From Candidatus Yanofskybacteria bacterium RIFCSPLOWO2_02_FULL_41_13 (lineage in GTDB: Bacteria > Patescibacteriota > Minisyncoccia > 2-02-FULL-40-12 > GWA2-44-9): a stretch of 64,000 bases of DNA. The stretch is from positions 14,808 through 78,807 of the forward strand of contig MGKQ01000001.1 of NCBI GenBank assembly GCA_001795735.1, in the 5' to 3' direction. The position numbers were made by a program, and so were the translations under genes. The notes beneath the pieces were generated by a model that did no database searches, was not told the origin of the DNA, and saw only the letters and a program-made list of their open reading frames with translations. This document shows, in pieces, positions 1 through 64,000 of this stretch; the first letter of the stretch is position 1, and the number at the start of each line of letters is the position of its first letter.

Positions 1-315
1 GAACATCTGGAAAATTTTTCTCCCGCCCTAGATCACATCCTAGCAAGCACCAAGAAGATAATCATAGCCAGAACTTATCTCGGCGAAAAACAAGAACGGG
101 ATATTATGCTTAAAGAGCATAGCCAATATCCCTACCCTATGAATCAGTATTCTTTTTTGGATATCTTTAGAACATTCGCCAAATATAACTTTGAAGCGAA
201 GATAGTTCGCGATCGTTACACTGATTCCCTGCCCTATTATGTCCCTTTTGAAACCGTACCCGGACAGGGTTTGGTTAGAACTCAATATGTAATAGTAGGC
301 CGTAAAACAAAATGA
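1..315 (+). CDS. 3' end of an upstream gene (5'-truncated by the window edge), hypothetical protein
   Basis: Frame 1 is open from position 1 to TGA at 313-315. That stop overlaps the ATG of the next gene (ATGA coupling). Confidence 0.4.
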   Translation, partial: EHLENFSPALDHILASTKKIIIARTYLGEKQERDIMLKEHSQYPYPMNQYSFLDIFRTFAKYNFEAKIVRDRYTDSLPYYVPFETVPGQGLVRTQYVIVGRKTK

Positions 316-992
316 GACAAAGTTATACCTCAGTAGTTTATAACGAAACGAGAACACCAATAACCAAATACCCGGACCAACTGGCCGGTTACCTTATTCA
401 TAGGTTCGAATTAAAACCGGGTAATCGTCTTTTGGAACTAGGCTGTGGACGGGGCGATTTTATATCCGCCTTTAAACGAGCCGGCCTTAGCTGCGCCGGG
501 GTAGACAGAGAACCAGCAAGTATCCCCGGAATAGAAGTAAGAAAATGTGATCTATCCAAAGATCCCCTGCCATTTGAAGACGAAAGCTTTGATGTAGTTT
601 ATCACAAATCAGTTATTGAACACCTTTATCAGCCAGACCACATAATGGACGAAACCTACCGGATTCTAAAGAAAGGAGGAAAGTTAATTTTCCTAACCCC
701 CGACTGGGAAAGGCAACTAAAAACTTTTTATGAAGATATCACTCACTGCCGGCCGTATAACGTCACGGCCGTAAAAGACACTCTTTCTATGTGGGAAATG
801 CAAGATATATTGGCCGAAAAGTTTTATCAATACCCGCTATTTTGGCGCTGGCCCATCTTGAAATTTTTAGGCCTATTATTTAACCCCTTTATTTCCGTTA
901 AGCTGGCTCGCTGGTATACTCGTAAAACAAACAAGAAATTTTTTCAATTCTCCATAGAAACAATGGTTCTCGGATACGGTAAAAAGAAGTGA
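312..992 (+). CDS. class I SAM-dependent methyltransferase
   Basis: Motif I LELGCGRGDF followed by acidic motif II. ATGA overlap with the upstream ORF. Confidence 0.75.
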   Translation: MRQSYTSVVYNETRTPITKYPDQLAGYLIHRFELKPGNRLLELGCGRGDFISAFKRAGLSCAGVDREPASIPGIEVRKCDLSKDPLPFEDESFDVVYHKSVIEHLYQPDHIMDETYRILKKGGKLIFLTPDWERQLKTFYEDITHCRPYNVTAVKDTLSMWEMQDILAEKFYQYPLFWRWPILKFLGLLFNPFISVKLARWYTRKTNKKFFQFSIETMVLGYGKKK

Positions 993-1113
993 TATCAATA
1001 TGCAAATGAATTATGCCAATATGCAAATGTAATGCGAATGCCGCGAATATGCAAATACTACATTAATGTAATTCGCAATTCGTAGATTCGCATTAGATTC
1101 GTAGATTTGCATC
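992..1113. promoter_or_regulatory. iteron-like direct repeats (3x AATATGCAAAT[G/A]) plus an inverted ATTTGCAT and TTCGTAGATTCGCAT direct repeats upstream of the 1114 gene
   Basis: Repeats read directly from the sequence at 998-1009, 1018-1029 and 1047-1058. ATTTGCAT at 1105-1112 abuts the ATG. Confidence 0.45.
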
Positions 1114-2715
1114 ATGACTATTAACTTTAATTCTCCGAACTACCTACCAAATTCAGAACAACGACTAGAGCATCTCCGTCGTATTATTAATGGACGCCCG
1201 GTAGCTATTTTGGTCGCCGGCCCTTCGATTAGTGAACTGGAAGAAAGGATCGGCGAACTCTCCCAAGCGGATATTTGTTACTTCGGAATGAACAATTTTT
1301 TTGTTCAGGAAAATCACATTTTAAAAAAAATAGGCAAACATTTTTCCTTATTGGTTGAAGCTGTCGACAACACCAATAAATCATTCTCTTTGGTCTTCAA
1401 TAGAATTATAGACTTTCTGGACAGAAGTGAGGACAATATGCTTGTTTCTTCCTTTACGAACTTTAAAATATCAGGCCCGAATTTTGATTTCCAAAAATTT
1501 TTGCATAAATATAACAATAAACTTCTTTCCCCCTGCGGCGTTTACGACAGGACCGTACCGAATGATGCCCAGCCCCTGCATCTTATACATGGTAACTCAC
1601 TCTCGTGGCTGATATATTTAGCTATTATCGGCAAAGCCTCCAAAATTAGCCTGTTTGGGGCAGACGGTTACACTAAAAACGAGAATACAAAAAAGACGTA
1701 TTACCGCTCTGAAGAATATGGCACAATGCCCCAGAAACAGCTTATGAATAATACCGATAAAGGCTTCAATCCGGTTGTTCCACTTTCATTACAAAATATT
1801 TATAAAACCTACGATCTTAAACCAATACCAATTTTAAATTGTTCTGAAGTTAGCTTTTTAACTCCCTTTCCGAAGGTCTCATATGATGACGCTTTTAATT
1901 TCCTGCTGGGCATAAAGCACACGCAAGAGATTTCTGATCTGCGTATTCCAACCGCCTCAATTATCATCCCAACCCCGGTAGATGATGAAAAACTAAAGAA
2001 TACTTTGAAAAATATTGCCGAACAGTCTTATTCAAATTACGAGACGGTTATCGTCCAAAAGAGTTCAGATTTCTTGGACGCCATGAAAAAAGCCATATCT
2101 TCGGCCAAGGGAAAATATGTTTTCTACTGTCCGCCGGACAACAGCTATCCGGATATTCATTGGATTAATTCTTGCTTAGAAATACTAGAGAACAGGCCCC
2201 AGATTTCCTTAGTCTGCGGTCTGCCTAAAAATACTGAACGGCCTTGGCCAAAGAAAAAGTTTATATATTACTGGCTCAAGAAAAAAAACTTCTTCCCGCC
2301 GAACATGCTCTGCGTCCGAAAGCAAGTTCTGGAAAAGTTTCTGCTCGAGACTGATATCGTCCGTGCAAATACAGAGTTTGAGAATTGGCTGAACTTTAGC
2401 TTATTTTTTAATATGAGCGGGTACTTGCCGGCTTTTATTCCGACAACTATCGCCAAGCATGATCGGACAAGTGAAGACGATGAATCACTAGATAATTACA
2501 GGCGCCAAGTTAATGACTATAAGAATCGTCTCATCTTTAAAAAGACATCGCATCATTTCAGAGACGGCGACGGCAATATCCTACCGGGCAAATTCTATCT
2601 AAGCATATTTTTACTTTATGGTTTAGCCGAGAAAGTTAACAGTAGGTTGCCTCTTTCCTTGCACACTTACTTAAATATTGCTAAAAATATAGTTAGAAAA
2701 TTTTATCAAAAATAA
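1114..2715 (+). CDS. two-domain protein: N-terminal DUF115/Maf-like (MptE-like) domain fused to a degenerate GT2-like glycosyltransferase domain
   Basis: N-terminal GRPVAILVAGPSISE...YFGMNNF pattern as in motility-accessory-factor/DUF115 proteins. C-terminal IIIPTPVDD...YETVIV resembles GT-A fold family 2. Confidence 0.5.
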   Translation: MTINFNSPNYLPNSEQRLEHLRRIINGRPVAILVAGPSISELEERIGELSQADICYFGMNNFFVQENHILKKIGKHFSLLVEAVDNTNKSFSLVFNRIIDFLDRSEDNMLVSSFTNFKISGPNFDFQKFLHKYNNKLLSPCGVYDRTVPNDAQPLHLIHGNSLSWLIYLAIIGKASKISLFGADGYTKNENTKKTYYRSEEYGTMPQKQLMNNTDKGFNPVVPLSLQNIYKTYDLKPIPILNCSEVSFLTPFPKVSYDDAFNFLLGIKHTQEISDLRIPTASIIIPTPVDDEKLKNTLKNIAEQSYSNYETVIVQKSSDFLDAMKKAISSAKGKYVFYCPPDNSYPDIHWINSCLEILENRPQISLVCGLPKNTERPWPKKKFIYYWLKKKNFFPPNMLCVRKQVLEKFLLETDIVRANTEFENWLNFSLFFNMSGYLPAFIPTTIAKHDRTSEDDESLDNYRRQVNDYKNRLIFKKTSHHFRDGDGNILPGKFYLSIFLLYGLAEKVNSRLPLSLHTYLNIAKNIVRKFYQK

Positions 2716-2780
2716 ATTAAAAGTGAATTTTAAAACACGTCATAAAAAACTTGTCAATAATTTAATTATCCACTTTTTGC

Positions 2781-2809
2781 TTGACACCTTTTGACACCTT
2801 TTGATACTG
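2781..2809 (+). promoter_or_regulatory. promoter-like motif TTGACACC-TTTTGACACC-TTTTGATACT (duplicated -35-like TTGACA, -10-like GATACT)
   Basis: Perfect TTGACA at 2781 and 2791, and GATACT 16 nt after the first. The same composite motif recurs at 23616 and 24789. Confidence 0.5.
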
Positions 2810-2844
2810 TTAATCTGGGTAAGTTATTCTTTCTATTTTTATAT

Positions 2845-2888
2845 TTACCTGTACGGCCCGCTATCATATAAGCGGGCCGTACAGGTAA
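2845..2888. promoter_or_regulatory. perfect 18-bp-arm palindrome (TTACCTGTACGGCCCGCT / AGCGGGCCGTACAGGTAA) with an 8-nt loop in the leader of the HTH gene. Candidate operator or stable 5'-UTR hairpin.
   Basis: Arms checked base by base. GC-rich core. Ends 16 nt before the ATG at 2904. No T-run follows. Confidence 0.55.
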
Positions 2889-2903
2889 TAAACCTTTTAA
2901 ATT

Positions 2904-3149
2904 ATGGCTGAAATTAATCCAAACGAAGTCTACACAACAAGCGAGGCTCAATCGCTTCTTAAGATCAGCAACAGCACTATAAAGCGCCTTCTAAAAAGAG
3001 GTGCCATCAAGGCTAATAAAATAGGAGGACAATATCGCGTCATGGGCAAAGAACTTTTGAGACTCCTGTCCCCCACCATAGAAAGACGGGCAGTAGAAAC
3101 CTATCAACGCTTAAAGAAAAAAGTTAAAAGAAAAATTAAAACCTGGTAA
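2904..3149 (+). CDS. small helix-turn-helix DNA-binding protein (excisionase/MerR-like HTH_17 family)
   Basis: SEAQSLLKISNSTIKRLLKRGAIKANKIGGQYRV is the characteristic excisionase-family HTH. Confidence 0.65.
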   Translation: MAEINPNEVYTTSEAQSLLKISNSTIKRLLKRGAIKANKIGGQYRVMGKELLRLLSPTIERRAVETYQRLKKKVKRKIKTW

Positions 3150-3191
3150 GTATTTGTCCGAGAGTGAAATGATCGGTAACAAATACTTACC
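3145..3191. repeat. 13-bp perfect inverted repeat (GGTAAGTATTTGT / ACAAATACTTACC) hairpin overlapping the stop of the HTH gene
   Basis: Seen in sequence. 21-nt loop containing a CCGA/TCGG mini-stem. No T-run. Confidence 0.5.
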
Positions 3192-3479
3192 CCCTCACTC
3201 GAAATATGTATTATTTTTATGTGTTAAAATCAGAAAAAGACAACAATCTATACTTTGGGTATACGAATAATATAAAACAGAGATTTGAGGATCATAACAA
3301 GGGCAAGGTGAGCTCAACGAAGAACAGAAGACCGTTAACCTTGCCCTATTATGAAGCATACGAGTCAGAGAAAGATGCCAGGAACAGAGAACTACAAATT
3401 AAACGTAGAGCAAAAGCTTTTATTAGCTTAAAGCGAAGGATCATATATAGCATTATCTAATTTATTTCGAGTGAGGGGG
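3190..3479. repeat. perfect 16-bp inverted repeats (CCCCCTCACTCGAAAT / ATTTCGAGTGAGGGGG) precisely bracketing the GIY-YIG ORF
   Basis: IR-L at 3190-3205 abuts the ATG at 3206. IR-R at 3464-3479 starts 4 nt after the stop. Confidence 0.6.
3206..3460 (+). CDS. GIY-YIG domain small protein (UPF0213/YhbQ-like)
   Basis: YFYVLKS...LYFGYTNNIKQRFEDHN matches the GIY-YIG motif. About 84 aa. Confidence 0.75.
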   Translation: MYYFYVLKSEKDNNLYFGYTNNIKQRFEDHNKGKVSSTKNRRPLTLPYYEAYESEKDARNRELQIKRRAKAFISLKRRIIYSII

Positions 3480-3567
3480 TGCTGATAATTACAGCTACTC
3501 GCTTTCAAGGCGAAGATTCACGGGGGGAACTTCCTGGGAATCGCCTCCGCTCGTAGGTAATTATCGC

Positions 3568-4569
3568 ATGATCATAACCCGAACACCCTTTAGAATATCT
3601 TTCTTCGGCGGAGGAACTGACTATCCAACCTGGTACAAAGAAAACGGCGGATCGGTTCTGTCTGCCGCCATAAACAAGTATTGTTACATCACGTGCCGGT
3701 ATTTACCGCCATTTTTTAAATATAAACACAGAATCGTATACAGCCAGATTGAATCAGTAGATAAAATAGACCACATAGATCATCCGTCTGTCAGGGAGAC
3801 GATACGCTTTCTTAATATTGATAAAGGGCTGGAGATACACCACGACGGAGATTTGCCGGCTATGTCCGGGCTGGGATCTAGCTCTTCTTTTACTGTCGGC
3901 CTGATAAATGCTATAAGCGCATTAAATGGCACGCTAAAAACCAAGAGAGAGGTGGCCATGAATGCAATTCATATTGAGCAAAATATGATAAAGGAGAATG
4001 TCGGTTCTCAGGATCAGACAGCAGCGGCTTTTGGCGGACTAAACCGGATAGATTTTGGAGGGGCTAAGGAAATATCGATCAAGCCTCTAGTATTGAGCCC
4101 CAATCGGCTTGAGTCTCTTCAAGACCACCTAATGCTATTCTTTACCGGCTTATCACGAGATGCTTCAAAGATCGCAAAAGAACAGGTAACAAACATTAAA
4201 AATAGGGGCACTGAATTGAAATTGATGCACAGATTAGTTGATGAAGGAGAGGCAATTTTAGCAAACAGCAGAAAGGGATTAGATGAATTTGGAAAACTTC
4301 TGAATGAGGGGTGGAAAATAAAAAAATCATTGTCGTCAAAAATAACAAATCCCTATATTGATGACGTATATAAAGCCGGAATACGAGCCGGAGCGTTAGG
4401 GGGCAAACTGCTTGGTGCGGGAGGGGGAGGATTTATTCTATTCTTTGCAAAACCAGAGACGCATGAAAAAATAAAAAGCAAATTAAAAAATTTGCTTTTT
4501 GTCCCTTTCCGGTTTGACCATCTTGGCAGCCGGATTATATATACCGGGAATGACTTTGAAAAGTTCTAG
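3568..4569 (+). CDS. GHMP-family sugar kinase (HddA/heptose-7-phosphate-kinase-like or other sugar-1-kinase)
   Basis: GHMP motif GDLPAMSGLGSSSSFTVGL and C-terminal LLGAGGGGFILFFA. Confidence 0.75.
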   Translation: MIITRTPFRISFFGGGTDYPTWYKENGGSVLSAAINKYCYITCRYLPPFFKYKHRIVYSQIESVDKIDHIDHPSVRETIRFLNIDKGLEIHHDGDLPAMSGLGSSSSFTVGLINAISALNGTLKTKREVAMNAIHIEQNMIKENVGSQDQTAAAFGGLNRIDFGGAKEISIKPLVLSPNRLESLQDHLMLFFTGLSRDASKIAKEQVTNIKNRGTELKLMHRLVDEGEAILANSRKGLDEFGKLLNEGWKIKKSLSSKITNPYIDDVYKAGIRAGALGGKLLGAGGGGFILFFAKPETHEKIKSKLKNLLFVPFRFDHLGSRIIYTGNDFEKF

Positions 4570-5354
4570 AGACTCTTGCCCTGGCCTCCATCGATCACTA
4601 TTGAAGCGCCGTTTACTAGCCGTGCCTTGTCCGAGCAGATAAATGCTACGACATTCGCCACTTCTTCGGGTGAACCAAGTCGTCCCAAAGGAAAATTATC
4701 CATAACAAATTTATTGAACTCTTCTGGATTTTCTTTTTGTTTTTTATCCAGTCCCGTGTCAGGTATCATTATCTGTCCGGGAGCAACGCTGTTAAAAGTA
4801 ATTCCATCCCTCACTAAATCATGTTTAACAGCCAAGCTTTTCATGAAGCTTATCTGAGCACTCTTTGCCATACTATACCACGGTCTTCCCCCCGCTTCAC
4901 GCCCGCATATAGATGATATAGTAACTACCCTTCCCCATTTTTCCTTCCTCATAACAGGCAAGCATCGCATTGTAAACCCAATAGCTGCCGTAACATTTTT
5001 GTCATAAACTTCCTTCCACACATTTTCGGAAGTTTTTTCAACATCATCACTGCCCCAGCTTCCTCCTCCACCAACATTATTTATTAAAATATGTAACTTA
5101 CCCCACACACCAATTATCGTGCTCGTCACACGTTCAATATCCCGCGGTTTTGTGACATCCGCCACCAGACCAAGCCCAGTAACACCCTGACCGTTTATTT
5201 CCTCAACTACCTCAGCGACCCTCTCTACATTTCTTGCACAGATAGCTACATTACAGCCCTCTGCTGCCAGAGCAATAGCTATAGCTCGGCCTATCCCGTG
5301 ACTACCGCCGGTTACTAATGCATACTTACCACTTAATCCTAAGTTCATGTCCAC
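4566..5354 (-). CDS. short-chain dehydrogenase/reductase (classical SDR)
   Basis: TGGSHGIGRAIAIALAAEG Rossmann motif. Confidence 0.8.
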   Translation of the reverse strand: MDMNLGLSGKYALVTGGSHGIGRAIAIALAAEGCNVAICARNVERVAEVVEEINGQGVTGLGLVADVTKPRDIERVTSTIIGVWGKLHILINNVGGGGSWGSDDVEKTSENVWKEVYDKNVTAAIGFTMRCLPVMRKEKWGRVVTISSICGREAGGRPWYSMAKSAQISFMKSLAVKHDLVRDGITFNSVAPGQIMIPDTGLDKKQKENPEEFNKFVMDNFPLGRLGSPEEVANVVAFICSDKARLVNGASIVIDGGQGKSL

Positions 5355-5419
5355 CTCCTTAAATCGTAAGTTATCAAATAAACTGGCTACACAATAGAAT
5401 ACTATTCTGAGTTTGTCAA

Positions 5420-5447
5420 AAAAAATAGGCCGCTAGACCTATTTTAC
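5420..5447 (-). terminator. rho-independent terminator (minus strand) after the transketolase C-subunit
   Basis: AAATAGG / CCTATTT stem followed by a T-run on the minus strand. Confidence 0.45.
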
Positions 5448-5453
5448 TCCATA

Positions 5454-6398
5454 TTATCCAAGCCACTCATATATTCTTGCGACTAACGCATCTCTATCCA
5501 AACGAATCTGGGCATGGACATATTCACGCGTTCCATAAGTAAAACAATCTTCATCTTCAAGGGCAATCCTTTTTAGAGACACGGCTGATAACCCGTAATC
5601 GAATAAAAATTCGCTTATCAGCGAGCCAAGACCACCGATAGGACTATGCTCTTCTAGAGTAACAACTTTTTGACAACCGGTTAGAATTTCTGCCATTAGG
5701 CTAGAATTAAACGGCTTGATACGATACACGTCAACAACTCCGATATCAATTCCCCGAGAATTTAAAATATCTGCAACCGCTAAGGCCCTATGGACCATCA
5801 GCCCCGTTGAGATAATAATTACATCTTTTCCATTTCTGATTTTTGCTAAACCTGCATAAAAATTTTCTTCCCCGGTATAAATTGGCGGAGGATTATCCTT
5901 ATCGAATCGGATGTAAAGAGGTCCGTTAGTGTTTCGATGAGCAATCTCAGGAAAACGAGACAAGCTGACCGTATCAGATGCATTCAAGATCGTCATCCCA
6001 GAGATTGCCCGCAGAATTGATAAATCTTGAACAGCGTGATGTGTAGGTCCGGCATCACCATAAGAATACCCGGCTCCGACTCCCACCAAAGTAACAGGAA
6101 GACCCATTAAGCCTAAATCCACTTTTATTTGCTCATAACATCTCAGGGTAAGAAATGATGCGATTGCATGTACAAAAACTTTTTTACCACCCAAGGTCAA
6201 ACCGGCCGCAACACCTATTAAATTTTGTTCTGCAATCCCGCCATTGATTATCTGGCTGGGTATAGCTTGCTTAAATTTTTCGAAAGTATGAGCTTTCTGG
6301 TCGCCATGTATCAAAACGACACTGCTGTCGGCTAGAGCTAGAGTATATAGCTCCTCAAAAAAGGCATCCCGCATATCTGCGTAGTTTTTAACTTGCAT
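5454..6398 (-). CDS. transketolase, C-terminal (pyrimidine-binding) subunit of a split transketolase
   Basis: Transketolase C-terminal-section-like sequence. Start placed at the ATG with an AGGAG SD (11-nt overlap with the N-subunit gene). Confidence 0.8.
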   Translation of the reverse strand: MQVKNYADMRDAFFEELYTLALADSSVVLIHGDQKAHTFEKFKQAIPSQIINGGIAEQNLIGVAAGLTLGGKKVFVHAIASFLTLRCYEQIKVDLGLMGLPVTLVGVGAGYSYGDAGPTHHAVQDLSILRAISGMTILNASDTVSLSRFPEIAHRNTNGPLYIRFDKDNPPPIYTGEENFYAGLAKIRNGKDVIIISTGLMVHRALAVADILNSRGIDIGVVDVYRIKPFNSSLMAEILTGCQKVVTLEEHSPIGGLGSLISEFLFDYGLSAVSLKRIALEDEDCFTYGTREYVHAQIRLDRDALVARIYEWLG

Positions 6399-7221
6399 TT
6401 TCGTTCTCCTGATATGTAAGTTCCTGCCTAGCCTTAGCAGCAAATTCGCCCTTGGGTGCACCGTGATGCCAATTAGAGTTGTTCTCCATGAACGAAACCC
6501 CCTTGCCCTTTATGGTTTCGGCTATTATAGCCGTGGGCTTATCCGTTGGTTGTTTGGCTCTTTCAAAACCCGACAATATATCCTTAAAATTATGGCCGTC
6601 TACTTTTATCGTGCGCCAGCCAAATGCCTGCCATTTGTTTTCCATCAGAGCAGATCCTGAAAAATTCATGGTAAAATCGGAAGCGCCAATTTTATTATTA
6701 TCTATCACGGCAATCAGATTATTCAGTTGATGATTTTGACCAAACATGGCCGCCTCCCAGACAGAGCCCTCATTGCATTCAGCATCACCCAGAATCACTA
6801 CCGTAAGAAAATTACTTTTGTTCATTTTCGCGCTTAGGGCAAGGCCACAGGCAATACTTAATCCATGGCCCAGAGACCCTGAAGAGATTTCTATTCCCGG
6901 TATTAAATGGTCCGGGTGATCTCCAAGTATCGTTCCATTTTTACCACAATTTTCTAATTCCCCAACGTCGAAAAATCCTAAATCTCCTAAAATTGCATAA
7001 AGCCCAAGCATGGCATGGCCCTTACTAAATATCACCCTATCTCTGTTAGTATTATTTTTTAAGAGAGGAGATACGTTCAAAATACCACCATAGTAGAGGG
7101 CAACAAGGATCTCTACGCAAGAAAATGTACCACCTAGGTGGCCCCTGCCGGCACTAATGCACATTTCCAAAGCCTTCCTTCTAACCCAATTCGCCTTCCT
7201 ATCCAGTTCGTCTGTGTTCAT
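6388..7221 (-). CDS. transketolase, N-terminal (ThDP-binding) subunit of a split transketolase
   Basis: GDLGFFD...GDHPD...GSLGHGL...GDAECNEG are ThDP-binding motifs of the transketolase N-terminal section. Confidence 0.8.
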   Translation of the reverse strand: MNTDELDRKANWVRRKALEMCISAGRGHLGGTFSCVEILVALYYGGILNVSPLLKNNTNRDRVIFSKGHAMLGLYAILGDLGFFDVGELENCGKNGTILGDHPDHLIPGIEISSGSLGHGLSIACGLALSAKMNKSNFLTVVILGDAECNEGSVWEAAMFGQNHQLNNLIAVIDNNKIGASDFTMNFSGSALMENKWQAFGWRTIKVDGHNFKDILSGFERAKQPTDKPTAIIAETIKGKGVSFMENNSNWHHGAPKGEFAAKARQELTYQENENAS

Positions 7222-7362
7222 CTTTCCCTACCTATTTCTTTTTAAGGATCTTTCGTACAAAAAGCATACTATAGTTTTCAATTAAATCAAGCGGTTAGGT
7301 TGACAAGCATGATAAGATTATTTACTCTCCACTAATGCTTGGTACAAACGAGGGGCAGTAAG

Positions 7363-8481
7363 ATGACAAATAATACCAAAGCTCTTTACAAATCTAGGAC
7401 TGATTTCCAACCACAACTTGATACTTTTAAGCGTCGAACTTTACGGCAAATGGAGAATGTGCAAACACCCTATTACCCGATTTGTGTTAAGGATCTGATT
7501 AGCATAAAGGTATGCCCTTTGTGCCGTAATTCTCACATCGTTCCGATTGCCCAGGTATATTTAAAAGATAGGTTTACTTTTTTTTCTACCGGCGTATGCC
7601 AAAGTTGCGGATTTGTATTCCGAACAATATCGCCATCCTATGCCTGGTTTCAAAAACGCTGGCGACAAATAAGGACCGACTCCCTTGAACCATTTAATCC
7701 AGCAATAGAAAAAATCCGAAGGCGCCGTTACATGCAATACCTGCGTCTTATCCGAAAATATAAACCTTCCGGCAGCCTATTGGATATAGGCGCGGCAAAT
7801 GGAACCGGGTCTGCCTTACTTCACGAATACGGCTATGATGTTAACTGCATTGAACCGGAAGACAACAAAGCTCTAATCATTACAAACAAGCATGGGCTTC
7901 CCTTGGTTGCAAATGATATCGAAAAATTCTTGAACCGTACGAGTATAAAACAATACGACGTGGTTGTATTCGCTCACTGCCTAGAACACTTGGATAATCC
8001 AGTCAAGGTCATGCGTAAAATCAGACGTGCCATAAAGCCTGACGGCCTTCTGTATCTGGAAGTACCCATAATGAAAAATTTTGTCACCTGGAGCGATGCG
8101 CTGTATCTGACGCACAAAAGTAACTTCACAAAAGAGACACTTACATATCTGACTGAAACTTGCGGATTTGAAACTTTAGAAACAAGACGTTTCCGCCACA
8201 GCCGAAGCGAACCATTGGACTTCGGCATGGTGCTCCGGCCGATACAAAATACTTTCAAATCAATAAAATCAATAAAAAAAATTACTGCCAAAGACATCAT
8301 TACCATATGTAACCTGTATCGGCGCGGTCTGCCGCCGGCTTTCAGAAATTTTCCGGCTAAAATTCTGCGTTACGAAGTTAATGCAATTGAGCAATTTTAC
8401 TGCACACTCCGCCTCGATCATAAATCTCTAAAAGTACCCGCCGATCCGAATGGCGCTATTACCTTTGAACAGCACTCATAA
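7363..8481 (+). CDS. SAM-dependent methyltransferase with N-terminal Cys4 zinc-ribbon (sugar C-methyltransferase-like architecture)
   Basis: CPLCRNSH...CQSCGF zinc ribbon, then LLDIGAANGTG motif I. Start moved to the ATG preceded by GAGGGG SD (the ORF-track start is a TTG). Confidence 0.7.
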   Translation: MTNNTKALYKSRTDFQPQLDTFKRRTLRQMENVQTPYYPICVKDLISIKVCPLCRNSHIVPIAQVYLKDRFTFFSTGVCQSCGFVFRTISPSYAWFQKRWRQIRTDSLEPFNPAIEKIRRRRYMQYLRLIRKYKPSGSLLDIGAANGTGSALLHEYGYDVNCIEPEDNKALIITNKHGLPLVANDIEKFLNRTSIKQYDVVVFAHCLEHLDNPVKVMRKIRRAIKPDGLLYLEVPIMKNFVTWSDALYLTHKSNFTKETLTYLTETCGFETLETRRFRHSRSEPLDFGMVLRPIQNTFKSIKSIKKITAKDIITICNLYRRGLPPAFRNFPAKILRYEVNAIEQFYCTLRLDHKSLKVPADPNGAITFEQHS

Positions 8482-8484
8482 CAT

Positions 8485-8510
8485 ACCGCCATAATTATGG
8501 CGGTTTTTGA
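8485..8510 (+). terminator. rho-independent terminator
   Basis: ACCGCCAT / ATGGCGGT stem followed by TTTTT. Confidence 0.6.
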
Positions 8511-8568
8511 CATGCTATAAAAAATAGTTTATCTTAATGCCAAGCAAAAAACGAATTGGGAGGTTATC

Positions 8569-9528
8569 TTGCCTAAACTGCTATTGGACCTTTACAAAAA
8601 GATGTATTTGATTCGAGAAGCCGAAGCAGAAATACGCAGAGAATACAATAATGACGAAATGAAAACTCCAATGCATATGTCGTTGGGCAGTGAAGCTATT
8701 GTTGTGGGTGTATGCCATGCTCTACCTGAAAGTAATCACGTATACGGGACATACCGGAGCCACGCACTATATCTTGCTTTGACCGGCGAAACAGATAAAT
8801 TCTTTGCTGAAATGTACGGTAAGGCAACGGGCTGCGCCAAGGGTAAGGCCGGTTCGATGCACTTGTCATCACCGGAGCATGGCCTAATGGCCACATCGGC
8901 TGTTGTGGCGACAACTATCCCTTGGGCTTTGGGAGATGCTTTTCAGGCAGTTTATAGCAACATTAACCGAATTACCGCTGTTTTTTTTGGAGATGGCGCG
9001 ACCGATGAAGGCGTATTTTGGGAAACTTTAAATGCGGCCTGTCTAATGAAGCTGCCGATTCTATTTGTCTGTGAAGATAACGGACTGGCCATTCATACAT
9101 CAACTGAACAACGCCGAGGATACGATTCTTTAACGGATATAGTTAAGAAATTCAGATGCAACGTTTTGGAGGGTACCGGCAACGACGTCGTAGAAGTATA
9201 TGCTATGGCGAATAAGACAATTAATTATATTATAACAGATAAAAAACCGTCCTTCCTTTGTTTGAAATATTACAGATATCTTGAGCACGTCGGCGTCAAT
9301 GAAGATTTTAACGCCGGTTATAGGTCTAGAGAAGAGTTATTAAAATGGCTGGAGAAAGATCCGCTATACATACACCGCTTAAAGCTTACAGATCTCGGAT
9401 ACACTGACGAGGTGGAGGAGATTGAAAAACAAATCCGTGAACAGGTTCTTGCAAGCAGAATTAAAGCTCAGGAAGCGCCTTTTCCGGATAAAGATGAATT
9501 GATGAAGGGGGTTTTTTATGGAGAATAA
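8569..9528 (+). CDS. ThDP-dependent dehydrogenase E1 component, alpha subunit (PDH/acetoin-dehydrogenase E1-alpha-like)
   Basis: E1-alpha ThDP-binding region GDGATDEGVFWE..N. TTG start with GGGAGG SD. Confidence 0.8.
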   Translation: MPKLLLDLYKKMYLIREAEAEIRREYNNDEMKTPMHMSLGSEAIVVGVCHALPESNHVYGTYRSHALYLALTGETDKFFAEMYGKATGCAKGKAGSMHLSSPEHGLMATSAVVATTIPWALGDAFQAVYSNINRITAVFFGDGATDEGVFWETLNAACLMKLPILFVCEDNGLAIHTSTEQRRGYDSLTDIVKKFRCNVLEGTGNDVVEVYAMANKTINYIITDKKPSFLCLKYYRYLEHVGVNEDFNAGYRSREELLKWLEKDPLYIHRLKLTDLGYTDEVEEIEKQIREQVLASRIKAQEAPFPDKDELMKGVFYGE

Positions 9529-10567
9529 GAGGATCATTTCTTACTGCAAAGCGATCAACGAAGCGCTTTATCAGGAGATGGAGAGAGATGAGAGGATATT
9601 CGTTTACGGTTTGGACGTTGCGGATCACAAACGCACATTCGGCTCCGGTGAGGGCTTATTGGAACGTTTTGGGCCCAAGCGATATTTTTCCACCCCTCTT
9701 TCAGAAGATGCCATGATGGGTTTGGGCGGCGGCGGCGCTGTAGCCGGTTTACGCCCCATCAACGTACACATAAGAGTTGACTTTCTTTTGCTGTCCATGA
9801 ATCAGTTAGCAAACATGATTGCCCCCATACGCTACGGATCGGATGGAAAACTTTCTGTTCCATTGGTAATCCGCGCAATTATTGGGCGGGGCTGGGGCCA
9901 AGGATTCCAACATTCAAAAACTCTGCAAAGTGTTTTTGCCCACATTCCCGGATTAAAGGTAGTTATGCCAACTACGCCTTATGACGCTAAGGGATTGCTT
10001 ATATCCGCTATTCGCGACAATAATCCGGTTCTTATTCTGGAACATCGCCTACTTTACTGGCAGAAAGGCCGGGTTCCCGAAGAACCATTTACCGTTCCTC
10101 TCGGCCAAGCCAACGTTCTTAGACCGGGAACCGATATCACTATCGCCGCTACATCGTGGATGAACGTTGAAGCTTATACCGCCGCACGGATAATGGAAAA
10201 GCGCAGTGTAGATGTAGAGATAATTGACATCCGCTCAATCGCTCCGCTTGATGATAAGCTTGTAACTGAATCCGCCATTAAGACAGGTCATTTGATTGTA
10301 GCCGACTACGACTGGATTAATTGCGGCCTCTCAGCTGAAATTACCGCCAGAGTATATGAAAAATGTATGCATCAATTAAAATCACCGATTACAAGAATCG
10401 GTTTTGCGCCAACACCATGCCCAACCACGCGCCCGCTTGAAAATTTGTTCTATCCTGGCGCAGAAACGCTAGTTAGAGTTATCGAACAGAAACTTGGCCT
10501 TGAGAGAGCCGATCTATCTGAAGAAGAATTTTTTAGTTATGAGAATAAATTCCGCGGTCCGTTTTGA
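9518..10567 (+). CDS. ThDP-dependent dehydrogenase E1 component, beta subunit (transketolase-like)
   Basis: E1-beta-like sequence. SD AAGGGGG precedes the ATG. Overlaps the alpha gene. Confidence 0.8.
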   Translation: MENKRIISYCKAINEALYQEMERDERIFVYGLDVADHKRTFGSGEGLLERFGPKRYFSTPLSEDAMMGLGGGGAVAGLRPINVHIRVDFLLLSMNQLANMIAPIRYGSDGKLSVPLVIRAIIGRGWGQGFQHSKTLQSVFAHIPGLKVVMPTTPYDAKGLLISAIRDNNPVLILEHRLLYWQKGRVPEEPFTVPLGQANVLRPGTDITIAATSWMNVEAYTAARIMEKRSVDVEIIDIRSIAPLDDKLVTESAIKTGHLIVADYDWINCGLSAEITARVYEKCMHQLKSPITRIGFAPTPCPTTRPLENLFYPGAETLVRVIEQKLGLERADLSEEEFFSYENKFRGPF

Positions 10568-10593
10568 TCCAGCTTAGTTCCTTAAATTAACGC

Positions 10594-10626
10594 AAATCCC
10601 TGGCACAATGCCCGGGATTTTTATTT
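10594..10626 (+). terminator. rho-independent terminator after the E1-beta gene
   Basis: AAATCCC-TGGCA / TGCCCGGGATTT stem followed by a T-run. Confidence 0.55.
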
Positions 10627-10674
10627 AGAAAACTTGCTGGATTTTTAGTTTTTTTTAAGCTAAGTTAAGGTATT

Positions 10675-10959
10675 ATGAATCCCGAACGAGACAGCAAAAG
10701 CATATTTTATACATACGTACTAAGAAATGAGAATGGCCGTCTATATACAGGTTTTACTTATGACCTACGGAAACGCCTCAATGAACACAATGACAAAAAA
10801 TCAACATATACAAAATATCGAGGTCAATATGAGCTCATTTACTATGAAATGTGTCGAGATGAGAATGATGCTCGTCAAAGAAAAAAGTATCTTAAATCAG
10901 GCATGGGCAAACGCTACCTGAAAAACAGGTTGAGGCGTTTCCTGTCTCGTACGGGATGA
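10675..10959 (+). CDS. GIY-YIG domain small protein
   Basis: IFYTYVLRN...LYTGFTYDLRKRLNEHN. Confidence 0.75.
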   Translation: MNPERDSKSIFYTYVLRNENGRLYTGFTYDLRKRLNEHNDKKSTYTKYRGQYELIYYEMCRDENDARQRKKYLKSGMGKRYLKNRLRRFLSRTG

Positions 10960-11705
10960 AATTAATATCTTTAAATATCTGGGGTGGAAAGTTATATGAA
11001 CCGCTCATGGAATTTATCAGTGAAGCCAAAAAAGATACTGATATTTTTTGTTTTCAAGAACTCTTCTTCGGTAATAGGCCCGGATATGATGTAGGCGGAG
11101 CCAGAGCCAATATTGCCAAAGAGCTTGAAAGCGCCTTGCTGGAGTTCAATATTTATCCGTACTTTGCACCAAAAAACTCGTTCTTTATGGGAGAGATGGC
11201 TCTGTCGACAATAGGTCAAGCAATTTTCGTAAGAAAGAACTTGTCAGTTACCGATAAGGGAGGTTTTTATACTCATCATCCCGTTACAAACCATAGCGGG
11301 ATTTTTCAATACATTAAAATTAGGACTGATAAAGATGAATTTATTATTGGCAATATTCACGGCCTATGGCTGCCGACCGGAAAGCTAGATAACCCGGAGC
11401 GCATTAAACAATCCGAAATGATAATAGACCTTTATGCCACTCACAAGGGCAAGAAAATAATATGTGGCGACTTCAATCTCCGGCCTGAAACAGAAAGCAT
11501 CGCCATATTCAATAAAGATTTTAAAAACTTGATCAAAGATTTTGGGATAAACTCAACGCGCAGTTCTTTCTATAAAGATGCCGAGAGATATAAAGACTTC
11601 ATATCCGATTATGTTTTCGTTTCTAGGGATGTAAATGTAATGAATTTTAAGACGATAGATGCCTTCGTATCCGACCATCTACCGATTATGCTTGAGTTCT
11701 CGTAA
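10956..11705 (+). CDS. endonuclease/exonuclease/phosphatase (EEP) family protein
   Basis: N-terminal LNIWGG...DIFCFQE and C-terminal GDFN...SDHLPIMLEF are EEP signatures. ATGA overlap with the GIY-YIG ORF. Confidence 0.7.
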   Translation: MKLISLNIWGGKLYEPLMEFISEAKKDTDIFCFQELFFGNRPGYDVGGARANIAKELESALLEFNIYPYFAPKNSFFMGEMALSTIGQAIFVRKNLSVTDKGGFYTHHPVTNHSGIFQYIKIRTDKDEFIIGNIHGLWLPTGKLDNPERIKQSEMIIDLYATHKGKKIICGDFNLRPETESIAIFNKDFKNLIKDFGINSTRSSFYKDAERYKDFISDYVFVSRDVNVMNFKTIDAFVSDHLPIMLEFS

Positions 11706-11786
11706 AAGAACGAAACTGGGCCATATTGACTGGAGTATAAAAATATAACACTATTTAACCCAAAGTCCTTTAAAAAGAGGTGCTTA

Positions 11787-12989
11787 GTGAATTATAAATA
11801 TCCTCTTGCCACAGACACCGTGACCAAAGAAGACCTCCGTGCTTTGGCTGTCTGGCTGTTGAGTGATCCTGCGCCCCGCCTAACCATGGGGCCGTTAGTA
11901 AAAGAATACGAGCAAAGATGGTGCGACTGGCTTGGCAGAAATTTTGCTATCTCTTGCAGTACGGGTTCAGATGCCAATGAGTTAATGTATTACACCCTGC
12001 TCCGCTCAGGCCGGCTAAAGAACAAGAAAATTATCGTTCCAAGTGCCGCTTGGGTTACCAGTATTTCTCCGGCAATACATTACGGTTTTGAGCCGATTAT
12101 GTGCGATGCCGATTATGACACATGGGCTCTTAACAAGAGACATCTCAGAGCCTTACTCGAAGAGCACAATCCTTCTACGGTTTTTTTAGTTCAAGTACTT
12201 GGCATCCCTCACGATATGGATGACCTGATGAAACTAAAAAAGGAATACGGATTCTTCCTTCTTGAAGATACCTGTGCCGCAATCGGTTCCTCATATCATG
12301 GCCAAAAATTGGGAACATTCGGTGACATGTCTAGCATCTCAACCTATTACGGCCACCAGACACCGACCGTTGAGGGCGGAGTAGTATTTACAGATGATAA
12401 GGATCTCAATGATCTGCTTTTGATGTTAAGAAGTCATGGCTGGGTAGCACATGTTGATCCGGAGAAAAGAACCGAAATTTTAAAGAAATACGAAATCGAA
12501 GATATCGGAACCCATTTTCACTTCATTGAGCCCGGCTTTAATTCACGATTTACTGATATGCAGGCATTCCTCGGCCTGCGCCAGCTTGACCGAATAGAGT
12601 GGAACATCGAAAAAAGATCTTCTAACCACCGGCTCTACAAACAGATACTTGGTCACAGCGGTTTGTTTATGACCCAGGTTTATGACAAGGAGTCAGTTGT
12701 ATGCAGTATCCACTTTTGCGCCCTGGCCTTAAATTATGAGGAAAGAAATATAATTATTAAAGAGCTTCAGAACAACGGCATAGAAACCAGGCCGTTTACT
12801 TCGGGTAATCAGGGCCTTCAGCCATATTGGTTCAGAGAATATGGAAAGTTCTCCGCCTCCGTAGCCAATAAGCTTTATCACTGCGGGTTCTTCCTACCCA
12901 ATCACCCCTATCTTAAAACGGAAGACATCGAGTACATCTGTTCGGTAGCGATCAAGACAGCATTGGAATACAGAGAGGAGAATGGATAA
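11787..12989 (+). CDS. DegT/DnrJ/EryC1-family PLP/PMP enzyme with His at the canonical Lys position (sugar 3-dehydratase-like, E1/ColD-type)
   Basis: Family pattern D.CAAIG...SISTYYGHQTPTVEGG with H replacing the Schiff-base K. GTG start with GAGGTG SD. Confidence 0.7.
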   Translation: MNYKYPLATDTVTKEDLRALAVWLLSDPAPRLTMGPLVKEYEQRWCDWLGRNFAISCSTGSDANELMYYTLLRSGRLKNKKIIVPSAAWVTSISPAIHYGFEPIMCDADYDTWALNKRHLRALLEEHNPSTVFLVQVLGIPHDMDDLMKLKKEYGFFLLEDTCAAIGSSYHGQKLGTFGDMSSISTYYGHQTPTVEGGVVFTDDKDLNDLLLMLRSHGWVAHVDPEKRTEILKKYEIEDIGTHFHFIEPGFNSRFTDMQAFLGLRQLDRIEWNIEKRSSNHRLYKQILGHSGLFMTQVYDKESVVCSIHFCALALNYEERNIIIKELQNNGIETRPFTSGNQGLQPYWFREYGKFSASVANKLYHCGFFLPNHPYLKTEDIEYICSVAIKTALEYREENG

Positions 12990-13927
12990 TGCCCAGAGTT
13001 CTTGTCACCGGAGGCGCCGGGTATATCGGTTCGGTTCTGGTACCAATGCTTTTGAATGCCGGCCATGAGGTCATCGTACTTGATAACTTCATGTACAATC
13101 AGACTTCTCTACTTGACTGTTGTCACAACAAAAATCTGCTGATTATCAGAGGCGATTCCAGAGATGAAAAACGGATAGAAGATACTTTTAAAAACTACTG
13201 GCCTATAAGATATGTCATTCCCCTGGCTTGCATCGTCGGAGCTCCTGCTTGCGACAAAGACCCATGGTCTGCCAGAACGACCAACCTGGATGCGGTTAGA
13301 ATGATCGCCGACCGATGGAGACCAAGAATAATATTCCCCAACACTAACAGCGGTTACGGTATCGGCCAAGAAAGAAACTATTGCACTGAAGAGTCTTCGT
13401 TAAATCCAGTTTCTCTCTATGGCAAACTAAAAGTTGAAGCAGAAGAGGTATTATTAAAAAATGGAAATTCTGTGGTTCTCCGCCTGGCAACTGTTTTTGG
13501 AATCAGTCCGCGCATGCGTCTGGATTTGCTAGTTAATGACTTCGTTTACAGAGCCGTAAATGACCGCTATGTAGTACTCTTTGAGGGTAATTTTAAAAGA
13601 AACTACATCCACGTCCGAGATGTTGCAAGAGCATTTATGCATTGCATGGAAAACTTTAAGACGATGGATGGCCAAGTCTACAATGTCGGATTAAGTGATG
13701 CTAACCTTTCAAAATTGGAACTATGCGAGGAGATAAAGAAGCAAGTACCTGGCTTTTATTTTGCCGAAGCTAAAATAGGCGAAGATCCTGATAAACGCAA
13801 CTATATCGTCAGCAACGAAAAGATTGAGAAAACCGGATTTAAACCGGAGGTTTCTCTGCAAGAAGGAATTGCTGAGTTAATCAGAGGTTATCCGGTTATA
13901 AAAAATAACCATTTCTCAAATATTTAA
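12989..13927 (+). CDS. NAD-dependent epimerase/dehydratase (extended SDR)
   Basis: VLVTGGAGYIGS. Confidence 0.8.
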   Translation: MPRVLVTGGAGYIGSVLVPMLLNAGHEVIVLDNFMYNQTSLLDCCHNKNLLIIRGDSRDEKRIEDTFKNYWPIRYVIPLACIVGAPACDKDPWSARTTNLDAVRMIADRWRPRIIFPNTNSGYGIGQERNYCTEESSLNPVSLYGKLKVEAEEVLLKNGNSVVLRLATVFGISPRMRLDLLVNDFVYRAVNDRYVVLFEGNFKRNYIHVRDVARAFMHCMENFKTMDGQVYNVGLSDANLSKLELCEEIKKQVPGFYFAEAKIGEDPDKRNYIVSNEKIEKTGFKPEVSLQEGIAELIRGYPVIKNNHFSNI

Positions 13928-13932
13928 ATTTA

Positions 13933-13957
13933 AAAGGAGCCATATAGCTCCTTTTTT
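13933..13957. terminator. bidirectional rho-independent terminator between convergent genes
   Basis: AAAGGAGC / GCTCCTTT stem with TTTTTT. Confidence 0.6.
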
Positions 13958-13991
13958 GTTTACCTAAAACTTATTGCCCCGTAAGTCTGAT

Positions 13992-16067
13992 TTATACCGG
14001 TTCATTGGGCCGTATTGTATAAAGATAAGCACCGTTACGAAAACACCACCAGACGACTTTTCTCAGCCATTCTTCCAAAGAATCCCAGGATTCAGTTGTG
14101 CGATCAATGCAATACTCTGCTGGGCCTTCTTCGAGTATGGCCGGTTGTCCGGTAAAAATGTTTCTATAGAATTCCCAGACCCGGTAATTTAGTTTAATGG
14201 TGAGGTCGTGATCCTGGAACGGAAGCTTAAGAAGCGCCCGGTTAAGCCGAATTGCATCGTCAAGTATTATATCATTGACCGGGGCTGATCGGACGTTGCG
14301 CATAAGCCGAAGTGCCCGTTGAGCCTCTTCGTAAAAATCGGATAGCCGACCATTAACATATAATTTTATCATGGCGTATGCATCGGCCGGCCACCAAATA
14401 TCGAGCCATTCCCCGGAGTGACTGTACTCCTCTTGGCCCTGAGTTATTTTTGTCGCTTCGCTTAATAAGAATTGTCTTATGCTTGCTAGTACCGGGAATT
14501 CTTCTTCGGGAAGAAAGATTTTATGATTGCTGACGTCACGGTAATTTCCTTCTGAGAAAAGTTCTATCAGCTCCCGATAGCTTATGCCGCCAATCTGGTT
14601 CATGACTATTAAAGGAATCTGAAACATTTTATCAAAATGCAGAAAGGCAGACATCCAAGTGAACACCCTGGTACGAATCCAATCTTCCTTAGGCATAGTT
14701 TTTGTGGCAACTACCGCTTTCTGCCATTCATCTATGCCATCGGGAGTTTCTTCTTTCTTACCGTGAACGGTAAGTATTTTAATCGATACTGTTTTCATTC
14801 CGTACTCTTCCATATATTCAGGATTAGCCGCTTCGGCATTAGGCAAGATAGTAAATATATTAAAATGAATACGATTATGCTGGCCACCGGCAATAGTATT
14901 TGAGATGCCGTCAGCAAATGAGTCATATGTCTCATTGGGCATAGCCATAATCATATCAGTCACTATCATCGTACCCTTAGCGGCCATCTCATTCTGACGT
15001 GCCTGATAGGCTTCTACCTTCATATTGTCGCGGCGAATTGCCCTGAGAGTTTCCGCATTAGTTGACTGCAGTGACATAAGACCATCGGTCTTAAGTCCCG
15101 AGCGATCTAATATCGCTAACGCTTCAAATGAGTGGTCTTTCGGATTTTTTGCGTTTTGGGTTGCTATTGCCTTTGGAAATCCGTACTGCTCACGGATTTT
15201 CGCAAATTGTTCGGCAATCTTGACGTCCCGTTCTAAGATTCCAAAATTAGCATCCCCGATAAACGTATAGCCTATCTGATGCCGGCCGATCCATTCAATA
15301 TCACCACAGACCTGCTCCAAGGGAAACTTGGCCAGCTTATCTTCCGTCGCACCGCCCCAGTCACAAAATGTACATGCATATGGACAGCCTCGATTAGTCT
15401 CGAGAAGCACAATCCACTTTTGTTCCGGAAAAGATTTAATCAAATCGTCGAAAATCCCGGATTGGTAAGGTGACGGTACTACACCGAGATCAACAATACG
15501 AGGACGTCTAGGATTATGCACAAAGGTTCCGTCTTTACGTAAGTAACTTATCGATGGAATGTCTTCCCTCTCATAATTGCCGTCGAGCAACCGCTCAAGG
15601 ATATCTAGAAATACTGCTTCGCCCTCACCGTGACAGGCAATATCAATGAAGGGATAGTCCCGATGAAATGTTTCAGTAAAACTCTTGCGTAAACGTGTCA
15701 GCTGAATAAGACCGGCTGATTTTTTTTCACGGCCGAATCTTTTTAGTCCGTCTGGCACATGAGGACCACCGAAAACAATAATAATTTCCGGTTTTTGGCG
15801 CTTAAGCTCTCGGGCAATAGCACATGATAATTCAAAATTCCAAACGTAAACACTGAAAGCAACGATTTGAGCATCTATTAATTTAGCTACTGCAGATTCA
15901 ACGGTAAGCCGCTTATAGACCATCTGCAGAAATTCAAAACTGTTAGAATCGCGGGCGTACTTCTGGGCATAGGCCTTCAAATAACCGATAGATGGGGGCA
16001 GATAGCACTGACCATCCGAAAATTCGTTGCCGATCTGAGCCAAACCTATGGTTAGCTTTTTCATCAT
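13992..16067 (-). CDS. B12-binding-domain radical SAM protein (large, 691 aa; paralog of 18968..21133)
   Basis: N-terminal cobalamin-binding-like region, CPYACTFCDWG CxxxCxxC motif, conserved C-terminal roughly 250-aa extension shared with the paralog. Confidence 0.8.
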   Translation of the reverse strand: MMKKLTIGLAQIGNEFSDGQCYLPPSIGYLKAYAQKYARDSNSFEFLQMVYKRLTVESAVAKLIDAQIVAFSVYVWNFELSCAIARELKRQKPEIIIVFGGPHVPDGLKRFGREKKSAGLIQLTRLRKSFTETFHRDYPFIDIACHGEGEAVFLDILERLLDGNYEREDIPSISYLRKDGTFVHNPRRPRIVDLGVVPSPYQSGIFDDLIKSFPEQKWIVLLETNRGCPYACTFCDWGGATEDKLAKFPLEQVCGDIEWIGRHQIGYTFIGDANFGILERDVKIAEQFAKIREQYGFPKAIATQNAKNPKDHSFEALAILDRSGLKTDGLMSLQSTNAETLRAIRRDNMKVEAYQARQNEMAAKGTMIVTDMIMAMPNETYDSFADGISNTIAGGQHNRIHFNIFTILPNAEAANPEYMEEYGMKTVSIKILTVHGKKEETPDGIDEWQKAVVATKTMPKEDWIRTRVFTWMSAFLHFDKMFQIPLIVMNQIGGISYRELIELFSEGNYRDVSNHKIFLPEEEFPVLASIRQFLLSEATKITQGQEEYSHSGEWLDIWWPADAYAMIKLYVNGRLSDFYEEAQRALRLMRNVRSAPVNDIILDDAIRLNRALLKLPFQDHDLTIKLNYRVWEFYRNIFTGQPAILEEGPAEYCIDRTTESWDSLEEWLRKVVWWCFRNGAYLYTIRPNEPV

Positions 16068-16136
16068 TTACCCTTTAATATTGTAAATGTACATTTGCTG
16101 AATGATACTTAATGGCCGCTTCGTCGTCAACAGTAA

Positions 16137-16166
16137 AAAAGACCCTGTAGGGGGGTCTTTTTGTTG
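16137..16166 (-). terminator. rho-independent terminator (minus strand) after the RmlC-like gene
   Basis: AAAAGACCC / GGGTCTTTT stem with a T-run. Confidence 0.55.
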
Positions 16167-16700
16167 CTAGCTGTCTCTTCTTGAGAGGATAGGATTTCCG
16201 GTTGGCCAGGTGATATTGAATCGTGGATCGTTCCATTTAACGGTGAACTGATTCTTACCATCGGTATAATATTCCGATTGGTTATAGTGGAACACTGCCC
16301 AGTCGCTCAATATTAAGTGGCCGTTGGCATGCATGGGGGGAATAAGTATCTGAAGACAATTACGGGGAGTCAGGGTAAAGGCTTCCCATTTTCCAAAGGA
16401 CGGAGAAGTCTCATTGTAATTCATGACTACCAGGTATAGCTCTCCGTAGAGGCAGGAAATGAGCTTCCAGGTTTTAGGATCTCCATGCAAACCACGAAGA
16501 ACGTTTTTATGTGAAAGGGAGTAATCTTGTTCAACGAATTCAATTTTAATTCCGGCATCGAAGTATTCCTGTTTTTTATATACCTCGCCACAAACTCCAC
16601 GATAGTCTTCAAAAAAATAACGCTCTATCCGTAAAACTTCGGGTAAAGTTGTCTGCGAAACCTTAATCATATAGATACTATAGCATATAATTAAAACCAA
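16167..16700 (-). CDS. dTDP-4-dehydrorhamnose-3,5-epimerase-like cupin (RmlC family sugar 3,5-epimerase)
   Basis: FEDYRGV...VLRGLHGDP...KLISCLYGELYLVV matches the RmlC pattern. True start may be the internal MIKV (16670). Confidence 0.7.
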   Translation of the reverse strand: MVLIICYSIYMIKVSQTTLPEVLRIERYFFEDYRGVCGEVYKKQEYFDAGIKIEFVEQDYSLSHKNVLRGLHGDPKTWKLISCLYGELYLVVMNYNETSPSFGKWEAFTLTPRNCLQILIPPMHANGHLILSDWAVFHYNQSEYYTDGKNQFTVKWNDPRFNITWPTGNPILSRRDS

Positions 16701-16784
16701 ACTGTCAGTTGACTAAACATCATTCTCGGTATACTATTGATCATTGTTCATTCAAATTCAAACAAAGGTCTGGAGGCGGGTCTA

Positions 16785-17738
16785 ATGACAAAGAAAAGAG
16801 TTTTGGTTTGCGGAGCTAGCGGATTTATCGGAAGAAATATATTTGAACGGCTATCGGAACGCAAAGATATTGAACTTATAGGAACTTATCACAATAATCG
16901 TTTTAGCTCAGACCCGCGATTAGTTAAGGTTGACCTGACTGATAAACATGAAGTTAATGAATTACTAAAAGGCGTTGATATCTTAATTCAAGCCGCAGCA
17001 GTCACTTCCGGTTCAAAGCAAATAAAGGAGAGGCCCTTCATTCATATCACCGACAATGGAATTATGAATCTTCTTATGTATCAGGCATCCTTTGATCAGC
17101 GTATCGGAATGGTAATTTTCTTCAGTTGTTCAGTTATGTATCCCGGCGGCGACAAGCCGGCTAAAGAATCGGATCTTAATCTTAATGACGGCATGCATCC
17201 TACATATTTCGGGGCCGGTTGGACAAAAATCTATTTAGAAAAAATGTGTGACTTTTACTCGCGCCTGGGCCGGACTAAATTTCTTGTCATCCGACACTCA
17301 AACATATACGGTCCGTACGATAAATACGACCTTGAAAAATCTCATATGTTCGGCGCCAATGTTACTAAAGTTATGACGGCTAAAGATGGCGATGAAATTA
17401 CGGTCTGGGGAACGGGCCAGGAAAAACGAGATCTGGTATATGTGTCCGACCTGGTTGATTTTGTCGAGCTGGCTATGGCAAAGCAAGATCGGGATAGCTT
17501 TGACTTAGTTAATGTCGGCTGTGGTGAGGCCTTAAGCGTAAATGATATAATCTCAAAAATAATTACTGCTTCGGGTAAGAATCTATCTTTAGCACATAAC
17601 GTAACCGGACCGACCATTCCAGTTAGCATTACGCTTGATGCAACGAGAGCAAAAGATATATATGGCTGGCAGCCCAAAGTTTCACTTGATACCGGTATCG
17701 CCAGAACTATTGATTGGTATCGTAAAAATATTCTATAA
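16785..17738 (+). CDS. NAD-dependent epimerase/dehydratase (extended SDR; GDP-fucose-synthase/4-reductase-like)
   Basis: VLVCGASGFIGRN. Start set at the ATG preceded by GGAGG SD (the ORF-track start is 48 nt upstream). Confidence 0.75.
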   Translation: MTKKRVLVCGASGFIGRNIFERLSERKDIELIGTYHNNRFSSDPRLVKVDLTDKHEVNELLKGVDILIQAAAVTSGSKQIKERPFIHITDNGIMNLLMYQASFDQRIGMVIFFSCSVMYPGGDKPAKESDLNLNDGMHPTYFGAGWTKIYLEKMCDFYSRLGRTKFLVIRHSNIYGPYDKYDLEKSHMFGANVTKVMTAKDGDEITVWGTGQEKRDLVYVSDLVDFVELAMAKQDRDSFDLVNVGCGEALSVNDIISKIITASGKNLSLAHNVTGPTIPVSITLDATRAKDIYGWQPKVSLDTGIARTIDWYRKNIL

Positions 17739-17765
17739 AACCTCGAATTCTACGAGGTTTTTTAT
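17737..17765 (+). terminator. rho-independent terminator
   Basis: AACCTCG / CGAGGTT stem followed by TTTTT. Confidence 0.6.
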
Positions 17766-17771
17766 TGATTG

Positions 17772-17851
17772 ATCCCGTTAGAGGTCCGACTTGCCTAGAA
17801 GGCATGGTCAGCAGATGCACCACCAAGGGCGCATCTTACCTCTAACGGGAT
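17772..17851. mobile_element. divergent member of the CCCGTTAGA terminal-inverted-repeat element family (MITE-like or structured small RNA)
   Basis: 14-bp perfect IRs ATCCCGTTAGAGGT / ACCTCTAACGGGAT enclosing 52 nt with internal hairpins. TIR sequence is related to the elements at 51486 and 61162. Confidence 0.5.
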
Positions 17852-17914
17852 TGACACTCGCTATTAATTATGTAAAAATAACAATCAGCTATTTACCAAG
17901 ATAGGAGAAGATCG

Positions 17915-18883
17915 GTGAAGTATAGACCACTCGGAGCAAGCGGGATCATGGTATCTGAAATTGGATTTGGCGGCTGGGGCATCGGTGGAGTAACTCCAGG
18001 TCCAACCTCATATGGTCCGACTGACGACAATGAGTCTCGGAAAGCCCTGGAGGCAGCCTTTAATAACGGAATTAGTTACTATGATACTGCCGGTGTTTAC
18101 GGCAAAAGCGAAGAGTTGATCGGAAGAACTTTTAAGCACCGGCGGGGCCAAGTAGTTATCGGCACTAAGATAGGATTTCTGGAACACCATACTCCGCAAG
18201 ATTTTTCCAGAAAGAATATCTTCAGCACACTTGAAAAAAGTTTACGTAATCTGGGAACAGACTACGTTGATCTTTACCAGCTTCACAACCCAGATATTCA
18301 AAACCTGCGTATGGACGAAATTGTGAGCGCCCTGAAGGAATTAAAAATCAGAGGATTAGTCAGGGCCTTGGGTGTTTCCGTTAAACATCCTAACCATGGT
18401 TTATTAGCTCTTAAATACGGCGAATTTTGCTCTATACAAGTTAATCTCAGCATGATTGATCAGAGGGCAATTGATAACAGTCTCTTAGATCAAGCTAGGG
18501 AACAGGGCATTGGAATTATTGCACGCACACCTTTAAACTTTGGCTTTCTTACCGATAACGGAACAACAATGGATCTAAACTTCGGTCCTGAGGATCATAG
18601 GTCAGTTTGGCCAATGGAACAAAGGGTGGCCTGGCAAAAAGCGGCTCGTTTATTATCTGAAGTTCATCCCGAATATCCCCTAGCCACATTAGCGCTACGC
18701 TACTGTCTAAGCGTTACTGGAGTAAGTACTGTCATCCCCGGCCTACTTACGGTAAGTGACGTTTTGGAGAACACTACTACTTCAAACTTACCGCTATTGA
18801 GTCCCGAAACAATGGCTAAGATCAGAGAGATATACAACGACAATGACCAATTCTTTGTCCGACAGCCAAGTCCTCCTAAATAA
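17915..18883 (+). CDS. aldo/keto reductase
   Basis: AKR N-terminus GASGIMVSEIGFGGWGIGG. GTG start with AGGAGAAG SD. Confidence 0.8.
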   Translation: MKYRPLGASGIMVSEIGFGGWGIGGVTPGPTSYGPTDDNESRKALEAAFNNGISYYDTAGVYGKSEELIGRTFKHRRGQVVIGTKIGFLEHHTPQDFSRKNIFSTLEKSLRNLGTDYVDLYQLHNPDIQNLRMDEIVSALKELKIRGLVRALGVSVKHPNHGLLALKYGEFCSIQVNLSMIDQRAIDNSLLDQAREQGIGIIARTPLNFGFLTDNGTTMDLNFGPEDHRSVWPMEQRVAWQKAARLLSEVHPEYPLATLALRYCLSVTGVSTVIPGLLTVSDVLENTTTSNLPLLSPETMAKIREIYNDNDQFFVRQPSPPK

Positions 18884-18967
18884 GAGGGCTTTTTTATTCA
18901 ATGATTGCCAAAAGACCAACTTTAATGTATAAATACCGCTATGAACCTTAACAACTAGGGAGTTCTT

Positions 18968-21133
18968 GTGAGCTCAAAAATGATCCCGCTCAAGATAGCC
19001 GGAGAAAGTCCTCCTTACCCTACAGCGACGAAACCTCCATCAAAAATAATAAAAGTAGGGCAGATTCAGCTAAACACAAGTTTCTCTAATCAATACTATT
19101 TCCCACTCGCCGCCGGGATGAATCAGGCATATGCAAAAAAACATTTACGCTACTCGGATCATTACGAATTTAATGATACGATTTTCAGATTCCCTAAAAG
19201 CAGGAGGGAGATAGATGAAACGGCTGAAAAACTGAGTGAGAACCACCTGCTTCTGGTTGGAAACTACACATGGGGAGAACAGCACTCTTTGGCGTTAGCT
19301 CGTAGATACAAGCAGTACAATCCAAATGGAATTGTCGTCTTTGGAGGACCCCAGGTACCAGATAGCAAAAAACAATTCCGCAGAAACAGAACCATTGAGC
19401 TGACCGAGGAAGAGCAAAAGAGAAAAAGAGTAAGTTTTACGCCAAGCTATCATCACCTTAATCCGTTTATTGATATTTGCGTTCACGGCGAAGGTGAAAG
19501 ATCATTGCGATATGCTCTTGAACAAATGGCAATTGATGGTCTTCAAGACAAGACCGCAATTCCTTCTATCAGCTATATGGATGCGGATGGTAATTTCCGT
19601 TACAATGCCAAGCTTGAAAGAATGAATGATCGGGAGCTAGCCGAAACAGCATCACCATTTACAACTGGCATATTTGATACGCTCATACCGCTCTATCCTG
19701 AACTTGTATTTATAGCAATGTATGAAACGGATCGAGGCTGTCCATTTACTTGTACATATTGCGATTGGGGCGGCGCAACGGAAGACAAGATAAGCCGAAT
19801 GCCCATGGAAATGATCTATCAGGATATTATGTGGATGGGAGAGAGACGGATTCCATACGTATTTTTGTGCAATGCGAATTTCGGAATTCTCGAGCGCGAC
19901 ATACAAATTGCCGAATTTTTTGCCGAAGCGAAAGCTAAGTACGGATTTCCGGAAGCAATCAGCACTCAAAATTCAAAAAACCCCAAAAAGCACACGATTG
20001 AGGCTCTTAAAATTTTGCAGCGGGCCGGCATAAATAAAGCCACTGTGATGTCACAACAATCATTAAACCCTCCCACCCTGAAAGCAGTGAGACGCGATAA
20101 TATGCACCTTGATGAATACTACAAGATCCAGAAAGACTTGGCAGCCGAAGGAATTTATACAATGACTGATCTTATTCCCGGCATGCCGGAAGAGACGTAC
20201 GACACTTTATTTGACGGTATCGTGACGTTGATCACTAATGGCCAGCATAACCGCATCCAATTCAACATTCTTTCCAGACTAATTAATACCGAAATGGCTA
20301 ATGAAGAATATCAGGATTACTACGGATTCCAAACAGTAAAAACTCCGATCATTAATGCCCATGGAAGCAGAGGTGATACGGATACGGGAATCGAGGAACT
20401 GCAAGAGTTTGTTGTCGCAACCAATACTATGCCGCCCGAAGATTGGGTTAAAACATATGTCCTGTGTTGGACTATAAATCTAGTCTACTTCAGTAAACTT
20501 CTCCAGATTCCCATAATAGTTCTTAACAGAGTTTACGGTTTGGACTATCGCAAAATTTTTGAACTATTTCTTGCTGGACAATTCTCGCAATACGGAGATT
20601 TTCCGGTACTATCTGAAATTAATAAATTCCTGACTGAAGTTGGTTCCGGTATACAGAAAGGCGAACGGGGAGAATTTACTTACTCTAAAGAATATCTGAA
20701 TATTTACTGGATGTCAGATGAATATGTATTGATCAAAATGTGCAAAGAAGGAAAAATAGAACAATTTTATGAAGAAGCACATAGGCTGATATCACATCTT
20801 ATTGAACCTCACCAGGACAAGGGACCGCTTGATGAAGCCATTGAGTTAAATAAATCTTTACTGAAACTTCCATTCCAAACGAGCGACCTGGATCTAACTC
20901 TCACATACAGCATCTGGGAGATGTACAAGGCCGTACTTCGAGGCAGAGATGAAGATTTAAAACAGGGACATTATCGATATACGATCGACCGAACCACAAA
21001 AGACGAACGGGGTAGCAATTGGTGGGAATCGTGGGAAGATTGGTACAGACAGATGGTCTGGTACTGTAACCGCCGAGGTGCCTATCTTTATGGTAATGTA
21101 AATCCACATCAAGAGATCGCCGGTCATCATTAA
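18968..21133 (+). CDS. B12-binding-domain radical SAM protein (721 aa; paralog of 13992..16067)
   Basis: CPFTCTYCDWGGATEDK. Co-linear similarity with the other large radical SAM protein, including the C-terminal YxIDRTT...W..W...V.W.C.RRGAYLY region. Confidence 0.8.
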   Translation: MSSKMIPLKIAGESPPYPTATKPPSKIIKVGQIQLNTSFSNQYYFPLAAGMNQAYAKKHLRYSDHYEFNDTIFRFPKSRREIDETAEKLSENHLLLVGNYTWGEQHSLALARRYKQYNPNGIVVFGGPQVPDSKKQFRRNRTIELTEEEQKRKRVSFTPSYHHLNPFIDICVHGEGERSLRYALEQMAIDGLQDKTAIPSISYMDADGNFRYNAKLERMNDRELAETASPFTTGIFDTLIPLYPELVFIAMYETDRGCPFTCTYCDWGGATEDKISRMPMEMIYQDIMWMGERRIPYVFLCNANFGILERDIQIAEFFAEAKAKYGFPEAISTQNSKNPKKHTIEALKILQRAGINKATVMSQQSLNPPTLKAVRRDNMHLDEYYKIQKDLAAEGIYTMTDLIPGMPEETYDTLFDGIVTLITNGQHNRIQFNILSRLINTEMANEEYQDYYGFQTVKTPIINAHGSRGDTDTGIEELQEFVVATNTMPPEDWVKTYVLCWTINLVYFSKLLQIPIIVLNRVYGLDYRKIFELFLAGQFSQYGDFPVLSEINKFLTEVGSGIQKGERGEFTYSKEYLNIYWMSDEYVLIKMCKEGKIEQFYEEAHRLISHLIEPHQDKGPLDEAIELNKSLLKLPFQTSDLDLTLTYSIWEMYKAVLRGRDEDLKQGHYRYTIDRTTKDERGSNWWESWEDWYRQMVWYCNRRGAYLYGNVNPHQEIAGHH

Positions 21134-21139
21134 AAACAT

Positions 21140-21166
21140 AAATCCCGCAATTAGCGGGATTTTTAA
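21140..21166. terminator. bidirectional rho-independent terminator between convergent radical SAM genes
   Basis: AAATCCCGC / GCGGGATTT stem flanked by A- and T-runs. Confidence 0.65.
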
Positions 21167-21179
21167 TTTTATAAGGTTC

Positions 21180-22478
21180 TCAGTAAACCATTCCGTGGTC
21201 TCTAAGATATTGCTGAACCTGACGAATATTGTTTGCAATCTCTTCGCGGCTAAGTGACGGGCCCCAAGGAGTTTCCTTCTCATACTCAAACGGCAGACCG
21301 ACCTCTTCATCATCACCGAAACGAAACATTAGATGGGCATGCTTGGAGAGGTCTTTTTCAATACTCTTAATGCCTAAGGACTTTGCACTCTCATGAAAAA
21401 CAGAGCCGGGCACTACGTCTAGTCCCGAAAGAGCTACATAATCCGGCTTGACTTCTTCAAGGAACCGGATAGTCTTCTCAACTACTTGGTTTGTCTCACC
21501 CGGAAGACCGAAGATAATACAAACCTTTACTTTAATATCGTGCTTCTTTAACAATTCAATAAACCGGCGGTTTGCATCAACACTTTTCGACGGCTTATTT
21601 GATAACTCAAGCACTTTATCAGATTCAACGCTTTCAACTCCTATAGCTAACTCCAGACATCCGCTTTGCCGAGCGAGTTTTATAACTTCTTCCGATCCCA
21701 TTGGTATCGTCTGTCCTCTCCAGACGATGTTTTCGGAAGCAATAGCTTCAAACATGGCAACAGCTTCCTTGCGGTTAACGGGAATACACACCTCATCGCG
21801 CAGGTTAATCCCTTGCACTCCATAGCGCTCTTTCAGATATTTAATCTCGGCCGTAATCTGGTCGGGTCGCCTAAGCTCAAACCTATTCGGATTGTTATAT
21901 ACGCAAAAGCTACAGTGAAAAACACAACCGCGCGAGAAATAAACATTCGTTCCGGGAATCACACCATATTGAGAGAAATGCTTATCATTGACGATCTTGG
22001 AATCAGGGAGAAAATCCCGTTGCGGAAAAGGATATGAAGCAAAATGGAATATCTGATTACTTCTATACACAGGCTGTAAGCGATTAGCACGATAGTCTGC
22101 AAGCGCCTGTAATATCAACTCCTCGCCGCTGCCAACGATTGATGCATCAAAGACGCCGATGCATTCTTCCGTCAAGTGATCGACATGATTGCCACCGGCG
22201 ATATGTACACCGTTGATATGTTTTTGCTTTGTATCTCTGACGATGCCGTATATTTCAGGCGCATCAGCACTCTTCATAATCCAGTAGAAGTAAACGTCTC
22301 TTTCTGGCAGATCAACCCGTCGGCCCTTCGGCCAATCACGCAAATCTATGACATCAACGTTCAGATCCTTATCCCGCTCACGTAAGAAAGTCGCATAATA
22401 AAGTTCCCAAAGCGGCTGTAACTTTGCAGGGTCTTTCCAGTAATGCCAAGATGGCACAACAACAGCAACATTCAGCAT
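21180..22478 (-). CDS. B12-binding-domain radical SAM protein (432 aa)
   Basis: SRGCVFHCSFCVYN CxxxCxxC motif, preceded by a B12-binding-like N-terminal region. Confidence 0.75.
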   Translation of the reverse strand: MLNVAVVVPSWHYWKDPAKLQPLWELYYATFLRERDKDLNVDVIDLRDWPKGRRVDLPERDVYFYWIMKSADAPEIYGIVRDTKQKHINGVHIAGGNHVDHLTEECIGVFDASIVGSGEELILQALADYRANRLQPVYRSNQIFHFASYPFPQRDFLPDSKIVNDKHFSQYGVIPGTNVYFSRGCVFHCSFCVYNNPNRFELRRPDQITAEIKYLKERYGVQGINLRDEVCIPVNRKEAVAMFEAIASENIVWRGQTIPMGSEEVIKLARQSGCLELAIGVESVESDKVLELSNKPSKSVDANRRFIELLKKHDIKVKVCIIFGLPGETNQVVEKTIRFLEEVKPDYVALSGLDVVPGSVFHESAKSLGIKSIEKDLSKHAHLMFRFGDDEEVGLPFEYEKETPWGPSLSREEIANNIRQVQQYLRDHGMVY

Positions 22479-22615
22479 ACTATTTATCCTTTTTGTTTAA
22501 GAACTTTTCGACAAATGATACCATGCTCTAATGGTACAAGTCAACAAAGCTCGCTTGACACAGTAAAATCGCTTTAGTATAAAATCAAGTAGCACCTATA
22601 AAAGCTGGGGGGTTA

Positions 22616-23569
22616 GTGTTCAGAAATAGCAAAGTTTTAGTTACCGGTGGAACCGGCTTTATTGGCACAAACCTCATAAAAAGACTTCTCGAAACCGAGG
22701 CTATTGTCAGAGCCACTTTCCACCAACAAAAACCTACCGAATTTCTTGATCGAGTTAATTATGTAAAAGCTGAGCTCACGAAAGAAGAGGATTGTCGAAG
22801 GGTTGTCCAAGGATCTGATTACGTTTTTATGTGTTCAGCTTATGCTTTAGGCGCTGGAAAATCAGAAGAGGAAAAGGTTCGACATACAACCGCTGATATT
22901 GAAATGACTGCTCTTATGCTTGAAGCCGCCCATAGAGCAAGAGTTAAAAAATTTCTTTGGATAAGCAGTTGCACTATATACCCCCTGTCTGACGCTCCCC
23001 TGAAAGAAGAGCAGGGCCATGCCAACCCGCTTTTTGAAAAATATTTTATTGTGGGATCGACAAAAAGACGCGGAGAAAAACTCTGCCAGGAATATGCCGA
23101 AAAAACTACAAATCCAATGCCTGTTGTTATTGTCAGGCCAACCAGCGCTTACGGGCCTCATGAAAATTTAGCAACTTCTCATGTTATACCCGCTCTTATT
23201 CGAAAGGTTATCGAAAGACATGATCCGGTAGAGGTGTGGGGCGACGGTACAGCCATTAAAGACCTTATTTTTATAGATGATCTTACTAGAGGCATGCTTT
23301 TAGCGATGGAGAAGCTGGATAAATTTATGCCGATAAATCTCGGTTCCGGAGAACAGACAAGTATTAAAGAAATCATAGAAACTGTAATTCAAATCGACGG
23401 TTACAATAATGCCCGAATCGTTTTTGACACTTCTAAACCGACAATGCTCCCAAAAATGCTGGTTGATGTTACCAGAGCTAAAGAAGTTTTGGGCTTCAAA
23501 ACAACAACAAGCCTTGAAGATGGGTTGAGAATGACAATTGAGTGGTACAGACAGAATAAAAACAAGTAA
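22616..23569 (+). CDS. NAD-dependent epimerase/dehydratase (extended SDR; GDP-fucose-synthase-like 3,5-epimerase/4-reductase)
   Basis: VLVTGGTGFIGTNL. GTG start with GGGGGG SD. Confidence 0.75.
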   Translation: MFRNSKVLVTGGTGFIGTNLIKRLLETEAIVRATFHQQKPTEFLDRVNYVKAELTKEEDCRRVVQGSDYVFMCSAYALGAGKSEEEKVRHTTADIEMTALMLEAAHRARVKKFLWISSCTIYPLSDAPLKEEQGHANPLFEKYFIVGSTKRRGEKLCQEYAEKTTNPMPVVIVRPTSAYGPHENLATSHVIPALIRKVIERHDPVEVWGDGTAIKDLIFIDDLTRGMLLAMEKLDKFMPINLGSGEQTSIKEIIETVIQIDGYNNARIVFDTSKPTMLPKMLVDVTRAKEVLGFKTTTSLEDGLRMTIEWYRQNKNK

Positions 23570-23577
23570 TTTTTCGG

Positions 23578-23617
23578 AACCGCCCTGAGCTTATCGAATG
23601 GGCGGTTTTTATTTTTT
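23578..23617 (+). terminator. rho-independent terminator
   Basis: AACCGCCC / GGGCGGTT stem with a long T-run. Confidence 0.55.
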
Positions 23618-23645
23618 GACATAAACTGACACTTTTTGGTATCTT
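23616..23645 (+). promoter_or_regulatory. promoter-like motif TTGACATAAAC-TGACAC-TTTTTGGTATCT (third copy of the composite motif)
   Basis: Same architecture as 2781 and 24789. Sits immediately upstream of the 23670 gene. Confidence 0.45.
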
Positions 23646-23669
23646 TGCATAGTGGGTGTTTCTGCAATT

Positions 23670-24752
23670 ATGAATAACCATCCCTCGACAAATACAGGTA
23701 TTATAATTCCTACGATGGATAGGGCCGATTTTTTAATTCGACAACTTAGTTACTATGCATCGGTCAGATGCCCACACACTATTTATATTGGCGATTCAAG
23801 CTCCAAAGAAGAATCGGAAAAAATACAGAACGAAATCAAACGGCTCGGAAACATTATCAATGTAAGGTATCTTTATTTACCATCCCATAGTATTTGGCAG
23901 GCTCACTATCGTCTGACTACTGAGGTAAAGGAAAAATATACTTGCCTTAGTGGCGATGATGATTATCAGATCCCCAATTCAGTAACTAAATGTGCCGAAT
24001 TTCTGGAAGCTAATCAAGACTATACAACGGCGAGTGGTCATGCGGTGAGCTTCAGATTAAAACGGCATGGGGTATATGGGGAGCTTTTACGACTAGCTGA
24101 TTACCCAAGAGGACAGATAGAAAACGATACTGGGGCTGAAAGAATTATAAACTTTTTTAATAATTATTTTGTTACCTTTTTTTCAGTAAACAGGACTGAG
24201 CAGACTAGAGAATATTGGCGAAGCTCAGAAAAAATACCGGACAGATCATTTGGATCTGAAATCCTACCAAGTTCCTTGCCCTTAATCCATGGTAAATCTA
24301 AGATATTAGATTGCCTTAGCTTTGTGAGACAGATCCACAACCAACATCATACTCTAGCAAATACTTTTGATTGGATTACAAGCCCAGAGTGGCATCCATC
24401 CTACTTGATTGTTAAAGAAACACTTGCGAAAAATTTAGTTGCAAAAGATAATATTCCCGCTAAGAATGCTACTGAAGTTACGAGGCAATCTCTTTGGGCT
24501 CTTCTGAAGATACATCTTGCGAAAGATTATGAAATGAACTACCCCGCCAAAGAGATAAAGAGAATTGACAAACAAGGAGTAAAGTTCATAAAATCAAGGA
24601 TTGTCAGAATATTTCCGATCTCTAAGCCAATATACCGAATGCTGATAAAACCTCTTATAACCGGCAAGAAGGAGATGAATTTCGAAGTGCTTCAGCCTAA
24701 ATCAAAATACTATCAGGACTTTAAACCGGTGATGGATTCATTTACCGGATAG
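23670..24752 (+). CDS. GT-A fold glycosyltransferase-like protein (GT2-like, DxD present)
   Basis: IIIPTMDRADFL...IYIGDSSS...CLSGDDDY pattern of family-2-like transferases. Start set at the first ATG downstream of the promoter motif. Confidence 0.5.
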   Translation: MNNHPSTNTGIIIPTMDRADFLIRQLSYYASVRCPHTIYIGDSSSKEESEKIQNEIKRLGNIINVRYLYLPSHSIWQAHYRLTTEVKEKYTCLSGDDDYQIPNSVTKCAEFLEANQDYTTASGHAVSFRLKRHGVYGELLRLADYPRGQIENDTGAERIINFFNNYFVTFFSVNRTEQTREYWRSSEKIPDRSFGSEILPSSLPLIHGKSKILDCLSFVRQIHNQHHTLANTFDWITSPEWHPSYLIVKETLAKNLVAKDNIPAKNATEVTRQSLWALLKIHLAKDYEMNYPAKEIKRIDKQGVKFIKSRIVRIFPISKPIYRMLIKPLITGKKEMNFEVLQPKSKYYQDFKPVMDSFTG

Positions 24753-24788
24753 ACAAAAGTATAAACAATCTGTTGTTAATAACCTAAC

Positions 24789-24817
24789 TTGACACTTTTT
24801 GACACCTTTTGATACTA
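24789..24817 (+). promoter_or_regulatory. promoter-like motif TTGACACTTTTTGACACCTTTTGATACT upstream of the pseB-like operon
   Basis: Near-identical to the motif at 2781-2808. Confidence 0.5.
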
Positions 24818-24843
24818 TCAAATAGTTATTCTTCTGATCAACC

Positions 24844-25830
24844 ATGCTCGATAATAAGACAATTCTGATAACCGGGGGGACGGGTTCATTCGGCAAAAAT
24901 TTTGCCAAATTTTTACTCAAAAGTAGCGGGCTCAAAAAGCTCATTATTTTCAGCCGAGATGAGTTCAAGCAATACGAGATGCAGAAAGAAATAAGCGATC
25001 CGCGTATACGTTTTTTTATCGGTGATGTTCGGGATTTGCCACGTCTTCAGCGTGCCTTCCATGGTGTTGATATCGTTATCCATGCCGCCGCGCTTAAACA
25101 AGTTCCTACGCTGGAGTACAATCCCTTTGAAGCAGTAAAGACGAATATAATCGGGTCGCAGAATGTAATTGATGCTTCAATTGACCAGAGTGTTTCAAAA
25201 ACACTGCTCATTTCAAGCGACAAGGCTGTTCAGCCAATCAACCTTTATGGGGCGACTAAATTGGCCGCCGAAAAGCTTTTTGTGGCCGCAAACTCTTATA
25301 CATCGCTCACAAAACGTAGTATCTTCAGTGCGGTACGCTATGGTAATGTAATGGGAAGCCGAGGCAGTATCGTTGAGGCGCTTCTTAAAAAACCTGCCGC
25401 AGAAAAGGTATTTATAACCCATCCGGACATGACTCGTTTTTGGCTTACCCTGTCAGAGAGCTTCCACCTTGTTTTATTTGCTATTAAGCATATGGGTGGC
25501 GGAGAAATAATCGTGCCTAAAATTCCCAGCATGAAGATAACCGAACTTTTTGATGCCCTTGCTCCGCGGGCTAAAAAAGTAATCACCGGCATACGACCGG
25601 GAGAAAAAATTCATGAAACGCTTTTAACTGAGCATGAGGCGCGCAATACCATATTAGTAGGGAATCATTTCGTTATTCTTCCTGAATTTACTTCAAAACC
25701 AAAATTTTTCGAACATTACTATACGCTGGGAAGCAAGCTTGATAACCATACTCCCTTCGCCAGTGATAACAACACAGTATGGCTAACCAAAAAAGAACTA
25801 AAATCAAAAATAAAACCGACGCTACTCTAA
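24844..25830 (+). CDS. pseB: UDP-N-acetylglucosamine 4,6-dehydratase (PseB/FlaA1-like short CapD family)
   Basis: KTILITGGTGSFGKNF and overall PseB/FlaA1-type extended SDR of about 330 aa. Confidence 0.75.
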   Translation: MLDNKTILITGGTGSFGKNFAKFLLKSSGLKKLIIFSRDEFKQYEMQKEISDPRIRFFIGDVRDLPRLQRAFHGVDIVIHAAALKQVPTLEYNPFEAVKTNIIGSQNVIDASIDQSVSKTLLISSDKAVQPINLYGATKLAAEKLFVAANSYTSLTKRSIFSAVRYGNVMGSRGSIVEALLKKPAAEKVFITHPDMTRFWLTLSESFHLVLFAIKHMGGGEIIVPKIPSMKITELFDALAPRAKKVITGIRPGEKIHETLLTEHEARNTILVGNHFVILPEFTSKPKFFEHYYTLGSKLDNHTPFASDNNTVWLTKKELKSKIKPTLL

Positions 25831-26939
25831 AACGAAGTCCGATCCCCTATGGTCGACAGAGGATAGGCGCCGATGACATCAGAACAGTTATCAGTGTGCT
25901 CAAATCAGATTGGCTCACTCAGGGCCCTATGGTGAAAAGGTTTGAAGAATCATTAGCTCGTTACTGCGGAGCAAAATTTGCTGTTGCCGTATCCAGCGGT
26001 ACCGCCGCCCTTCATCTGGCGTATTTAGCCGCCGGACTTCAACCCGATGATGAAGTAATAACGACACCGAATACATTCGTTGCCACATCCAATATGCTTT
26101 TAGCCGTAAAAGCTAGGCCAGTTTTTTGCGATATCCGGCTGGATAATTACAACCTTGATGAAACTAAAATAGAATCGCTGATTACCTCCAAAACAAAAGC
26201 TATCGTACCGGTCCACTTCGCCGGACATCCCTGTGAAATGGATAGTATTCTGAGTCTGGCAAAAAAACATAATCTTCTCGTGATTGAAGATGCCTGTCAT
26301 GCATTGGGGGCATCGTATAAAAATACTAAAGTTGGTGGTATCGGAGATATGACTGTTTTTAGCTTTCATCCGGTCAAATCTATTACCACCGGCGAGGGAG
26401 GAGCAATACTAACAAACAATAAAAACTTTTATGAAAAATTATTATTATTAAGGTCTCACGGCATAACAAAGGATAAAAATGGATTCAATGTTATGGCCGA
26501 GCTGGGACATAATTACCGAGTTACGGATATTCAAGCAGCGCTTGGCTTAAGTCAGCTTAAGAAGCTAGATGGATTTATTAAAAAAAGAAGTGAGCTTATG
26601 TCCGGATATTATAGAGAGTTAAAAGATGTGAAGAATATCATACTCCCGAGAATAACTGAAAACATAATTTCCGCCGGTCATATTTTTATTATAAGAGTCA
26701 AAGACCGGGCAAAAAGGCTAAAATTGATGGAATTCCTAAAAAATAATGGCATCGGGGTTAACTTTCACTATCCGGCCGTTTACTCTCATCCTTATTACAG
26801 ACAGAATGGATATGACGGACTAACACTAGACAACGAGGAGATATATAGCAGTTCGTGCGTCACTCTCCCCCTCTACCCGAACTTAAAACTAGAAAGTATA
26901 GAGTATATCTGCGATAAAATAAAAACTTTTTTCAAATGA
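25779..26939 (+). CDS. pseC: DegT-family sugar aminotransferase with canonical Lys (PseC-like UDP-4-amino-4,6-dideoxy-sugar transaminase)
   Basis: IPYGRQ.I...D...WLTQG N-terminus and FSFHPVKSITTGEGG. Exact start uncertain (overlaps the pseB 3' end). Confidence 0.75.
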   Translation: MANQKRTKIKNKTDATLKRSPIPYGRQRIGADDIRTVISVLKSDWLTQGPMVKRFEESLARYCGAKFAVAVSSGTAALHLAYLAAGLQPDDEVITTPNTFVATSNMLLAVKARPVFCDIRLDNYNLDETKIESLITSKTKAIVPVHFAGHPCEMDSILSLAKKHNLLVIEDACHALGASYKNTKVGGIGDMTVFSFHPVKSITTGEGGAILTNNKNFYEKLLLLRSHGITKDKNGFNVMAELGHNYRVTDIQAALGLSQLKKLDGFIKKRSELMSGYYRELKDVKNIILPRITENIISAGHIFIIRVKDRAKRLKLMEFLKNNGIGVNFHYPAVYSHPYYRQNGYDGLTLDNEEIYSSSCVTLPLYPNLKLESIEYICDKIKTFFK

Positions 26940-27571
26940 TAAAATCAACTGCTCAGGAAAAATTTTGGTCATCGGAATTCGGCAAGGAATATATGGAAAG
27001 AAACACCCTTTCTCTGCAGGAGTTGAATAAACTTTATACAACGAACTTCGGCGTATCCCGTTCACGAATTAATAAAGATTTCCTGGGGAAATTAAAAATA
27101 GGAAACATTTTAGAGATTGGATGCAACGTCGGAAACCAATTAGCACTGCTCCAAGAAGAGGGTTTTAAGAATTTATATGGCATAGAAATATTTCCGAAGG
27201 CTGTAGAGCTGGCTAAAACCCACACCAAAAGTATCAATATAGTTCAGGGAAGCGGATTTGACCTCCCGTTTAAAGATAATAGCTTTGACCTTGTATTTAC
27301 TGCCGGGGTACTGATCCACATAAGTCCAAAAGATATAAAAAAAATCATGAAGGAAATACATCGGGTCAGTAAAAAGTACATCTGGGGATTTGAGTATTTT
27401 AGTCCAGACCACATTGCCATTCCCTATCGGGGCAATAAGGACCGGCTCTGGAAAGGTGACTTTGCTAAAATGTATACGAGCCAGTTCCCTGATCTAAAAT
27501 TAGTGAAGGAAAAAAGATATAAATACCTCCAAAACGACAACCTTGATTGTGGATTTCTATTAAAAAAATGA
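26936..27571 (+). CDS. class I SAM methyltransferase (pseudaminic-acid-biosynthesis-associated-methylase-like)
   Basis: ILEIGCNVGNQL motif I. ATGA overlap with the aminotransferase gene. Position inside the Pse-like module. Confidence 0.65.
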   Translation: MIKSTAQEKFWSSEFGKEYMERNTLSLQELNKLYTTNFGVSRSRINKDFLGKLKIGNILEIGCNVGNQLALLQEEGFKNLYGIEIFPKAVELAKTHTKSINIVQGSGFDLPFKDNSFDLVFTAGVLIHISPKDIKKIMKEIHRVSKKYIWGFEYFSPDHIAIPYRGNKDRLWKGDFAKMYTSQFPDLKLVKEKRYKYLQNDNLDCGFLLKK

Positions 27572-29388
27572 GAACATATTTACTGTTCGAGATAGCCAAC
27601 TCCCACGGAGGGTCGAAGGATTATGTATATAAGCTGATAGACGCCCTTCCGCAGGGAAAAAATACCCGCCTTCGCCAAGGCTTCGGCGGGCAAGCCGGGA
27701 TAAAGTTCCAGGTTTTTAAATATGACCAGCTCGCCCTAAAAGATTATGAATGGTACAAGGTTTACGTAAAATTATTTTTCGATAAGGCCAGCTGGAAGAA
27801 GATACTGTTATACACTAAAGGCAAGGGTTTTGATATTTGGATAGACGTTTTTGACTTATATAGTGTCGAAGTGCTTAAGGATAATTTAAATTTAGTTACC
27901 GGCATAAAACTTCAGTCTTCCGTACTGGATAATCTTAGGGTCCTAAAAGGTCTTTCGGAGGTCATAAGGGGCAAGAAGATTAAAGTTATTCTAAATGTTG
28001 CCGGAAGAGAGATAGATAACATAAAAGAAATCCTGACCGATATTAGAGCCGGCTACTTTAGTAACGAGATAATGCTTCAGTGCGGATTCCAGGCCTATCC
28101 GACCGACGCCGAAGACCTGACGATACACAAAATACATGTTTTAAAGTCGGAATTTCCGGACCTAGTCGTATCTTATGCTGACCATGTTGACGGCAAGTCT
28201 CCCCTAGCCTTTGATGTTCCCGTTTTTGCAGTTCTGGCCGGAGCGGGACACATTGAAAAGCATGTCTGCCTGGACAGAAAAAAAACTAAATATGATTTTC
28301 AATCTGCAGTAGAGCCTCATGAACTCACCCTATTGCTATACAAACTAAAGGAGTGCGAAAAAATATTAGGAACAAAACTTATATCCGAAAAAGAGGCAAA
28401 CTATCTTAAGACGACAATAGAAAAACCAATAACTTCCGTTGATATAAGGGCGAGAGATGTTATAAATCTCAAAAATTTCGATTTCAGACGAACTTCTCAG
28501 GAAGGGCTAACTGTCGGCGAGTTGAAAGAAATGATGAAGAAAAGATATGTATTCAGCAAAGACGTTAAGACAGGACAAACAATAAAAAAAAGTAGTTTGA
28601 AAAAGGCGAGGATAGGGGTGCTAATCGCTTGCCGGATGAAATCAACCAGACTAAAGCACAAGGCCGTACTTCCTATCGGTAAATTCAGCTCGATAGAAAG
28701 ATGCATAATAAATGCAAAGAAAATAAAATCAGCTGATGAAATAATCTTAGCCACATCTGCCTTAGCCGAAGACCAGATCCTTAAAAAATATGCCTTGAAG
28801 CACAAGATAAGATTTTTTGCCGGAGACCCGGAAGATGTAATCGCAAGATTTTTGGGGGCTACAGAAAAATACAACTTGGATATAGCTATCAGAGTTACCG
28901 GCGATTGTCCGATAGTTTCATACGAAATGGCTGAGTTTATACTTCAAAGACATTTTGAAAAAGGCAATGACTATACCGGACCAAAAGCGTTCGCCGTCGG
29001 CCAGAATAGCGAAATATACAGCGTAAACACCTTAAAGAGGGTGCTAGAATACTTGGGCGACGCCAGACATTCAGAATATATGACCTGGTACATGCTGACC
29101 AATAAAGACATATTTCAAGTGGATATGGCTGAATTACCGAAAGAATGGGTACGGAACTATCGCCTAACCCTTGATGTTCAGGAAGACCTTGATATGTTCA
29201 ACGCACTGTTTGAGAAGCTTGGAATCAAGGAACCAAGTATAAAAAATGTGTTTGATGTTATCGATAAGAATCCAAGGATACACGAACTCAATGACGCCAT
29301 CGGCTTAAAATACAAAACTGACCAGAAATTAATAGACTTATTAACTAGAGAAACTAAAATTAATCCCCCTAGACCCAAACGACTATGA
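27568..29388 (+). CDS. two-domain protein: N-terminal NeuB/PseI-like TIM-barrel domain fused to C-terminal acylneuraminate cytidylyltransferase-like (PseF/SpsF-like) domain
   Basis: N-terminal LLFEIANSHGG resembles the NeuB family. C-terminal IGVLIACRMKSTRLKHKAVLPIG resembles CMP-sugar synthetases. ATGA-coupled start at 27568. Confidence 0.6.
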   Translation: MRTYLLFEIANSHGGSKDYVYKLIDALPQGKNTRLRQGFGGQAGIKFQVFKYDQLALKDYEWYKVYVKLFFDKASWKKILLYTKGKGFDIWIDVFDLYSVEVLKDNLNLVTGIKLQSSVLDNLRVLKGLSEVIRGKKIKVILNVAGREIDNIKEILTDIRAGYFSNEIMLQCGFQAYPTDAEDLTIHKIHVLKSEFPDLVVSYADHVDGKSPLAFDVPVFAVLAGAGHIEKHVCLDRKKTKYDFQSAVEPHELTLLLYKLKECEKILGTKLISEKEANYLKTTIEKPITSVDIRARDVINLKNFDFRRTSQEGLTVGELKEMMKKRYVFSKDVKTGQTIKKSSLKKARIGVLIACRMKSTRLKHKAVLPIGKFSSIERCIINAKKIKSADEIILATSALAEDQILKKYALKHKIRFFAGDPEDVIARFLGATEKYNLDIAIRVTGDCPIVSYEMAEFILQRHFEKGNDYTGPKAFAVGQNSEIYSVNTLKRVLEYLGDARHSEYMTWYMLTNKDIFQVDMAELPKEWVRNYRLTLDVQEDLDMFNALFEKLGIKEPSIKNVFDVIDKNPRIHELNDAIGLKYKTDQKLIDLLTRETKINPPRPKRL

Positions 29389-30548
29389 AACTAAAATACT
29401 GCACAAAATGTGTAATGCCAGCCACAAAACCCGATCTTTTTTTTGATAAGGATGGGGTATGCGACGCATGCAGATCAGCAGAACTCAAATATGACAAAAT
29501 AAAGGGTATCGACTGGAATGCCCGACGCAAAGAATTTGAGCGCATTATCGAAAAGTACCGCTCCAAGGACGGAAAAAATTATGATTGCATCATTCCTGTC
29601 AGTGGCGGCAAAGATAGCCACTACCAAACTTATATCATGAAGGTGGTTTACAAAATGAATCCCCTTCTTGTTTGCTTTGAACAAACAAAAATCAGCGAAT
29701 TGGGCAAAAAGAATATGGAAAATATCAGGAAATTCGGGTGCGACATGATATATTTTAAGAAAAATCCGGAAGTATACCGAAAATTGGAGGTAGAAGGATT
29801 AAAACGAGTCGGCGACAACGACTGGCCGAATCATGTAGGCTGTTTTACTATTCCCGTAAGAGTAGCCGTTCAATTCAACATACCTTTGCTTATCTGGGGA
29901 GAAAATTCCCAGCTGGAATACGGCGGGCCGGCAACGGCCAGGGAGAAAAATTACCTTGATCGTAGATGGATGGAAGAATTCACCCTTTTAGGTAATCGTG
30001 TCGAGGACATGATAGGCGTAGATGGAATAACCAAAGAAGATATGCTCATCTACACTTATCCGGACGACAAAGACTTGAAGCGAGTCGGCGTTACGGGTCT
30101 TTTTTTAGGTTATTTTTTCTTGTGGGATCAGCGCAAGCAAGTAGAGCTCATAAGAAAGAAGTATGGATTCAATATAAAAGAAGATGGCCCCATAGAGGGA
30201 ACGTACACGAACTACGAGAATCTTGATGATGCAACCGTGGGACTGCATGATTACCTTAAATTCACTAAGTATGGTTTTGGCCGGGGAACAGATCATGCAT
30301 GTACCGATATCCGGAACGGCCGGATAACCAGAGAAGAGGGACTGGATCTTGTACGAAAATATGATGGCAAATATCCTTATTACGGAGTAAAAAGCTTCTG
30401 TGAAATGTCGGGCATGAGCAAGAAAGAGGTTGATAAATATATTGATTCTTTCACTAATAAGCAGATATTCAAAATGGATAAAAGAGGTAAGTTTTTACGT
30501 GATATGGCGGGTAATCTAATAAAAAATAACTATGACAACGAGCTTTAA
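29385..30548 (+). CDS. N-acetyl sugar amidotransferase (PP-loop ATPase; WbpG/WbuX/PseA-like)
   Basis: CTKCVMP zinc ribbon and PP-loop IIPVSGGKDS. Followed by HisH/HisF paralogs, as in acetamidino-sugar pathways. Confidence 0.8.
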   Translation: MKLKYCTKCVMPATKPDLFFDKDGVCDACRSAELKYDKIKGIDWNARRKEFERIIEKYRSKDGKNYDCIIPVSGGKDSHYQTYIMKVVYKMNPLLVCFEQTKISELGKKNMENIRKFGCDMIYFKKNPEVYRKLEVEGLKRVGDNDWPNHVGCFTIPVRVAVQFNIPLLIWGENSQLEYGGPATAREKNYLDRRWMEEFTLLGNRVEDMIGVDGITKEDMLIYTYPDDKDLKRVGVTGLFLGYFFLWDQRKQVELIRKKYGFNIKEDGPIEGTYTNYENLDDATVGLHDYLKFTKYGFGRGTDHACTDIRNGRITREEGLDLVRKYDGKYPYYGVKSFCEMSGMSKKEVDKYIDSFTNKQIFKMDKRGKFLRDMAGNLIKNNYDNEL

Positions 30549-31149
30549 AAAAGTTGTTATCATTGATTACCAGATGGGTAATGTAGCATCGGTTATTAAG
30601 GCATTCGAGAAGCTAGGAGCAAAGATTAAATTATCCCGAAATAAAAATGATATAGAAAAAGCTGAATATCTTGTCTTGCCCGGGGTAGGAGCTTTCGGAG
30701 ATGGAATGAAGAATCTCAAACAGTTTGGAATAATTGATGTTCTCTCACGGCAAGTAAAGAAAGGCGTGCCATTTCTAGGTATTTGCCTGGGGATGCAATT
30801 GTTAGCTGAGCGAGGTTATGAATTCGGAGAGTGCAAGGGTCTTGGCTGGATAAAAGGCAAGGTAATAAAACTCAAATCTCCCACCGTACCCCATATCGGC
30901 TGGAACGATGTGAGGGTAACTAAAAATAAAAAAATTCTAAGCAATCTGCCTGATAATAATTTTTACTTTATCCACAGTTATTTTTTAAAACCCAACAACA
31001 AGTCGATAATAGCAGCTACTTGCAAACATGGACATGAGTTTACCGCCGCCATAGAACAAGGAAATATTTGGGGCACCCAGTTCCATCCCGAAAAAAGCCA
31101 GTCAAGCGGACTGAAGGTCTTGGATAACTTCCTGAACTACCATGCTTAA
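30532..31149 (+). CDS. hisH: imidazole glycerol phosphate synthase HisH-like glutamine amidotransferase (WbuY-like)
   Basis: VIIDYQMGNVASV...GICLGMQ...HPE class I GATase. Confidence 0.8.
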   Translation: MTTSFKKVVIIDYQMGNVASVIKAFEKLGAKIKLSRNKNDIEKAEYLVLPGVGAFGDGMKNLKQFGIIDVLSRQVKKGVPFLGICLGMQLLAERGYEFGECKGLGWIKGKVIKLKSPTVPHIGWNDVRVTKNKKILSNLPDNNFYFIHSYFLKPNNKSIIAATCKHGHEFTAAIEQGNIWGTQFHPEKSQSSGLKVLDNFLNYHA

Positions 31150-31915
31150 AACCAGAGTGATGCCCTGCATGCTTTTCAATGGCCTGCATTTGATAAAGAC
31201 TATACAATTCGACCAGATCAGAAACCTTGGAAATCCGGTCCAAATGGCCAGAGTATACAATTCGCGCAACGTTGATGAACTTATATTTATAGACATGAAA
31301 GCGACTGAAGAAGACAGACCTCCAGCTTATGAAATTATAAAAGATATAATTGCCGAATGCTTTATGCCTTTAACCGTTGGAGGAGGAATTCATTCCATAG
31401 AAGTTATTCATAGATTACTAAAAATCGGAGCTGATAAAGTATGCATAAATTCCGAGGCCATAAATAATCCCGCCTTTGTGACTGCCGCCGCAAAAAAATT
31501 TGGAAGCCAATGCATCGTGATAAGTATTGACGTTAAACAAGTCCGTAAAGACCACTATGTTTTTAAATCGCGGGGACGAGAAAATACAAACATAACCGTA
31601 ATCGAATGGGTTAAACAGGTAGAGAAACTAGGCGCCGGAGAGATATTCCTTACTTCAATCGACAAAGATGGAACCATGGATGGATACGATTTGGACCTCA
31701 TAAAAAAAGTTAGCTCCGCCGTGTCAGTTCCTGTCATTGCCTGTGGTGGAGCAGGCAAAGTCCAGGATATAATTGATGCAGTAAAACTCGGTGGCGCTGA
31801 TGCCATATCGCTTGCCAGCATCTTCCATTATGGGGGTCACACGCCAAACAGCATAAAGCAAAGAATGTATAATGCCGGAATACCCGTAAGATTCATTGAC
31901 AAGAACCAAATATAA
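31142..31915 (+). CDS. hisF: imidazole glycerol phosphate synthase HisF-like cyclase subunit (WbuZ-like)
   Basis: RVMPCML...VGGGI...ADKV TIM-barrel HisF pattern. Confidence 0.8.
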   Translation: MLKTRVMPCMLFNGLHLIKTIQFDQIRNLGNPVQMARVYNSRNVDELIFIDMKATEEDRPPAYEIIKDIIAECFMPLTVGGGIHSIEVIHRLLKIGADKVCINSEAINNPAFVTAAAKKFGSQCIVISIDVKQVRKDHYVFKSRGRENTNITVIEWVKQVEKLGAGEIFLTSIDKDGTMDGYDLDLIKKVSSAVSVPVIACGGAGKVQDIIDAVKLGGADAISLASIFHYGGHTPNSIKQRMYNAGIPVRFIDKNQI

Positions 31916-31923
31916 AATATAAT

Positions 31924-32580
31924 ATGATTCAGTACTTTAATATCCGAGGGACTATGATTAAAAAAATTGACATCATAACCGTACTTGGCGGAAGTTTATT
32001 TAAAGAAGCTGACGGCAATTGGAGAACCACGAGCTTTGAGGATCTCCAACATAATGGCGCGGCGGGCATGGGTGACAATCTGCGAGTTATTGCCGGAAAT
32101 TTACTTTTTCAGACGCTACATCGAAAATTGCCTGGCTCAGTTCTGGTATCTGGAGGAAGAGGCAAAAATTGTAACGATTCGGCTAAACCAACGGTATCTT
32201 CTATTATGAAGAAAGAACTTATAGCACTTGGCCTTCCGGGAAAATTCATAGCCGAAGACCCTCATTCTAATTCTACTTATGCTCAACTTCTCTGGTTAAG
32301 CAAGTATATGAACAATAAAACTGGCATAGTCGGCATAGTATCAAATGAGTACCATTTGCCACGAATACAGGCATTTATTGACTGGCGGCCGGAATTAAAT
32401 CTGTTATGTGATAGGGCCGCCTTAATATCTGCCGAGCAAATCCTTACCGCTAAAGATCCTAAAAAATGGCGTGAGAAAATAAGCGATGCTTATAGAACCA
32501 GCGCGATGCAGGATATTATAGCCCGCGAAAAAAACGGAATTGAGAATATCAAGAAGGGGCAATACAAATTTTATGTCTAA
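31924..32580 (+). CDS. DUF218 (YdcF/SanA-like) domain protein
   Basis: VSGG...AEDPHSNSTYAQ...HLPR pattern of DUF218. Confidence 0.55.
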   Translation: MIQYFNIRGTMIKKIDIITVLGGSLFKEADGNWRTTSFEDLQHNGAAGMGDNLRVIAGNLLFQTLHRKLPGSVLVSGGRGKNCNDSAKPTVSSIMKKELIALGLPGKFIAEDPHSNSTYAQLLWLSKYMNNKTGIVGIVSNEYHLPRIQAFIDWRPELNLLCDRAALISAEQILTAKDPKKWREKISDAYRTSAMQDIIAREKNGIENIKKGQYKFYV

Positions 32581-33313
32581 GGCAAATAACTTATTTATAA
32601 TTTTCGGGACATCCAGGGGTCTGGGCTTTGCCTTGTGCAATTATATATTGCAATTCTCCCATAATGATATTCTGGCGATAGACAGGAGAAAGCTACCGGG
32701 CATTTCTTCTGGTCGCCTCCAAAGAACTATTATTGACTTATCTAAACCTCTCTCGCCAACTGCAATATCAGGTCTACTTCGTTCTTCACTCCTAAAAAAT
32801 TATAAGAACCTGTATCTCATAAATAACGCTTCCCTTCTGGAGCCGATAGGTCCCGCCGGTAAGGTTAATACAGTTGAACTAACACGGCTAGCCAGTGTTA
32901 ATTTTCTGAATTATGCCGTTATTATTAACGAGTTCATGAGACGAACTAAAAATCTGAGAGCGCGCAAAAGAATACTTAATGTCACTTCAGGCGCTTCTGT
33001 TCATCCCCAGTATGGCCTAGCGGGATACTGCAGTACAAAAGCTGCGCTTGAAATGTTTGGAAGCTGTATCTTTCTAGAGCAACAGGTGCTTAATCAGGTA
33101 GAGATTATGTCTTTTAGGCCGGGCGTTATAAATACGGATATGCAAAAAAAACTACGGGAAAGCTCGGGGGCAAATTTTCTGAATAATAAGGTTCATCAGG
33201 AATTGTATACAAAAAATGCCCTACTTACTCCCGAATACGTAGCAAAAATAATGTACGGTACTTTAACTGCCCGTAAAAAATGGGCTGAGCCAATTTTAGA
33301 TTTAAGTATATGA
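32573..33313 (+). CDS. short-chain dehydrogenase/reductase
   Basis: FIIFGTSRGLGFAL. Start set at the ATG overlapping the upstream stop. Confidence 0.7.
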   Translation: MSKANNLFIIFGTSRGLGFALCNYILQFSHNDILAIDRRKLPGISSGRLQRTIIDLSKPLSPTAISGLLRSSLLKNYKNLYLINNASLLEPIGPAGKVNTVELTRLASVNFLNYAVIINEFMRRTKNLRARKRILNVTSGASVHPQYGLAGYCSTKAALEMFGSCIFLEQQVLNQVEIMSFRPGVINTDMQKKLRESSGANFLNNKVHQELYTKNALLTPEYVAKIMYGTLTARKKWAEPILDLSI

Positions 33314-34344
33314 TCAAAGCTCTTGTTACTGCATGCGGCGGAGATATAGGGCAAGGGGTCATAAAATCCCTTCGAATGTCCGGTGAAAAAATAAGAGTCA
33401 TCGGCACCGAAATCACAGCTGACAATTGCGGATTATTTATGGCTGACAAAGGTTATATACTTGAACCGGTTCTTAAAAATGAGAAAAGATACCTGAAGCA
33501 GTTAGTTGCCATATGTAATGAGGAACGGGTCGATATCGTATTTGTATGTTTTGAAGCCGAACAATCTGCCATTGCCAGCGCGATAAATATACTAAATAAA
33601 AAAACAGGGGCTTACTTTGTAGTTCAGTCCAAAAAGACTTTAGATATCTGTCAGGAAGACAAATCGCTCACATACGCATTTCTGTCTAAGCGGGGCATCC
33701 GAGTACCCGAAACCTACACGACAAAGAAAATGGCTGAAATATTGATTAAAAAGTATGGTTGGCCTATTATTCTTAAGCCTAGACAGAGTTCCGGATCAAG
33801 AGATGTACACATAATCCGTACACGAAAAGAGCTTGATATCTTATGGGATAAGATAGACAAGCCCTTGATCCAAGAATACATCAACAACGGTCAGGATGAC
33901 GAATATACAGTCGGTGTCTTCTTAAATAAGGATTCCGAGGCCCTAGGAGCAATTGCTATGTTAAGAAAACTAAAACTGGGAATGACTTGGCATGCGATAG
34001 TCAATCATTACCCGGACATAGAGGAGATCGCCGGAAAGACCGCAGAGAGCGTAGGCGCAATAGGACCATGTAATATACAAATTCGAAGAGATAGAAACAA
34101 CAAGCCATGCGTCATAGAGATAAACGCCAGAATCTCAAGTACCACTGTATTCAGAGCAAAATTAGGATTTAACGAGGCCCTGGCATCTATAGACTATTTC
34201 TTAAAAGGTAAGATACCTAAGCTAAGTCACAGACCGGCCGTAATAATGCGTACATTTGGTGAGTATATAGTTCCATTAGATAAATATCTAAAAATTAAAT
34301 CGAAAAATATTACTAATGCAAATGAAAAGTATGAAACCAATTAG
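33310..34344 (+). CDS. ATP-grasp domain protein (carboxylate-amine ligase-like)
   Basis: Pre-ATP-grasp N-terminal domain, then WPIILKPRQSSGSRDV...EYIN and EINAR ATP-grasp motifs. ATGA-coupled. Confidence 0.65.
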   Translation: MIKALVTACGGDIGQGVIKSLRMSGEKIRVIGTEITADNCGLFMADKGYILEPVLKNEKRYLKQLVAICNEERVDIVFVCFEAEQSAIASAINILNKKTGAYFVVQSKKTLDICQEDKSLTYAFLSKRGIRVPETYTTKKMAEILIKKYGWPIILKPRQSSGSRDVHIIRTRKELDILWDKIDKPLIQEYINNGQDDEYTVGVFLNKDSEALGAIAMLRKLKLGMTWHAIVNHYPDIEEIAGKTAESVGAIGPCNIQIRRDRNNKPCVIEINARISSTTVFRAKLGFNEALASIDYFLKGKIPKLSHRPAVIMRTFGEYIVPLDKYLKIKSKNITNANEKYETN

Positions 34345-35398
34345 TATTGAAACAAGGGGGGGCATAAGGCACATAGGGCCAGGCTACCCCTCTTTTATTG
34401 TCGCCGAACTATCAGGAAACCATAGCCAATCATACAAAACTGCCTGCAAAATTATTGACGCGATAGCAGACACAGGCGCCGATGCCGTAAAACTCCAGAC
34501 TTACACCGCCGATACGATGACCATCGATTCGGATAAAAAATACTTTAAACTGACAGGGAGCAAGCTTTGGAAAGGAGAGACGCTCTATGGTCTATATAAA
34601 AAAGCATCTACTCCCTGGGACTGGCATCCGAGATTAAAAAGCTACGCCGAGAAGAGAGGCCTTGTATTTTTTTCCACTCCTTTTGACAATACCGCTGTTG
34701 ATTTTTTAAAAAAAATGAATGTTCCTCTTTACAAGGTCGCCTCATATGAACTGACCGACACTCCCTTGCTCCAAAAAATTGCCAGTACAAAAAAGCCTGT
34801 TATTTTGTCCAGGGGCATGGCTTCAATCAAAGAAATAGGCCTAGCTATAAATACATTAAGAAAATACGGAACGAGACAAATCGCAGTATTGCATTGCATA
34901 AGTTCATATCCTACAGACCCAAAGGATATGAATCTTAGAACTATTCCTGACATAATGAGTAGATTCCGGGTTATTTCTGGATTGTCGGACCACAGCATTA
35001 CCAACAATGCTGCTATCGCCTCCATAGCCCTGGGAGCAAGCATCATTGAAAAGCATATTACCCTGAACCGCCACGACAAAGGAGTCGATTCTAAATTTTC
35101 TTTGGAACCACATGAATTTAAAGATCTCGTTAAAGCAGTGAGGGAGACGGAGAATGCTTTGGGCAAAATACATTATGCTACAACGCTCTCAGAGATAAAT
35201 GACAAATTATATCGTCGGTCTTTATTCATAACCAAGAGCATTCGGAAGGGAGAAAAATTTACCAAAAATAACACCAGGATAATTAGACCCGGTTACGGCC
35301 TAGCACCAAGATACTTCAGTATGGTAATCGGGAAAAAAGCTAAGAAAAATATAGAGAGGGGGACTCCCCTGACCCGGAGACTCATCTTGTCAAAATAG
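34316..35398 (+). CDS. pseI: nonulosonic acid synthase (NeuB/PseI family) with C-terminal SAF domain
   Basis: AELSGNHSQSYKTACKIIDAIADTGADAVKLQTY...LHCISSYP plus C-terminal SAF-like region. Confidence 0.8.
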   Translation: MQMKSMKPISIETRGGIRHIGPGYPSFIVAELSGNHSQSYKTACKIIDAIADTGADAVKLQTYTADTMTIDSDKKYFKLTGSKLWKGETLYGLYKKASTPWDWHPRLKSYAEKRGLVFFSTPFDNTAVDFLKKMNVPLYKVASYELTDTPLLQKIASTKKPVILSRGMASIKEIGLAINTLRKYGTRQIAVLHCISSYPTDPKDMNLRTIPDIMSRFRVISGLSDHSITNNAAIASIALGASIIEKHITLNRHDKGVDSKFSLEPHEFKDLVKAVRETENALGKIHYATTLSEINDKLYRRSLFITKSIRKGEKFTKNNTRIIRPGYGLAPRYFSMVIGKKAKKNIERGTPLTRRLILSK

Positions 35399-35450
35399 GA
35401 TGGAATGGTATATTTTAATACGAGTTCTTTAATTTTTCCAAGGAGATAAG

Positions 35451-36362
35451 ATGTCTGATTTAACAGCATTTCGACAACCTCTTCCGGGCGTATTACGCAT
35501 AGAGCCTGCATCAGCCTGCAATTTTAAATGCATCCACTGCCCAACCGGCCTAGGTATGAATCCGGATACGGGGATCATGACTGAAGAGACTTTTTCCGGT
35601 ATTCTTAGCCGAATTAAGCATTTACAATTCCGCGTTATTGTTCTCTACCATGGAGGCGAACCTTTGCTGAATCCCAGGTTTGCTGAAATGATCAAACGTG
35701 TCAGGCCTTACACTAAATTCATAAAAACGGTTACTAATGGTTCCATTTTGACTCAACGTCGTATAGATGAGATACTGGCAAGCGATCTTGATCTGATTGA
35801 GGTATCTATTGATGGCGATTCGCCGGAAGAGAACGATCAAATACGCAAGAACGCAAAATGTGAAAAAATCATTACTGCCGTTAAAGCAATTATTGATACT
35901 AAAAGGCGCCTAGGCCTGGACAGGCCCAAGGTGAATATTGGCAATGTGCGTATTCCGGGTTCAAATACCAATACCAACCTACCTCCAGACGTACCAGAGT
36001 TTTTAAAAAAAGCTTTTGTAGGTTACGAACAGGACATCATGTTTCGTATGTATTATGCTTTAGTCTGGGCAAATATGATAGGCAGTGAAAATAAAATTCC
36101 TGAAAATAACTATTGTGACAACGTGGTGAATACCATCACTGTTCGCCATAATGGAGACGTGGTGCCATGCTGTTACGATTTGACCAGCTCCATGGTCATG
36201 GGCAACCTCCTTACTGAATCCCTTGAGAGTATCTGGAACAATGACCGCTATTTAAAACTTAGGGCGGCTATCGCAAATTTTCAGCCGCCAGCCCCGTGCC
36301 AAAACTGCCTAGTTCTATATCCTTCCCGCCACTTAAAATCCAGTGAAATCAGCCTGGTATGA
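35451..36362 (+). CDS. radical SAM protein with C-terminal Cys-rich SPASM-like region
   Basis: ASACNFKCIHCP motif, C-terminal CCYDL...C..CQNC. AAGGAG SD. Confidence 0.7.
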   Translation: MSDLTAFRQPLPGVLRIEPASACNFKCIHCPTGLGMNPDTGIMTEETFSGILSRIKHLQFRVIVLYHGGEPLLNPRFAEMIKRVRPYTKFIKTVTNGSILTQRRIDEILASDLDLIEVSIDGDSPEENDQIRKNAKCEKIITAVKAIIDTKRRLGLDRPKVNIGNVRIPGSNTNTNLPPDVPEFLKKAFVGYEQDIMFRMYYALVWANMIGSENKIPENNYCDNVVNTITVRHNGDVVPCCYDLTSSMVMGNLLTESLESIWNNDRYLKLRAAIANFQPPAPCQNCLVLYPSRHLKSSEISLV

Positions 36363-36365
36363 TCT

Positions 36366-37259
36366 ATGCAGCGCGCACTATGCGCGCTTTTAATTCTAAA
36401 TAAAAAGATTCCGATGAATCCGATACGATCGATTAAAAAAATAGCTTTGCAGTATCAACTATATTTTAAATATCGTGATATGCTAGCAAAGAATAAAAAG
36501 CTTAAAAATACCGAGAGCAAGCGGTGTTTTATTATAGGTACCGGACCCTCTGTTAAAGACCAGGACTTATTGCGCTTAAAAGATGAGGATACATTTGTAG
36601 TAAACTCTTTTTGGAATCACCCGCAATATAAAGAAATAAACCCTAAGTACTACGTGATGATAGATTGGGATATATTCCCTGTCGGTGATCAAAAAGGTAA
36701 TTTCGTATCAGATGAAGTTATACAAAAGCAAGAACTGTTGAATTCTTGCTCAACTAAATTCTTCTTTCACTCATTCGGCAAAGAATTTATAGAAAAAAAC
36801 GGGCTCCTGCAGAATAACAGAATCTACTACCTAATGAACCATGGGGTAATGGATGAAAAATTAAAATTCAACATTGATATAGAAAAGGTTATTCCATACA
36901 CAAAAAACGTAATTGTAGCTTCAATAATGATTGCTGCCTACATGGGCTTTGAGGAAATATACCTTCTCGGCTGTGAACATGACTACCTGGCATATCCGGC
37001 ACAGAAGTACTACGAGAAGTTTCCCCATTTTTTTAAAAATCCCTACGAGCTTAGCAATAAAAAATCATCGAGTTATTATATTATGGCCGTTATGCCGTAT
37101 GAAAAACATATTTACAACTCTCTTATTTTATTTAGGAACTACCGCCTGCTGAAAGAGAAGCTGAGCAGAGAAAAACCTAATCTTAAGATTTATAATGCCA
37201 CACCCAATAGTTATTTAGACGTATTTCCGATGGTTAAATATGAGGACATTATTCTCTAA
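36366..37259 (+). CDS. DUF115 (Maf / motility-accessory-factor-like, MptE-like) protein
   Basis: CFIIGTGPSV...FVVNSF pattern as in the DUF115 domain of Maf proteins. Confidence 0.5.
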   Translation: MQRALCALLILNKKIPMNPIRSIKKIALQYQLYFKYRDMLAKNKKLKNTESKRCFIIGTGPSVKDQDLLRLKDEDTFVVNSFWNHPQYKEINPKYYVMIDWDIFPVGDQKGNFVSDEVIQKQELLNSCSTKFFFHSFGKEFIEKNGLLQNNRIYYLMNHGVMDEKLKFNIDIEKVIPYTKNVIVASIMIAAYMGFEEIYLLGCEHDYLAYPAQKYYEKFPHFFKNPYELSNKKSSSYYIMAVMPYEKHIYNSLILFRNYRLLKEKLSREKPNLKIYNATPNSYLDVFPMVKYEDIIL

Positions 37260-37280
37260 GAAGCTCTGCCCTAAAAGTCT

Positions 37281-38087
37281 CTAGATTTTACGATACACAT
37301 GCTCAGGCACAACGGTCTTGCATGATTTTTTAATAAAATCAAAAGTGGCATCTCTTTGCTCCTGCGCTTGTCTAATATGAGTCCAGCTAAAATCGCTTTC
37401 TTTCGGAAATTTTATAATTAATATCCCGCCTTCTCGCATAGACTCAATCAGGCCCTGAGCAATTTTAAGAGGTTCTGTTGTATGCTCGAGACAATCAATA
37501 GCTACCACGCCGGCATAGTGATTTTTAGGTAATTGCTCCTTGCCAAGATTTATTATTTTACAAGCATAGGGAAACATCCATTTTGATATAAAATCTAATG
37601 CACATGACGGAATATCGGCAGCATCAACCGCTTTAAAGCCCTTGGAGAAAAGATAATGGAAAAAAACGCCCGAACCACAGCCAAAATCCAGTATTGGCTC
37701 ATTTTTTTTCACCGAACTTTTAAGAATATGGTATGTCTGAACCATTTTCTTCTTACAGCCATAATCGTACTTGCTGTAATAAGCCTGTCTCCAAATATCC
37801 ATATCGTGTTCCTGATAAAAGTGCTCTATCGAAGCCTGGTCATTTCTGGAGCGCGAATTCCATAATTCTTCAGCCCCTATTCTTGAAAAGTAGTAGCGAG
37901 CCCTAAGCTCTTCGTCTGAATCAAGATTATACGCTTTCTTAACAAATGGAATTATGCTCATGGCCGAGAATGAAGACTTGGAAAACATTCTCAGTAGAAA
38001 GTAATCCCATATTAAAAACTTACCCGATAAAGTAGTATATGGAAACTGACTGAAGGCTTTCATTAGATTTTTTAACTGCATAGACAT
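37281..38087 (-). CDS. class I SAM methyltransferase with a roughly 140-aa N-terminal extension
   Basis: ILDFGCGSGVFFHYL. Start uncertain: the ORF-track start is TTG at 38120, and 38087 is the first internal ATG. Confidence 0.65.
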   Translation of the reverse strand: MSMQLKNLMKAFSQFPYTTLSGKFLIWDYFLLRMFSKSSFSAMSIIPFVKKAYNLDSDEELRARYYFSRIGAEELWNSRSRNDQASIEHFYQEHDMDIWRQAYYSKYDYGCKKKMVQTYHILKSSVKKNEPILDFGCGSGVFFHYLFSKGFKAVDAADIPSCALDFISKWMFPYACKIINLGKEQLPKNHYAGVVAIDCLEHTTEPLKIAQGLIESMREGGILIIKFPKESDFSWTHIRQAQEQRDATFDFIKKSCKTVVPEHVYRKI

Positions 38088-38167
38088 GACAAATATTACA
38101 TTTTTTAGATCGTTTTGCAACCAGACATTAAGTTGTCAGATCATCTAATTTATGACAAAATGCATGG

Positions 38168-38920
38168 ATGATTTCCCTAGATACTCATTATACCGACAAA
38201 AAATTCTGGAACAGCTACTTTAAAGGACGAGTCATGCGTCCTATTGAGCACACTCCTTTCGCCGATATTTTTATTAAATATTTAACCCCCGACCCGACCA
38301 AACACGTATTTGAGGTCGGCTGTGCTGGAGGAATCTATCTCGCCTACTTAGCTAAGACCTTCGGATATCATGCTTCGGGTATAGATTATTCCGACGAGAT
38401 TGAGCGAACACGAGCACTGTTCGAATTCTATAAACTACCGGAACCAATATTATATAAAGAGGATTTTTTTTATTTTCGCCCTCCGCATCTGTATGATGTC
38501 GTCTGTTCGGTCGGTTTTGTAGAGCACTTTGAAGATTTCCAAGACATTGTCCGTCGCCATGCCGCCCTAGTGGCTGATGGTGGAACTCTCATCATCACCA
38601 TGCCCCATTTTGGCGGACTACAATATGCTTTTCACTGGCTCCTGGACCGTGAAAATCTACGGAAGCATAATACTAGAATCATGAGTCCAAATTCGCTTAG
38701 GGATGCGTTCGCCGAACTACCTTTTAAACTGAAATACCTTGATTACTATAAAACATTCGGATTTTGGACCGAAAGGAAAAACCTGGCTTCATGGGAAAAA
38801 GCAGTCTTCTGGAGCATTCATAAATTCGGTAAAATACTGCAAGTTGCCTTAGGATACGAACGTCCTAACCGTTGGGTTTCACCGCATATAGTTTGCGTTG
38901 CAAAAAAAATTAAAATTTAA
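38168..38920 (+). CDS. class I SAM methyltransferase
   Basis: VFEVGCAGGIYLAYLA. Confidence 0.7.
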   Translation: MISLDTHYTDKKFWNSYFKGRVMRPIEHTPFADIFIKYLTPDPTKHVFEVGCAGGIYLAYLAKTFGYHASGIDYSDEIERTRALFEFYKLPEPILYKEDFFYFRPPHLYDVVCSVGFVEHFEDFQDIVRRHAALVADGGTLIITMPHFGGLQYAFHWLLDRENLRKHNTRIMSPNSLRDAFAELPFKLKYLDYYKTFGFWTERKNLASWEKAVFWSIHKFGKILQVALGYERPNRWVSPHIVCVAKKIKI

Positions 38921-38923
38921 TCA

Positions 38924-40138
38924 ATGAGAGTCCTCCAAATTAATACGGTTGATACCAGAGGCGGGGCGGCTAAAGTCGCCTATCGACTTAAAAATGGATT
39001 GCTCAAGCTTGGACATAAGGCAGATATGATCGTTGCCCGAAAATATTCTCAGGATAAGGATGTTCATCTTTTGAGGCCCTATAACCGACTGCGAGAGAGG
39101 GCTGTTCGTAAATTAACCTACTGGCTGGCTGATGATCTGGACTTTTCTCCGTCCAGACATATTAGGAAAATAGAGTCATACCGCAACGCTGACGTAGTTA
39201 ACCTTCATAATATACACTCAAACTATTTCAACCTCGGCACACTTCCCGCTATTACTAAGGATAAACCCACCGTCTGGACTTTACACGACATGTGGGCACT
39301 GACGGCCCACTGTGCCTATACCATGGACGGTCCGGTTTCTAATGGTTTTTTTCAATGCTCAGATCTTGATTCTTATCCACCTATCGGTTGGCATAACGAG
39401 AAGTATCTAGAATGGAAGAAGAGGAGAGTTTACAGCCGATCTAATTTTCATATCGTAGTCCCCTCGCGCTGGCTTCTTGGTAAAGTAAAGCAAACTGTAC
39501 TGGCCGAAAAACCGGCATCAGTTATTTACAATGGCATTGACGTCAATATTTTTAATCCTAAGTCCCAGCAAAAAATCCGCGAAGAATTGGGTCTGCCGAA
39601 AGATAAGTTCATAATTCTATTTGCCTCAAAAGGCGGCCTCGACCAGCAACGTAAAGGCTACGACTTTGTACAATCTGTTTCACAATCATTAAAAGATAAT
39701 CCTAATGTCCTTTCCCTTATCATTGGCGGCGACCAAACCGTTAAAACCTCAAACCTAATAAAGACAGGCTACATCGGCGATGAGTCTCTCTTGGCAAGAT
39801 ACTTCTCTGCAGCAGACATATTCCTATTCCCCTCCACTGCGGATAACTGTCCCCTGGTGGTTCTTGAAGCCCTAGCCTGCGGCCTACCGGTCGTTTCATT
39901 CGCCACAGGAGGCATTCCTGAGCTTGTTGAACATCAAAAAACAGGCTATATTGCCCGTTATAAAGATTCTGAAGATCTCACTGCCGGCGTTCGCTGGATG
40001 CTGACACTTTCACCGGCTGAACGAGACGCAATGAGAGAATCTGCAGTTTCCAAGATTCTCTCTGGATTTACTCTGGATCACATGACTAGACAGTATCTGG
40101 AGTTATATAAGTCGATGCTGGGACAGAAGAAGTCTTAA
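38924..40138 (+). CDS. glycosyltransferase family 4 (GT-B, group 1)
   Basis: C-terminal FPSTADNCPLVVLEALACGLPVVSFATGGIPE. Confidence 0.8.
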   Translation: MRVLQINTVDTRGGAAKVAYRLKNGLLKLGHKADMIVARKYSQDKDVHLLRPYNRLRERAVRKLTYWLADDLDFSPSRHIRKIESYRNADVVNLHNIHSNYFNLGTLPAITKDKPTVWTLHDMWALTAHCAYTMDGPVSNGFFQCSDLDSYPPIGWHNEKYLEWKKRRVYSRSNFHIVVPSRWLLGKVKQTVLAEKPASVIYNGIDVNIFNPKSQQKIREELGLPKDKFIILFASKGGLDQQRKGYDFVQSVSQSLKDNPNVLSLIIGGDQTVKTSNLIKTGYIGDESLLARYFSAADIFLFPSTADNCPLVVLEALACGLPVVSFATGGIPELVEHQKTGYIARYKDSEDLTAGVRWMLTLSPAERDAMRESAVSKILSGFTLDHMTRQYLELYKSMLGQKKS

Positions 40139-40818
40139 TATTCTATAGCATCTTTGCCCACAATTAAGTCCGTCAGCTTAATACTATTGTTTCTGTTCAT
40201 ATCCCTGACCAGATCTTCCGGTCTGGTTTTGTCCTTGAAAGAAACCGAGAAATAAAACTCTCCATCGCCCTCAGTGTTAGTTTTGTGCTGTAAAAGCTTA
40301 TAAGAATTGAGGTGTTTATCAAATAATTCCTCATAAAACTCGCTTTTAAAATTTTTGTCAGCTATAAATGTCAGCAAAAATCCGTCTTGAGCCACAGACC
40401 CGAAATTATATTTATCTAGAAAGTAGATTACCGCCAGTAAGGCTCCTGTTCCTATAACAGAAATTATATAGTTAGCCGTTCCAACTCCCATACCGACAGC
40501 TAAACTAAAAAACAGATAGGTGGCATCTTTTGTGTCTTTTATAATGGTCCTAAATCTTATCAAAGTAAACACACCCAAGATACCTAGAGCTCTAACAATA
40601 TTATTTCCTAAAATCATCATTGCGATAGCCGCTAAAACAGACATCATTACCAGAGATTCCACGTAAGAACGGGAATAGGACAATCCGCGATGGGTCTTTT
40701 TGTAAATAACAGCTATCAGCAAACTCAGACCGAAAGAAAGCAGAATATTAAAAATAATAATGGCCGCGCTAAGCTCGGTAAGCGCCAAGTCAGTTGTGTT
40801 TAAAAAATTTGTGTTCAT
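40135..40818 (-). CDS. DUF4956-like integral membrane protein
   Basis: Multi-TM small protein immediately downstream of a VTC-domain gene (a conserved neighbourhood). Confidence 0.5.
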   Translation of the reverse strand: MNTNFLNTTDLALTELSAAIIIFNILLSFGLSLLIAVIYKKTHRGLSYSRSYVESLVMMSVLAAIAMMILGNNIVRALGILGVFTLIRFRTIIKDTKDATYLFFSLAVGMGVGTANYIISVIGTGALLAVIYFLDKYNFGSVAQDGFLLTFIADKNFKSEFYEELFDKHLNSYKLLQHKTNTEGDGEFYFSVSFKDKTRPEDLVRDMNRNNSIKLTDLIVGKDAIEY

Positions 40819-40829
40819 TAAATGCTGGA

Positions 40830-41558
40830 TTACCTTAATAACGGATTAAACCGGTGCAGTGCTTCGACCGATTTCTCGTATTTAGAATAGGTGTCGGCCC
40901 TTAGGTTATGCTTGGATATAATCTTTTTAAGCCAGAAAGGAAGCATATACTTAAATTTAATCTCCATAACCATCTTGCCCCTATTGACCGGTTTCATGAA
41001 AGAATTATACATAAAGTTATGGCCCTTGCAAGCTTCCAGGCTGGAATCAAAAGTAAGTCTTAAGTTCTTAAGCTCGTTAAGATAAGCTCTTCGCTTATAA
41101 CGTACCGCGACTGCCGGTTTGATTGAGTTACTGACCGCATTCCATAAAATCTCATTTTTCTTACCTATTTCTTTCTCAGCCCATTTTTTCTCAAGCAAAG
41201 ACACATTTCCGCGCATAAAAAAATCTTCGAACTCACTGTTGGTCAGTAGCATCCTGGTTTTGAAATTTTCCTGCTGATGCTTGTTCTTTATCTCGAGCCA
41301 TACTGTTTGGGATTCACCAATCGTCGGTTTATAAACACGTAATCTGAACTTTTTCCTCCTTATCAGACCGTCGATTTTATCTCTGTAGTCGGAAAGATCA
41401 TAGGAATCGTAATACAAGCTGGTTACAAAGTACTCGCCGTTAAGTGAGCTTATATTAGAATCCGGCTTCATCCCATACTTAACAATGTCCTTTTCTATCA
41501 GATATGCAGTATTAGGATCAATCTCATATTTGAATTCAAATCTAAATTTTTTACTCAT
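40830..41558 (-). CDS. VTC-domain (polyphosphate-polymerase-like / CYTH-like) protein
   Basis: FEFKYEI...RYKRRAYL pattern of bacterial VTC domain proteins. Confidence 0.55.
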   Translation of the reverse strand: MSKKFRFEFKYEIDPNTAYLIEKDIVKYGMKPDSNISSLNGEYFVTSLYYDSYDLSDYRDKIDGLIRRKKFRLRVYKPTIGESQTVWLEIKNKHQQENFKTRMLLTNSEFEDFFMRGNVSLLEKKWAEKEIGKKNEILWNAVSNSIKPAVAVRYKRRAYLNELKNLRLTFDSSLEACKGHNFMYNSFMKPVNRGKMVMEIKFKYMLPFWLKKIISKHNLRADTYSKYEKSVEALHRFNPLLR

Positions 41559-43977
41559 TTTTGTTTCTGTTAAAAACTAGATTATAAATATTAGCCGGCA
41601 AGATCTTACTCAATTCCGGCTCTATTTGACTTATGGCCGTACCGCCCTCATATCCTCCTTCTACGATGCTGTCATTTACGATTAAGCTTGAGAATTCATC
41701 TTTCTCAATTTCTACCGGATTCCCCCAGATCACGGATCTGCTGACCTGGGCCTTCCCGCCGTTAATAAAGCTTGGTTTCTTTCTGTATAGATAGAGGCCG
41801 TGGCTTTTATTCCCTATTATTTTGTTATTATCGATAACCGCATCGGAAAAATCCTTAACCGCAATGCCGGTATTGCATCCGGCTATAATATTACCCGAGA
41901 TTACGAGACTTGATTTCTCTCCTACGCTTATGCACTTATCTCCATAGCCGGCTATCTGGTTATTAACAATCTCAATCCGAGTTCCGGAAAGATCGATGGC
42001 ATCGCCATTATTTCCTCCAAGAATATTATTTATAAACCTGCTGTTTTCTACTTTTCCATTAGAAATAAAATCCAAATCCATACCATCAGAGCTGTTATTC
42101 TCAAATAAACTATTCCTAATGACGATCGATCCCAAAATCGCATGAAAACCATCATCTGATTTTCCATTCTTAAATACTGAATTTTCAACTAAAGATTCCG
42201 CATTATGTAATGAAAACTGAGAAAGAAAATTTACTCCGTTTATCAGGTCTGACGATCCTCCGCTTACTATTATATTACTGAAATAATTTTTATCAGAACC
42301 GGTATTAACGACGGCAAAAACACCCCAGGGTTTGTCCGAGCTAGGATATGAAGGAGCCATTAAAATCTGGTTTCGGCTATCACCGTCAGCGGTTACCGAA
42401 CCGTAGGAAACCAGAGAAACTCCCGGGTTAAAGAGTAGTTGAGCTCCCGGTTCAATTACCAGCCTCAGACCGCTCGGGACTACAACGGTTTTATAAAAGA
42501 TGTGACTTCCGGCACTAATGACTACCGTCTTTTCATTAACTTTTTTAAATTGAGGATTTTCAGCAATGAACTGATTGACGCTTTTTATCACATCCGGCAA
42601 ATACTTAAAACTACCGCTAAAATTAAGCTTACTAGAATAAGACAAACTTTCAGGAACATGGGATTCTTTGATCGCCCTTAAGGTTACGAGCTCTCCGGCT
42701 TTTTGGAAGTTTTTTACTATTAATTCACGGCTCTTGCTATTAGCCCTATTAAAGGAGAAGTTATTCTCATTTTTGGCCTGATCGCTATAAAATTCGTTTT
42801 TTGTAGACGCGACTATACTGTCGTAATAATTTAGATCGTTAGTTAGGTTGTCTTCATTCTGAACATAATTTTTTAAAATATCCAGAAACTTATCGGAATA
42901 AACTTTATTTTTAAATATTCTCTTTACTAGCAGAGGCTGATTGCTGTTATAAACTTTATCTTTTAACTCTTCCAGCTCTATATCCCAGACTATTGGTTCA
43001 AATTTGCCCGTTTCGCGTCTAAACAGCAAGACCAAGTTGCTTGAATCACTCTGATGGGCAGAACCCGAAAGCACAGTCACCAACTGCCATTTATAAATTT
43101 TTTCCAGATCAACAAGCTTGTCTATATATTTATAAAAAACTTCATCCGGAGCTTTAGCGACCAGTTCTCTTAGGGCATCGAGCTCCTCAAATGGCCCATT
43201 TTCATTTTTAACGCCGGCAGTATAACTCTTCCAATAAGAAAATGGGAGCTTATTTCCATCTGGCGACATAGCTTCACTAGTATCATTATTGGATAATATG
43301 TTGTCGGTATCAGCTATTCCGTTCTTATCTAAGAATTCAGTTGACCAGGCTTCTGAGGCAAGATAAACCCCGAAGTCTCTTTTATTGATATTCAACCTCA
43401 CAAATTTAATATCCGGAGCAAGTACGCCCATTTTTTCGGCCCGATATGAATTAAGGGCTGAAACAAAATAACCGCGGTCTAAGGGGATAATTAAATTCAA
43501 TTCCCGCATTCCTTGGAAAAGATTATCTGAAGGAAATTTAATTTTAAGTGATTTTTGTTCAGCCTGCCAATGATTCTGCATCAATCCCCGATATCGTATT
43601 TTGATTTTTGACTGATAACCGTCGTCACCGGCAAAATAGGCATTAACATAGTTTTTATTACTATCAGATAAAAATCCGTAATCCATTTTTTCTAAATCAA
43701 CCGGAACACTGTTATTCAGCTTCTCAACATTCTGAATATCTATAAAAACATGATACAGGGGCAAGTCGCTTTGTTTGAACCAGAAAGATAGAAATGCAAT
43801 ATTAGGAAGCTTTTTGATGGATCTCCAGCTATGGGAGAAGTAATTCTTTAATGGGGTTTTTATATTTTTAAAACTTGGATATGTTAAAAAAGCAAAAATT
43901 ATAAATAAAATAAGCCCATAAATTGCGGGTTTTTTTCTTAATAAGAAACGGCTCTTTTTAATATGTCTTGATGGCAT
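41551..43977 (-). CDS. CotH-like kinase-fold protein with N-terminal TM segment and C-terminal right-handed parallel beta-helix repeats
   Basis: KIRYRGLMQNHW...LKIKF...RELNLIIPLDRGYF...GVLAPDIKFVRLNINKRDFGVYL matches the CotH pattern. C-terminal NNxxDGxDL / ISGNIIAG repeats are pectate-lyase-like. Confidence 0.55.
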   Translation of the reverse strand: MPSRHIKKSRFLLRKKPAIYGLILFIIFAFLTYPSFKNIKTPLKNYFSHSWRSIKKLPNIAFLSFWFKQSDLPLYHVFIDIQNVEKLNNSVPVDLEKMDYGFLSDSNKNYVNAYFAGDDGYQSKIKIRYRGLMQNHWQAEQKSLKIKFPSDNLFQGMRELNLIIPLDRGYFVSALNSYRAEKMGVLAPDIKFVRLNINKRDFGVYLASEAWSTEFLDKNGIADTDNILSNNDTSEAMSPDGNKLPFSYWKSYTAGVKNENGPFEELDALRELVAKAPDEVFYKYIDKLVDLEKIYKWQLVTVLSGSAHQSDSSNLVLLFRRETGKFEPIVWDIELEELKDKVYNSNQPLLVKRIFKNKVYSDKFLDILKNYVQNEDNLTNDLNYYDSIVASTKNEFYSDQAKNENNFSFNRANSKSRELIVKNFQKAGELVTLRAIKESHVPESLSYSSKLNFSGSFKYLPDVIKSVNQFIAENPQFKKVNEKTVVISAGSHIFYKTVVVPSGLRLVIEPGAQLLFNPGVSLVSYGSVTADGDSRNQILMAPSYPSSDKPWGVFAVVNTGSDKNYFSNIIVSGGSSDLINGVNFLSQFSLHNAESLVENSVFKNGKSDDGFHAILGSIVIRNSLFENNSSDGMDLDFISNGKVENSRFINNILGGNNGDAIDLSGTRIEIVNNQIAGYGDKCISVGEKSSLVISGNIIAGCNTGIAVKDFSDAVIDNNKIIGNKSHGLYLYRKKPSFINGGKAQVSRSVIWGNPVEIEKDEFSSLIVNDSIVEGGYEGGTAISQIEPELSKILPANIYNLVFNRNKNE

Positions 43978-44098
43978 AGAGCGAAAGAGTAGCGGTAAAT
44001 TTATTAGCTAGACTAAGACAATTCTGGATAAAAGGATATACTAAAAAAGACCTAGAGTCAATCCCCGATCCCAAGAGTAAAATGCGAAAAAATTGTAA

Positions 44099-44134
44099 AT
44101 AAAAACCCCTTCTGTCTCATAGGGGTTGTTTTTT
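44099..44134 (-). terminator. bidirectional rho-independent terminator downstream of the 44136 radical SAM gene
   Basis: AACCCCT / AGGGGTT stem flanked by A- and T-runs. Confidence 0.55.
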
Positions 44135-44135
44135 A

Positions 44136-45710
44136 TCATTGCTTCGGTGCCATTGAGCGGACATTTGCAATTCTTTCAGGCTTATTAATAAACTCCCAGG
44201 CTTTCCTTGAAATAAATTCCAGATACCAAGGATCAATTAAAGTTTTTACAGTCGGCCTCATCCAGTCCAGGTCAGCTATGTCTATTCCAGGCAATAACAG
44301 ATTATTCGCCATTACATAATCATATAATTCCGTACCCGGAAAAGGGGTAACTATGGTCAGATTAACATAGGCCGAACCGGCATCCAGATGCTTTTTAGCG
44401 GCAAGAATTGTCTCGGCCAGTTCTTCGTAGGTCTCATCCGGATAACCGATAAGATAGCAACTGGAAACGGTGATACCGACGGAATTGGCTTTCTTTATCA
44501 AAGCTGATATGTCGTATGTTTCGTGACGTATCTTTCCAGAAACCCACTTATCAATAATTCTCTGGGAACCGGATTCTACTGGGAATGATAGCCGGTCGAA
44601 ACCAGCCTCAGCCATTGTTTCAAGCATCTCGTCATCTACTACAATCTTTTCGCCTTCATTTTTGTGAAGATGAGAAAGATTAACTCCGTTAACATCGCCT
44701 AATTTAAAGCCGTATTTAATCAGCATCTTAAAGATAGCTAAAGCCCTCTTCTTTTTTGCCAGCAACGAATCATCCTCTATATAAATATACTGGGCTCCGA
44801 GCTCTTTTATCACAAGGGCTTCTCTCTCAACACGCTCTTCGGATTGGAATCTGAACTTGCCTATATTGCCGGTGATTGATCCTTTCTGCTCCCCAGAAAT
44901 ATGGCAAAACGTGCAAACATAAGGACAACCCCTTGAAGTCATCATTGATACATAGATGTTGGGTTTTTCCAGATCCCCCTGCTTTCTGAGCGAACCACCA
45001 TGGGGCCGGTTAATAAGTCCTATCCTCTTTAGAGGAAGCTTATGCCTGGCGGGAATCGGCAGATTATCTAAATTCATCTCTATCTCGCCGACCGGATTTA
45101 TCTGAATTTTTCCATCATTTAAGAAAGCGGCTCCGTTTACACCGGAAAAATCACGGTTTCCCCGACGCAAAACATTACCTATCTGAACAATCGTCTGTTC
45201 GGCCTCTGAAGTGCAGATAAGATGCGCTCCTGCATCAAAGAATCTTTTCATCTGGGTGCGTGCATTGATTCCGCCCATAATGATTAACTTTTCAGGATAA
45301 GCCCGCGATATTAGCTGGACAGTTTCCTCAACCATATAGGTTTGAGGCGTAAATATTGAGCTAATGCCGATAACATCGTAGCTCGCACATTCTTTAATAA
45401 TAGCTTCCGGTGAAAGACCGACCCTGACCATTCCATTAGAAAGCGGCGTTTCTCTTTCAAATGATTCTTTCATGCTATGCCTATTTTCGTTCCCGACACA
45501 GCAGTCCAGAATATCGGCTTCGAAATTATTTTGCTCAAGAGCGGCGGCAAGATATAGATTACCCAAAGATACTTCAGGCTTTACCGTACCGAATGTCTTA
45601 TCATGACGCTGAGGCGAGTACATCAACAAAAATTTGGGATCCCTAATATTTTTTAGTAAAGGCGGGGAACTATCATTACTTTGCACCTGAGCTCCTGTCT
45701 GTATTTTCAT
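44136..45710 (-). CDS. B12-binding-domain radical SAM protein (524 aa)
   Basis: N-terminal B12-binding-like region, SRGCPYVCTFCHISGE. Confidence 0.75.
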   Translation of the reverse strand: MKIQTGAQVQSNDSSPPLLKNIRDPKFLLMYSPQRHDKTFGTVKPEVSLGNLYLAAALEQNNFEADILDCCVGNENRHSMKESFERETPLSNGMVRVGLSPEAIIKECASYDVIGISSIFTPQTYMVEETVQLISRAYPEKLIIMGGINARTQMKRFFDAGAHLICTSEAEQTIVQIGNVLRRGNRDFSGVNGAAFLNDGKIQINPVGEIEMNLDNLPIPARHKLPLKRIGLINRPHGGSLRKQGDLEKPNIYVSMMTSRGCPYVCTFCHISGEQKGSITGNIGKFRFQSEERVEREALVIKELGAQYIYIEDDSLLAKKKRALAIFKMLIKYGFKLGDVNGVNLSHLHKNEGEKIVVDDEMLETMAEAGFDRLSFPVESGSQRIIDKWVSGKIRHETYDISALIKKANSVGITVSSCYLIGYPDETYEELAETILAAKKHLDAGSAYVNLTIVTPFPGTELYDYVMANNLLLPGIDIADLDWMRPTVKTLIDPWYLEFISRKAWEFINKPERIANVRSMAPKQ

Positions 45711-45803
45711 TTTTAAGGTACCCTCGACTACAAATTAGCGCTTGAGACAAAATAACAAAAAAGTATTTAGATAACAACTGCCTCTGTGAATAAGAATACC
45801 GCG

Positions 45804-46862
45804 TTATAATTCCTTAATCCTATCTAGTAAATTTTTAGCTAAAATTTCTGATTTTAGTTCTTCTTGATACAGTCTATAACCATTCTCAGCTATCCTTTCC
45901 AGCTCTTGAGGATTGTTCTTTGCCCACAGTATTTTTTGAGCTAAAGACTGGGCATTAGCCGGTTCACAAGTGATACAGGTCTTCCCCGGCTCAAGAAGCT
46001 CAAGGATTCCCCTATTAGACGCGGTCAGATACGGTAAGCGCATGACCAATGACTCATAAACCTTATGGGGAATGGTTCTCTCCAGGCGCTCATGATCTGA
46101 TAATTGACCTATACTTAAGTGGCATTTCTGCATAAGACCCCTTAACTCCTCTACGGGGACAAAATTAGATGTAAGCTTAAGATTGACTAGCCTAAGCCCG
46201 TCTATCATTTTTTTTATTTTATCCAAAAGTTGACCGCCACCGCCATGCACAATAAACTCAATGTCATTATTTTCTAAGATTTTAGCCGCCCGAACTAAAT
46301 ATTCTACTCCCGTTTCTGGCAAAAAGGCCCCCCTAAATAAGACAGCGAATGTTGATAATTTTCCGGTTGAAGAGTCATAAAAAAATTTATCCTCATCAAC
46401 GCCAATCCAATTTCTAAATACTTTTTCTCTATTAACTTTAAATAGTTTTTTAAAATAATCTGCCTGGCTATCTGACTCAACAACGATTAGGTCAGAAATA
46501 TGTACGGCTATAAAATCAAGCAACCAATAATATCCGGCCTTAACCGAAAATCTGGAAGCCAAAGCCCTTGAGACTATCATTCTCTCATATACCGATAGAA
46601 CGGCGTTATAAATAATTTTTTTTCGGCAAAAAAAACGCAGAAATATAACTAAACCAGGACTATCATATCCAACGATAACTGTATCCGTATTTTTTGAGTT
46701 GCGTCTATAAAAAGACCAAAGAGCTAAAAAGCTGAAAGCTCCCCCGCCCTTAAGACCAAACTCCAGAACTTCTACCCCGTTCTCCCTTAGTCCTTTTATA
46801 CAGACCGAGTTAAGTGCATATTCCAGCCGCGAATTGCTTAAGTATATTATTTTTTTAATCAT
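45804..46862 (-). CDS. GT-B fold glycosyltransferase-like protein (GT4-like, or PseG-like UDP-sugar hydrolase)
   Basis: C-terminal domain FIVHGGGG...VYESLVMRLPYLTASNRGILELL resembles the GT-B nucleotide-binding domain. Confidence 0.45.
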   Translation of the reverse strand: MIKKIIYLSNSRLEYALNSVCIKGLRENGVEVLEFGLKGGGAFSFLALWSFYRRNSKNTDTVIVGYDSPGLVIFLRFFCRKKIIYNAVLSVYERMIVSRALASRFSVKAGYYWLLDFIAVHISDLIVVESDSQADYFKKLFKVNREKVFRNWIGVDEDKFFYDSSTGKLSTFAVLFRGAFLPETGVEYLVRAAKILENNDIEFIVHGGGGQLLDKIKKMIDGLRLVNLKLTSNFVPVEELRGLMQKCHLSIGQLSDHERLERTIPHKVYESLVMRLPYLTASNRGILELLEPGKTCITCEPANAQSLAQKILWAKNNPQELERIAENGYRLYQEELKSEILAKNLLDRIKEL

Positions 46863-46871
46863 CCCAGTATA

Positions 46872-47183
46872 TCAACTTCCAGAGCCAAACGCTTTGGTGC
46901 GTCTGTACTCTTTAAGCCTTAGACTTAAAAATATCCTACCCCTTGTCGTTTTAAGATAACCTTCTCTGCGTTTGGCATCTTGCTCATTAGTACAGCCTTC
47001 AAAATATATTAGCTTGAATGGTAACCTGAACTTTGTACTGAAATTGAAGCCTTTATTATGTTCATCTATTCTTCTGCGCAGGTTATTTGTGTAACCAATG
47101 TATAACCTATCGTCCTTGATACTTTGTAGCACATAGATATAGAAGAACATGCTGGAAGCTGTATTACTGGGCATGTGATTCAT
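46872..47183 (-). CDS. GIY-YIG domain small protein
   Basis: FFYIYVLQS...LYIGYTNNLRRRIDEHNKG. Confidence 0.75.
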   Translation of the reverse strand: MNHMPSNTASSMFFYIYVLQSIKDDRLYIGYTNNLRRRIDEHNKGFNFSTKFRLPFKLIYFEGCTNEQDAKRREGYLKTTRGRIFLSLRLKEYRRTKAFGSGS

Positions 47184-48033
47184 TTAGTAAAGTTAGTTCT
47201 TCCTCCCAATTATAATTTCCCCAATTTTTATATTTTTTTCTTAGTTCATCGTTCTCATGTCCGGGATGACAACCAAGTTCTATAATTTTATCTGGATATT
47301 TTTTCAATAACTCTTTTGCTGACTTGATGTCTCTATCGCTCAAATTTCCGGCATTAACAAAACCGACGGAAAAATCGTTGCAAACAAGGCCAGCCTTTCT
47401 TACTTTTCTTTTTGCTATCGCCGACAAAAAGTTTAGAAACAACAGTTGAAGTTTTCTAAATAATTTGCCACCCAAAAAGCTAAACGGTTCATTTACGATA
47501 CGAATGTATGGAATCTGGCGTTCCTTGGCCAGCTTAACAACAATTTCTGTAATTCCCGGTAGCAGATGTAAATGCTGATGGCTATTTATGAAAGATAGTT
47601 TGATACCGGCTTGAATGCACTTATTTAACTGAGCCCTTAGTTCCGCCTCCACTTTTTTGAGACTAATTAATCCTAAAATATATTTGATGAAAAATATCCT
47701 GTGGTTTTTAGGAAAAACGGTCTGAGTAATGGGTCTCTCCTCAACCAAAACCAGATGTATCCCGTACGAAGTCTCGCTCGCGCTAAGAGCACGAGTCCTT
47801 TGGACCTCGGCGAGGCTACTTCGTACGGGATGAACCCCGATGTTTGGAAGTTCAACTTCCAAACATCGGTGGACGGCATCATCAAAAGCCGGACCATTAG
47901 CCATCAGAGAGGCACCGTCTATCTTGGCTCCTTTTAATAAAAAAATGATTCCATCGTTAATGGATTTGTTAAGACCGAGATCGTCAGCAATAATCCTCAA
48001 GTTACCAATTCCCAAGTTACGACTTACAATCAA
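47164..48033 (-). CDS. YdjC/ChbG-family carbohydrate deacetylase (NaxD/HpnK-like)
   Basis: N-terminal IIADDLGLNKSINDGI and overall YdjC-like pattern. TTG start. Confidence 0.65.
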   Translation of the reverse strand: MIVSRNLGIGNLRIIADDLGLNKSINDGIIFLLKGAKIDGASLMANGPAFDDAVHRCLEVELPNIGVHPVRSSLAEVQRTRALSASETSYGIHLVLVEERPITQTVFPKNHRIFFIKYILGLISLKKVEAELRAQLNKCIQAGIKLSFINSHQHLHLLPGITEIVVKLAKERQIPYIRIVNEPFSFLGGKLFRKLQLLFLNFLSAIAKRKVRKAGLVCNDFSVGFVNAGNLSDRDIKSAKELLKKYPDKIIELGCHPGHENDELRKKYKNWGNYNWEEELTLLNESHAQ

Positions 48034-48061
48034 TTCCAGATTTACAATGTTTCAAAAGTTT

Positions 48062-48089
48062 GAAAATTGAAAATTGAAAATTGAAAATT
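48062..48089. repeat. heptanucleotide tandem repeat (GAAAATT)x4 in the spacer between the GT2 stop and the deacetylase start
   Basis: Seen in sequence. The last unit overlaps the GT2 stop codon. Confidence 0.8.
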
Positions 48090-49083
48090 ATAAAGCATGT
48101 ACTCCATATGGCGTTTCCTTTATACTCTCACCTTCAATATTGCATGTTTCCGAGACAATATACAAAGGCCGCCCCTTAACCTCATTGAACATTTTATACA
48201 AGTACTCCCCTACTATACCGAGAACCATCAGCTGAATACTGCCCAAGAACAAAACCAATATAACTAAAGTTGCCCAACCGGCGATCAAAGGATTAGGATT
48301 AACGTAATGATCAATAACGACATAACCGGAGAAGATTATACTTACAAACAGAACAAAGAGTCCCGCCCAGAAAGCCATCCTTAAAGGAAAGGCTGAAAAA
48401 GAGGTAACTCCGCTCAATACCAGTTTGATTAATCTTTTAATATTATATTTCGGCTTGCCGGCTATTCTTGATTCAGCAACATAGGGCACATACTTCTTCT
48501 TGAAACCAATCCACTGAATCATACCCCGCAGATATCTTTCTCTTTCCGGCAGTTTTTTCAAAGCATTAACCACTCTCCTCTTGTATAAAGCGAAGTCGGA
48601 AACATTTCTAAACTCCAGATTCGTGATCATGCTCATTAGCTTGTAAAAACCCTTTCCCCCGGCCTCCCTTAATTTAGAGTTCTGCTTGTTATCTAATCTT
48701 TCGCCTATAACAATATCGGCCCCTTCTTCGGCATGCTTAATAAATGTAGGTATCAGATGAGGCGGGTGCTGAAGATCTCCATCCATAGTCAGAACCATTG
48801 AACCCCTTGAGAAGTCCAGGCCAACATTAAAGGCAGCCTGATGGCCGAAGTTCCTTGATAGCTTAATTACCTTAAACTTAGAGTCCCTGTCGGCAGTTTC
48901 TTTTATCAATTCAAAAGTTCTATCGGTTGAACCATCGTCAACAAAAATAACCTCACAGCTTTTGGCGACGCTCTTGCAAACGCCGTTTATAGCTTCTATA
49001 AGAAAGGGTATTGCCTCCTCCTCATTAAAAAGCGGGATAACTATAGATAAATAAGTGCTTTTTGACATTCCATTATAATACAA
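48088..49083 (-). CDS. GT2 polyprenyl-phosphate glycosyltransferase (ArnC/GtrB/DPM1-like)
   Basis: LSIVIPLFNEEEAI...VDDGSTDRT...DGDLQHPP and two C-terminal TM helices. Confidence 0.8.
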   Translation of the reverse strand: MYYNGMSKSTYLSIVIPLFNEEEAIPFLIEAINGVCKSVAKSCEVIFVDDGSTDRTFELIKETADRDSKFKVIKLSRNFGHQAAFNVGLDFSRGSMVLTMDGDLQHPPHLIPTFIKHAEEGADIVIGERLDNKQNSKLREAGGKGFYKLMSMITNLEFRNVSDFALYKRRVVNALKKLPERERYLRGMIQWIGFKKKYVPYVAESRIAGKPKYNIKRLIKLVLSGVTSFSAFPLRMAFWAGLFVLFVSIIFSGYVVIDHYVNPNPLIAGWATLVILVLFLGSIQLMVLGIVGEYLYKMFNEVKGRPLYIVSETCNIEGESIKETPYGVHAL

Positions 49084-49107
49084 TCAAAACTTACTTTTGT
49101 AAATAAA

Positions 49108-50760
49108 TCATATTCTTGAACAGTCAAAAATATAAGACTCTATTTTTTTATCCTGAAACTTTTTTAATAGAGGGCACTTCGAAATCACCGGCCAGTAGCG
49201 TCCGTTTTTATCTATGGCCGGAAAATCAACAATCATATACTGACCCTGATAGGCATTTATCCTCTCACTATAATCGCGCGTCGGAGCAGTATAAAATCTA
49301 GCATTATATTTGCCGTTTAATTTTAAATAGTAAGCCCCGATATCGTAATAAGTTATAACTTCCTTAACGGAATTACTGGAATTAACATATTGGATCGTTT
49401 CTTTCGCCACCTTGTCTACGCTGCCGTTTAGAGGGCCGGATAAATATTCAGCCGAAAAAAGGATGTTATATACGACTCCAAAAACAATGAATGCAGCTAA
49501 AAATAAACTTCTCCTATTCTTCACGAATAGTGCTCCGGCCAAAGATACAACGGAAATTAACCAAGTCAAAATTATAAAAATAGCCGAAAAGTAAAATCCT
49601 GAAGGGCCGGAACCGCCAGTAAAAGGAATTAGAAAACTGAGATCTAAAGACTTAACTCTGTCTAAGTAGGCCGTCTTCGGATTCAGAGGCAAGACATCAT
49701 GGGGCAAAGACAGGATAAAATAAGAGATGAGAATAAAAGCAGCCGCAACTACAATGTAAATATTTCTACTAATTGCCTGTTTTTTTAGAAGATCGGTTAT
49801 TACCTGAGCACTTATAAGAACCGAGGGAACTATCCAAAACATGAAATATCTCTCTATCGTAAGAGTGGCAAAATCAAATAAAATGAGATAAAAAATTAAG
49901 TTAATAAATAAATATATAAACCATATCCTATATCTTCTTAATACATCCCTCATAAAGACTCCGCACAAAACGGGCAGAAGCAAAAATGGCGAAAGCCAGA
50001 CTAAAGATTTGAAAATTTTAAAGACTAAGTCGAAATAGGCTCTTGATCCGAAATTAAAGCTTTTAAAGTGGCCGGCATACTCAACGACCATTTCCATGCG
50101 AGTGGCATAAAAATAATAGAATGCCGCGAAAACGGCTAAAAGTACCGCCAGCCACGGCCATAATTTGTGAACAGTCTTTCTAAGCCCGCCGCCATCTTTG
50201 GAACCGTAAAATTTTATTGCCTGATCAACGATCAGCGCTCCGATAAATAATAAGAAGCTCAGCTTGGTCAGAAATCCACCAATTATAGCTAGTCCGAATA
50301 AAACGAACCACCGTTTTTCTCTTCGTCCCTTTTCTGAAATATGCAGAAAAGAATAATAGGCAAGTAATATAAAAAATGGCAAAAAAGCACCATCTATGTC
50401 TATCTGTAAATTAGCTATCAGGCTATAAATATTAACTGTGAAAAGTCCGGCCGCAATCAATGCAACCCCTTTACTCTGCGTAGCCTTCAGAGAAATTATA
50501 TAAATTAAAATTAAATTAAAAAAGCTAAACAAAAATGGAACAATTCTCAAATAATCTAATCCGAAGATGCGTCCGGCAAATTTATAAGCAAACTCCGATA
50601 AGGGCGGGTGCGGACTTTCCAGGTTGCCAAAAAAAGGATTGGCAATACTTGCCCATCTATATTCGTCTTGATGATAGATCTGATCAAAACCCAGAAACCT
50701 GGAGACAACAAAAAAAACAACCAAACCCACAAGCAATAAAGTATATTTATCAAATCTCAT
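49108..50760 (-). CDS. ArnT/PMT-like (GT39/GT83-type) polytopic membrane glycosyltransferase
   Basis: More than 10 predicted TM helices. First-loop YHQDEYRWASIA motif (DE) typical of PMT_2/ArnT. Confidence 0.65.
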   Translation of the reverse strand: MRFDKYTLLLVGLVVFFVVSRFLGFDQIYHQDEYRWASIANPFFGNLESPHPPLSEFAYKFAGRIFGLDYLRIVPFLFSFFNLILIYIISLKATQSKGVALIAAGLFTVNIYSLIANLQIDIDGAFLPFFILLAYYSFLHISEKGRREKRWFVLFGLAIIGGFLTKLSFLLFIGALIVDQAIKFYGSKDGGGLRKTVHKLWPWLAVLLAVFAAFYYFYATRMEMVVEYAGHFKSFNFGSRAYFDLVFKIFKSLVWLSPFLLLPVLCGVFMRDVLRRYRIWFIYLFINLIFYLILFDFATLTIERYFMFWIVPSVLISAQVITDLLKKQAISRNIYIVVAAAFILISYFILSLPHDVLPLNPKTAYLDRVKSLDLSFLIPFTGGSGPSGFYFSAIFIILTWLISVVSLAGALFVKNRRSLFLAAFIVFGVVYNILFSAEYLSGPLNGSVDKVAKETIQYVNSSNSVKEVITYYDIGAYYLKLNGKYNARFYTAPTRDYSERINAYQGQYMIVDFPAIDKNGRYWPVISKCPLLKKFQDKKIESYIFDCSRI

Positions 50761-51490
50761 TTTTCTGAATTACCATTAATATAGAGATGCCAAAAGAAAA
50801 ATTCATGAACTTTAGAAAATAGGTTTCTAGGTTAAAGATGGCATAAAATAAACTGTTTAGAGAAGGGTTATTAATTTCAAAATCAGATTCTCTGGCCTTC
50901 AGTTTAAGCAGTCTAGATAATAGCCTGACTGCAACAATTGGCAAAAATAAAAAGGTGTTAAAGTAGGTTTTTCTTAATATTTTAAGGTTGGGATTTTTAT
51001 TTATAACTGCCGACAATGACTCGGCCGTATACCGCCTGAAGTGGTGGGCAACCTCATCCTGAACCCCCCAAAGCCACTGATATGCCGGAACAGCTATAAT
51101 CAGTCTGCCACCCGGCTTTAAGGCCCTTTCTATGGCCCTAATTGCCCCCAAATCGTCCTCTATATGCTCAATAACATCCAAGGTCATTATGAGGTCAAAA
51201 CCGCCCTCTGGAGCCCTAATTTCGCTATTATTAACGACCTCTAAATTACGGATGCCCCGAGATCTGCCAAACTCAATAGCCTCAGCCGAGATATCGGCTC
51301 CGGATGCATTGAAGCCAAGCCTTTGCAAGAAACCAACGTTATATCCTGAGCCACAGCCAAAATCAAAAATTTTTGCCGTTTTCGGTATTTTATACTTTTT
51401 TATTAATGCCAGAATAACTTTTCTCCTGACCCTAAACCACCAGTGACTACCCTCTGTCTCAAAATATGTTTTATAAAAATTCTTATCCAT
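50750..51490 (-). CDS. class I SAM methyltransferase
   Basis: IFDFGCGSGYN. Start codon ATG (MDKNF) lies at the junction with the repeat element. The ORF-track start 51514 is a GTG inside the element. Confidence 0.7.
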   Translation of the reverse strand: MDKNFYKTYFETEGSHWWFRVRRKVILALIKKYKIPKTAKIFDFGCGSGYNVGFLQRLGFNASGADISAEAIEFGRSRGIRNLEVVNNSEIRAPEGGFDLIMTLDVIEHIEDDLGAIRAIERALKPGGRLIIAVPAYQWLWGVQDEVAHHFRRYTAESLSAVINKNPNLKILRKTYFNTFLFLPIVAVRLLSRLLKLKARESDFEINNPSLNSLFYAIFNLETYFLKFMNFSFGISILMVIQKNEI

Positions 51491-51610
51491 CCCGCTTAGA
51501 AGTAGTGCAAGCACCCACTACCACCATATGATGCCGCACACTATTAATTATTGACTGATATTCATATCATTTAACCCGTTTAGAGTACTTCTAACGGGAT
51601 TCATTTATTC
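51486..51610. mobile_element. roughly 125-bp terminal-inverted-repeat element, copy A (MITE-like)
   Basis: Ends CATCCCGCTTAGAAGTAG ... GTACTTCTAACGGGATTCAT. Near-identical to copy B at 61162. Overlaps the last codons of gene 51591..52541 and the start of the MTase gene. Confidence 0.65.
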
Positions 51611-52541
51611 TTTTTCTTGCCATATCAATCCCGTAAGCAAACATTTCATGGCGGCGAGGGCTGGTATAATGTTTCATAACCATATTATCACCGAGAAAAC
51701 CTTTAATTGCATACCTCTCCGTTGATAGGAATTTATAATTTACTTGGGCAAAAAGACAAGTCCATCCCTCCATCTCAATAAAATAATCGTTAAGGGGTCT
51801 TTTTGTATGTTCTAAATACTCCGAAAACTGACTGACAGTAAATTTATCTTTATTGATTACTATGTAACCGCCATTTAGCAAAGCCGCTTTATTTTCTTTG
51901 AGATTATACTTCTGAGTATAAAAGTCATCCATTTGCAGAAAAAAGTCCAGCTCATCGCCAATATGACGCTGAACCATGGCGTCATAATCGGTTTTTCCTG
52001 AAATAAAATCTACTACTTCTGTCGGTTCCTTATAATAAAGTATGTCTGAATCGCTGGCTATTACTTTTTTTGCCTTGCTAAAAACAATTATATTGGTCAG
52101 CTTATCGAAAAAAAAGTGGCATTCCAGTCTTGATTTTTTGATAATCTCGGGAATGCCGGGCATTTCTAAAATACGTTTAGTGGTCTCGTCTCGAAACATT
52201 ACTTTAACATTCGGGAACTTGCTTAGAATTAATTTTTCTGTGGCCTTGTCTATCGTCCCATCATCGTGAATAACCACAACCGGTTTTAGTTTTGAGTGAA
52301 AAAGGAAAGACCTAAGCATCCAAGCGAACATCCAAAGACCCTGGCCGTGCCTTGAGCAAATAGTGTGGAGCTCAAAATCAGGATCGGGAACATAATCAAA
52401 ACAAGGCAAGCGGGAAAATAAATAATTGCCGAAAAATCTGTTTTTAAAATACGGCCACCAATAGCGCGGACCGTATCCTCTCTCAATTAGATGCTTAAGA
52501 TAAAACAGTTCTACTTTTATTCTTTTAAAGTTTTTAACCAT
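51591..52541 (-). CDS. hypothetical protein, possibly GT-A-like glycosyltransferase (DxD)
   Basis: VVVIHDDGTID...SDSD. No family recognised with confidence. Confidence 0.35.
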   Translation of the reverse strand: MVKNFKRIKVELFYLKHLIERGYGPRYWWPYFKNRFFGNYLFSRLPCFDYVPDPDFELHTICSRHGQGLWMFAWMLRSFLFHSKLKPVVVIHDDGTIDKATEKLILSKFPNVKVMFRDETTKRILEMPGIPEIIKKSRLECHFFFDKLTNIIVFSKAKKVIASDSDILYYKEPTEVVDFISGKTDYDAMVQRHIGDELDFFLQMDDFYTQKYNLKENKAALLNGGYIVINKDKFTVSQFSEYLEHTKRPLNDYFIEMEGWTCLFAQVNYKFLSTERYAIKGFLGDNMVMKHYTSPRRHEMFAYGIDMARKRINESR

Positions 52542-52545
52542 TGGA

Positions 52546-53001
52546 TTAACTTTTCATAATATATCCCCACTTAGATTCGAGAAAATGACGCTGTTCTTCA
52601 ATGATATTGTCGGGTAAAGATTTGAATATCTTTATTTCTGACGAATCCTCATTCGGTTTCATTAAAGTAGCTTCTGCCAAGCACAAAAAGACCAAACCCA
52701 CGCTAAAGCCGAATCCTCTTTCTTTCTCTTCACTATCATAATCAATATACCCAAGCAGTTCTCGGATGCTAACCTCAATTCCAAGCTCTTCAGCCGCCAC
52801 CCTTTTTACTGCATCCGTAACTTTCTCTTTGTAAAAAACAGTTCCGCCAGGAATATGCCATTTGCCGCGATATGAAGGTAATTTTCTCAATGAAAGAATA
52901 ACGCCTTCAGGAGTTTTCACGACTAGCTCAACGCAAAGACGAGGTACTCTGGAATAAATATTTTTAAACTCCTCGTGCGAAAACGGCTTATTATTGCCCA
53001 T
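52546..53001 (-). CDS. NUDIX hydrolase
   Basis: Nudix box GGTVFYKEKVTDAVKRVAAEELGIEV. Confidence 0.8.
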   Translation of the reverse strand: MGNNKPFSHEEFKNIYSRVPRLCVELVVKTPEGVILSLRKLPSYRGKWHIPGGTVFYKEKVTDAVKRVAAEELGIEVSIRELLGYIDYDSEEKERGFGFSVGLVFLCLAEATLMKPNEDSSEIKIFKSLPDNIIEEQRHFLESKWGYIMKS

Positions 53002-53057
53002 GGTTATTAGAATTTAGACTTATTAATACTAGGATATTCGGCTAAATTTGGCAATAA

Positions 53058-53082
53058 AAAACGCCCTTGTGGCGTTTTAAAA
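53058..53082 (-). terminator. rho-independent terminator (minus strand) after the DegT-like gene
   Basis: AAAACGCC / GGCGTTTT stem. Confidence 0.5.
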
Positions 53083-53084
53083 AG

Positions 53085-54305
53085 TTAAACTTTTCGTAAA
53101 TAATCCGTTACGACATCCATAACGTAGCCTAAGTGTTCTTGGCGCAATCCGTGATGACAACCGATAAGAAGTCCCTGAGCCATAATCATATCAGAATTAA
53201 CCAAATCACCATAAACACGGTGGTTAATATTCTTATAGGGCGGATGTCGCAGAATGTTTCCCGCAAACAGCACCCTCGTCTGAATGTTTTTTCCTTCCAT
53301 ATAGAGCATCAATTCGGTTCGTTTTATCGATGAATCTTCGCGGATAGTAAACGGGAATGCCAGCCAGCGAACATCACTTTTAGTGACGGCCTGACGAGGT
53401 AATACAAAGTGTTCCGGAAAGCCGGCAAAAAAATCGTATAGAACCTTGAAATTTCTCTTACGAATCTGATCGAACTCGCTCAAGCGTGATAGCTGGACAA
53501 GTCCAAACGCAGCTTGAGGATCCAGGGCCTTGAAATTAAAACCAAGCTCACGAAAAACAAACTTACCATCATACTGAATATCATTCAAAAAGAAATTAAA
53601 GCGAATATCGGGATGCTCATCATAATATTCCGCCGAGGCTCTACCCCAGTCTCTAACGATCTGGGTAAAATCAGCATCGGCCTTATTCTTGAACATTACC
53701 ATCCCCCCGCCGCCCATTGCTGTAATTATGTGAGAGGCATAGAAACTGGTCGTACTGGCATCTGCATATTTACCTGTCGGCTCGCCTCTAATCGTACCGC
53801 CGATCGAATCACAGCTGTCCTCTATCAGCACCAAATTATGATCGTCGGCCATCCGACGCAATTCAGCCATATCATTAAGATTGCCTATCAGGTGGGGTAT
53901 CATCAAACCAACCGTATCGGAATCAATCGCCCCCTCAACAAGATTCAAATCCACATTATATGTATCCGGCTCAACATCAACAAAAACCGGGATGAGTCCC
54001 GATTCAATCAGGGGATTAACAGTTGTGGCAAAAGTGCAAGCCGGAGTTATTACCTTACCGCCCCGAACCTTGCCCAAGAGCGCTCTTATGGCAAGTAGAT
54101 TTGCCGAAGAACCTGAATTGACGAATAGCGCAAAGTTCTGGCCAAAAATTTCAGCCACCTGTTTTTCAAACGTTTTGGTATATCTGCCGATGCCCAGCCA
54201 ATCGTTGTTTAAGCACTCCAGAACGGAGGCTATCTCTCTCTCTCCGAAGATTGCTCGACTGTAATAAACCTTGTCTTTTCCGGGTACAAATGGATGGTTT
54301 TCCAA
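53085..54305 (-). CDS. DegT/DnrJ/EryC1-family PLP/PMP enzyme with His at the canonical Lys position (second 3-dehydratase-like protein)
   Basis: TTSFYASHIITAMGGGG, where aminotransferases have SF..K...GEGG. Confidence 0.7.
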   Translation of the reverse strand: MENHPFVPGKDKVYYSRAIFGEREIASVLECLNNDWLGIGRYTKTFEKQVAEIFGQNFALFVNSGSSANLLAIRALLGKVRGGKVITPACTFATTVNPLIESGLIPVFVDVEPDTYNVDLNLVEGAIDSDTVGLMIPHLIGNLNDMAELRRMADDHNLVLIEDSCDSIGGTIRGEPTGKYADASTTSFYASHIITAMGGGGMVMFKNKADADFTQIVRDWGRASAEYYDEHPDIRFNFFLNDIQYDGKFVFRELGFNFKALDPQAAFGLVQLSRLSEFDQIRKRNFKVLYDFFAGFPEHFVLPRQAVTKSDVRWLAFPFTIREDSSIKRTELMLYMEGKNIQTRVLFAGNILRHPPYKNINHRVYGDLVNSDMIMAQGLLIGCHHGLRQEHLGYVMDVVTDYLRKV

Positions 54306-54437
54306 GATACTCCTTATTTTTTATATGTGCTAGTTAATAGTGTTACAATGTCTTCGGCAACTTTGCAATATTGACTCATAGCTTTTTTTATAGTACAGAT
54401 ATGAGCAAGCTGTTCCTTTATAACTCAAGGGGCGAGA

Positions 54438-56294
54438 ATGAAACTGACAGACTATCTAGCTCAGTATTTAGCTGATTTGGGTATTAAAAAAGTTTTCCTT
54501 ATCACCGGTGGAGCTTGCGCTCATATTGTAGATTCGCTTGGAAAAAATCCAAATATCGACTACGTCTGCATGCAACATGAACAGGCTGCCGCAATGGCCG
54601 CGGATGCCTATGCTCGAGTAACCAAAAATATAGGAGTTGCCGTCGCAACTTCCGGTCCGGGAGCAACTAATCTCATAACCGGTGTTTGCTGTTCTTATTT
54701 TGATTCAATTCCAACGCTGATGATAACCGGTCAGGTAAACTTGTGGGAAACTAAGGGTGAAAGAAAAATACGACAATTCGGATTCCAAGAAACCGATATC
54801 GTTGATATCGTCCAGCCGATAACTAAATTTGCCGAAATAGTTAAAGATCCTGATAATATAAAATATTTGCTTGATAAGGCTGTTTATATTGCCAAATCAG
54901 AAAGACCGGGTCCTGTCTGGCTGGATATTCCGATGAATGTTCAGCATGCCGAGATTGAGCCGGATCGGCTTATAGGTTTTGATCCTGAAATTTATCACGA
55001 ACATGATGAGCCGCCGTTACAGAAATACACGGACTTAACTTCATACGATATGTGGGGTATTTTAGGCAAGCTAAAAAAATCAAAAAGACCCATAATTATC
55101 GCCGGCTCTGGAATAAAATTAGGTCGAGCCGAAAATGAATTTCTAAAAACGCTGAGTGTGCTAAAAATCCCTGTCGTATCAACTTGGAGCGGAATTGATA
55201 TTCTGCCCCACGATCATGAACTATATATCGGTCAATTTGGCGTCTATGGAAACAGGGCGGCTAACTTTGCTGTTCAAAATTCAGATTTACTTCTGAGCCT
55301 GGGCTCACGTCTTGATACGCGTCAAACTGGCGGTCAGCCTAAAACATTTGCCAGAGAAGCATTTAAGATCGTAGTCGATATTGACAAAACAGAGCTAGAC
55401 AAGCAATGGGTAATAGCCGATATGCCGATAAATGCTGATGTAAATGATTTTCTTACGAAACTAAATATTTTTGTTTCTTATTCTGATGACCACCTTCCAA
55501 ATTTTTCAGATTGGCATTCAATCTGTCTAAACTGGAAACAAAAATATCCGGCCGTTCTTCCCGAATACTATCAGCAGGAAGGATCAGTTAACTCTTATGT
55601 TTTTATTAAAGCATTGTCGGAAAAACTTCCCCCGAACTCGATAATTATCCCTGATCAGGGTGGTAACCTAACTTGGACAATCCAAGGATTTAAAGTAAAA
55701 AGTGGCCATCGATTATTCTCGGCTTTCGGCAACTCGCCGATGGGCTATGCCATGCCGGCATCAATCGGAGCCGCTTTCGCCGATCCTACAGCAAATATAA
55801 TTTGTATCGACGGAGACGGTGGGTTCCAGATGAACATCCAAGACCTTCAGACGATCAGACACTATAACCTGCCAATAAAAATGTTCATTCTTAATAATAA
55901 TTCTTACGGAATTATTAAACAATTCCAGGAAGTTTATTTTGAGGGACGCTATGAAGCTACTGTCAAAGAAACTGGCTATACTGCTCCCGATTTTGTAAAA
56001 GTTGCTCAAGCCTATGGAATTGTAGCAGAAACTATTAGAGATCACTCTGGGATTGATCAAAAACTAGATAGAGTGCTCGCATTCGAAGGACCTATTATAT
56101 GCGACGTAAGATTAGATGAATCACAGAAACTAGTACCCAAACTTGTGGCCATAAAAACGGCTGACGGGAAATATATCAGTAAGCCGATTGAAGATATGAT
56201 TCCCCTGTTGCCCAGAGATGAGTTCAAAGAAAACATGATTGTAAAACCGCTTGAAGAGAATGACGGCACCAAAAAACCGTCGGAGATAAACTAA
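54438..56294 (+). CDS. ThDP-dependent acetolactate-synthase-like enzyme (IlvB/YerE-like large subunit)
   Basis: N-terminal ThDP-pyrimidine domain, central domain, C-terminal GDGGFQMNIQDLQT...NN ThDP motif. Confidence 0.8.
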   Translation: MKLTDYLAQYLADLGIKKVFLITGGACAHIVDSLGKNPNIDYVCMQHEQAAAMAADAYARVTKNIGVAVATSGPGATNLITGVCCSYFDSIPTLMITGQVNLWETKGERKIRQFGFQETDIVDIVQPITKFAEIVKDPDNIKYLLDKAVYIAKSERPGPVWLDIPMNVQHAEIEPDRLIGFDPEIYHEHDEPPLQKYTDLTSYDMWGILGKLKKSKRPIIIAGSGIKLGRAENEFLKTLSVLKIPVVSTWSGIDILPHDHELYIGQFGVYGNRAANFAVQNSDLLLSLGSRLDTRQTGGQPKTFAREAFKIVVDIDKTELDKQWVIADMPINADVNDFLTKLNIFVSYSDDHLPNFSDWHSICLNWKQKYPAVLPEYYQQEGSVNSYVFIKALSEKLPPNSIIIPDQGGNLTWTIQGFKVKSGHRLFSAFGNSPMGYAMPASIGAAFADPTANIICIDGDGGFQMNIQDLQTIRHYNLPIKMFILNNNSYGIIKQFQEVYFEGRYEATVKETGYTAPDFVKVAQAYGIVAETIRDHSGIDQKLDRVLAFEGPIICDVRLDESQKLVPKLVAIKTADGKYISKPIEDMIPLLPRDEFKENMIVKPLEENDGTKKPSEIN

Positions 56295-57298
56295 TGGAAT
56301 ATATGTATGGACTGCATAGTCACACTTGGGATTCGATAGAAATTGAAGACGCCAAGAAATTAATTGGCCCTATTCTGATACTTGGCGCATCTGGATTTAT
56401 TGGCGCCAAACTTTTTTTCAATTTAAGCCAGTGTCGCAATGATATCTTCGGATGTTCTAGAGACATTAAGAACAGCTGGAGATTCAAGTATCATAATTGG
56501 CAGAATCTGGAGAGTCTTGATATCACGAACTATAAAGAAGTTGAGCGTTTATCTAAGAGAATCAGGCCGAAAACCATTTTTAATTTATCTTCTTACGGAG
56601 GACATAGCCATCAGACGGATATCGAACAAATCCATCAGGTTAACTATATCGGAGCAACTAACATACTGAGGGCCATAGCCGATATAGAGTACGGTGCTTT
56701 TATACAGGCGGGCAGTTCATCTGAATACGGTTTGAATTCTGCCGGTCCAAAGGAAGATGCTAAACTGGTACCAAATAGTGCTTACGCCGAATCTAAGGTT
56801 AAGTCATATTACATGGTAAATTACTATGGCCAAGCCATGTTTCCGGTAATGCACTTGAGGCTATATTCTATTTACGGACCCTGGCAGGAAAGAAAAACAC
56901 TAATGCCCGTACTGATATCCCACTGTCTAGAAAATAAATGGCCTCCGCTTGTGGACAAAGAAGCTTCACATGACTTTGTCTATGTAGACGATTGTGCCTA
57001 TGCTTTCGTAAAAGCCGCCCTGGCTCTGTACGAAAAGAAGGGCTTCGGAAAAGCCGTAAATATAGCTACTGGAGTAAAAACAAAGACAGAAGATTTAGTA
57101 AAAATATCCCAAAGAATATTTGGTGTTACTTCAGAACCGATATTCGGCTCCATGCTAAATGAGGGACGGGACCTTGTGAACTGGTATGGGAATCCTGAAT
57201 TGGCTCTAAAAGAGCTCAGCTGGTATCCCAGAGTCGGACTGAACCAAGGCATTGAATTAACAAGCCGATGGGAACAAGAATTTAAAAAGACCGCATGA
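56294..57298 (+). CDS. NAD-dependent epimerase/dehydratase (extended SDR)
   Basis: ILILGASGFIGAKLF. Confidence 0.7.
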   Translation: MEYMYGLHSHTWDSIEIEDAKKLIGPILILGASGFIGAKLFFNLSQCRNDIFGCSRDIKNSWRFKYHNWQNLESLDITNYKEVERLSKRIRPKTIFNLSSYGGHSHQTDIEQIHQVNYIGATNILRAIADIEYGAFIQAGSSSEYGLNSAGPKEDAKLVPNSAYAESKVKSYYMVNYYGQAMFPVMHLRLYSIYGPWQERKTLMPVLISHCLENKWPPLVDKEASHDFVYVDDCAYAFVKAALALYEKKGFGKAVNIATGVKTKTEDLVKISQRIFGVTSEPIFGSMLNEGRDLVNWYGNPELALKELSWYPRVGLNQGIELTSRWEQEFKKTA

Positions 57299-57312
57299 GC
57301 GGTTTTTTATTT
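57288..57312 (+). terminator. weak rho-independent terminator
   Basis: ACCGC / GCGGT short stem with TTTTTTATTTTT. Confidence 0.35.
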
Positions 57313-57356
57313 TTGAATTGATTTATGCAAAAATATATGACAGGATATAAAAATAT

Positions 57357-58226
57357 ATGACTGAATTTGAAAAACTTATTCACGAATATTCATTTTTTTA
57401 CGACAAGGGTTTATTCTCCCAAAAAACCTCAAAGCTAGAACAGCGCTACCGGGAATACTTGAACTTGGAAAATCTTGCTTCAACCAAAGAAACAGCCCAG
57501 CTTATAGCTAAAGTGGCTAACCGACACCTTAAGAAAACCGGTCCCATAGATGCACTCGAGATTGGCTCCGGCATCGGCGGCCTGGCAGTCGCCATGGCAC
57601 GCCTTGGAAATCGCCATGTTACCGGCATTGAACCTGAAGCGCCGGCAGTCAAAGCTTCATCGCTTCGCGCTCAAAAGTACAAAAATATTAAGGCAGAATT
57701 TATACAAGGATACGGAGAAAAAATACCATTGCCGGATAGATCGTTTGATCTAGCCTATACTCAATCCGTCCTCGAACATGTAACAGACATTCAAAAAGTT
57801 ATATCCGAAGCATACCGTGTTTTACGGCCCGGAGGAGTAATTTACATTGAAACGCCAAATTATCTTTGGCCGGTGGAACAGCATTACAAAACTTTCTTCC
57901 CCCCCCTTCTCCTAAAACCGCTGGCACGCCTTTACCTAAGACTGCGAAAGAAGAATCCCGATGGCATTAACACCCTCAACTACGTCACGCCGATAAATAT
58001 CCGCCGATATCTCAAAAAGGCCGGTTTTATAAACATTACCGATAACACCTTGGAAGAATACGCCGGAAAGCTGAATGACCTTTCACGCATTAAACACAGG
58101 AGATACCTGCGGGTCCTTCTTAAAATCCCCCTCGCCTCTTCTATAATCAGCGGCGTAATTCATTCATTACTCAAACTTGGATTGTATCCGGGACTAAAAA
58201 TGAGTGCGCAGAAGAACATCATTTAA
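57357..58226 (+). CDS. class I SAM methyltransferase
   Basis: ALEIGSGIGGLAVAMA. Confidence 0.7.
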   Translation: MTEFEKLIHEYSFFYDKGLFSQKTSKLEQRYREYLNLENLASTKETAQLIAKVANRHLKKTGPIDALEIGSGIGGLAVAMARLGNRHVTGIEPEAPAVKASSLRAQKYKNIKAEFIQGYGEKIPLPDRSFDLAYTQSVLEHVTDIQKVISEAYRVLRPGGVIYIETPNYLWPVEQHYKTFFPPLLLKPLARLYLRLRKKNPDGINTLNYVTPINIRRYLKKAGFINITDNTLEEYAGKLNDLSRIKHRRYLRVLLKIPLASSIISGVIHSLLKLGLYPGLKMSAQKNII

Positions 58227-59371
58227 ACAAAAGACAATATATTCTTGACTCTGCGCTCCCAGGTATAATTCTTAACATCCTCCATGGCTTTTTTGGAAAG
58301 TTGAAAGCCCAAGTCGGGTTCACTTAATATTCTGCCTATCCCCCGGTCTAAATCGCCAGGTTTATTCGGGTTAACTAAAATTGAGTTTTGATCATTAAGG
58401 ACTTCTGCGATCGATGGTAAATTGCTCGCGACAATCGGACAGCCTGACGCCATGTATTCAAAAAGCTTAACCGGCGAAGTATTTAGATAAACCTTATCTT
58501 TAGCCGAATTAGGCAATGTCAGAACATCGGCCGCTTTTAGATAAACCGGAATTTCTTTATGCGATTTGTGACCTAAGATCAAAACGTTTTTCAACCCCCT
58601 CGCTTTTTCCCTAAATTTCTTGATATCATAGTCCATCCCCCCGACAAAAATAAATAACACAGCATCTCTTTCTTGGAAATTGGAAACTAGAAATTGGAAA
58701 TTCCTTGCTGTTTCCAACAAGGAATAAACTCCCTTCCACTCGAATAAGTGACCTGTGTACATGACTATCTTTGAATCTTGGGACAGACTTAACTTCTTTC
58801 GTGCTTCCTCCTTTGATATCTGTATATCAAATTCGTTCATATCAACACCGTCATGAGCAACTAAAACGTTATCAGCCGAAAAGCCGATATTTAAAAACTT
58901 GCCCCTGAGGCTTTCCGAAATAGTAACTACTTTTAAATTCCTGGCCAGAAATCTTCTGTAAAAAAATATTCTGGCATCAGAAAAATTATGAGCCTCAAAA
59001 ACAATTTTTTTATTGAAGAAGCTTAGAAAATATAACGGCCACTCGTCGCGGGAATAAATAATATCGGCTTTTTGGACAACGGCGTAAAAAGAAAGAAGCA
59101 GGGCAGATATAACTCCCTTAATGTTGACTGCAATTTTATCAAGCCGACCGGAAAAATAAAAATCCGGTGCCCATATTCTTTTTATCTTAAAATTTGTTCT
59201 GACGGAATAGTATGAGCAGAGCTCATCTCTGATGTGATTGTCTCTGAAAGGATACAGTAGAGTCACCTCAAGACCCTGCAATGCAAAAGTTTCGCACATC
59301 TTAGCAATTTGGACACCATATGCTTTTTCTGTCGGCAACCTTAAATTAGCAATAAATAAAAGTTCTCTCAC
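58223..59371 (-). CDS. GT4 glycosyltransferase containing an in-frame heptamer repeat tract
   Basis: GT4 C-terminal EYMASGCPIVASN. Tract TTGGAAA-TTGGAAA-CTAGAAA-TTGGAAA at 58673-58700 encodes NFQFLVSNFQ. Confidence 0.75.
   Translation of the reverse strand: MRELLFIANLRLPTEKAYGVQIAKMCETFALQGLEVTLLYPFRDNHIRDELCSYYSVRTNFKIKRIWAPDFYFSGRLDKIAVNIKGVISALLLSFYAVVQKADIIYSRDEWPLYFLSFFNKKIVFEAHNFSDARIFFYRRFLARNLKVVTISESLRGKFLNIGFSADNVLVAHDGVDMNEFDIQISKEEARKKLSLSQDSKIVMYTGHLFEWKGVYSLLETARNFQFLVSNFQERDAVLFIFVGGMDYDIKKFREKARGLKNVLILGHKSHKEIPVYLKAADVLTLPNSAKDKVYLNTSPVKLFEYMASGCPIVASNLPSIAEVLNDQNSILVNPNKPGDLDRGIGRILSEPDLGFQLSKKAMEDVKNYTWERRVKNILSFV
58673..58702. repeat. imperfect heptanucleotide tandem repeat (TTGGAAA family, 4 units) inside the GT4 coding sequence
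   Basis: Seen in sequence. Confidence 0.8.
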
Positions 59372-60067
59372 TTATTTGTAGTTAGACCTGGAAAACTTCC
59401 TAACTAACGGCTTGACTAGCTCTTTAATAAACCGAGGCGGTTTTATGTATATTGAAGATGTGACCATATTTTTAAGAGACAAAGTATACAAACTTTCAAC
59501 TGCATCTTTCAAGGAGCTTCTCCTGCATTTTGTGGCAAAGAGTATGTTATCTATAAAGCCTGCGTTTCTAAATTTCCTGGATCTAAGTATGTATCTTGAG
59601 ACGACTTTCCTTACATCGGGATAATTAAACGTTGCATCATGATATGCAATAATTCCGCCTTCTCTCAAATAAGGCTCCCAAAGCAGAAAATCAGTTTCGG
59701 CCATTTTATAAGTATGATCGCCGTCAATCCAGAGAAAATCAACCGGTTTATTCCAGTTCTTGCTGGCCTCCTCTGATGTTGCAACCACAACCTCAACAAA
59801 CCCATCAACATTATGTTTATTCAGGTTGCTCTTAAGCTGACCTAGGGCCAAATCGTCAAAATATTGAGGATCTATAGCGTAAACCCTTCCTTTTTTATCT
59901 GAATTCTTCAGAGCATCGGCCAATACCACGGTTGAGCGGCCATAAAGACTGCCTATTTCTACTATCGTGCCGCCGTTTTTACGAACAACATCATACAAAA
60001 AATCAGCCTCTCTCTTAGAAAGAAAGCCTGGGATATCATTTAAAATACGGTCCAGATCTTTTGCCAT
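59372..60067 (-). CDS. class I SAM methyltransferase (CmcI/O-MT family-3-like)
   Basis: TIVEIGSLYGRST...WIDGDH pattern. Confidence 0.6.
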   Translation of the reverse strand: MAKDLDRILNDIPGFLSKREADFLYDVVRKNGGTIVEIGSLYGRSTVVLADALKNSDKKGRVYAIDPQYFDDLALGQLKSNLNKHNVDGFVEVVVATSEEASKNWNKPVDFLWIDGDHTYKMAETDFLLWEPYLREGGIIAYHDATFNYPDVRKVVSRYILRSRKFRNAGFIDNILFATKCRRSSLKDAVESLYTLSLKNMVTSSIYIKPPRFIKELVKPLVRKFSRSNYK

Positions 60068-60122
60068 ACTTTTTAGGTTATACCATTTCCGCTAAAAAAC
60101 AAACCGGCAGTATATAACAAAT

Positions 60123-60932
60123 TTATATTTTTTGAGCCACGACTAATATCTCAAAGCCAAAATGCTTTGAGATATATCTGTTTGATATAGAATCTAATAA
60201 TCTAACACTCACGTCTAGTATCTTTGCCGCAAACTTCATAAATTTAGGGTGATACCGAGAAAGACAATATGCAACGAAAAATCCGTCAGTAGCCAAAACT
60301 TTACAATTAGATGCCTTCGCAAGATCTTTTAATTCTTTGATCTTGAAAGATTTTTCAAAACCATATTCATAGTTTTTGCCCTTGATCATCTTAAATAATT
60401 TATGCGGGTTCCAGTAATTATTTACTGATACAATTAAAATTCCGTTTTTCCTCAACATTTGTGCCATAACTGCAAAAGCCCTTCTATAATCTTTTAGGTG
60501 CTGTATCGTTGCATCGGAAAAAACTATATCAAATTGTCCATCCTGAAATGGTAGATTAAAAACATCCGCTTGTTTAAATTCAACATTAGCTATATTTAAA
60601 TGAGCGGCAAGCCCTTTTGCCACTGCAAGTGACTCCTCCAGAATATCCGTTAGCACAAACTTGGATTCCGGAAAATCTCGAGCCAGTGCGATGCCATATC
60701 TCCCCGTACCTGTTCCGATATCAAGGAAACTAAACTTTTTAGAAGGTACATATTTCTTTATTATCGGATATCCTCTGACGAATAGCTGATTTTTAAGAAT
60801 TTTATCAACCTTGCTAAGACGAGCCTGTTTATCCCAGACATTGCTCCAGATAGTATTAATTGATTTTTGAGGTTTTGTATTTTCCATCTCAGTCATTAAT
60901 AAGAGAAGCATAGATCTCAATCTGCTTATCAA
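60123..60932 (-). CDS. class I SAM methyltransferase
   Basis: FLDIGTGTGRYGIALA...DIVFS. Confidence 0.7.
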   Translation of the reverse strand: MISRLRSMLLLLMTEMENTKPQKSINTIWSNVWDKQARLSKVDKILKNQLFVRGYPIIKKYVPSKKFSFLDIGTGTGRYGIALARDFPESKFVLTDILEESLAVAKGLAAHLNIANVEFKQADVFNLPFQDGQFDIVFSDATIQHLKDYRRAFAVMAQMLRKNGILIVSVNNYWNPHKLFKMIKGKNYEYGFEKSFKIKELKDLAKASNCKVLATDGFFVAYCLSRYHPKFMKFAAKILDVSVRLLDSISNRYISKHFGFEILVVAQKI

Positions 60933-62252
60933 TTAAAACTTTAGAATTATACTTTTCTTCCACCAATTTCCTGCCGTTTGCCCCTAATTCAGTTAAAAGC
61001 TCTGGATGGTCTATTAAGTATAATATCTTTTCGGCCAGCGCTCTAAAATCGCCCTCGTTTACAAGGAATCCGTTATAGCCATCCCCCACCTGATCAGGAA
61101 GACCGCTGTGTCTTGTAGTAATGACAGGCAACCCGGTAGCTAAAGCTTGTGAAATAATTACATTCATCCCGTTAGAAGTAGTGCAAGGCACCCACTACCA
61201 CCGTACGGTGCCATACATTACTAATTATTGTTTGATTGACATTCATGTTATTTAACCCGCTTAGAGTACTTCTAACGGGATTCATATTATTCAGTATCTC
61301 CATCCTTGGCCGTTTTTGACGGCTGAACAAAGAAGCTCATATTCTGGAAAAAATCTAATATCCGTTCTATTGCCATAAATCCTTTAAACTCCACAACGTC
61401 ATTCAAGCCCAATGTTCCCGCTAAAGAATGGATTTTTTCTCTCAACGGCCCGTCTCCAATCATATAGCACCTGAATTTTTTTGAGGTCTTTTCTTTGACA
61501 ATGGCCAGAGCGCGCAAGAGGTCGTCAAAACCTTTTTTCTCCACAAATCTGCCGACCGAAACAATATTTATTTCTTTATTCTCGGATATCGCCCTCTCCT
61601 TAAAATTATAGTTATCCAAGTTTATGCCAATGGGATGAACCAGTACTTTTTCTGAAGAAAATCCGTGTCCTACTACCCTTCGCTTCATGTCCTCAGACAT
61701 AACGAAGAACAAAGCTGATTCTTCTATTAATCCCCGATAGATAGCAATCCCTTTTTCTTTTATTCTTTTACTGACATCCTGGCCGTAAAGTGAAGTGATA
61801 AATTTTTCCTTAATACCCAAAACTTTTTTTATCATGACAAAGTTAGACCCGACATTGCCAAAGTGACAATGATACAAATCGTATTTTTTACCGAAAAAAG
61901 GCTTTAAATCCCAGAACAAAACTTTAAAATTAGATGCAATTTTAAAAATAGATGCCGGCCTATAGAGTAACAGTCTGACTAACCGAGGTCCAGCCATAAT
62001 AATTCTCAGTATTTTGTTAGCCGGAACGCTAAGATACATTGTCTTTTTGTCTAACCCGTATTGAAAATACCTCTTGGATATATGGTCCTTGTTCGCCCCG
62101 CCTCGATTAAAGGCGTAAATCTCAACCCCGACCCCCCGGTCGATCAGATCACAAGCCTGATCAATAATAAAAGTTTCGGATATTTCCGGAAAACTGCCTA
62201 CAATAAAGGCGACTCTTAAGTTTTGCTTTTTATTTATATTAACTGAACTCAT
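60889..62252 (-). pseudogene. GT4 glycosyltransferase split into an N-terminal fragment (61287..62252) and a C-terminal fragment (60889..61167) by insertion of the roughly 125-bp repeat element
   Basis: N-fragment ends ...FVQPSKTAKDGDTE-stop. C-fragment resumes GMNVIISQALATGLPVITT. Together they rebuild the conserved GT4 E-G-x-G...EAMA-G-PVI core. Confidence 0.55.
61162..61292. mobile_element. roughly 125-bp terminal-inverted-repeat element, copy B (MITE-like), inserted in a GT4 gene
   Basis: Aligns end to end with copy A (TCATCCCGTTAGAAGTAGTGCAAGGCACCCACTACCACC ... TTTAACCCGCTTAGAGTACTTCTAACGGGATTCAT). Contains the 12-bp perfect palindrome CACCGTACGGTG. Confidence 0.65.
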
Positions 62253-63424
62253 AGACTGTGAAAAAAATTATAAAACTTGGTGGACACGACCTGATAGCCA
62301 TAAGCATTGTGAACAAACTCCCGGCCTGCCCTGCCCATAGATATTCTTTTTTGTTCATCGTTAGCTAATAACGCCATGGCCTCTTTCAATTCCTTGTGGT
62401 CATCATAGGATTTAATAAGAATGCCAGTTTTGCCGTCTAATACAATTTCAGTTATCGAACCAGAAGTAGTGCTGATAACCGGCAATTCCATAGACGACGC
62501 TTCCTGAATGGAATACGGCAATTGGTCTTCCCATCCGCCATAGGGAATACTCGGATACAAAAAAATATCAGAACTATTGTAGAGCTCCCAGACTCCGTCC
62601 CGCTCAAGCCACGGTACTCTAATAATAAAATCTTTTAGTTTCAGCTCTTCAATCATCGACTCTATCATCAGGCCATATTCCCCCTCACCAAGACCGGCGA
62701 GAATTAAACGGACGTTTGGTATGGTTTCTGAAATTTCCTTAAAAGCCCTGATAATCAGATGGACCCCCTTGCGGTGAGCAACCATTCCGGCAAATCCAAA
62801 AACTACGTAATCTTTCAGGTCTATACCCTTAAAAGATTTTTTTGAATAATCTCGCTTAAAGAAATCTGTATCAAGACCCATCGCCGGTATAACAACCATC
62901 GGTTTATCCGTAATAGATTTCATCACTTTCTCTGCCCGGATACTTCCGCACACAACTCCGTCACATAATGCCATATTCAAGTTAATAACAAACTTTTGGA
63001 TAGCGCCCCTCAATCCTTTAAATTTACTCTCATAAGAAACATTCTCCCAAGTAAAAACGATGAACTTAGCTCCAAACAGTTTGGCAAAAATACACTCATA
63101 TAAAGTAGTCAGAAGATTCGGCTCACTGATACTAAGAATTATATCCGGCTTCTGCTCACGAAGAATAAATGGAAACATCGGCATCCAGCCCTTTAAGATT
63201 CCGCCGATAAGAGGATAATTTGAGTGGTGAAAAAAAGCCTTGGTAGTATGGACATTTTTGCCGGGAGTAGGTTTGAATACATACCTTCCGCCCTTTATCG
63301 GCCACCTCTCAGGTACAAGAAAATGAATATCATCTGTACGGGGATAACCGCTGAATGTTTTCATATAACTCTCATTCGCAAATGTATAGCCGGATATTAA
63401 AATTTTTAGATTACCGGGTGTCAT
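62249..63424 (-). CDS. GT4 glycosyltransferase
   Basis: C-terminal EDQLPYSIQEASSMELPVISTTSGSITE (E..EA...PVI.T). Confidence 0.75.
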   Translation of the reverse strand: MTPGNLKILISGYTFANESYMKTFSGYPRTDDIHFLVPERWPIKGGRYVFKPTPGKNVHTTKAFFHHSNYPLIGGILKGWMPMFPFILREQKPDIILSISEPNLLTTLYECIFAKLFGAKFIVFTWENVSYESKFKGLRGAIQKFVINLNMALCDGVVCGSIRAEKVMKSITDKPMVVIPAMGLDTDFFKRDYSKKSFKGIDLKDYVVFGFAGMVAHRKGVHLIIRAFKEISETIPNVRLILAGLGEGEYGLMIESMIEELKLKDFIIRVPWLERDGVWELYNSSDIFLYPSIPYGGWEDQLPYSIQEASSMELPVISTTSGSITEIVLDGKTGILIKSYDDHKELKEAMALLANDEQKRISMGRAGREFVHNAYGYQVVSTKFYNFFHSL

Positions 63425-64000
63425 TGTCTGATTATATTGCTTATTTTATTTATCAAATTATCAAGATTATGGTTATGGATGACATAATCCCTTAAATCTG
63501 CCGTATTCTGTTTTTTGCCGGAAATCTCAATTTTTTCGGCTAACTGAGTTGGGTCATTCTCGTTAAATATTAGCTCTTTCGGTAAAAAAGAGCGAGATGA
63601 ATCGTTTGAACTTAGGACTTTTATCCCGCAAGCCATCGCCTCAAGAAGCACCTTGTCCACGCTTCCGGTTTTTGAAAGGTGAATAAAAATGTCGTGTGAT
63701 TGGTAGTATACCGGCAAATCTTTGTGATTCACTTTTCCAACAAAATTAAATTGATCTTGTAACTTGTAACTTGTAACTTGTAACTTTATTTTTTTTTCAT
63801 ATTCTTTGTCGCTCTCCAGCGCCGCTTCTCCTGCTATAGTTACGGAAAAATCAACCCCCTTACTCTTTAGTAACCTTGCCGCATCGATCAATACTTCATA
63901 ATTCTTCACCAGTGCAATTCTCCCCACGCTCAATATCTTAAATTGGAAATTGGAAATTGGAAATTGGAAATTGGGCTTGAAAAGCCCGGTGTCTATTCCA
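63421..64000 (-). CDS. GT4 glycosyltransferase, 5' end beyond the window; contains two heptamer repeat tracts in frame
   Basis: LLEAMACGIKVLSS C-domain motif. The frame stays open upstream through (TTGGAAA)n to the window edge. Confidence 0.65.
   Translation of the reverse strand, partial: GIDTGLFKPNFQFPISNFQFKILSVGRIALVKNYEVLIDAARLLKSKGVDFSVTIAGEAALESDKEYEKKIKLQVTSYKLQDQFNFVGKVNHKDLPVYYQSHDIFIHLSKTGSVDKVLLEAMACGIKVLSSNDSSRSFLPKELIFNENDPTQLAEKIEISGKKQNTADLRDYVIHNHNLDNLINKISNIIRQ
63756..63783. repeat. heptanucleotide tandem repeat (CTTGTAA)x4 inside the GT4 coding sequence (encodes KLQVTSYKLQ)
   Basis: Seen in sequence. Confidence 0.85.
63941..63975. repeat. heptanucleotide tandem repeat (AATTGGA / TTGGAAA) x4.7 inside the same GT4 coding sequence (encodes PNFQFPISNFQF)
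   Basis: Seen in sequence. Followed by a GGGCTTGAAAAGCCC hairpin. Confidence 0.85.

Follow-up and report, generated by a model that had tools for sequence, protein, structure and literature searches.

Divergent methyltransferases spread over several sugar modules of a probable surface-glycan island in "Candidatus Yanofskybacteria"

RESULTS

The 64-kb stretch of DNA analyzed here (the window) is, in our judgment, probably the central part of a super-island for the biosynthesis of surface glycans that measures about 80 kb or more in an uncultivated groundwater "Candidatus Yanofskybacteria" with a tiny genome. Its methyltransferases, distributed one or two per module over at least five sugar modules, most likely decorate several sugars of different kinds instead of a single glycan. 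This reading is drawn from that dispersal and from the mutual divergence of the ten enzymes (M0 to M9), whose pairwise identities do not exceed 31%.

A dispersed set of class I methyltransferases

All nine methyltransferase ORFs lying in the window exceed the curated Pfam cut-offs for class I SAM methyltransferase models, the weakest call being that at 37281-38120 (Methyltransf_23, 41.3 bits versus a cut-off of 27). This upholds the count of nine in a preliminary description of the sequence and goes against its proviso that several might prove to be Rossmann proteins of other kinds. The island that holds them is a genuine glycan biosynthesis island. The tenth, M0 (216 aa; Methyltransf_12, 32.8 bits, cut-off 30), is cut by the window start and ends at position 315; an iterated phmmer search seeded with all ten recovered no further methyltransferase ORF in the window. 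Motif I, described earlier as a clear E/D-x-G-x-G-x-G in all nine, is canonical in five (at 312, 37281, 50750, 57357, and 60123), but its middle glycine is replaced in the other four (at 7363, 26936, 38168, and 59372; LDIGAANG, LEIGCNVG, FEVGCAGG, and VEIGSLYG). Similarly, where several had been credited with N-terminal extensions or Zn ribbons, the extension of 37281-38120 (about 130 aa) stands, but a ribbon-like CxxC...CxxC pair is confined to 7363-8481. M1, M4, M5, M7, and M9 have generic family matches only, and for each enzyme we infer substrate and O-, N-, or C-chemistry, as well as the number of glycans and their acceptor (protein or wall polymer), from sequence.

With nine methyltransferases among some 60 genes, or 2.8 per 20 kb, the window lies above the average of 39 comparator glycan loci (mean of 1.1 and median of 0.95 per 20 kb), 5 of which match or surpass it. 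Related groundwater loci, which share its core, hold up to four methyltransferases in 15 to 21 kb, and orthologues of three window enzymes recur in them, such that to call this abundance unusual elsewhere was an overstatement: the local density is not unique, although the sustained total is.

Source and integrity of the island

Proteins of the window exactly match those of "Candidatus Yanofskybacteria" MAGs (CPR/Patescibacteria) from the Rifle aquifer, and, in window coordinates, glycan genes begin near -9.7 kb and continue to about +69.9 kb. The island is modular, its genes are identifiable, its modules are conserved elsewhere, and its assembly is free of chimerism. Five or more independent assemblies, deposited at ENA, JGI, and NCBI and produced from differing samples with differing assemblers, are collinear with the window at 99.94 to 100% identity; Scaffold_458 (75.6 kb) spans positions 1 to 60842 and k141_207544 (104.8 kb) runs from 24056 onwards. 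GC content is uniform across the window (0.36 to 0.44), and a single Yanofskybacteria MAG set, as well as one 143,635-nt contig, accounts for proteins from its whole length. The suggestion that unrelated loci were joined by a chimeric or mis-binned assembly, which the preliminary description had allowed for, is refuted by the collinear independent assemblies and uniform GC, finds no evidence in its favor, and has a negligible chance of being correct. Across the roughly 84 kb examined, we saw no gene for an initiating phosphoglycosyltransferase, Wzx/Wzy, ABC exporter, pilin, S-layer protein, or flagellin.

Nucleotide-sugar modules at the window start

Upstream of the window start, as read from the context in contig L007, a NeuB (291 aa) and a CMP-transferase precede M0 and then M1 (312..992, plus strand; Methyltransf_11, 64.9 bits, with otherwise generic NCBIfam and PDB matches), such that M0 and M1 follow a second NeuB and CMP-transferase set. 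The product of the next gene (1114..2715, plus strand) is 533 aa long, and its C-terminal half bears a weak GT2 signature (Glycos_transf_2, 24.5 bits, residues 282 to 318 only); we found no similarity between this product and the mini-Maf protein described below.

Module A (3568..13927), assigned with Pfam and NCBIfam, comprises an HddA-like GHMP kinase (3568-4569), an SDR (4566-5354), a split transketolase (5454-7221), M2 (7363..8481, plus strand), E1 alpha/beta genes (8569-10567), an EEP phosphatase (10956-11705), a DegT aminotransferase (11787-12989), and an epimerase (12989-13927). The kinase, E1 alpha/beta, DegT, and M2 genes, together with a KedN5-like radical SAM gene, are syntenic at 34 to 47% identity on the unrelated contig L026, and M2-family genes elsewhere adjoin the same kinase, E1, DegT, B12 radical SAM, and ThDP genes in capsule-type loci. 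The architecture of M2 resembles that of the NDP-sugar C3-methyltransferases TcaB9, MtmC, and KijD1: the cysteines of its N-terminal four-Cys Zn ribbon (C51, C54, C79, and C82) are invariant in 28 homologues, its AF2 model (pLDDT of 89.9) gives a Foldseek search of the PDB in which the top 18 matches are all sugar C3-methyltransferases (E values of 7e-15 to 3e-12 over about 310 to 320 columns), and its profile matches 4rv9 (MtmC; E value of 4.8e-10). Pfam returned no match in M2 to either terminal domain (N or C) of sugar C-methyltransferases. Taken with the KedN5-like B12 radical SAM enzymes, the module probably yields, at the nucleotide-sugar level, a C-branched or C-methylated amino sugar. 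Beyond it lie, on Pfam and NCBIfam evidence, an RmlC-like 3,5-epimerase (16167-16700), an Fcl-like SDR (16737-17738), an aldo-keto reductase (17915-18883), a further Fcl-like SDR (22616-23569, plus strand), and a TIGR04440-type glycosyltransferase-like protein (23652-24752, plus strand).

Radical SAM proteins

The five radical SAM genes previously noted hold up, a CxxxCxxC motif being present in every one, and four of the products resemble class B (B12) enzymes; the claim that all four carry B12-binding domains holds in Pfam for two only (13992-16067 and 44136-45710), the other two calls resting on NCBIfam similarity to B12 radical SAM families, with scores far below cut-offs, and on the 43% identity of the paralogues at 18968 and 13992. 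The KedN5-family-like protein (13992..16067, minus strand; Radical_SAM and B12-binding; NF033712, 253.8 bits versus a cut-off of 700) has the motif CPYACTFC and a 44% identical orthologue in L026. Its paralogue lies at 18968..21133 (plus strand), followed by a class B-like protein with weak PhpK/BchE/HpnJ similarity (21180..22478, minus strand; Radical_SAM, 73 bits; TIGR04479, 87 bits versus a cut-off of 600). A radical SAM/SPASM protein (35451..36362, plus strand) is conserved beside the mini-Maf gene, with 13 of 80 mini-Maf loci containing an orthologue, and the B12-binding protein at 44136-45710 (minus strand) has 70 to 72% identical orthologues in L055 and L064. The class B proteins all score far below family cut-offs and may not be methylases.

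The pseudaminic acid pathway and mini-Maf

Sequence profiles indicate that a true pseudaminic acid (Pse) pathway is present, with PseB (24844-25830; TIGR03589, 423.1 bits, cut-off 407.75), PseC (25779-26939; TIGR03588, 447.9 bits, cut-off 423.5), PseI, the pseudaminic acid synthase (34316..35398; TIGR03586, 465.2 bits, cut-off 340), and the Pse-biosynthesis-associated methylase M3 (26936..27571; TIGR03587, 199.7 bits, cut-off 112) all above NCBIfam equivalog cut-offs and all on the plus strand; PseG and PseH were not found among the island genes. M3 orthologues adjoin PseC in L020, L031, and L043. Between M3 and PseI, on the same strand, a divergent NeuB-like domain fused to a cytidylyltransferase (27547..29388; NeuB, 85.7 bits; CTP_transf_3, 78.3 bits), with an 81% identical orthologue in L043, is likely a CMP-Pse synthetase. 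A WbuX amidotransferase with HisH-like and HisF-like proteins (29385..31915; WbuX, TIGR03573, 382.8 bits, cut-off 203; GATase and His_biosynth) is predicted to form an acetamidino group, and a DUF218 protein, an SDR, and an ATP-grasp ligase (31924..34344; NF009402, 260.7 bits, cut-off 218) are candidate Pse side-chain tailoring enzymes. M3 lies inside this Pse pathway, which would also form the acetamidino group.

The CMP-nonulosonate would then be transferred by a minimal Maf-type enzyme of sialyltransferase fold, the mini-Maf (36366..37259, plus strand), a 297-aa DUF115/MptE-like protein and putative CMP-nonulosonate transferase. Immediately downstream, M5 (38168-38920) forms a conserved pair with a GT4 gene (38924-40138), both on the plus strand, and here M4 (37281..38120, minus strand) accompanies them. 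Among the 80 mini-Maf loci, the GT4 has orthologues in 36 and M5 in 17 (directly after mini-Maf in 10 of 53), and of 80 related loci, only 3 contain an M4 orthologue. A DUF4956, VTC, and CotH/beta-helix trio (40135..43977, minus strand) also lies inside the island, its VTC and CotH orthologues being present in 6 of 80 mini-Maf loci.

The GT-C and yersiniose-like modules

Along the minus strand, a GT4 gene (45804-46862) and a YdjC-like gene (47164-48033) are followed by a PgfS/ArnC-like GT2 (48088-49083) whose C terminus has two TM segments, an ArnT/PMT-like GT-C (49108-50760) of about 11 TM segments, and M6 (50750..51514, minus strand; Methyltransf_23, 71.2 bits), which has a C-terminal TM segment (187 to 205). 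PMT_2 is matched by 31 of 34 members of the GT-C family, whose profile finds ArnT (5ezm; E value of 3.2e-14) as its sole PDB match. The 3' end of the M6 gene overlaps the GT-C start by 11 nt, and M6 orthologues (62 to 66% identical) adjoin GT-C in L036 and L055; the M5 and M6 orthologues of other lineages remain beside mini-Maf/GT4 and GT-C, respectively. Membrane-anchored M6, the GT-C, the GT2 as a polyprenyl-phosphate-sugar enzyme, and a YdjC deacetylase would together serve an extracytoplasmic transfer step.

The segment at 51591..57298 encodes a 316-aa protein and a NUDIX protein and then an RfbH-like PLP enzyme (53085-54305; NF011936, 384.3 bits, below the cut-off of 423), an acetolactate-synthase-like ThDP enzyme resembling YerE (54438-56294; TIGR00118, 431.8 bits, below the cut-off of 538), and an SDR (56294-57298), a set suggestive of a yersiniose-like branched dideoxyhexose module. 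M7 (57357..58226, plus strand; Methyltransf_11, 83.6 bits) follows the ThDP enzyme/SDR pair and would act with this module.

Methyltransferases among GT4 genes

After a GT4 gene at 58223..59371 comes M8 (59372..60067), whose sole Pfam match is Methyltransf_24 of the CmcI clan (PF13578, 94.2 bits); several homologues co-match PF04989, which makes its earlier description as CmcI-like a fair one. M8 matches 6g7d in the PDB (E value of 1.5e-12), and homologues at 39 to 42% identity are labeled "MMP 1-O-methyltransferase" by JGI, from which we infer a MeT1-like role in sugar O-methylation. M9 (60123..60932; Methyltransf_31, 93.5 bits) has PDB matches that include the D-glucose O-methyltransferase 6uv6 (E value of 8.5e-10). 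The GT4 array that follows (60889..63933) consists of a gene that a MITE-like insertion (about 112 nt) divides in two (60889-61191 and 61287-62252), a second at 62249-63424, and a 170-aa listed ORF (63421-63933) that is the C-terminal part of a 343-aa gene; all of these genes, from 58223 on, are on the minus strand, and five more GT4 genes lie beyond the window. The MITE-like insertion and small mobile-type ORFs are the sole irregularities in the window. Placed among glycosyltransferases, M8 and M9 probably methylate the assembled oligosaccharide.

DISCUSSION

The preliminary description envisaged more than ten methyl groups on a single hydrophobic, heavily decorated glycan, as in mycobacterial methylated polysaccharides and glycopeptidolipids. 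Ten methyltransferases and up to six class B-like radical SAM proteins in about 80 kb, a long run of GT4 genes, and the kinship of M8 to proteins labeled MMP 1-O-methyltransferase all lend themselves to that idea, and M8 gives the mycobacterial analogy its one anchor. We nevertheless consider a single polymethylated product for the whole island unlikely. The methyltransferases differ widely in sequence and belong to separate sugar modules, whereas in mycobacterial polymethylated polysaccharides a few modify a homopolymer over and over (MeT1/pMeT3, together with ManT), with methyl density arising from these few together with one mannosyltransferase and a hydrolase (PMC9883506); gene count is thus no predictor of methyl count. 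No ManT, MmpH, or pMeT3 set was identified in the island, nor were acyltransferase or lipid-attachment genes found there, and those of its sugars that can be identified are charged, whether acidic or cationic (Pse and acetamidino, the latter through WbuX/HisH/HisF), which argues against a simply hydrophobic product. That several methyltransferases do not act on sugars, modifying instead acceptor-protein residues, a lipid carrier, or cofactors, or terminating chains or regulating as WbdD does, is doubtful: class I folds are functionally promiscuous, five of the enzymes have generic matches only, and M6 is membrane anchored, but every gene is part of a glycan module or its immediate neighbor, in most cases sharing the orientation of sugar-enzyme or glycosyltransferase genes, M3, M5, and M6 keep their neighbors across lineages, and M2 and M8 have sugar methyltransferase relatives.

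Module A, with its TcaB9/MtmC-like methyltransferase, B12 radical SAM protein, E1 alpha/beta, and DegT, together with the acetolactate-synthase-like ThDP enzyme, recalls antibiotic deoxysugar pathways, and part of the island might accordingly make a diffusible glycosylated secondary metabolite (a pseudo-oligosaccharide resembling aminoglycosides or orthosomycins, for example) instead of a surface glycan. We regard this as very unlikely: the island yielded no PKS, NRPS, cyclitol, aglycone, resistance, or exporter genes, M2-module homologues elsewhere sit beside capsule export genes, Capsule_synth, and ABC transporters, and a glycoconjugate is the likelier product given more than 11 GT4 genes alongside a GT-C and a Maf-fold transferase. 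It is more improbable still that this is a Campylobacter-type island in which Maf transfers Pse derivatives to flagellin, even though the core Pse genes, a DUF115/Maf-fold protein, and Pse-associated tailoring genes recall flagellar islands, the last as described in the literature. There is no flagellar gene in the window or its 10-kb flanks, homologous loci likewise lack a flagellin gene, and CPR bacteria are not known to be flagellated; moreover, the mini-Maf has 297 aa against 632 aa in Maf, and only about 205 residues align, such that the extra Maf domains are absent.

Ten independent, divergent tailoring methyltransferases, one or two per sugar module, in an island for Pse-containing surface glycoconjugates are, taken as a whole, the explanation that we hold to be reasonably probable. 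Its product would be one or more complex, strain-variable, Pse-containing cell-surface glycoconjugates bearing several methyl, C-branch, and amidino decorations.

Integrity and extent of the island

The window holds about 60 genes at 36 to 44% GC without a break in composition, and ten proteins encoded across it have exact matches in several "Candidatus Yanofskybacteria" MAGs (Patescibacteria group, Parcubacteria group), most of them on one 143,635-nt contig; the sample names of the matching contigs point to Rifle aquifer data sets. Contigs from independent samples and assemblers are collinear with the window at 99.94 to 100% identity, including ENA scaffold_458 (75.6 kb), which covers window positions 1-60842, and k141_207544 (104.8 kb), which covers it from 24056 onwards; NCBI MGJR01000027.1, JGI 3300002529, and others cover parts of it. 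We therefore reject the possibility, raised in the preliminary description, that the island is a chimeric assembly of unrelated loci.

Glycan genes continue on both sides. The upstream flank (window -9.7 kb to 0) encodes an aminotransferase, an AKR, an SDR, a B12 radical SAM protein, a HAD phosphatase, a second radical SAM protein, a 291-aa NeuB, a CMP-transferase, and a methyltransferase (MTase) whose 3' end lies at window position 315, and five further GT4 genes follow downstream, to about +69.9 kb. Glycan genes thus occupy a contiguous stretch of at least about 80 kb that encodes ten MTases and seven radical SAM proteins. A typical CPR genome is about 1 Mb, and one related Patescibacteria MAG, retrieved in our PseI search, is a single 1.15-Mb contig; the island would represent on the order of 7% of a chromosome of about 1 Mb. 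Because the window contains no tRNA genes and no Rfam families, it offers no evidence of an integration site.

Several mobile-type genes and elements lie within or near the island. A MITE-like element of about 112 nt (61168-61279), with 13- to 17-bp terminal inverted repeats (AATCCCGTTAGAAGTAC ... GTACTTCTAACGGGAT), interrupts a GT4 gene, leaving it as two ORFs (61287-62252 and 60889-61191), and the independent assemblies show this split as well. Another copy (about 51490-51598; ~85 to 90% identical) occupies the gap between the MTase gene M6 and ORF 51591-52541, and a related terminal-repeat pair is found at about 17790-17849. Four occurrences of the motif were counted (0.05 expected), and the element has an RNA fold of -39.5 kcal/mol (z = -4.1). 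There are also three small GIY-YIG nuclease-type ORFs of 84 to 103 aa (3206-3460, ~10675-10960, and 46872-47183), an HTH_17 excisionase-like ORF (2904-3149) in the gap at 2.7 to 3.6 kb, and, just beyond the window, a 23S_rRNA_IVP four-helix protein and a Y1 transposase fragment. These genes are consistent with a frequently rearranged locus.

Methyltransferases and radical SAM enzymes

The nine ORFs previously described as class I SAM methyltransferases (M1 to M9, at 312, 7363, 26936, 37281, 38168, 50750, 57357, 59372, and 60123, respectively) are indeed members of this class: all score above curated Pfam thresholds, as does the tenth MTase upstream, the lowest score being that of M4 (37281-38120; Methyltransf_23, 41.3 bits against a threshold of 27). 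M8 (59372-60067) matches Methyltransf_24 only (94.2 bits). When all six-frame ORFs of the window were screened by iterated phmmer, the same nine came up and no others. Two details of the original account hold in part. Motif I, given as E/D-x-G-x-G-x-G throughout, is canonical in five of the nine, the middle Gly being replaced in the other four, a variation common in the class I superfamily; and where N-terminal extensions or Zn-ribbons were proposed for several of the proteins, we recover just one Zn-ribbon-like feature, the CPLC...CQSC pair of M2 (7363-8481). The ten MTases share at most 31% pairwise identity and are thus not recent duplicates. M3 alone has a specific NCBIfam name, and single-sequence PDB searches with M1, M2, M3, M4, M7, and M9 yielded generic class I matches only, so that such searches do not separate O-, N-, and C-methylation.

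The five radical SAM genes reported in the window are genuine, and each of their products, like those of the two upstream genes, combines a radical SAM core with a CxxxCxxC motif. One is of the SPASM type and four resemble class B enzymes. B12-binding domains had been ascribed to all four of the latter: Pfam detects the domain in two, and in the other two it is suggested by paralogy and weak NCBIfam alignments. None of the class B candidates falls within a characterized methylase subfamily, all NCBIfam scores being far under the cut-offs (KedN5, 254 and 206 versus 700 bits; PhpK, 87 versus 600 bits; Sden_1168, 119 versus 575 bits).

Pseudaminic acid module

The region from 24.8 to 37.3 kb is predicted to encode a bona fide pseudaminic acid (Pse) pathway. 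PseB (423.1 versus 407.75 bits), PseC (447.9 versus 423.5 bits), and PseI (465.2 versus 340.25 bits) all exceed the NCBIfam equivalog cut-offs, and M3 (26936-27571) is the Pse biosynthesis-associated methylase TIGR03587 (199.7 versus 112 bits). Neither a PseH acetyltransferase nor a PseG/Epimerase_2-type protein was found among window ORFs (Pfam E ≤ 1e-4) or in the flanks (precomputed Pfam annotation), and non-orthologous replacement of both is possible. We saw no equivalog-level match to PseF. A 613-aa fusion (27547-29388) joins a divergent NeuB-like TIM-barrel domain (NeuB, 99 bits; PseI, 67 bits; both far under cut-off) to a cytidylyltransferase domain (CTP_transf_3, 78 bits); it is kept at 81% identity in a Rifle relative and probably supplies the CMP-activating step. 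WbuX and HisH- and HisF-like proteins indicate a putative conversion of N-acetyl to acetamidino groups. Later genes encode an ATP-grasp ligase, an SDR, a DUF218 protein, and a radical SAM/SPASM protein.

The last gene of the module (36366-37259, plus strand) encodes a 297-aa DUF115 protein that we call mini-Maf, a putative CMP-nonulosonate transferase. It possesses the central MptE-like/sialyltransferase-like catalytic domain, in agreement with Foldseek, but lacks the full three-domain layout (~600 aa), its alignment with a 632-aa Maf extending over about 205 residues. Members of its family are all 280 to 300 aa long, and the family appears to consist of the catalytic core of Maf only. A second Maf-like transferase was considered for the 533-aa protein at 1114-2715 and rejected, there being no match in a BLASTP comparison with mini-Maf or in relaxed Pfam searches.

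In gene content, the island has much in common with the Maf nonulosonate islands at flagellin loci of Campylobacter, Aeromonas, Magnetospirillum, Geobacillus, and Clostridium, sharing PseB, PseC, PseI, a CMP-transferase domain, a Pse-associated methylase, amidino-forming enzymes, a DUF115/Maf-fold transferase directly 3' of the pathway genes, and gene content that varies among related lineages. Unlike those islands, it resides in a CPR host, has a minimal 297-aa transferase and no PseG or PseH that we could find, and is several-fold larger, with ten MTases, seven radical SAM genes, and a GT-C module. Nor are flagellar genes nearby: the window and its flanks contain none, and neither do three homologous loci.

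The closest PseI proteins in species-representative genomes are only 39 to 56% identical and are taxonomically scattered (Lentisphaera, the archaea Methanohalophilus and Methanolobus, Acidobacteria, Firmicutes, and one Patescibacteria MAG), which suggests that PseI may have spread horizontally. The archaeal relatives are intriguing given that Yanofskybacteria have been reported to live on methanogens (PMC9600506).

Module A and the M2 family

Module A spans 3.5 to 16 kb and contains an HddA-like kinase, an SDR, a split transketolase, E1 alpha and beta subunits, a DegT aminotransferase, an epimerase, a KedN5-like radical SAM protein, and M2. The latter belongs to a family of conserved proteins of about 360 aa with four invariant Cys residues. 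The top 18 PDB fold matches of its predicted model (pLDDT 89.9) are exclusively the NDP-sugar C3-methyltransferases MtmC, TcaB9, and KijD1 (E values of 7e-15 to 3e-12; ~310 to 320 of 372 residues aligned), with generic MTases appearing from 1.5e-10 on, and the family profile matches MtmC (E = 4.8e-10). M2 is built like these enzymes, which tailor antibiotic deoxysugars, its SAM domain being flanked by an N-terminal Zn domain with four Cys residues and a C-terminal sugar-binding domain. It differs from them in its low identity (15 to 19%), in a TM-score of only about 0.5, and in the lack of Pfam matches to their N- and C-terminal domain families (no Methyltransf_13/14 domain is found on M2 or on 66 homologues). 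We regard M2 as representing its own family in capsule-like loci of uncultured bacteria, with putative C-methylation activity.

Since M2 homologues in unrelated bacteria adjoin the same kinase, E1 alpha/beta, DegT, B12 radical SAM, or ThDP genes, module A is a recurrent, uncharacterized sugar-nucleotide pathway. The homologous loci also carry ABC-transporter and Capsule_synth genes. On a 1.03-Mb contig from an unrelated organism (ENA ERZ26167216 ctg495136), positions 1-19023 are nearly syntenic with module A, comprising an HddA-like kinase, E1 alpha/beta, DegT, NUDIX, an M2 MTase, and a 699-aa KedN5-like radical SAM protein (44% identity), and two further B12 radical SAM genes are present besides this copy. 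This near-synteny defines a conserved, uncharacterized sugar pathway rich in radical SAM enzymes.

GT-C, yersiniose-like, and GT4 modules

The GT-C module (47.1 to 51.5 kb) encodes a deacetylase-type YdjC protein, a PgfS/ArnC-like GT2 (269 and 165 bits) with C-terminal TM segments, a 550-aa membrane protein, and M6. The membrane protein, with about 11 TM segments, an N-terminal HQDEYRW motif, and an invariant D32, has no direct Pfam match itself; its family profile matches a single PDB entry, ArnT 5ezm (E = 3.2e-14), and 31 of 34 homologues carry PMT_2. It is thus ArnT/PMT-like in its multi-pass topology, its acidic first-loop motif, and its family similarity. The combination of a GT2 with TM segments, a YdjC deacetylase-type protein, and an 11-TM GT-C is shared with the two-step systems ArnC/ArnD/ArnT, PgfS/PgfM (Streptococcus mutans), and Ppm/Pmt, from which the module differs by M6, an MTase anchored by a C-terminal TM segment whose gene overlaps the start of the GT-C gene by 11 nt. 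The NUDIX gene and M6 are separated by a 316-aa ORF (51591-52541) with no Pfam or NCBIfam match; in its sequence, a DSD motif that follows a beta-strand-like stretch could mark a GT-A-type glycosyltransferase.

From 53 to 58 kb, an RfbH-like PLP enzyme, an acetolactate-synthase-like ThDP enzyme, and an SDR are followed by M7. Judged by gene order and general knowledge, on which the assignment is based, this arrangement would resemble the route to yersiniose, a branched dideoxyhexose: the RfbH-like enzyme, the ThDP flavoenzyme homologue, and the adjacent SDR correspond to the RfbH/E1 dehydrase, the ThDP enzyme YerE, and the reductase of that route. It departs from the yersiniose-type 3,6-dideoxyhexose route in that both the RfbH-like enzyme (384 versus 423 bits) and the ThDP enzyme score under the equivalog cut-offs, in that we could identify neither an E3 reductase nor a CDP-glucose synthase, and in the extra MTase, M7. 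In one other contig (ERZ28563557 scaffold_220), an alignment break of about 40 nt relative to the window (~57223-57262), at the 3' end of the SDR gene (56294-57298) and just upstream of M7, is followed by gene calls that differ from those of the window; the break may be a strain-level indel.

The GT4 array, from 58 to 64 kb and beyond, includes M8 and M9. Homologues of M8 (39 to 42% identity) bear the JGI label "MMP 1-O-methyltransferase," some of them co-matching CmcI, and its best PDB match, over residues 71 to 150 only, is 6g7d (E = 1.5e-12), which we take to be Mycobacterium hassiacum MeT1; the putative link of M8 to MeT1 comes from these labels and from this identity of 6g7d. M8 resembles the MMP system (MeT1, pMeT3, ManT, and MmpH) in being a Methyltransf_24 protein with homologues so labeled and in adjoining GT4 enzymes, ManT being a GT4 (PMC9883506). 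Neither a four-gene cluster of the MMP/MGLP kind, with its dedicated alpha-1,4-mannosyl- or glucosyltransferase and 3-O- or 6-O-MTase, nor a GH-type/MmpH-like hydrolase is present in the window or flanks, and unlike MMP, a cytoplasmic homopolymer, the product of the island is probably surface-exposed and heteropolymeric.

Comparison with related loci

We compared the window with 39 loci of at least 15 kb anchored on homologues of PseI, M2, or mini-Maf. MTase ORFs number 2.8 per 20 kb over the 64 kb of the window, against a mean of 1.1 and a median of 0.95 in the comparators, whose counts are lower bounds because the seeds miss some MTase families. Five of the 39 locally equal or exceed the window in MTase density (e.g., one with four MTases in 15.6 kb).

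Loci with mini-Maf come chiefly from groundwater metagenomes. Parts of a core are common to many of them, with PseB-PseC-M3-...-PseI-rSAM/SPASM-miniMaf-M5-GT4 on one strand and rSAM-GT4-YdjC-GT2-GT-C-M6 on the other (rSAM, radical SAM). Orthologue frequencies vary: M5 occurs in 17 of 80 loci (directly 3' of mini-Maf in 10 of 53), the GT4 gene adjoining M5 in 36 of 80, and M4 in only 3 of 80. In another Yanofskybacteria lineage the set is a different, legionaminic-like one with an FkbM-type MTase and lies beside recA and ftsK. Given these shared parts, uneven frequencies, and the differing set in the other lineage, the locus is variable but of a recurring type, and the present island is an unusually expanded version of it.

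A trio of genes on the minus strand (40135-43977), encoding DUF4956, VTC-domain, and CotH-kinase/beta-helix proteins (the last of 808 aa with an N-terminal TM segment), is situated between the mini-Maf/GT4 block and the B12 radical SAM/GT4 block. Orthologues of VTC and CotH are found in 6 of the 80 mini-Maf loci, a recurrence that may reflect a functional association (e.g., surface phosphorylation or polyphosphate chemistry).

DISCUSSION

The best-supported reading of the island is that of a modular glycan factory, in which every module is responsible for synthesizing or transferring a rare sugar of its own and is served by a separate MTase; the output would be a complex glycoconjugate on the cell surface that contains Pse, or several of them. 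The preliminary description had instead proposed a single hydrophobic glycan bearing more than ten methyl groups, by analogy with mycobacterial polymethylated polysaccharides. Although the number of MTases and the MeT1-like labels of M8 homologues recall those polymers, the proposal is unsupported, because the methyl density of the mycobacterial polysaccharides arises from few MTases acting with one glycosyltransferase and a hydrolase (PMC9883506), because the sugars identifiable here are charged, and because the MTases map to separate modules.

Two other explanations fit parts of the gene content. The Pse genes and the Maf-fold transferase are what a flagellin glycosylation island would contain, but the absence of a flagellar context and the truncation of Maf make this interpretation unlikely. 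A secondary-metabolite cluster would accommodate the relatives of M2 in antibiotic pathways and the KedN5-like radical SAM proteins; it, too, is unlikely, since genes for an aglycone, resistance, and export are absent and homologous modules sit in capsule loci. In the ~84 kb examined, there are likewise no genes for a phosphoglycosyltransferase, Wzx/Wzy, an ABC exporter, a pilin, an S-layer protein, or flagellin. Were the modular reading wrong, the island would be a large but ordinary polysaccharide locus.

Going beyond the modular reading, we can envisage, with considerable doubt, a CPR episymbiont that devotes about 7% of a ~1-Mb genome to one hypervariable island for hypermodified surface glycans built by uncharacterized enzyme families. 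Such glycans, in the same tentative scheme, would be Pse-capped, N-amidinated, and O- and C-methylated or C-branched, would serve in host attachment or phage evasion, and would tie the organism to scavenged cobalamin. Their assembly would draw on three kinds of enzyme that we consider doubtful in combination, namely, a Maf-type nonulosonate transferase of 297 aa whose acceptor is not flagellar but a pilin, an S-layer, or a wall polymer; a new family of TcaB9-like NDP-sugar MTases; and KedN5-like cobalamin radical SAM enzymes that C-methylate surface-glycan sugars.

Nonulosonic acid glycan islands as such are already known; what is notable here is the host, the size relative to the genome, the numbers of MTases and radical SAM enzymes, and the presence of several uncharacterized enzyme families. 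CPR/Patescibacteria are ultrasmall, mostly uncultured episymbionts, and to our knowledge their host recognition and phage resistance remain largely unexplained. In bioreactors, Yanofskybacteria reportedly live alongside archaea (PMC9600506). Searches of the open-access literature for CPR, Patescibacteria, or Parcubacteria together with pseudaminic, nonulosonic, or sialic acid or surface glycosylation returned incidental co-mentions and nothing relevant. At 80 kb or so at the least, in a genome likely to be near 1 Mb, the island amounts to a very large investment in surface chemistry, and mini-Maf, the M2 family, the class B radical SAM enzymes of a sugar locus, and the MTase encoded by a gene overlapping the GT-C gene are compact, conserved candidates for new glycan enzymology.

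What the first reader, a model, noticed from the sequence alone, without database searches (positions are those of the whole stretch)
1..64000. Whole-window view: an unusually large, enzymatically exotic surface-glycosylation island with population-variation hallmarks
In the 64 kb I recognised none of the usual flanking or export genes (no Wzx, Wzy or ABC exporter, and no acceptor protein gene). Combined with at least seven glycosyltransferases, the Pse-like module, rare radical chemistry, phase-variable tracts, a MITE-disrupted GT and a possible dedicated regulon motif, the island looks like a fast-evolving contingency locus for a highly decorated glycan or glycoprotein in a poorly studied lineage. 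Compact ATGA-coupled operons, TTG/GTG starts with strong SD and small GIY-YIG ORFs hint at a CPR-like or other uncultivated low-GC bacterium. The island is therefore longer than this window.
Basis: inference. Interest (0 to 1): 0.6.

Follow-up and report, generated by a model that had tools for sequence, protein, structure and literature searches.

The report
Giant surface-sugar gene island in CPR bacterium
This 64 kb window is the middle of a gene island of at least 80 kb, in a tiny-genome, uncultivated groundwater bacterium (Candidatus Yanofskybacteria), that is devoted to building and attaching unusual cell-surface sugars; it is a rich but recognisable variant of known bacterial glycan loci, not a new kind of system.

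Summary
The window comes from a Candidatus Yanofskybacteria (CPR) population. At least three independent assemblies are colinear and 99.8-100% identical, so it is not chimeric. About 50 of 61 genes make or transfer sugars:
- 11 glycosyltransferases, one of them split by a 119-nt MITE.
- PseB, PseC and PseI, which score above the curated cut-offs of their NCBIfam equivalog models.
- A WbuXYZ amidotransferase set.
- Two Maf-like (DUF115) transferases.
- Five radical-SAM enzymes.
- All three known classes of ThDP sugar-branching enzyme.

The island continues at least 10 kb to the left and about 6 kb to the right.

- An ArnC/NaxD/ArnT-like module for glycosylation outside the membrane was overlooked (GT2 + YdjC + GT-C fold).
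- The G/C homopolymer tracts are no more frequent than chance.
- Strong Shine-Dalgarno sites are not general.

The real contingency-like signal is a set of perfect heptanucleotide repeats inside the GT4 gene array. Three assemblies carry identical copy numbers, so switching is unproven.

Sister Yanofskybacteria carry a syntenic island with a swapped nonulosonic-acid module. The radical-SAM/kinase/ThDP cassette occurs in many phyla and appears uncharacterised. Verdict: a new variant of a known kind, of moderate interest.

The parts
312..992 (+). SAM-dependent methyltransferase. It is the last gene of an ulosonic-acid module whose other genes lie left of the window: NeuB-like 291 aa, PseF-like cytidylyltransferase, HAD phosphatase and two radical-SAM genes.
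   Evidence: Pfam Methyltransf_11/23. Left-flank genes in L001. NCBIfam NeuB 209 bits and PseF 149 bits, both below cut-off.
1114..2715 (+). Two-domain putative transferase. The N-terminal 270 aa is a divergent DUF115/Maf-like domain; the C-terminal part is a weak GT2/TIGR04440-like domain.
   Evidence: hhalign of the N-terminal domain family (A4) against the short DUF115 family (A1): probability 96.3%, E 1.7e-9, 238 columns. Pfam GT2 24.5 bits. TIGR04440 34.8 bits, below cut-off. The family is rare: 425 representatives at E<=1e-3 out of 1.84 billion.
2781..2807 (+). Conserved promoter/operator-like box made of 10-bp direct repeats (TTGACACCTT x2.4). Related boxes lie at 23616-23645 and 24789-24818.
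   Evidence: The same box lies upstream of the HTH_17 gene in a different population (L013 21112-21128). In the alignment only the box is conserved.
2904..3149 (+). HTH_17 (excisionase/MerR-type) DNA-binding protein of 81 aa; candidate regulator of the boxes.
   Evidence: Pfam HTH_17, 43 bits. An orthologous HTH_17 sits in the same neighbourhood in L013.
3206..3460 (+). Small GIY-YIG ORF (84 aa) bracketed by perfect inverted repeats of at least 16 nt.
   Evidence: Pfam GIY-YIG, 59.6 bits. Left arm at 3189-3205; its exact reverse complement lies within 80 nt downstream of the ORF.
3568..10567 (.). First half of the widely conserved sugar cassette: HddA-like GHMP kinase (3568-4569 +), SDR (4566-5354 -), split transketolase (5454-7221 -), methyltransferase (7339-8481 +), and PDH-E1-type ThDP alpha/beta pair (8569-10567 +).
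   Evidence: Pfam. NCBIfam HddA 151 bits, E1 alpha 250 bits, E1 beta 280 bits, all below cut-off. These genes co-occur with the radical-SAM gene in 38-44 of the 82 loci compared.
10675..11705 (+). GIY-YIG ORF (94 aa) followed by an endonuclease/exonuclease/phosphatase-family protein.
   Evidence: Pfam. The EEP gene is 81% conserved in L052.
11787..13927 (+). DegT-type sugar aminotransferase, then an SDR epimerase/dehydratase.
   Evidence: Pfam. NCBIfam matches below threshold.
13992..16067 (-). B12-binding radical-SAM enzyme of 691 aa, KedN5-like; putative sugar C-methyltransferase.
   Evidence: Pfam Radical_SAM + B12-binding. NCBIfam KedN5 254 bits against a cut-off of 700. 100% identical to an NCBI Yanofskybacteria protein.
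16167..18883 (.). RmlC-like 3,5-epimerase (16167-16700 -), Fcl-like SDR (16737-17738 +) and aldo-keto reductase (17915-18883 +).
   Evidence: Pfam. NCBIfam RmlC 127 bits, Fcl 134 bits.
18968..21133 (+). Paralogue (45% identity) of the 691-aa radical-SAM enzyme.
   Evidence: alignment A3, inverted repeats I1-I3.
21180..22478 (-). Radical-SAM enzyme of 432 aa (weak PhpK/BchE/AprD4-like matches).
22616..24752 (+). Fcl-like SDR, then a TIGR04440-family glycosyltransferase.
   Evidence: TIGR04440 165.5 bits against a cut-off of 70.
24844..26939 (+). PseB (UDP-GlcNAc 4,6-dehydratase, inverting) and PseC aminotransferase.
   Evidence: NCBIfam equivalog models passed: 423.1 bits (cut-off 407.75) and 447.9 bits (cut-off 423.5).
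26936..29388 (+). Methyltransferase, then a fusion of a divergent NeuB-like synthase domain with a CMP-sugar cytidylyltransferase domain (613 aa).
   Evidence: Pfam NeuB + CTP_transf_3. NCBIfam matches below threshold. The same fusion occurs in L015.
29385..31915 (+). WbuX/WbuY/WbuZ-type N-acetyl-sugar amidotransferase set (for acetamidino formation).
   Evidence: WbuX 382.8 bits against a cut-off of 203. GATase and His_biosynth domains.
31924..34344 (+). DUF218 protein, SDR and ATP-grasp ligase; putative tailoring enzymes of the nonulosonic acid.
34322..35398 (+). PseI, pseudaminic acid synthase. The G7 run at 34356-34362 lies in its 5' end.
   Evidence: NCBIfam PseI 465.2 bits against a cut-off of 340. 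G7 run; no length change in L007-L012.
35451..36362 (+). Radical-SAM/SPASM enzyme.
   Evidence: Pfam, NCBIfam.
36366..37259 (+). Short DUF115/MptE-like protein (297 aa); putative CMP-nonulosonate transferase.
   Evidence: Pfam MptE-like 32.6 bits, just below the cut-off of 34.6. Most listed homologues carry PF01973. AF2 model pLDDT 88.9. Foldseek top PDB hit is 5MU5, a Maf glycosyltransferase, at E 5.5e-5; MptE HPPK and sialyltransferases follow.
37281..40138 (.). Two methyltransferases and a GT4 glycosyltransferase.
40135..43977 (-). DUF4956 membrane protein, VTC-domain protein, and an 808-aa CotH-kinase/beta-helix protein. The DUF4956 and the next gene sit beside the GT4 in a relative too.
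   Evidence: Pfam, TM segments, same GT4/DUF4956 neighbourhood in L015. No PADLOC hit for CotH.
44136..46862 (-). B12-radical-SAM enzyme (524 aa) and a GT1/GT4-type glycosyltransferase.
46872..47183 (-). GIY-YIG ORF (103 aa).
47164..50760 (-). Module for glycosylation outside the membrane: YdjC-family deacetylase (47164-48033), polyprenyl-phosphate GT2 with two C-terminal TM segments (48088-49083), and a GT-C membrane transferase with about 11 hydrophobic segments (49108-50760).
   Evidence: Pfam YdjC 157 bits and GT2 116 bits. NCBIfam PgfS 269 bits and ArnC 165 bits, below cut-off. TM count. 18 and 12 of 30 aligned family members hit PMT and PMT_2; NCBI names some homologues GT39. AF2 model pLDDT 85.7. 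Foldseek top hits are ArnT 5F15/5EZM at E 2e-8, then STT3, Pmt4, Pmt1/2 and PglB.
48060..48089 (.). Perfect heptanucleotide array (TTGAAAA x4.3) between the GT2 and ydjC genes.
50750..51514 (-). Methyltransferase. The longest-ORF start lies inside the MITE copy, so the true start is probably downstream.
51491..51604 (.). Intergenic MITE copy, about 85% identical to the one inside the GT4 gene.
51591..53001 (-). 316-aa protein with no family match, then a NUDIX hydrolase.
53085..57298 (.). Yersiniose-like branched-sugar module: RfbH-like PLP/PMP 3-dehydrase (53085-54305 -), acetolactate-synthase/YerE-like ThDP enzyme (54438-56294 +) and SDR reductase (56294-57298 +).
   Evidence: NCBIfam RfbH 384 bits against a cut-off of 423. 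Acetolactate-synthase model 432 bits against 538. Pfam. Role of YerE: PMC12247030.
57357..58226 (+). Methyltransferase containing the C8 run at 57899-57906.
   Evidence: The run is identical in L004-L006.
58223..60932 (-). GT4 carrying an imperfect heptamer array (58673-58702), then two methyltransferases.
60889..62252 (-). GT4 gene split into 321-aa and 100-aa ORFs by a MITE at 61171-61289 with terminal inverted repeats CCCGTTAGAAGTA.
   Evidence: The same split is present in the NCBI, ENA and JGI assemblies.
62249..63424 (-). GT4-type glycosyltransferase.
63421..64000 (-). C-terminal part of a 343-aa GT4 gene that runs beyond the window. It carries two perfect in-ORF heptamer arrays: 63756-63786 (x4.4) and 63940-63974 (x5).

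Best explanation
The window is the core of a chromosomal island of at least 80 kb in a Candidatus Yanofskybacteria (CPR) bacterium. The island makes several rare activated sugars and attaches them to cell-surface acceptors.

Shown by homology that passes curated cut-offs or by fold match:
- A pseudaminic-acid-type branch (PseB, PseC, PseI) with a WbuXYZ amidotransferase set for an acetamidino group.
- Two Maf-like DUF115 transferases, of the kind that use CMP-nonulosonates.
- A module that works on a lipid carrier. A GT2 would load a sugar on polyprenyl phosphate, a YdjC deacetylase would unmask its amine as NaxD does, and an ArnT-like GT-C enzyme would transfer it on the outer face of the membrane.

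Inferred from sub-threshold homology and gene context:
- A heptose- or 6-deoxyhexose-type pathway (HddA-like kinase, RmlC-like epimerase, Fcl-like reductases). Its product would be C-methylated by two KedN5-like B12 radical-SAM enzymes and C-branched by an E1 alpha/beta ThDP enzyme and a split-transketolase ThDP enzyme.
- A yersiniose-like branch (RfbH-like, YerE-like, reductase).
- Decoration by about nine SAM methyltransferases.
- Assembly by an array of soluble GT4 enzymes.

I found no initiating phosphoglycosyltransferase, flippase or polymerase in the 84 kb I could see. I therefore infer that most sugars are added stepwise in the cytoplasm to a protein or a primed envelope polymer, and that the GT-C module adds an amino sugar outside.

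Diversification between populations occurs by swapping whole modules. Heptanucleotide repeats inside the GT4 genes may add on/off switching, but that is unproven.
For: Origin and integrity.
Gene content.
Pse enzymes and WbuX above cut-offs.
Maf-like fold of 36366-37259.
Second DUF115 domain in 1114-2715.
GT-C fold of 49108-50760.
GT2 of the ArnC/PgfS type and YdjC. NaxD precedent: PMC11279074.
ThDP sugar branching by YerE-like, E1-type and transketolase enzymes: PMC12247030.
Extension of the island and the extra GT4 genes.
Ser/Thr/Pro-rich protein just beyond the GT array.
Syntenic islands with different nonulosonic-acid modules in other Yanofskybacteria.
No match to known anti-phage defence models for the ten proteins tested.
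Against: No acceptor, initiating transferase, flippase or polymerase was identified, so the end product and its carrier are unknown.
PseH, PseG and a PseF equivalog were not found.
Most non-Pse enzymes score below curated cut-offs (KedN5 254 against 700, HddA 151 against 600, RfbH 384 against 423).
E1-type and transketolase-type sugar branching is so far known mainly from antibiotic pathways.
There are no expression or chemical data.
Only 10 kb on each side of the window could be read.
Confidence: 0.7

Rival explanations
1. The island is a contingency locus in the strict sense. Slippage of the heptanucleotide arrays in the GT4 genes, and of the array upstream of ydjC, would switch individual transferases on and off, giving a combinatorially variable surface glycan within one population. 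This would add to the best explanation rather than replace it.
For: - There are three perfect arrays of at least 4 copies in the window, against none in 600 shuffles.
- Two more perfect arrays lie in the 9.4 kb beyond the right end, plus three imperfect ones.
- All 18 perfect repeats counted across about 270 kb of related loci have unit 7. Four of those counts are the window's two right-end arrays seen again in an overlapping locus.
- In this organism all but one lie inside GT4 reading frames, where gain or loss of one unit shifts the frame.
- Orthologous GT4 genes in other populations carry heptamer arrays at other positions.
- Precedent: a heptanucleotide repeat controls Neisseria pglE (PMC7157529).
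Against: - Three independent assemblies (NCBI, ENA, JGI) are 100% identical over 19-21 kb that include every array.
- All arrays are in frame and all orthologues are intact.
- Copy numbers of 4-5 are low for efficient slippage.
- Consensus assemblies cannot reveal minority variants.
Confidence: 0.3
2. It is a biosynthetic gene cluster for a glycosylated secondary metabolite, such as an aminoglycoside-like or other sugar-rich antibiotic, rather than a surface glycan.
For: - The B12 radical-SAM enzymes are nearest to KedN5, an enediyne sugar methyltransferase.
- E1-type and transketolase-type sugar branching is known mainly from antibiotics.
- No initiating transferase, Wzx, Wzy or ABC exporter is present in the window.
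Against: - No PKS, NRPS, cyclase or other scaffold enzyme appears in the 84 kb examined.
- There are 16 glycosyltransferases counting the right flank.
- Nonulosonic-acid synthases with Maf-like transferases and an ArnT-like GT-C enzyme are hallmarks of envelope or protein glycosylation.
- The cassette is widespread in proteobacterial chromosomes alongside sugar-nucleotide genes.
Confidence: 0.07
3. It is a flagellin glycosylation island of the Campylobacter type.
For: Pse pathway genes, a WbuX/PseA-like amidotransferase, DUF115/Maf-like proteins, many methyltransferases and repeat tracts.
Against: - No flagellin or flagellar gene appears in the 84 kb examined.
- The DUF115 proteins lack the full Maf architecture: 297 aa against 632 aa for 5MU5.
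- Parcubacteria are generally regarded as non-flagellated (background knowledge, not tested here).
Confidence: 0.05
4. The window is a chimeric misassembly or a patchwork of several organisms.
For: Gene orientation changes often and assemblies break near repeats, for example at window positions 46684 and 60842 as derived from the contig ranges.
Against: - GC content stays at 0.36-0.44 throughout.
- ENA scaffold_458 is colinear with window positions -14765 to 60842, and NCBI contig MGJR01000027.1 with 46684 onward.
- JGI and other ENA contigs match at 99.8-100%.
- A sister species shows the same modules on one 173-kb contig.
Confidence: 0.02

Closest known systems
Campylobacter jejuni flagellin O-glycosylation island (Pse/Leg pathways, PseA, Maf family)
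   Same: PseB/PseC/PseI chemistry, an amidotransferase for acetamidino derivatives, DUF115/Maf-type transferases, many tailoring methyltransferases, and repeat tracts in paralogous genes.
   Different: No flagellin or flagellar genes nearby. The DUF115 proteins are half-length or fused to a GT2-like domain. The repeats are heptanucleotide arrays in GT4 genes, not poly-G in maf genes. The island also holds 5-7 radical-SAM enzymes, three ThDP branching systems and a GT-C module. The host is a CPR bacterium.
Tannerella forsythia general protein O-glycosylation with a terminal Pse/Leg derivative (PMC5420450)
   Same: The title and abstract (seen) report a strain-specific nonulosonic-acid derivative transferase acting on a protein-bound oligosaccharide, outside any flagellar context. 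That is the same logic proposed here, with module swapping between strains or species.
   Different: The acceptor here is unknown. I did not read the paper's text or compare the sequences directly.
ArnC/ArnD/ArnT, and Francisella/Acinetobacter NaxD-dependent galactosamine addition to lipid A
   Same: A polyprenyl-phosphate GT2, a deacetylase acting on the lipid-linked sugar (YdjC family, as NaxD is), and a GT-C transferase whose model is closest to ArnT.
   Different: CPR bacteria are not known to make lipid A (background knowledge), so the acceptor must be another envelope molecule or a protein. No small flippase subunit was seen.
Yersiniose and related YerE-type branched sugars of O-antigens; E1-type and transketolase-type branching in antibiotic sugars (review PMC12247030)
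   Same: An RfbH-like dehydrase, a YerE-like ThDP enzyme and a reductase lie side by side. An E1 alpha/beta pair and a split transketolase lie beside deoxysugar enzymes.
   Different: All three classes occur together in one surface-glycan island. Scores are below curated cut-offs. No CDP-glucose-forming enzyme was seen next to the YerE-like gene.
Neisseria pgl protein-glycosylation locus with phase-variable glycosyltransferases (pglE heptanucleotide repeat; PMC7157529)
   Same: Heptanucleotide repeats lie inside a glycosyltransferase reading frame in a protein or surface glycosylation context.
   Different: Copy numbers here are low (4-5). Several arrays occur per gene. No length polymorphism has been observed.
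Cobalamin-dependent radical-SAM sugar C-methyltransferases (KedN5 family)
   Same: B12-binding plus radical-SAM architecture, and the best NCBIfam match.
   Different: The score is 254 bits against a cut-off of 700. The proteins are about 700 aa with a long conserved C-terminal extension. They belong to a large clade embedded in a kinase/ThDP/reductase cassette found in many phyla.

Membership tests
Pseudaminic acid pathway (PseB, C, H, G, I, F) | PseB, inverting UDP-GlcNAc 4,6-dehydratase | tested here: met
   TIGR03589, 423.1 bits against a cut-off of 407.75
Pseudaminic acid pathway (PseB, C, H, G, I, F) | PseC aminotransferase | tested here: met
   TIGR03588, 447.9 bits against 423.5
Pseudaminic acid pathway (PseB, C, H, G, I, F) | PseI synthase | tested here: met
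   TIGR03586, 465.2 bits against 340.25
Pseudaminic acid pathway (PseB, C, H, G, I, F) | PseH N-acetyltransferase and PseG UDP-sugar hydrolase | tested here: not met
   No GNAT or GT28-type protein was found in the window by Pfam. A relative has a NUDIX-GNAT fusion at the equivalent place. Here an ATP-grasp ligase, a DUF218 protein and a remote NUDIX gene are the only candidates.
Pseudaminic acid pathway (PseB, C, H, G, I, F) | PseF CMP-Pse synthetase | tested here: inconclusive
   A CTP_transf_3 domain is fused to a NeuB-like domain. The left-flank gene scores 149 bits on the PseF model against a cut-off of 205.7.
Maf (motility accessory factor) nonulosonate transferases | DUF115/MptE-like catalytic domain | tested here: met
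   Pfam E 8e-8, at 32.6 bits just below the cut-off of 34.6. Most listed homologues carry PF01973. The fold is closest to Maf 5MU5, then to sialyltransferases.
Maf (motility accessory factor) nonulosonate transferases | Full Maf architecture (about 600 aa) and a flagellin substrate | tested here: not met
   The protein is 297 aa, against 632 aa for 5MU5, with TM-score 0.24 normalised to the target. No flagellin gene lies within 84 kb.
Wzx/Wzy-dependent or ABC-dependent polysaccharide locus | Initiating phosphoglycosyltransferase, Wzx flippase, Wzy polymerase or ABC exporter in the locus | tested here: not met
   No such Pfam hit in the window or the two 10-kb flanks. Only two polytopic proteins are present. 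A sister species has an ABC_membrane+ABC_tran gene beside its island.
ArnC/ArnD(NaxD)/ArnT-type lipid-carrier glycosylation | Polyprenyl-phosphate GT2 with C-terminal TM helices | tested here: met
   GT2 116 bits. Two TM segments. PgfS 269 bits and ArnC 165 bits, both below equivalog cut-offs.
ArnC/ArnD(NaxD)/ArnT-type lipid-carrier glycosylation | GT-C fold transferase | tested here: met
   AF2 model pLDDT 85.7. Foldseek hits ArnT 5F15 at E 2e-8 and 5EZM at TM 0.56.
ArnC/ArnD(NaxD)/ArnT-type lipid-carrier glycosylation | Deacetylase or deformylase acting on the lipid-linked sugar | tested here: inconclusive
   A YdjC domain (157 bits) is encoded next to the GT2, the same family as NaxD. Its substrate was not tested.
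ArnC/ArnD(NaxD)/ArnT-type lipid-carrier glycosylation | Lipid A as acceptor | not testable with these tools
   Requires chemistry. CPR bacteria are not known to make lipid A (background knowledge).
SSR contingency (phase-variable) locus | Repeat tract, with unit not a multiple of 3, inside an ORF or promoter, and enriched over chance | tested here: met
   About 400 arrays per Mb in the GT4 array against about 2 per Mb in the control loci.
SSR contingency (phase-variable) locus | Repeat-number polymorphism among cells or strains that changes the reading frame | tested here: not met
   Three assemblies are identical and the orthologues are all in frame. Read-level data are not available here.
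MITE | Short non-coding element with terminal inverted repeats, present in several copies | tested here: met
   An insert of about 119 nt with 13-nt perfect TIR cores, in two copies 85% identical. Exact excision restores the GT4 ORF.
MITE | Target-site duplication | tested here: inconclusive
   ATTCAT flanks both ends at 61.2 kb, and ATCCAT/ATTCAT flank the copy at 51.5 kb. Removing the element plus one duplicated copy does not restore the frame, whereas removing exactly 119 nt does.
Yersiniose-type branched 3,6-dideoxyhexose pathway | E1 (RfbH-type) dehydrase, YerE-type ThDP enzyme and reductase | tested here: inconclusive
   RfbH 384 bits against 423; acetolactate-synthase-type ThDP enzyme 432 bits against 538; adjacent SDR.
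Yersiniose-type branched 3,6-dideoxyhexose pathway | CDP-glucose synthesis and 4,6-dehydratase in the locus | tested here: not met
   No glucose-1-phosphate cytidylyltransferase was found in the window.
Candidate Phyla Radiation lineage | Sequence identity to a taxonomically assigned genome | tested here: met
   100% identity of two proteins to NCBI Candidatus Yanofskybacteria MAG entries. Contig MGJR01000027.1 of GCA_001794375.1.

The most novel reading that the evidence does not exclude
Two readings remain open.
(a) The heptanucleotide arrays make the GT4 array a true slipped-strand switchboard. To my knowledge that would be the first contingency locus described in a CPR bacterium, and it would let an episymbiont with a very small genome vary its surface glycan against hosts or phages.
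(b) The conserved cassette makes a so far undescribed class of C-methylated, C-branched higher sugars. It comprises a 700-aa B12 radical-SAM enzyme, an HddA-like kinase, an E1 alpha/beta pair or split transketolase, an aldo-keto reductase, an RmlC-like epimerase and Fcl-like reductases. It is present in at least 544 species-representative genomes from CPR bacteria to Bradyrhizobium and Methanoperedens, and the sugars would be for cell surfaces.
Probability: 0.3. Interest if true: 0.75.

Novelty: new variant of a known kind. Interest (0 to 1): 0.55.

Why it matters
CPR bacteria are viewed as metabolically minimal episymbionts. A recent study of Saccharibacteria pili calls their glycosylation processes "unexplored" (PMC11623550).

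This organism commits at least 80 kb to exotic surface sugars, including cobalamin-dependent radical chemistry. If the genome is about 1 Mb, as is typical for the group (background knowledge), that is several per cent of it. Such an investment argues that the glycan coat is central to the organism's lifestyle, for example in host attachment or in evasion of phage or host.

The locus also brings together all three known ThDP sugar-branching enzyme classes in a cell-surface setting. Two of those classes are so far linked mainly to antibiotics.

Finally, it points to a widely distributed cassette that appears uncharacterised and could be studied in cultivated Bradyrhizobium or Reyranella.

Tried and rejected
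1. Exact 41-mer searches of genome contigs and metagenome contigs found nothing. This population is not in those two collections.
2. An exact-protein look-up of the 360-aa NeuB ORF failed. Public gene calls start the gene at a later ATG, giving 358 aa, so this is not variation in the G7 tract.
3. No tRNA and no Rfam family was found, so there is no tRNA-linked integration signal in the window.
4. Homopolymer phase variation is rejected as an enriched feature.
5. The apparent split genes in assembly L012 (methyltransferase and CotH) are scaffold gaps of N, not mutations.
6. BLASTP between the N-terminus of 1114-2715 and the DUF115 protein was uninformative. Only the profile-profile comparison showed the relationship.
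7. Sequence searches of PDB with the GT-C protein or its family profile gave nothing. A fold search was needed.
8. The PDB profile hit of the 1114-2715 N-domain to a Leptospira LRR protein is a low-complexity or repeat artefact.
9. A reading as an anti-phage defence system found no support: there were no PADLOC hits for the eight GT4 genes tested, CotH or the 23S_rRNA_IVP protein.
10. The MITE was not found in any of the loci fetched from other populations.
11. I could not walk beyond 10 kb from either end of the window, because look-ups are restricted to window proteins and earlier hits.

Full report
ORIGIN AND INTEGRITY

The 691-aa radical-SAM protein encoded at 13992-16067 is 100% identical to an NCBI protein of [quoted passage not shown]. 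The membrane protein at 49108-50760 is 100% identical to another protein of the same MAG.

Exact-protein look-ups found the window's genes on many independently assembled contigs from ENA, JGI and NCBI (GCA_001794375.1, contig MGJR01000027.1). BLAST of twelve such loci against the window gave 99.8-100% identity with no real indels. The apparent split genes in one assembly are runs of N.

From the reported contig ranges:
- One ENA scaffold is colinear with window positions -14765 to 60842.
- The NCBI contig is colinear from 46684 onward.

GC content is even, at 0.36-0.44. The window is therefore a real stretch of CPR chromosome.

WHAT IS ENCODED

Greedy ORF calling gives 61 ORFs of at least 90 aa, with almost no non-coding space. 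Pfam and NCBIfam assign about 50 of them to sugar chemistry. I group them into modules.

1. Ulosonic-acid module straddling the left end.
   - The flank holds a NeuB-like synthase, a PseF-like cytidylyltransferase, a HAD phosphatase, two radical-SAM enzymes and further redox and aminotransferase genes.
   - Inside the window are two methyltransferases and the 533-aa protein at 1114-2715.
   - The N-terminal domain of that protein is a divergent DUF115/Maf-like domain (hhalign probability 96.3%, E 1.7e-9), fused to a weak GT2-like domain.

2. Deoxy-/heptose-type cassette, 3568-24752.
   - HddA-like GHMP kinase, SDRs and a split transketolase.
   - A PDH-E1-type alpha/beta pair.
   - A DegT aminotransferase, an RmlC-like epimerase, two Fcl-like reductases and an aldo-keto reductase.
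   - Two paralogous KedN5-like B12 radical-SAM enzymes of about 700 aa, and a third radical-SAM enzyme.
   - A TIGR04440 glycosyltransferase, which scores above its cut-off.

3. Pseudaminic-acid-type module, 24844-37259.
   - PseB, PseC and PseI all pass NCBIfam equivalog cut-offs, and WbuX passes its cut-off.
   - WbuY/Z-like subunits and a fusion of a NeuB-like domain with a cytidylyltransferase domain.
   - A DUF218 protein, an SDR, an ATP-grasp ligase and a radical-SAM/SPASM enzyme.
   - A 297-aa DUF115 protein.

4. Methyltransferases and GT4 enzymes.

5. A DUF4956/VTC/CotH-beta-helix trio.

6. A B12 radical-SAM enzyme, a GT, and the YdjC/GT2/GT-C module.

7. An RfbH-like/YerE-like/reductase module.

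8. A GT4 array with methyltransferases that runs out of the window.

TWO KEY PROTEINS TESTED BY STRUCTURE

- The short DUF115 protein. The model was built from a 40-sequence alignment and has pLDDT 88.9. Its best PDB match is the Maf glycosyltransferase of Magnetospirillum (5MU5, E 5.5e-5). MptE HPPK, a Pasteurella sialyltransferase and human sialyltransferases follow. This supports a role as a CMP-nonulosonate transferase. The protein is only half the length of Maf, so I do not file it as a Maf protein.

- The 550-aa protein at 49108-50760. It has about 11 hydrophobic segments and no Pfam hit of its own. However, 18 and 12 of the 30 aligned family members hit PMT and PMT_2. Its model (pLDDT 85.7) matches ArnT best (5F15, E 2e-8), followed by STT3, Pmt4, Pmt1/2 and PglB.

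The GT-C protein sits with two partners: the adjacent PgfS/ArnC-like GT2, which has C-terminal TM helices, and a YdjC deacetylase, the family of NaxD. Together they form an ArnC/NaxD/ArnT-like route that glycosylates an acceptor on the outer face of the membrane.

WHAT IS ABSENT

No initiating phosphoglycosyltransferase, Wzx, Wzy or ABC exporter was found in the window or the two 10-kb flanks. No flagellin gene was found either.

About 8 kb past the right end lies a 537-aa protein. It follows five more GT4 genes, a 23S_rRNA_IVP protein, a further GT4, an FGase-family gene and an IS200-type fragment. Its visible C-terminal 389 residues are rich in Ser, Thr, Gly and Pro, for example ...SSGGGGGGSSYTPASTPVSTLTLTPEPSPSPTPVP.... 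It is a plausible O-glycosylation acceptor, but nothing more than a candidate.

MECHANISM

I infer a factory for several activated rare sugars. Soluble GT4, GT2 and DUF115 transferases would add them stepwise to a protein or a primed envelope polymer. A separate lipid-carrier route would add an amino sugar outside the membrane.

- Shown: the enzyme families named above.
- Inferred: the identity of the sugars other than the Pse-type core, the order of the steps, and the acceptor.

A review of ThDP enzymes states that YerE-like enzymes branch LPS sugars, whereas E1-type and transketolase-type branching is known mainly from antibiotic pathways (PMC12247030). Finding all three classes in one surface-glycan island is therefore unusual.

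The secondary-metabolite alternative is weak:
- No scaffold genes are present.
- The locus carries 16 glycosyltransferases.
- It carries nonulosonate machinery and a GT-C enzyme.

COMPARATIVE PICTURE

Close relatives of the radical-SAM enzyme (65-77% identity) lie in rearranged neighbourhoods.
- One shares the NeuB-fusion/WbuXYZ/DUF218/PseI-like/SPASM/DUF115-like/GT4/DUF4956 order. It adds GNAT acetyltransferases and a carbamoyltransferase.
- The other has MBOAT and PhyH genes.

A second Yanofskybacteria species (GCA_001794695.1) carries a syntenic island of at least 55 kb on one contig.
- It has the same kinase/ThDP/radical-SAM core and the same GT2/YdjC/GT-C module.
- Its nonulosonic-acid module is of the NeuC/NeuB type, with a PAPS synthase and a sulfotransferase.
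- An ABC exporter lies next to the island.

This pattern of a conserved core with swapped modules resembles serotype diversification in O-antigen and capsule loci.

A scan of one genome per species found at least 544 loci encoding the 700-aa radical-SAM family. They occur in CPR groups, Elusimicrobia, Acidobacteria, Nitrospirae, many Alpha- and Betaproteobacteria (including the isolate Bradyrhizobium iriomotense SZCCT0346) and Methanoperedens.

tblastn of all window proteins against 82 loci showed recurrent neighbours within 10 kb. The 82 loci were the 80 best from that scan plus the two sister-species loci.

| Neighbour | Loci (of 82) |
|---|---|
| Fcl-like reductases | 60-63 |
| Aldo-keto reductase | 53 |
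| GHMP kinase | 44 |
| E1 alpha/beta pair | 38-39 |
| Aminotransferase | about 30 |
| RmlC-like epimerase | 23 |
| Split transketolase | 11 |

The "rare radical chemistry" is therefore part of a widespread cassette. NCBIfam has no equivalog model for it, and my literature searches found no description of it.

VARIATION HALLMARKS

- MITE. The MITE-split GT4 is real and is fixed in all assemblies examined.
- Homopolymers. These are at chance level.
- Heptanucleotide arrays. Tandem Repeats Finder and my own scan found perfect arrays of 4-5 copies in three settings:
  - Two inside the last GT4 gene (63756-63786 and 63940-63974).
  - One between the GT2 and ydjC genes (48060-48089).
  - Two more perfect arrays, plus three imperfect ones, in the GT4 genes just beyond the window.

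  None lies in the left flank, and none appeared in 600 shuffles of the window. Every perfect repeat with a unit of 2-12 nt in about 270 kb of related loci has unit 7. Orthologous GT4 genes in other populations carry heptamer arrays at other positions.

  This design mirrors the heptanucleotide switch of Neisseria pglE (PMC7157529). However, three independent assemblies show identical copy numbers, so switching is unproven.
- SNPs. Variation within the population is limited to a few SNPs, including a linked cluster of five within 88 bp at 31690-31777.

REGULATION

A 27-nt box with 10-bp direct repeats precedes three genes: the HTH_17 gene (2781-2807), the TIGR04440 glycosyltransferase and the pseB operon. 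The same box precedes the HTH_17 gene of a different population, where the surrounding sequence does not align.

The box overlaps sigma-70-like -35 and extended -10 elements. It could be a shared strong promoter, an operator of the HTH_17 protein, or both.

With three sites in 64 kb, "regulon" is too strong a word. The conservation does argue for function.

VERDICT

This is a very large, enzyme-rich surface-glycosylation island of a CPR bacterium. It is a new variant of a known kind, not a new kind of system.

Its main value lies in three leads:
- The heptamer arrays.
- The orphan radical-SAM/ThDP cassette.
- The question of what CPR cells display on their surface.

Noticed in passing
window 63756-63786, 63940-63974, 58673-58702, 48060-48089; L004 5870-5899, 5932-5967, 6337-6367, 7752-7808, 8373-8398: Heptanucleotide tandem arrays of 4-5 copies, several of them perfect, are concentrated in the GT4 gene array. 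Every perfect repeat counted in about 270 kb of related loci has unit 7 (18 of 18; four of these are the window's two right-end arrays counted again in an overlapping locus). Copy numbers are identical in three assemblies.
   Followed up: partly
window 3568-24752; loci L031-L110: A cassette recurs around the radical-SAM gene in at least 544 species-representative genomes of many phyla, including Bradyrhizobium iriomotense SZCCT0346, Reyranella, Tagaea, Saccharibacteria and Methanoperedens. It comprises a 700-aa B12 radical-SAM enzyme, an HddA-like kinase, an E1 alpha/beta pair or split transketolase, an aldo-keto reductase, Fcl-like reductases and an RmlC-like epimerase. Its product appears unknown.
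   Followed up: partly
window 2781-2807, 23616-23645, 24789-24818; L013 21112-21128: A box of 10-bp direct repeats (TTGACAC...TTTTGATAC) precedes an HTH_17 gene in two different populations, and also precedes two sugar operons in the window.
   Followed up: partly
window 2849-2888: A near-perfect 40-nt palindrome (ACCTGTACGGCCCGCT...AGCGGGCCGTACAGGT) lies between the box and the HTH_17 start codon. It may be a leader hairpin or a terminator of the upstream gene.
   Followed up: no
window 3189-3205 and the 80 nt downstream of 3460: The 84-aa GIY-YIG ORF is bracketed by perfect inverted repeats of at least 16 nt. The other two GIY-YIG ORFs (10675 and 46872) are not. It may be a small mobile or selfish unit.
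   Followed up: partly
L004 1-1168 (about 8 kb beyond the right end of the window): The C-terminal 389 aa of a 537-aa protein rich in Ser, Thr, Gly and Pro, with a PEPSPSPTPVP-type linker. It is a candidate glycosylation acceptor. Its N-terminus could not be fetched.
   Followed up: partly
window 40135-43977; L015 18795-19956: The DUF4956/VTC/CotH-kinase-beta-helix trio sits directly after a GT4 gene. In a relative, a DUF4956 gene and the next gene (cut off at the locus end and not annotated) occupy the same place. The trio's role in a glycan island is unclear, and CotH has no PADLOC match.
   Followed up: partly
window 31690-31777: Five linked SNPs within 88 bp of the HisF-like (WbuZ) gene are shared by five assemblies. 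Elsewhere SNPs are isolated. The pattern looks like a short recombination tract between co-existing strains.
   Followed up: no
L004 6333-6457 and 8835-8959; partial inverted copies at 4638-4730 and 5056-5127: A 125-bp intergenic sequence is repeated (93.6% identity) between GT4 paralogues beyond the window. It may be a shared promoter or a substrate for recombination.
   Followed up: no
L029 14795-22154 (GCA_001794695.1): In the sister species the nonulosonic-acid module is of the NeuC/NeuB/GFO type. It is preceded by a 905-aa PAPS-synthase fusion and a sulfotransferase, which suggests a sulfated sialic-acid-like sugar.
   Followed up: no
L015 6644-7399: A NUDIX-GNAT fusion protein sits where PseG and PseH would be expected in a relative's Pse-like module. 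It may be a non-orthologous replacement. The window itself lacks recognisable PseG and PseH.
   Followed up: no
window 50750-51514 and 60889-61191: Both longest ORFs begin at a GTG inside a MITE copy (upstream sequence GGTGGTAGTGG). The element may therefore supply a start site for the downstream fragment, or the start calls may be artefacts.
   Followed up: no
L012 (windows 37571-37585 and 42665-42729): The split methyltransferase and CotH genes in this public scaffold are caused by runs of N at scaffold gaps, not by mutations.
   Followed up: yes

Follow-up and report, generated by a model that had tools for sequence, protein, structure and literature searches.

Two open reading frames in the 64,000-nt stretch of DNA analysed here (the window), ORF1 and ORF2, are best explained as sialyltransferase-fold transferases for CMP-ulosonic acids, each with its own donor pathway and most likely with a sugar on a growing oligosaccharide as acceptor, a reading to which we assign a probability of roughly 0.55. 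Fold and conserved synteny lend good support to a function in ulosonic-acid transfer, and the evidence favours decoration of a growing surface glycan rather than direct, Maf-style protein glycosylation. NCBI assigns the identical proteins to Candidatus Yanofskybacteria, an ultrasmall CPR/Patescibacteria lineage presumably without a flagellum, in whose genome the two genes lie in an island for glycan biosynthesis of about 79 kb.

1114..2715, plus strand: ORF1, 533 aa
1114..1950, plus strand: ORF1 N-terminal domain (aa 1-279), DUF115/MptE/Maf/GT42-like fold
1951..2715, plus strand: ORF1 C-terminal domain (aa 280-533), GT-A/GT2-like fold
36366..37259, plus strand: ORF2, minimal stand-alone DUF115/Maf/GT42-like protein, 297 aa as an open reading frame

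The two DUF115-like proteins

The original prediction of two DUF115/Maf-like proteins was borne out, in the HMM comparison partly by the proteins themselves and partly by their relatives. ORF2 matched the Pfam profile PF01973 (MptE-like) with an E value of 8.3e-8 over profile positions 15-168 of 171 (154 positions), its 32.6 bits falling just below the gathering cut-off of 34.6 bits, and precomputed PF01973 assignments are carried by most of its homologues among the 120 listed (185 found). ORF1 itself gave no DUF115/PF01973 match at E≤0.1 in the Pfam scan; at that threshold 40 of 48 members of its family matched the profile (best E 7.5e-7), and the ORF1 and ORF2 families aligned in hhalign with a probability of 91.7% (E 7.6e-7, 219 columns). 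Moreover, both proteins display the modified GT-A/Rossmann-like fold common to Maf, MptE and Cst-II.

ORF2 begins 3 nt past the stop codon of the radical SAM/SPASM gene, which precedes it in the Pse module. NCBI places its start at M17, giving 281 aa, and this is likely the true start (nt 36414). With one domain only and 281-297 aa, the protein is too small to include an acceptor-binding domain, and the annotation shows no small adaptor gene beside it. Against Cst-II, the ORF2 family aligned in hhalign with a probability of 95.7% in the region of the GxGPS and N..F motifs, which are N-terminal and shared with the Campylobacter jejuni GT42 enzymes Cst-I and Cst-II (PDB 2p56, 1ro7, 2wqq); this profile alignment covers just 54 residues, and the catalytic residues of Cst-II are His188, Tyr156 and Tyr162. 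In ORF2, conservation and spacing alone nominate D100, N181 and E204 as candidate catalytic residues. By the same approach, N161/S162 and D184 are candidate catalytic residues of ORF1, in whose N-terminal domain the residues invariant across the family include G36 and S38 (AGPS motif), R104, N108, and D184 and G185 (GADG). We regard this domain as a putative CMP-ulosonic acid transferase domain, and ORF2 as a putative CMP-Pse-derivative transferase.

The C-terminal domain of ORF1 has a GT-A fold and is not a TPR domain, and its earlier description as a degenerate GT2 proved apt. In the Pfam scan, ORF1 itself matched nothing but the N-terminal part of a GT2 profile, of which only positions 1-37 of 168 aligned, to aa 282-318 (24.5 bits). 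No DXD is conserved across the family: relatives have IGDGY or IGNGY at the aligned position, the window protein PDNSY; furthermore, roughly 20-25 residues after beta-2 are deleted, specifically in the Yanofskybacteria clade, and the near-invariant D349 is replaced by His in the window protein. Judged by its sequence, this domain is probably non-canonical or non-catalytic, and it probably helps to bind the acceptor. A true bifunctional glycosyltransferase, in which the DUF115 and GT2-like domains would both be catalytic and add two successive sugars (e.g., as a polymerase or chain-capping enzyme of an exported polysaccharide), would account for the strong conservation of the GT-A domain over 37 fused homologues (Q304, Y306, E310, W350, C354, S365-V367, C400 and R402 among the conserved positions), for its resemblance, in PDB profile matches, to the two-domain synthases of chondroitin and heparosan, and for an ABC-transporter ATPase encoded about 10 kb upstream of a proteobacterial ORF1 homologue, in one gene cluster. 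However, the degenerate features listed above, together with the occurrence of the N-terminal domain on its own in about 25 homologues, make two active sites in ORF1 unlikely.

Donor pathways and conserved gene neighbourhoods

Both ORFs are genetically coupled to the synthesis of CMP-ulosonic acids, which together with the Maf/DUF115 fold makes them good candidates for nonulosonic/ulosonic acid transferases. The genes concerned, with PseB, PseC and PseI called by scores above the NCBIfam equivalog cut-offs, are the following:

312..992, plus strand: SAM methyltransferase, last gene of the upstream ulosonic-acid module
23652..24752, plus strand: stand-alone GT-A glycosyltransferase at the head of the Pse module (NCBIfam TIGR04440, 165 bits, cut-off 70)
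24844..26939, plus strand: PseB, inverting UDP-GlcNAc 4,6-dehydratase (423 bits, cut-off 408), and PseC, aminotransferase (448 bits, cut-off 423)
26936..29388, plus strand: methyltransferase, followed by a protein in which a divergent NeuB-like domain is fused to a CTP_transf_3 cytidylyltransferase
29385..31915, plus strand: WbuX-type N-acetyl sugar amidotransferase, HisH-like and HisF-like genes
31924..34344, plus strand: DUF218 protein, SDR and ATP-grasp ligase, tailoring enzymes
34316..35398, plus strand: PseI pseudaminic acid synthase, NeuB and SAF domains (465 bits, cut-off 340)
35451..36362, plus strand: radical SAM/SPASM enzyme

Within this Pse module, the cytidylyltransferase domain of the 613-aa fusion protein likely performs the CMP-activating step and plausibly fills the role of PseF, and the WbuX-type amidotransferase with the HisH-like and HisF-like proteins would take part in acetamidino formation. 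Pfam scans of the window found no match to PseH (GNAT) or PseG, a gap counted against our explanation; their places may be taken by other enzymes, the ATP-grasp ligase and the amidotransferase being examples.

ORF1 had been placed at the start of the cluster, a position that has to be revised: the island extends at least 8.9 kb upstream of the window, and hence beyond ORF1. In that region lie a NeuB-like protein of 291 aa just outside the window (the third NeuB of the island), a KdsC-family phosphatase (116 bits, cut-off 107), a PseF-like CMP-transferase, radical SAM enzymes and an SDR.

The coupling recurs in related genomes. A pattern scan of GTDB returned 22 loci, all of them from CPR bacteria, and in each of the 12 with a full upstream flank a NeuB-family gene lies within 10 kb of the ORF2 homologue, Leg/Neu-type modules being among them. 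Upstream of ORF1 homologues, a CTP_transf_3 gene was found in 15 of 17 loci and a NeuB-like gene in 11. Counted against our explanation is one stand-alone homologue of the ORF1 N-terminal domain, which has no NeuB or CMP-transferase gene within 10 kb.

In the pathway that we propose, PseB, PseC, the tailoring enzymes, PseI and the CTP_transf_3 cytidylyltransferase would yield a CMP-Pse derivative, to be transferred by ORF2, the product of the last gene of that module. The upstream module (NeuB-family synthase, KdsC-family phosphatase, PseF-like CMP-transferase, radical SAM enzymes and methyltransferases) would provide a different CMP-ulosonic acid by a Kdo/KDN-like route through a phosphorylated intermediate. 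The N-terminal domain of ORF1 would transfer this second product, probably assisted in acceptor binding by the DXD-less GT-A domain.

Nature of the acceptor

The island is rich in glycosyltransferases, with at least 10 further GT4/GT2-type enzymes inside the window and 6 additional GT4 genes directly past its end. These enzymes would assemble a chain at the cytoplasmic face, to a sugar of which ORF1 and ORF2 would add ulosonic acid in the mode of Cst-II; export would follow, taking the completed glycan to the cell surface. In most related CPR loci, a homologue of one of these genes closely follows the ORF2 homologue on its downstream side, and this conserved partner argues for a glycan acceptor:

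38924..40138, plus strand: GT4 glycosyltransferase, 404 aa

In two CPR loci (L017 and L028), the ORF2 homologue is directly followed by a GT2, a Wzx-type flippase (Polysacc_synt_3, E 5e-14 and 2e-15, respectively) and a conserved unclassified 8-TM protein, a combination characteristic of lipid-linked glycan pathways. Along with the ABC-transporter ATPase in the proteobacterial ORF1-homologue cluster (L004), these flippases point to a glycan acceptor. Against it counts the absence of a flippase, polymerase, ABC exporter or priming phosphoglycosyltransferase gene from the window and from about 9-10 kb of either flank, about 83 kb in all; the lack of Wzx, Wzy and ABC genes noted earlier for the window thus extends to its flanks.

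Protein O-glycosylation with a nonulosonic acid, the central proposal of the original prediction, is upheld in part: fold and donor genes support ulosonic-acid transfer; nothing establishes a protein acceptor. In this less likely reading, the DUF115 proteins would be Maf-like O-glycosyltransferases at work in the cytoplasm, where a non-flagellar surface protein (pilin, S-layer protein or adhesin) would receive Pse-type sugars straight on its Ser/Thr residues and be exported afterwards. The local lack of exporter and priming genes fits this alternative, as does the central place of type IV pili and surface adhesins in Patescibacteria biology. A further point in its favour, and one counted against the glycan reading, is a gene set whose families include protein O-glycosylation systems:

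47164..50760, minus strand: YdjC-like deacetylase, GT2 (PgfS/ArnC-like polyprenol-phosphate sugar synthase) and 550-aa GT39/PMT-like GT-C membrane transferase

The GT-C protein (49108-50760), the sole one present, has about 11 TM (hydrophobic) segments and a YHQDEYRW motif after TM1. It gave no Pfam match of its own at E<0.001; many homologues at 50-70% identity, named GT39, carry PF02366 or PF13231 (PMT/PMT_2), so the ArnT/PMT-like transferase previously noted is upheld at family level. Its GT2 partner scored best as PgfS (269 bits, far below the equivalog cut-off of 500), followed by ArnC. The same pairing of a GT2 polyprenol-phosphate sugar synthase with a GT-C occurs in Pgf of Streptococcus mutans (PgfS/PgfM), actinobacterial Ppm1/PMT and the ArnC/ArnT lipid A modification; such systems handle single sugars, and a chain assembled in the cytoplasm would not be exported by them.

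Several observations weigh against direct transfer to protein. Neither an acceptor-binding domain nor an adaptor is evident, a Wzx flippase adjoins the homologue in the two CPR relatives, and the 16 or more other glycosyltransferases of the island imply a complex chain, not a single sugar. Cytoplasmic glycosylation is also unusual for Sec-exported proteins, serine-rich repeat adhesins and HMW1 being exceptions. A search of the flanks for flagellin or pilin genes, which would have supplied a candidate glycoprotein, came back empty: Pfam scans of the window gave no flagellin match; neither the window and its flanks nor the 101 loci fetched (a set in which both flanks are included and parts of the window recur) contained a flagellin or prepilin gene, and none of these loci had a candidate glycoprotein gene near the genes in question; tblastn with a flagellin query (B. 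subtilis Hag) gave 0 matches in the 101 loci. Together with the restriction of all 22 GTDB loci to CPR bacteria, this argues for a glycan acceptor. We consider it doubtful that a type IV pilin, S-layer protein, adhesin or other non-flagellar surface protein of an ultrasmall CPR bacterium receives two different sialic-acid-like sugars, one from the lineage-specific, minimal Maf-like ORF2 and one from ORF1, the DUF115-GT-A fusion. If true, Maf-type protein O-sialylation would for the first time be known outside flagella, and sialylation of CPR surface proteins could bear on host recognition or evasion by episymbionts.

Comparison with known systems

Structurally, the two proteins have their top neighbour in the protein glycosyltransferase Maf rather than in Cst-II, which counts against the glycan reading. 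As with our ORFs, genes for the Maf flagellin glycosyltransferases (compared here: M. magneticum Maf, PDB 5mu5, C. botulinum Maf, G. kaustophilus Maf, and S. oneidensis Maf-1 and Maf-2) adjoin Pse/Leg/Neu-type biosynthesis, and a CMP-ulosonic acid donor is expected; besides Pse and Leg, Maf enzymes are known to use Kdo and Neu5Ac. Ser/Thr residues of a folded protein are the direct targets of Maf, and the catalytic residues of the M. magneticum enzyme are D324, E415 and a conserved Ser. The window ORFs share only 13-14% sequence identity with Maf, and ORF2 (281-297 aa) is about half the size or less of Maf proteins of 441-822 aa. To bind its acceptor, Maf needs flanking domains, a C-terminal TPR domain (Maf-1) or the cis-encoded GlfM adaptor (Maf-2), whereas here there is no TPR domain, no GlfM-like adaptor is annotated nearby, and ORF2 has no extra domain, which favours a glycan acceptor. 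Maf genes lie in or near flagellar loci and their acceptor is flagellin, in contrast to the CPR host and flagellin-free loci described above; unlike Maf, the window ORFs sit among many other glycosyltransferases, with relatives linked to a Wzx flippase.

The acceptor mode that we propose is that of Cst-I and Cst-II, which act on a sugar of a lipid-linked glycan, although the donor of Cst-II is Neu5Ac and here it is probably a Pse derivative. In Tannerella forsythia, the Pse/Leg transferases Tanf_01245 and TFUB4_00887, which are GT-B/TagB-like and not DUF115 proteins, cap the S-layer O-glycan with its terminal NulO, joining a Pse or Leg derivative to a sugar in an oligosaccharide destined for surface proteins. 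The glycan carrying ulosonic acid could likewise end up on a protein in the present host, an outcome that would reconcile the glycan and protein readings.

Very improbable is a role as MptE-type 6-hydroxymethylpterin diphosphokinases or other small-molecule kinases: archaeal MptE (6-hydroxymethyl-7,8-dihydropterin diphosphokinase, PDB 8sd5) gave PF01973 its name, shares that family, the fold and the glycine-rich motif with the window ORFs, and is, on that motif, the only sequence-level PDB match of either N-terminal domain profile, but GT42 and GT29 sialyltransferases match too, ORF1 is fused to a GT-A domain, and the neighbours of the homologues are consistently NeuB, CMP-transferase and glycosyltransferase genes, with no pterin or folate gene among them.

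Repeats upstream of ORF1

The iteron-like repeats reported before ORF1 are real, with no evidence that they are replication iterons.

987..1117, plus strand: intergenic repeat cluster directly upstream of ORF1

The cluster contains three copies of AATATGCAAAT at 997-1056, spaced by 21 and 28 nt, two copies of ATTCGTAGATT(C/T)GCAT, and an inverted ATTTGCAT at 1105 that overlaps the ORF1 start; all 3 matches to ATATGCAAAT in the window fall within the stretch upstream of ORF1. Among 14 homologous genes, the motif was not found within 260 nt upstream of 13, and a single distant copy precedes the homologue in one locus (L037). The repeats are probably a local operator or promoter feature.

Host lineage and extent of the glycan island

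Five genes of the window are central to the following sections:
1114-2715, ORF1, 533 aa, DUF115/Maf-like N-domain (residues 1-279) and GT-A/GT2-like C-domain (residues 280-533)
23652-24752, stand-alone TIGR04440 GT-A protein
27547-29388, NeuB-like/CTP_transf_3 fusion, 613 aa
36366-37259, ORF2, stand-alone DUF115/Maf-like protein
49108-50760, GT39-like membrane protein, 550 aa

A hypothetical protein of Candidatus Yanofskybacteria bacterium RIFCSPHIGHO2_02_FULL matched ORF1 with 100% identity, and exact or near-exact copies of ORF2 and of the GT39-like ORF were present in Yanofskybacteria records, a lineage belonging to the Parcubacteria group (Patescibacteria/CPR). CPR bacteria are in general ultrasmall, with genomes near 1 Mb, and are not known to be flagellated.

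The glycan island was found to extend over about 79 kb, beginning at least 8.9 kb ahead of the window and running on for about 6 kb past its end (position 1 of the upstream flank, L001, to about position 3500 of L011; window about -8900 to +70000), since biosynthetic genes occupy L001 and six further GT4 genes lie downstream, with the end of the island close to an FGase gene and a fragment of a transposase. For a genome of about 1 Mb, the size typical of CPR, the island would take up a considerable part of the coding capacity. Its genes encode three NeuB paralogues, seven radical SAM enzymes, some ten methyltransferases and at least 16 other glycosyltransferases, the latter implying a complex chain. 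ORF1 had been placed at the cluster start, which is incorrect, as sugar-biosynthesis genes continue upstream: the gene order in L001 is aminotransferase, aldo-keto reductase, SDR, B12-radical SAM enzyme, KdsC-family phosphatase (116 bits, cut-off 107), a further radical SAM enzyme, NeuB-family synthase of 291 aa, PseF-like cytidylyltransferase, two methyltransferases and then ORF1. The iteron-like ATGCAAAT repeats upstream of ORF1 are real but specific to this genome; because they are missing within 260 nt upstream of 13 of the 14 homologous genes, a conserved regulatory or iteron role was rejected.

Fold and family of ORF1 and ORF2

Both proteins presented the fold common to the DUF115/MptE-like superfamily. 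ORF2 matched Pfam PF01973 (MptE-like, formerly DUF115/Maf_flag10) over nearly the whole profile (E 8.3e-8), its score of 32.6 bits falling 2 bits short of the gathering cut-off. It has 185 homologues; among the 120 matches listed nearly all were 263-314 aa long and most carried PF01973, in agreement with the DUF115 assignment originally made, and one member of its UniRef 90% cluster is already named 'DUF115 domain-containing protein'. The NCBI start of the gene corresponds to Met17, giving 281 aa, and, at the sensitivity of the searches, this 280-300-aa DUF115 sub-family was detected in CPR genomes alone. An AlphaFold2 model of ORF2 from 42 homologues reached a pLDDT of 89.5. Furthermore, profile comparison of the ORF2 family with the GT42 sialyltransferase Cst-II (sequence checked against 2wqq_A) aligned the N-terminal GxGPS and N..F motifs with 95.7% probability. 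Sequence-profile searches of the PDB with the ORF1 and ORF2 families matched neither Maf nor Cst-II, and retrieved MptE alone, on the glycine-rich motif.

Scanned by itself against Pfam and NCBIfam, ORF1 did not match the DUF115 model, its Pfam match being restricted to positions 1-37 of the GT2 profile. Its DUF115 assignment, also part of the original prediction, is therefore supported by family-level scans, profile comparison and structure, with weak PF01973 matches in 40 of 48 aligned family members and 219 columns aligned between the ORF1 and ORF2 family profiles (91.7% probability). The two-domain form is kept in about 80 of 108 homologues, and the N-domain occurs alone in about 25 more. 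The C-domain was confirmed as a degenerate GT2 domain: a conserved DXD is absent from the family, about 20-25 residues after beta-2 are missing in the Yanofskybacteria clade, and the window protein has His in place of the nearly invariant Asp349. Conservation at many further positions denotes a domain still under selection. The fusion was also considered as the counterpart of a gene pair including the stand-alone TIGR04440 GT-A protein; BLASTP revealed no similarity, leaving this idea unsupported at the sequence level.

No third DUF115-like ORF was detected in the window or flanks with HMMs of both families. Related CPR loci (L005, 8647-9714; L009, 51-1061) encode a third DUF115/MptE-like sub-family, 336-355 aa long, each copy of which adjoins a B12-radical SAM gene; by the family HMMs, the window carries no counterpart.

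Linkage to donor pathways

PseB, PseC and PseI scored above the NCBIfam equivalog cut-offs, and the final gene of this pseudaminic acid (Pse) module is followed after 3 nt by ORF2. Scanning one genome per GTDB species with two peptide patterns, which detect close relatives only, identified relatives of ORF2 in 22 loci, all from CPR. A NeuB-family gene was located upstream of the ORF2 homologue in 12/12 loci with a complete 10-kb upstream flank, several of which carry legionaminic acid (Leg)/Neu-type modules with Epimerase_2, and a homologue of the 404-aa GT4 of the window usually lies just downstream of the ORF2 homologue. Among ORF1 relatives with enough upstream sequence, a CTP_transf_3 homologue was found in 15 of 17 loci and a short NeuB in 11 of 17, often accompanied by a KdsC-type phosphatase and a B12-radical SAM enzyme.

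The donors of Maf enzymes are the CMP-linked forms of Pse, Leg, Neu5Ac and Kdo. Considering this donor range, the position of each protein at the end of a CMP-ulosonic-acid pathway and the conservation of this linkage across relatives, ORF1 and ORF2 are very likely ulosonic-acid transferases, so that this portion of the original prediction was sustained. ORF2 would be a putative transferase for a Pse derivative, and ORF1 for a second ulosonic acid, which may be made through a phosphorylated intermediate, as in the Kdo and KDN routes. An MptE-type kinase function was rejected for both proteins by the genomic context.

In the 613-aa fusion, the NeuB-like domain is divergent, scoring far below the NeuB and PseI cut-offs, and its partner is a CTP_transf_3 cytidylyltransferase; the fusion is conserved with about 70% identity in other Yanofskybacteria loci (L026, L029, L032).

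Possible acceptor of the putative transferases

The acceptor had been proposed to be a surface protein. Flagellar Mafs need a flagellin-binding determinant, such as the TPR domain of Maf-1 (822 aa) or the GlfM adaptor for Maf-2 (441 aa), and ORF2 is a bare catalytic domain of about the size of Cst-II, an enzyme whose sialylation target is a sugar. No flagellin homologue was recovered by tblastn from any of the 101 fetched loci, and a regex scan found no prepilin motif in the window or in any fetched locus; type IV pili are the means of motility described in a 2024 review on Patescibacteria biology, in which flagella and glycans are unmentioned. In two related CPR loci, one from another Yanofskybacteria (L017) and L028, genes for a GT2 and a MOP flippase of the Wzx type come directly after the ORF2 homologue, fused to each other in L028, and a proteobacterial ORF1 homologue shares its cluster with an ABC ATPase. 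Taken together with the at least 16 other glycosyltransferases, these data make a cytoplasmic carrier-linked glycan somewhat more likely as acceptor than a protein.

Three observations count against the glycan acceptor. As originally noted for Wzx/Wzy-type export genes in the window, neither a flippase nor an exporter or priming transferase was identified in the window or flanks; Maf ranked above Cst-II structurally; and the island presents a GT2 and GT-C pair resembling protein O-glycosylation systems, whose GT2 has PgfS as best NCBIfam match, far below the cut-off. The suggested ArnT/PMT-like membrane transferase was corroborated for the ORF at 49108-50760, which itself had no Pfam match and shows about 11 hydrophobic segments with an acidic motif after the first, as well as many homologues (50-70% identical) with PMT or PMT_2 domains, named GT39. 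It was the sole polytopic membrane protein in a scan of the window, where a motif scan found no ABC ATPase motifs. The final destination of the carrier-linked glycan may be a protein, a wall polymer or a lipoglycan.

Directly after Wzx in L017 (13151-14293) and L028 (10740-11888) lies a conserved 380-aa protein (copies 75% identical) with about eight TM segments and an N-terminal GT-C-like motif, NDDGxHYEGF, unmatched in Pfam and NCBIfam, which could act in CPR bacteria as a ligase, polymerase or oligosaccharyltransferase of the GT-C type.

Comparison with known systems

Pse/Leg-type acid transferases are poorly known, very few having been assigned beyond flagellar Maf, FlmG and a few GT-B enzymes. 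ORF1 and ORF2 differ from Maf proper in missing the acceptor-binding determinant and the flagellin context, and resemble GT42 in size and mode, with an alignment of only 54 residues. The Tannerella forsythia NulO transferases, the sole characterised non-flagellar Pse/Leg transferases compared, are GT-B/TagB-like, in contrast to the fold of ORF1 and ORF2, and were discarded as a non-flagellar DUF115 precedent. Full-text searches turned up no paper tying CPR/Patescibacteria to nonulosonic acids. Two uncharacterised sub-families, the 280-300-aa DUF115 type and the DUF115-GT-A fusion, by their tight donor-pathway linkage, constitute testable candidate Pse/ulosonic-acid transferases for non-flagellar acceptors. 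Surface glycans of CPR may matter for host attachment, on which these bacteria depend.

Additional features of the island

Other features were recorded in the window:
2904-3460, HTH_17 ORF (2904-3149) and GIY-YIG ORF, 84 aa
10675-10959, GIY-YIG ORF, 94 aa
46872-47183, GIY-YIG ORF, 103 aa
40135-43977 (-), DUF4956 protein, VTC-domain protein and 808-aa CotH-kinase/beta-helix protein, mid-island
51591-52541 (-), 316-aa ORF with a DSD motif (IASDSDILYY)
60889-62252 (-), GT4 gene, apparently split
3568-23569 and 44136-57298, unusually rich set of sugar-tailoring enzymes

The tailoring set comprises an HddA-like GHMP kinase, a split transketolase, E1 alpha/beta subunits, an acetolactate-synthase-like TPP enzyme, several B12-binding and other radical SAM enzymes, three DegT aminotransferases and many methyltransferases, and points to sugars that are C-branched or C-methylated. 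In the window, no nucleotidyltransferase was seen that would use the product of the GHMP kinase.

The three GIY-YIG ORFs are paralogous (39-49% identical over the aligned region) and lie far apart in the island. An HTH_17 ORF (2904-3149) accompanies the first of them in the 850 bp that separate ORF1 from the GHMP kinase gene; since the kinase gene directly follows the ORF1 homologue in L005 and L039, this segment looks like an insertion. The GT4 gene is divided into 321-aa and 100-aa parts, the latter with the Glycos_transf_1 end, and as two independent assemblies (L011, L012) agree, the split is probably a real frameshift or pseudogene rather than a sequencing error. Finally, the 316-aa ORF had no match in Pfam or NCBIfam and may be a further glycosyltransferase of the GT-A type; in L010, an ORF of comparable length that lacks annotation occurs near GT2 and PMT_2 genes.
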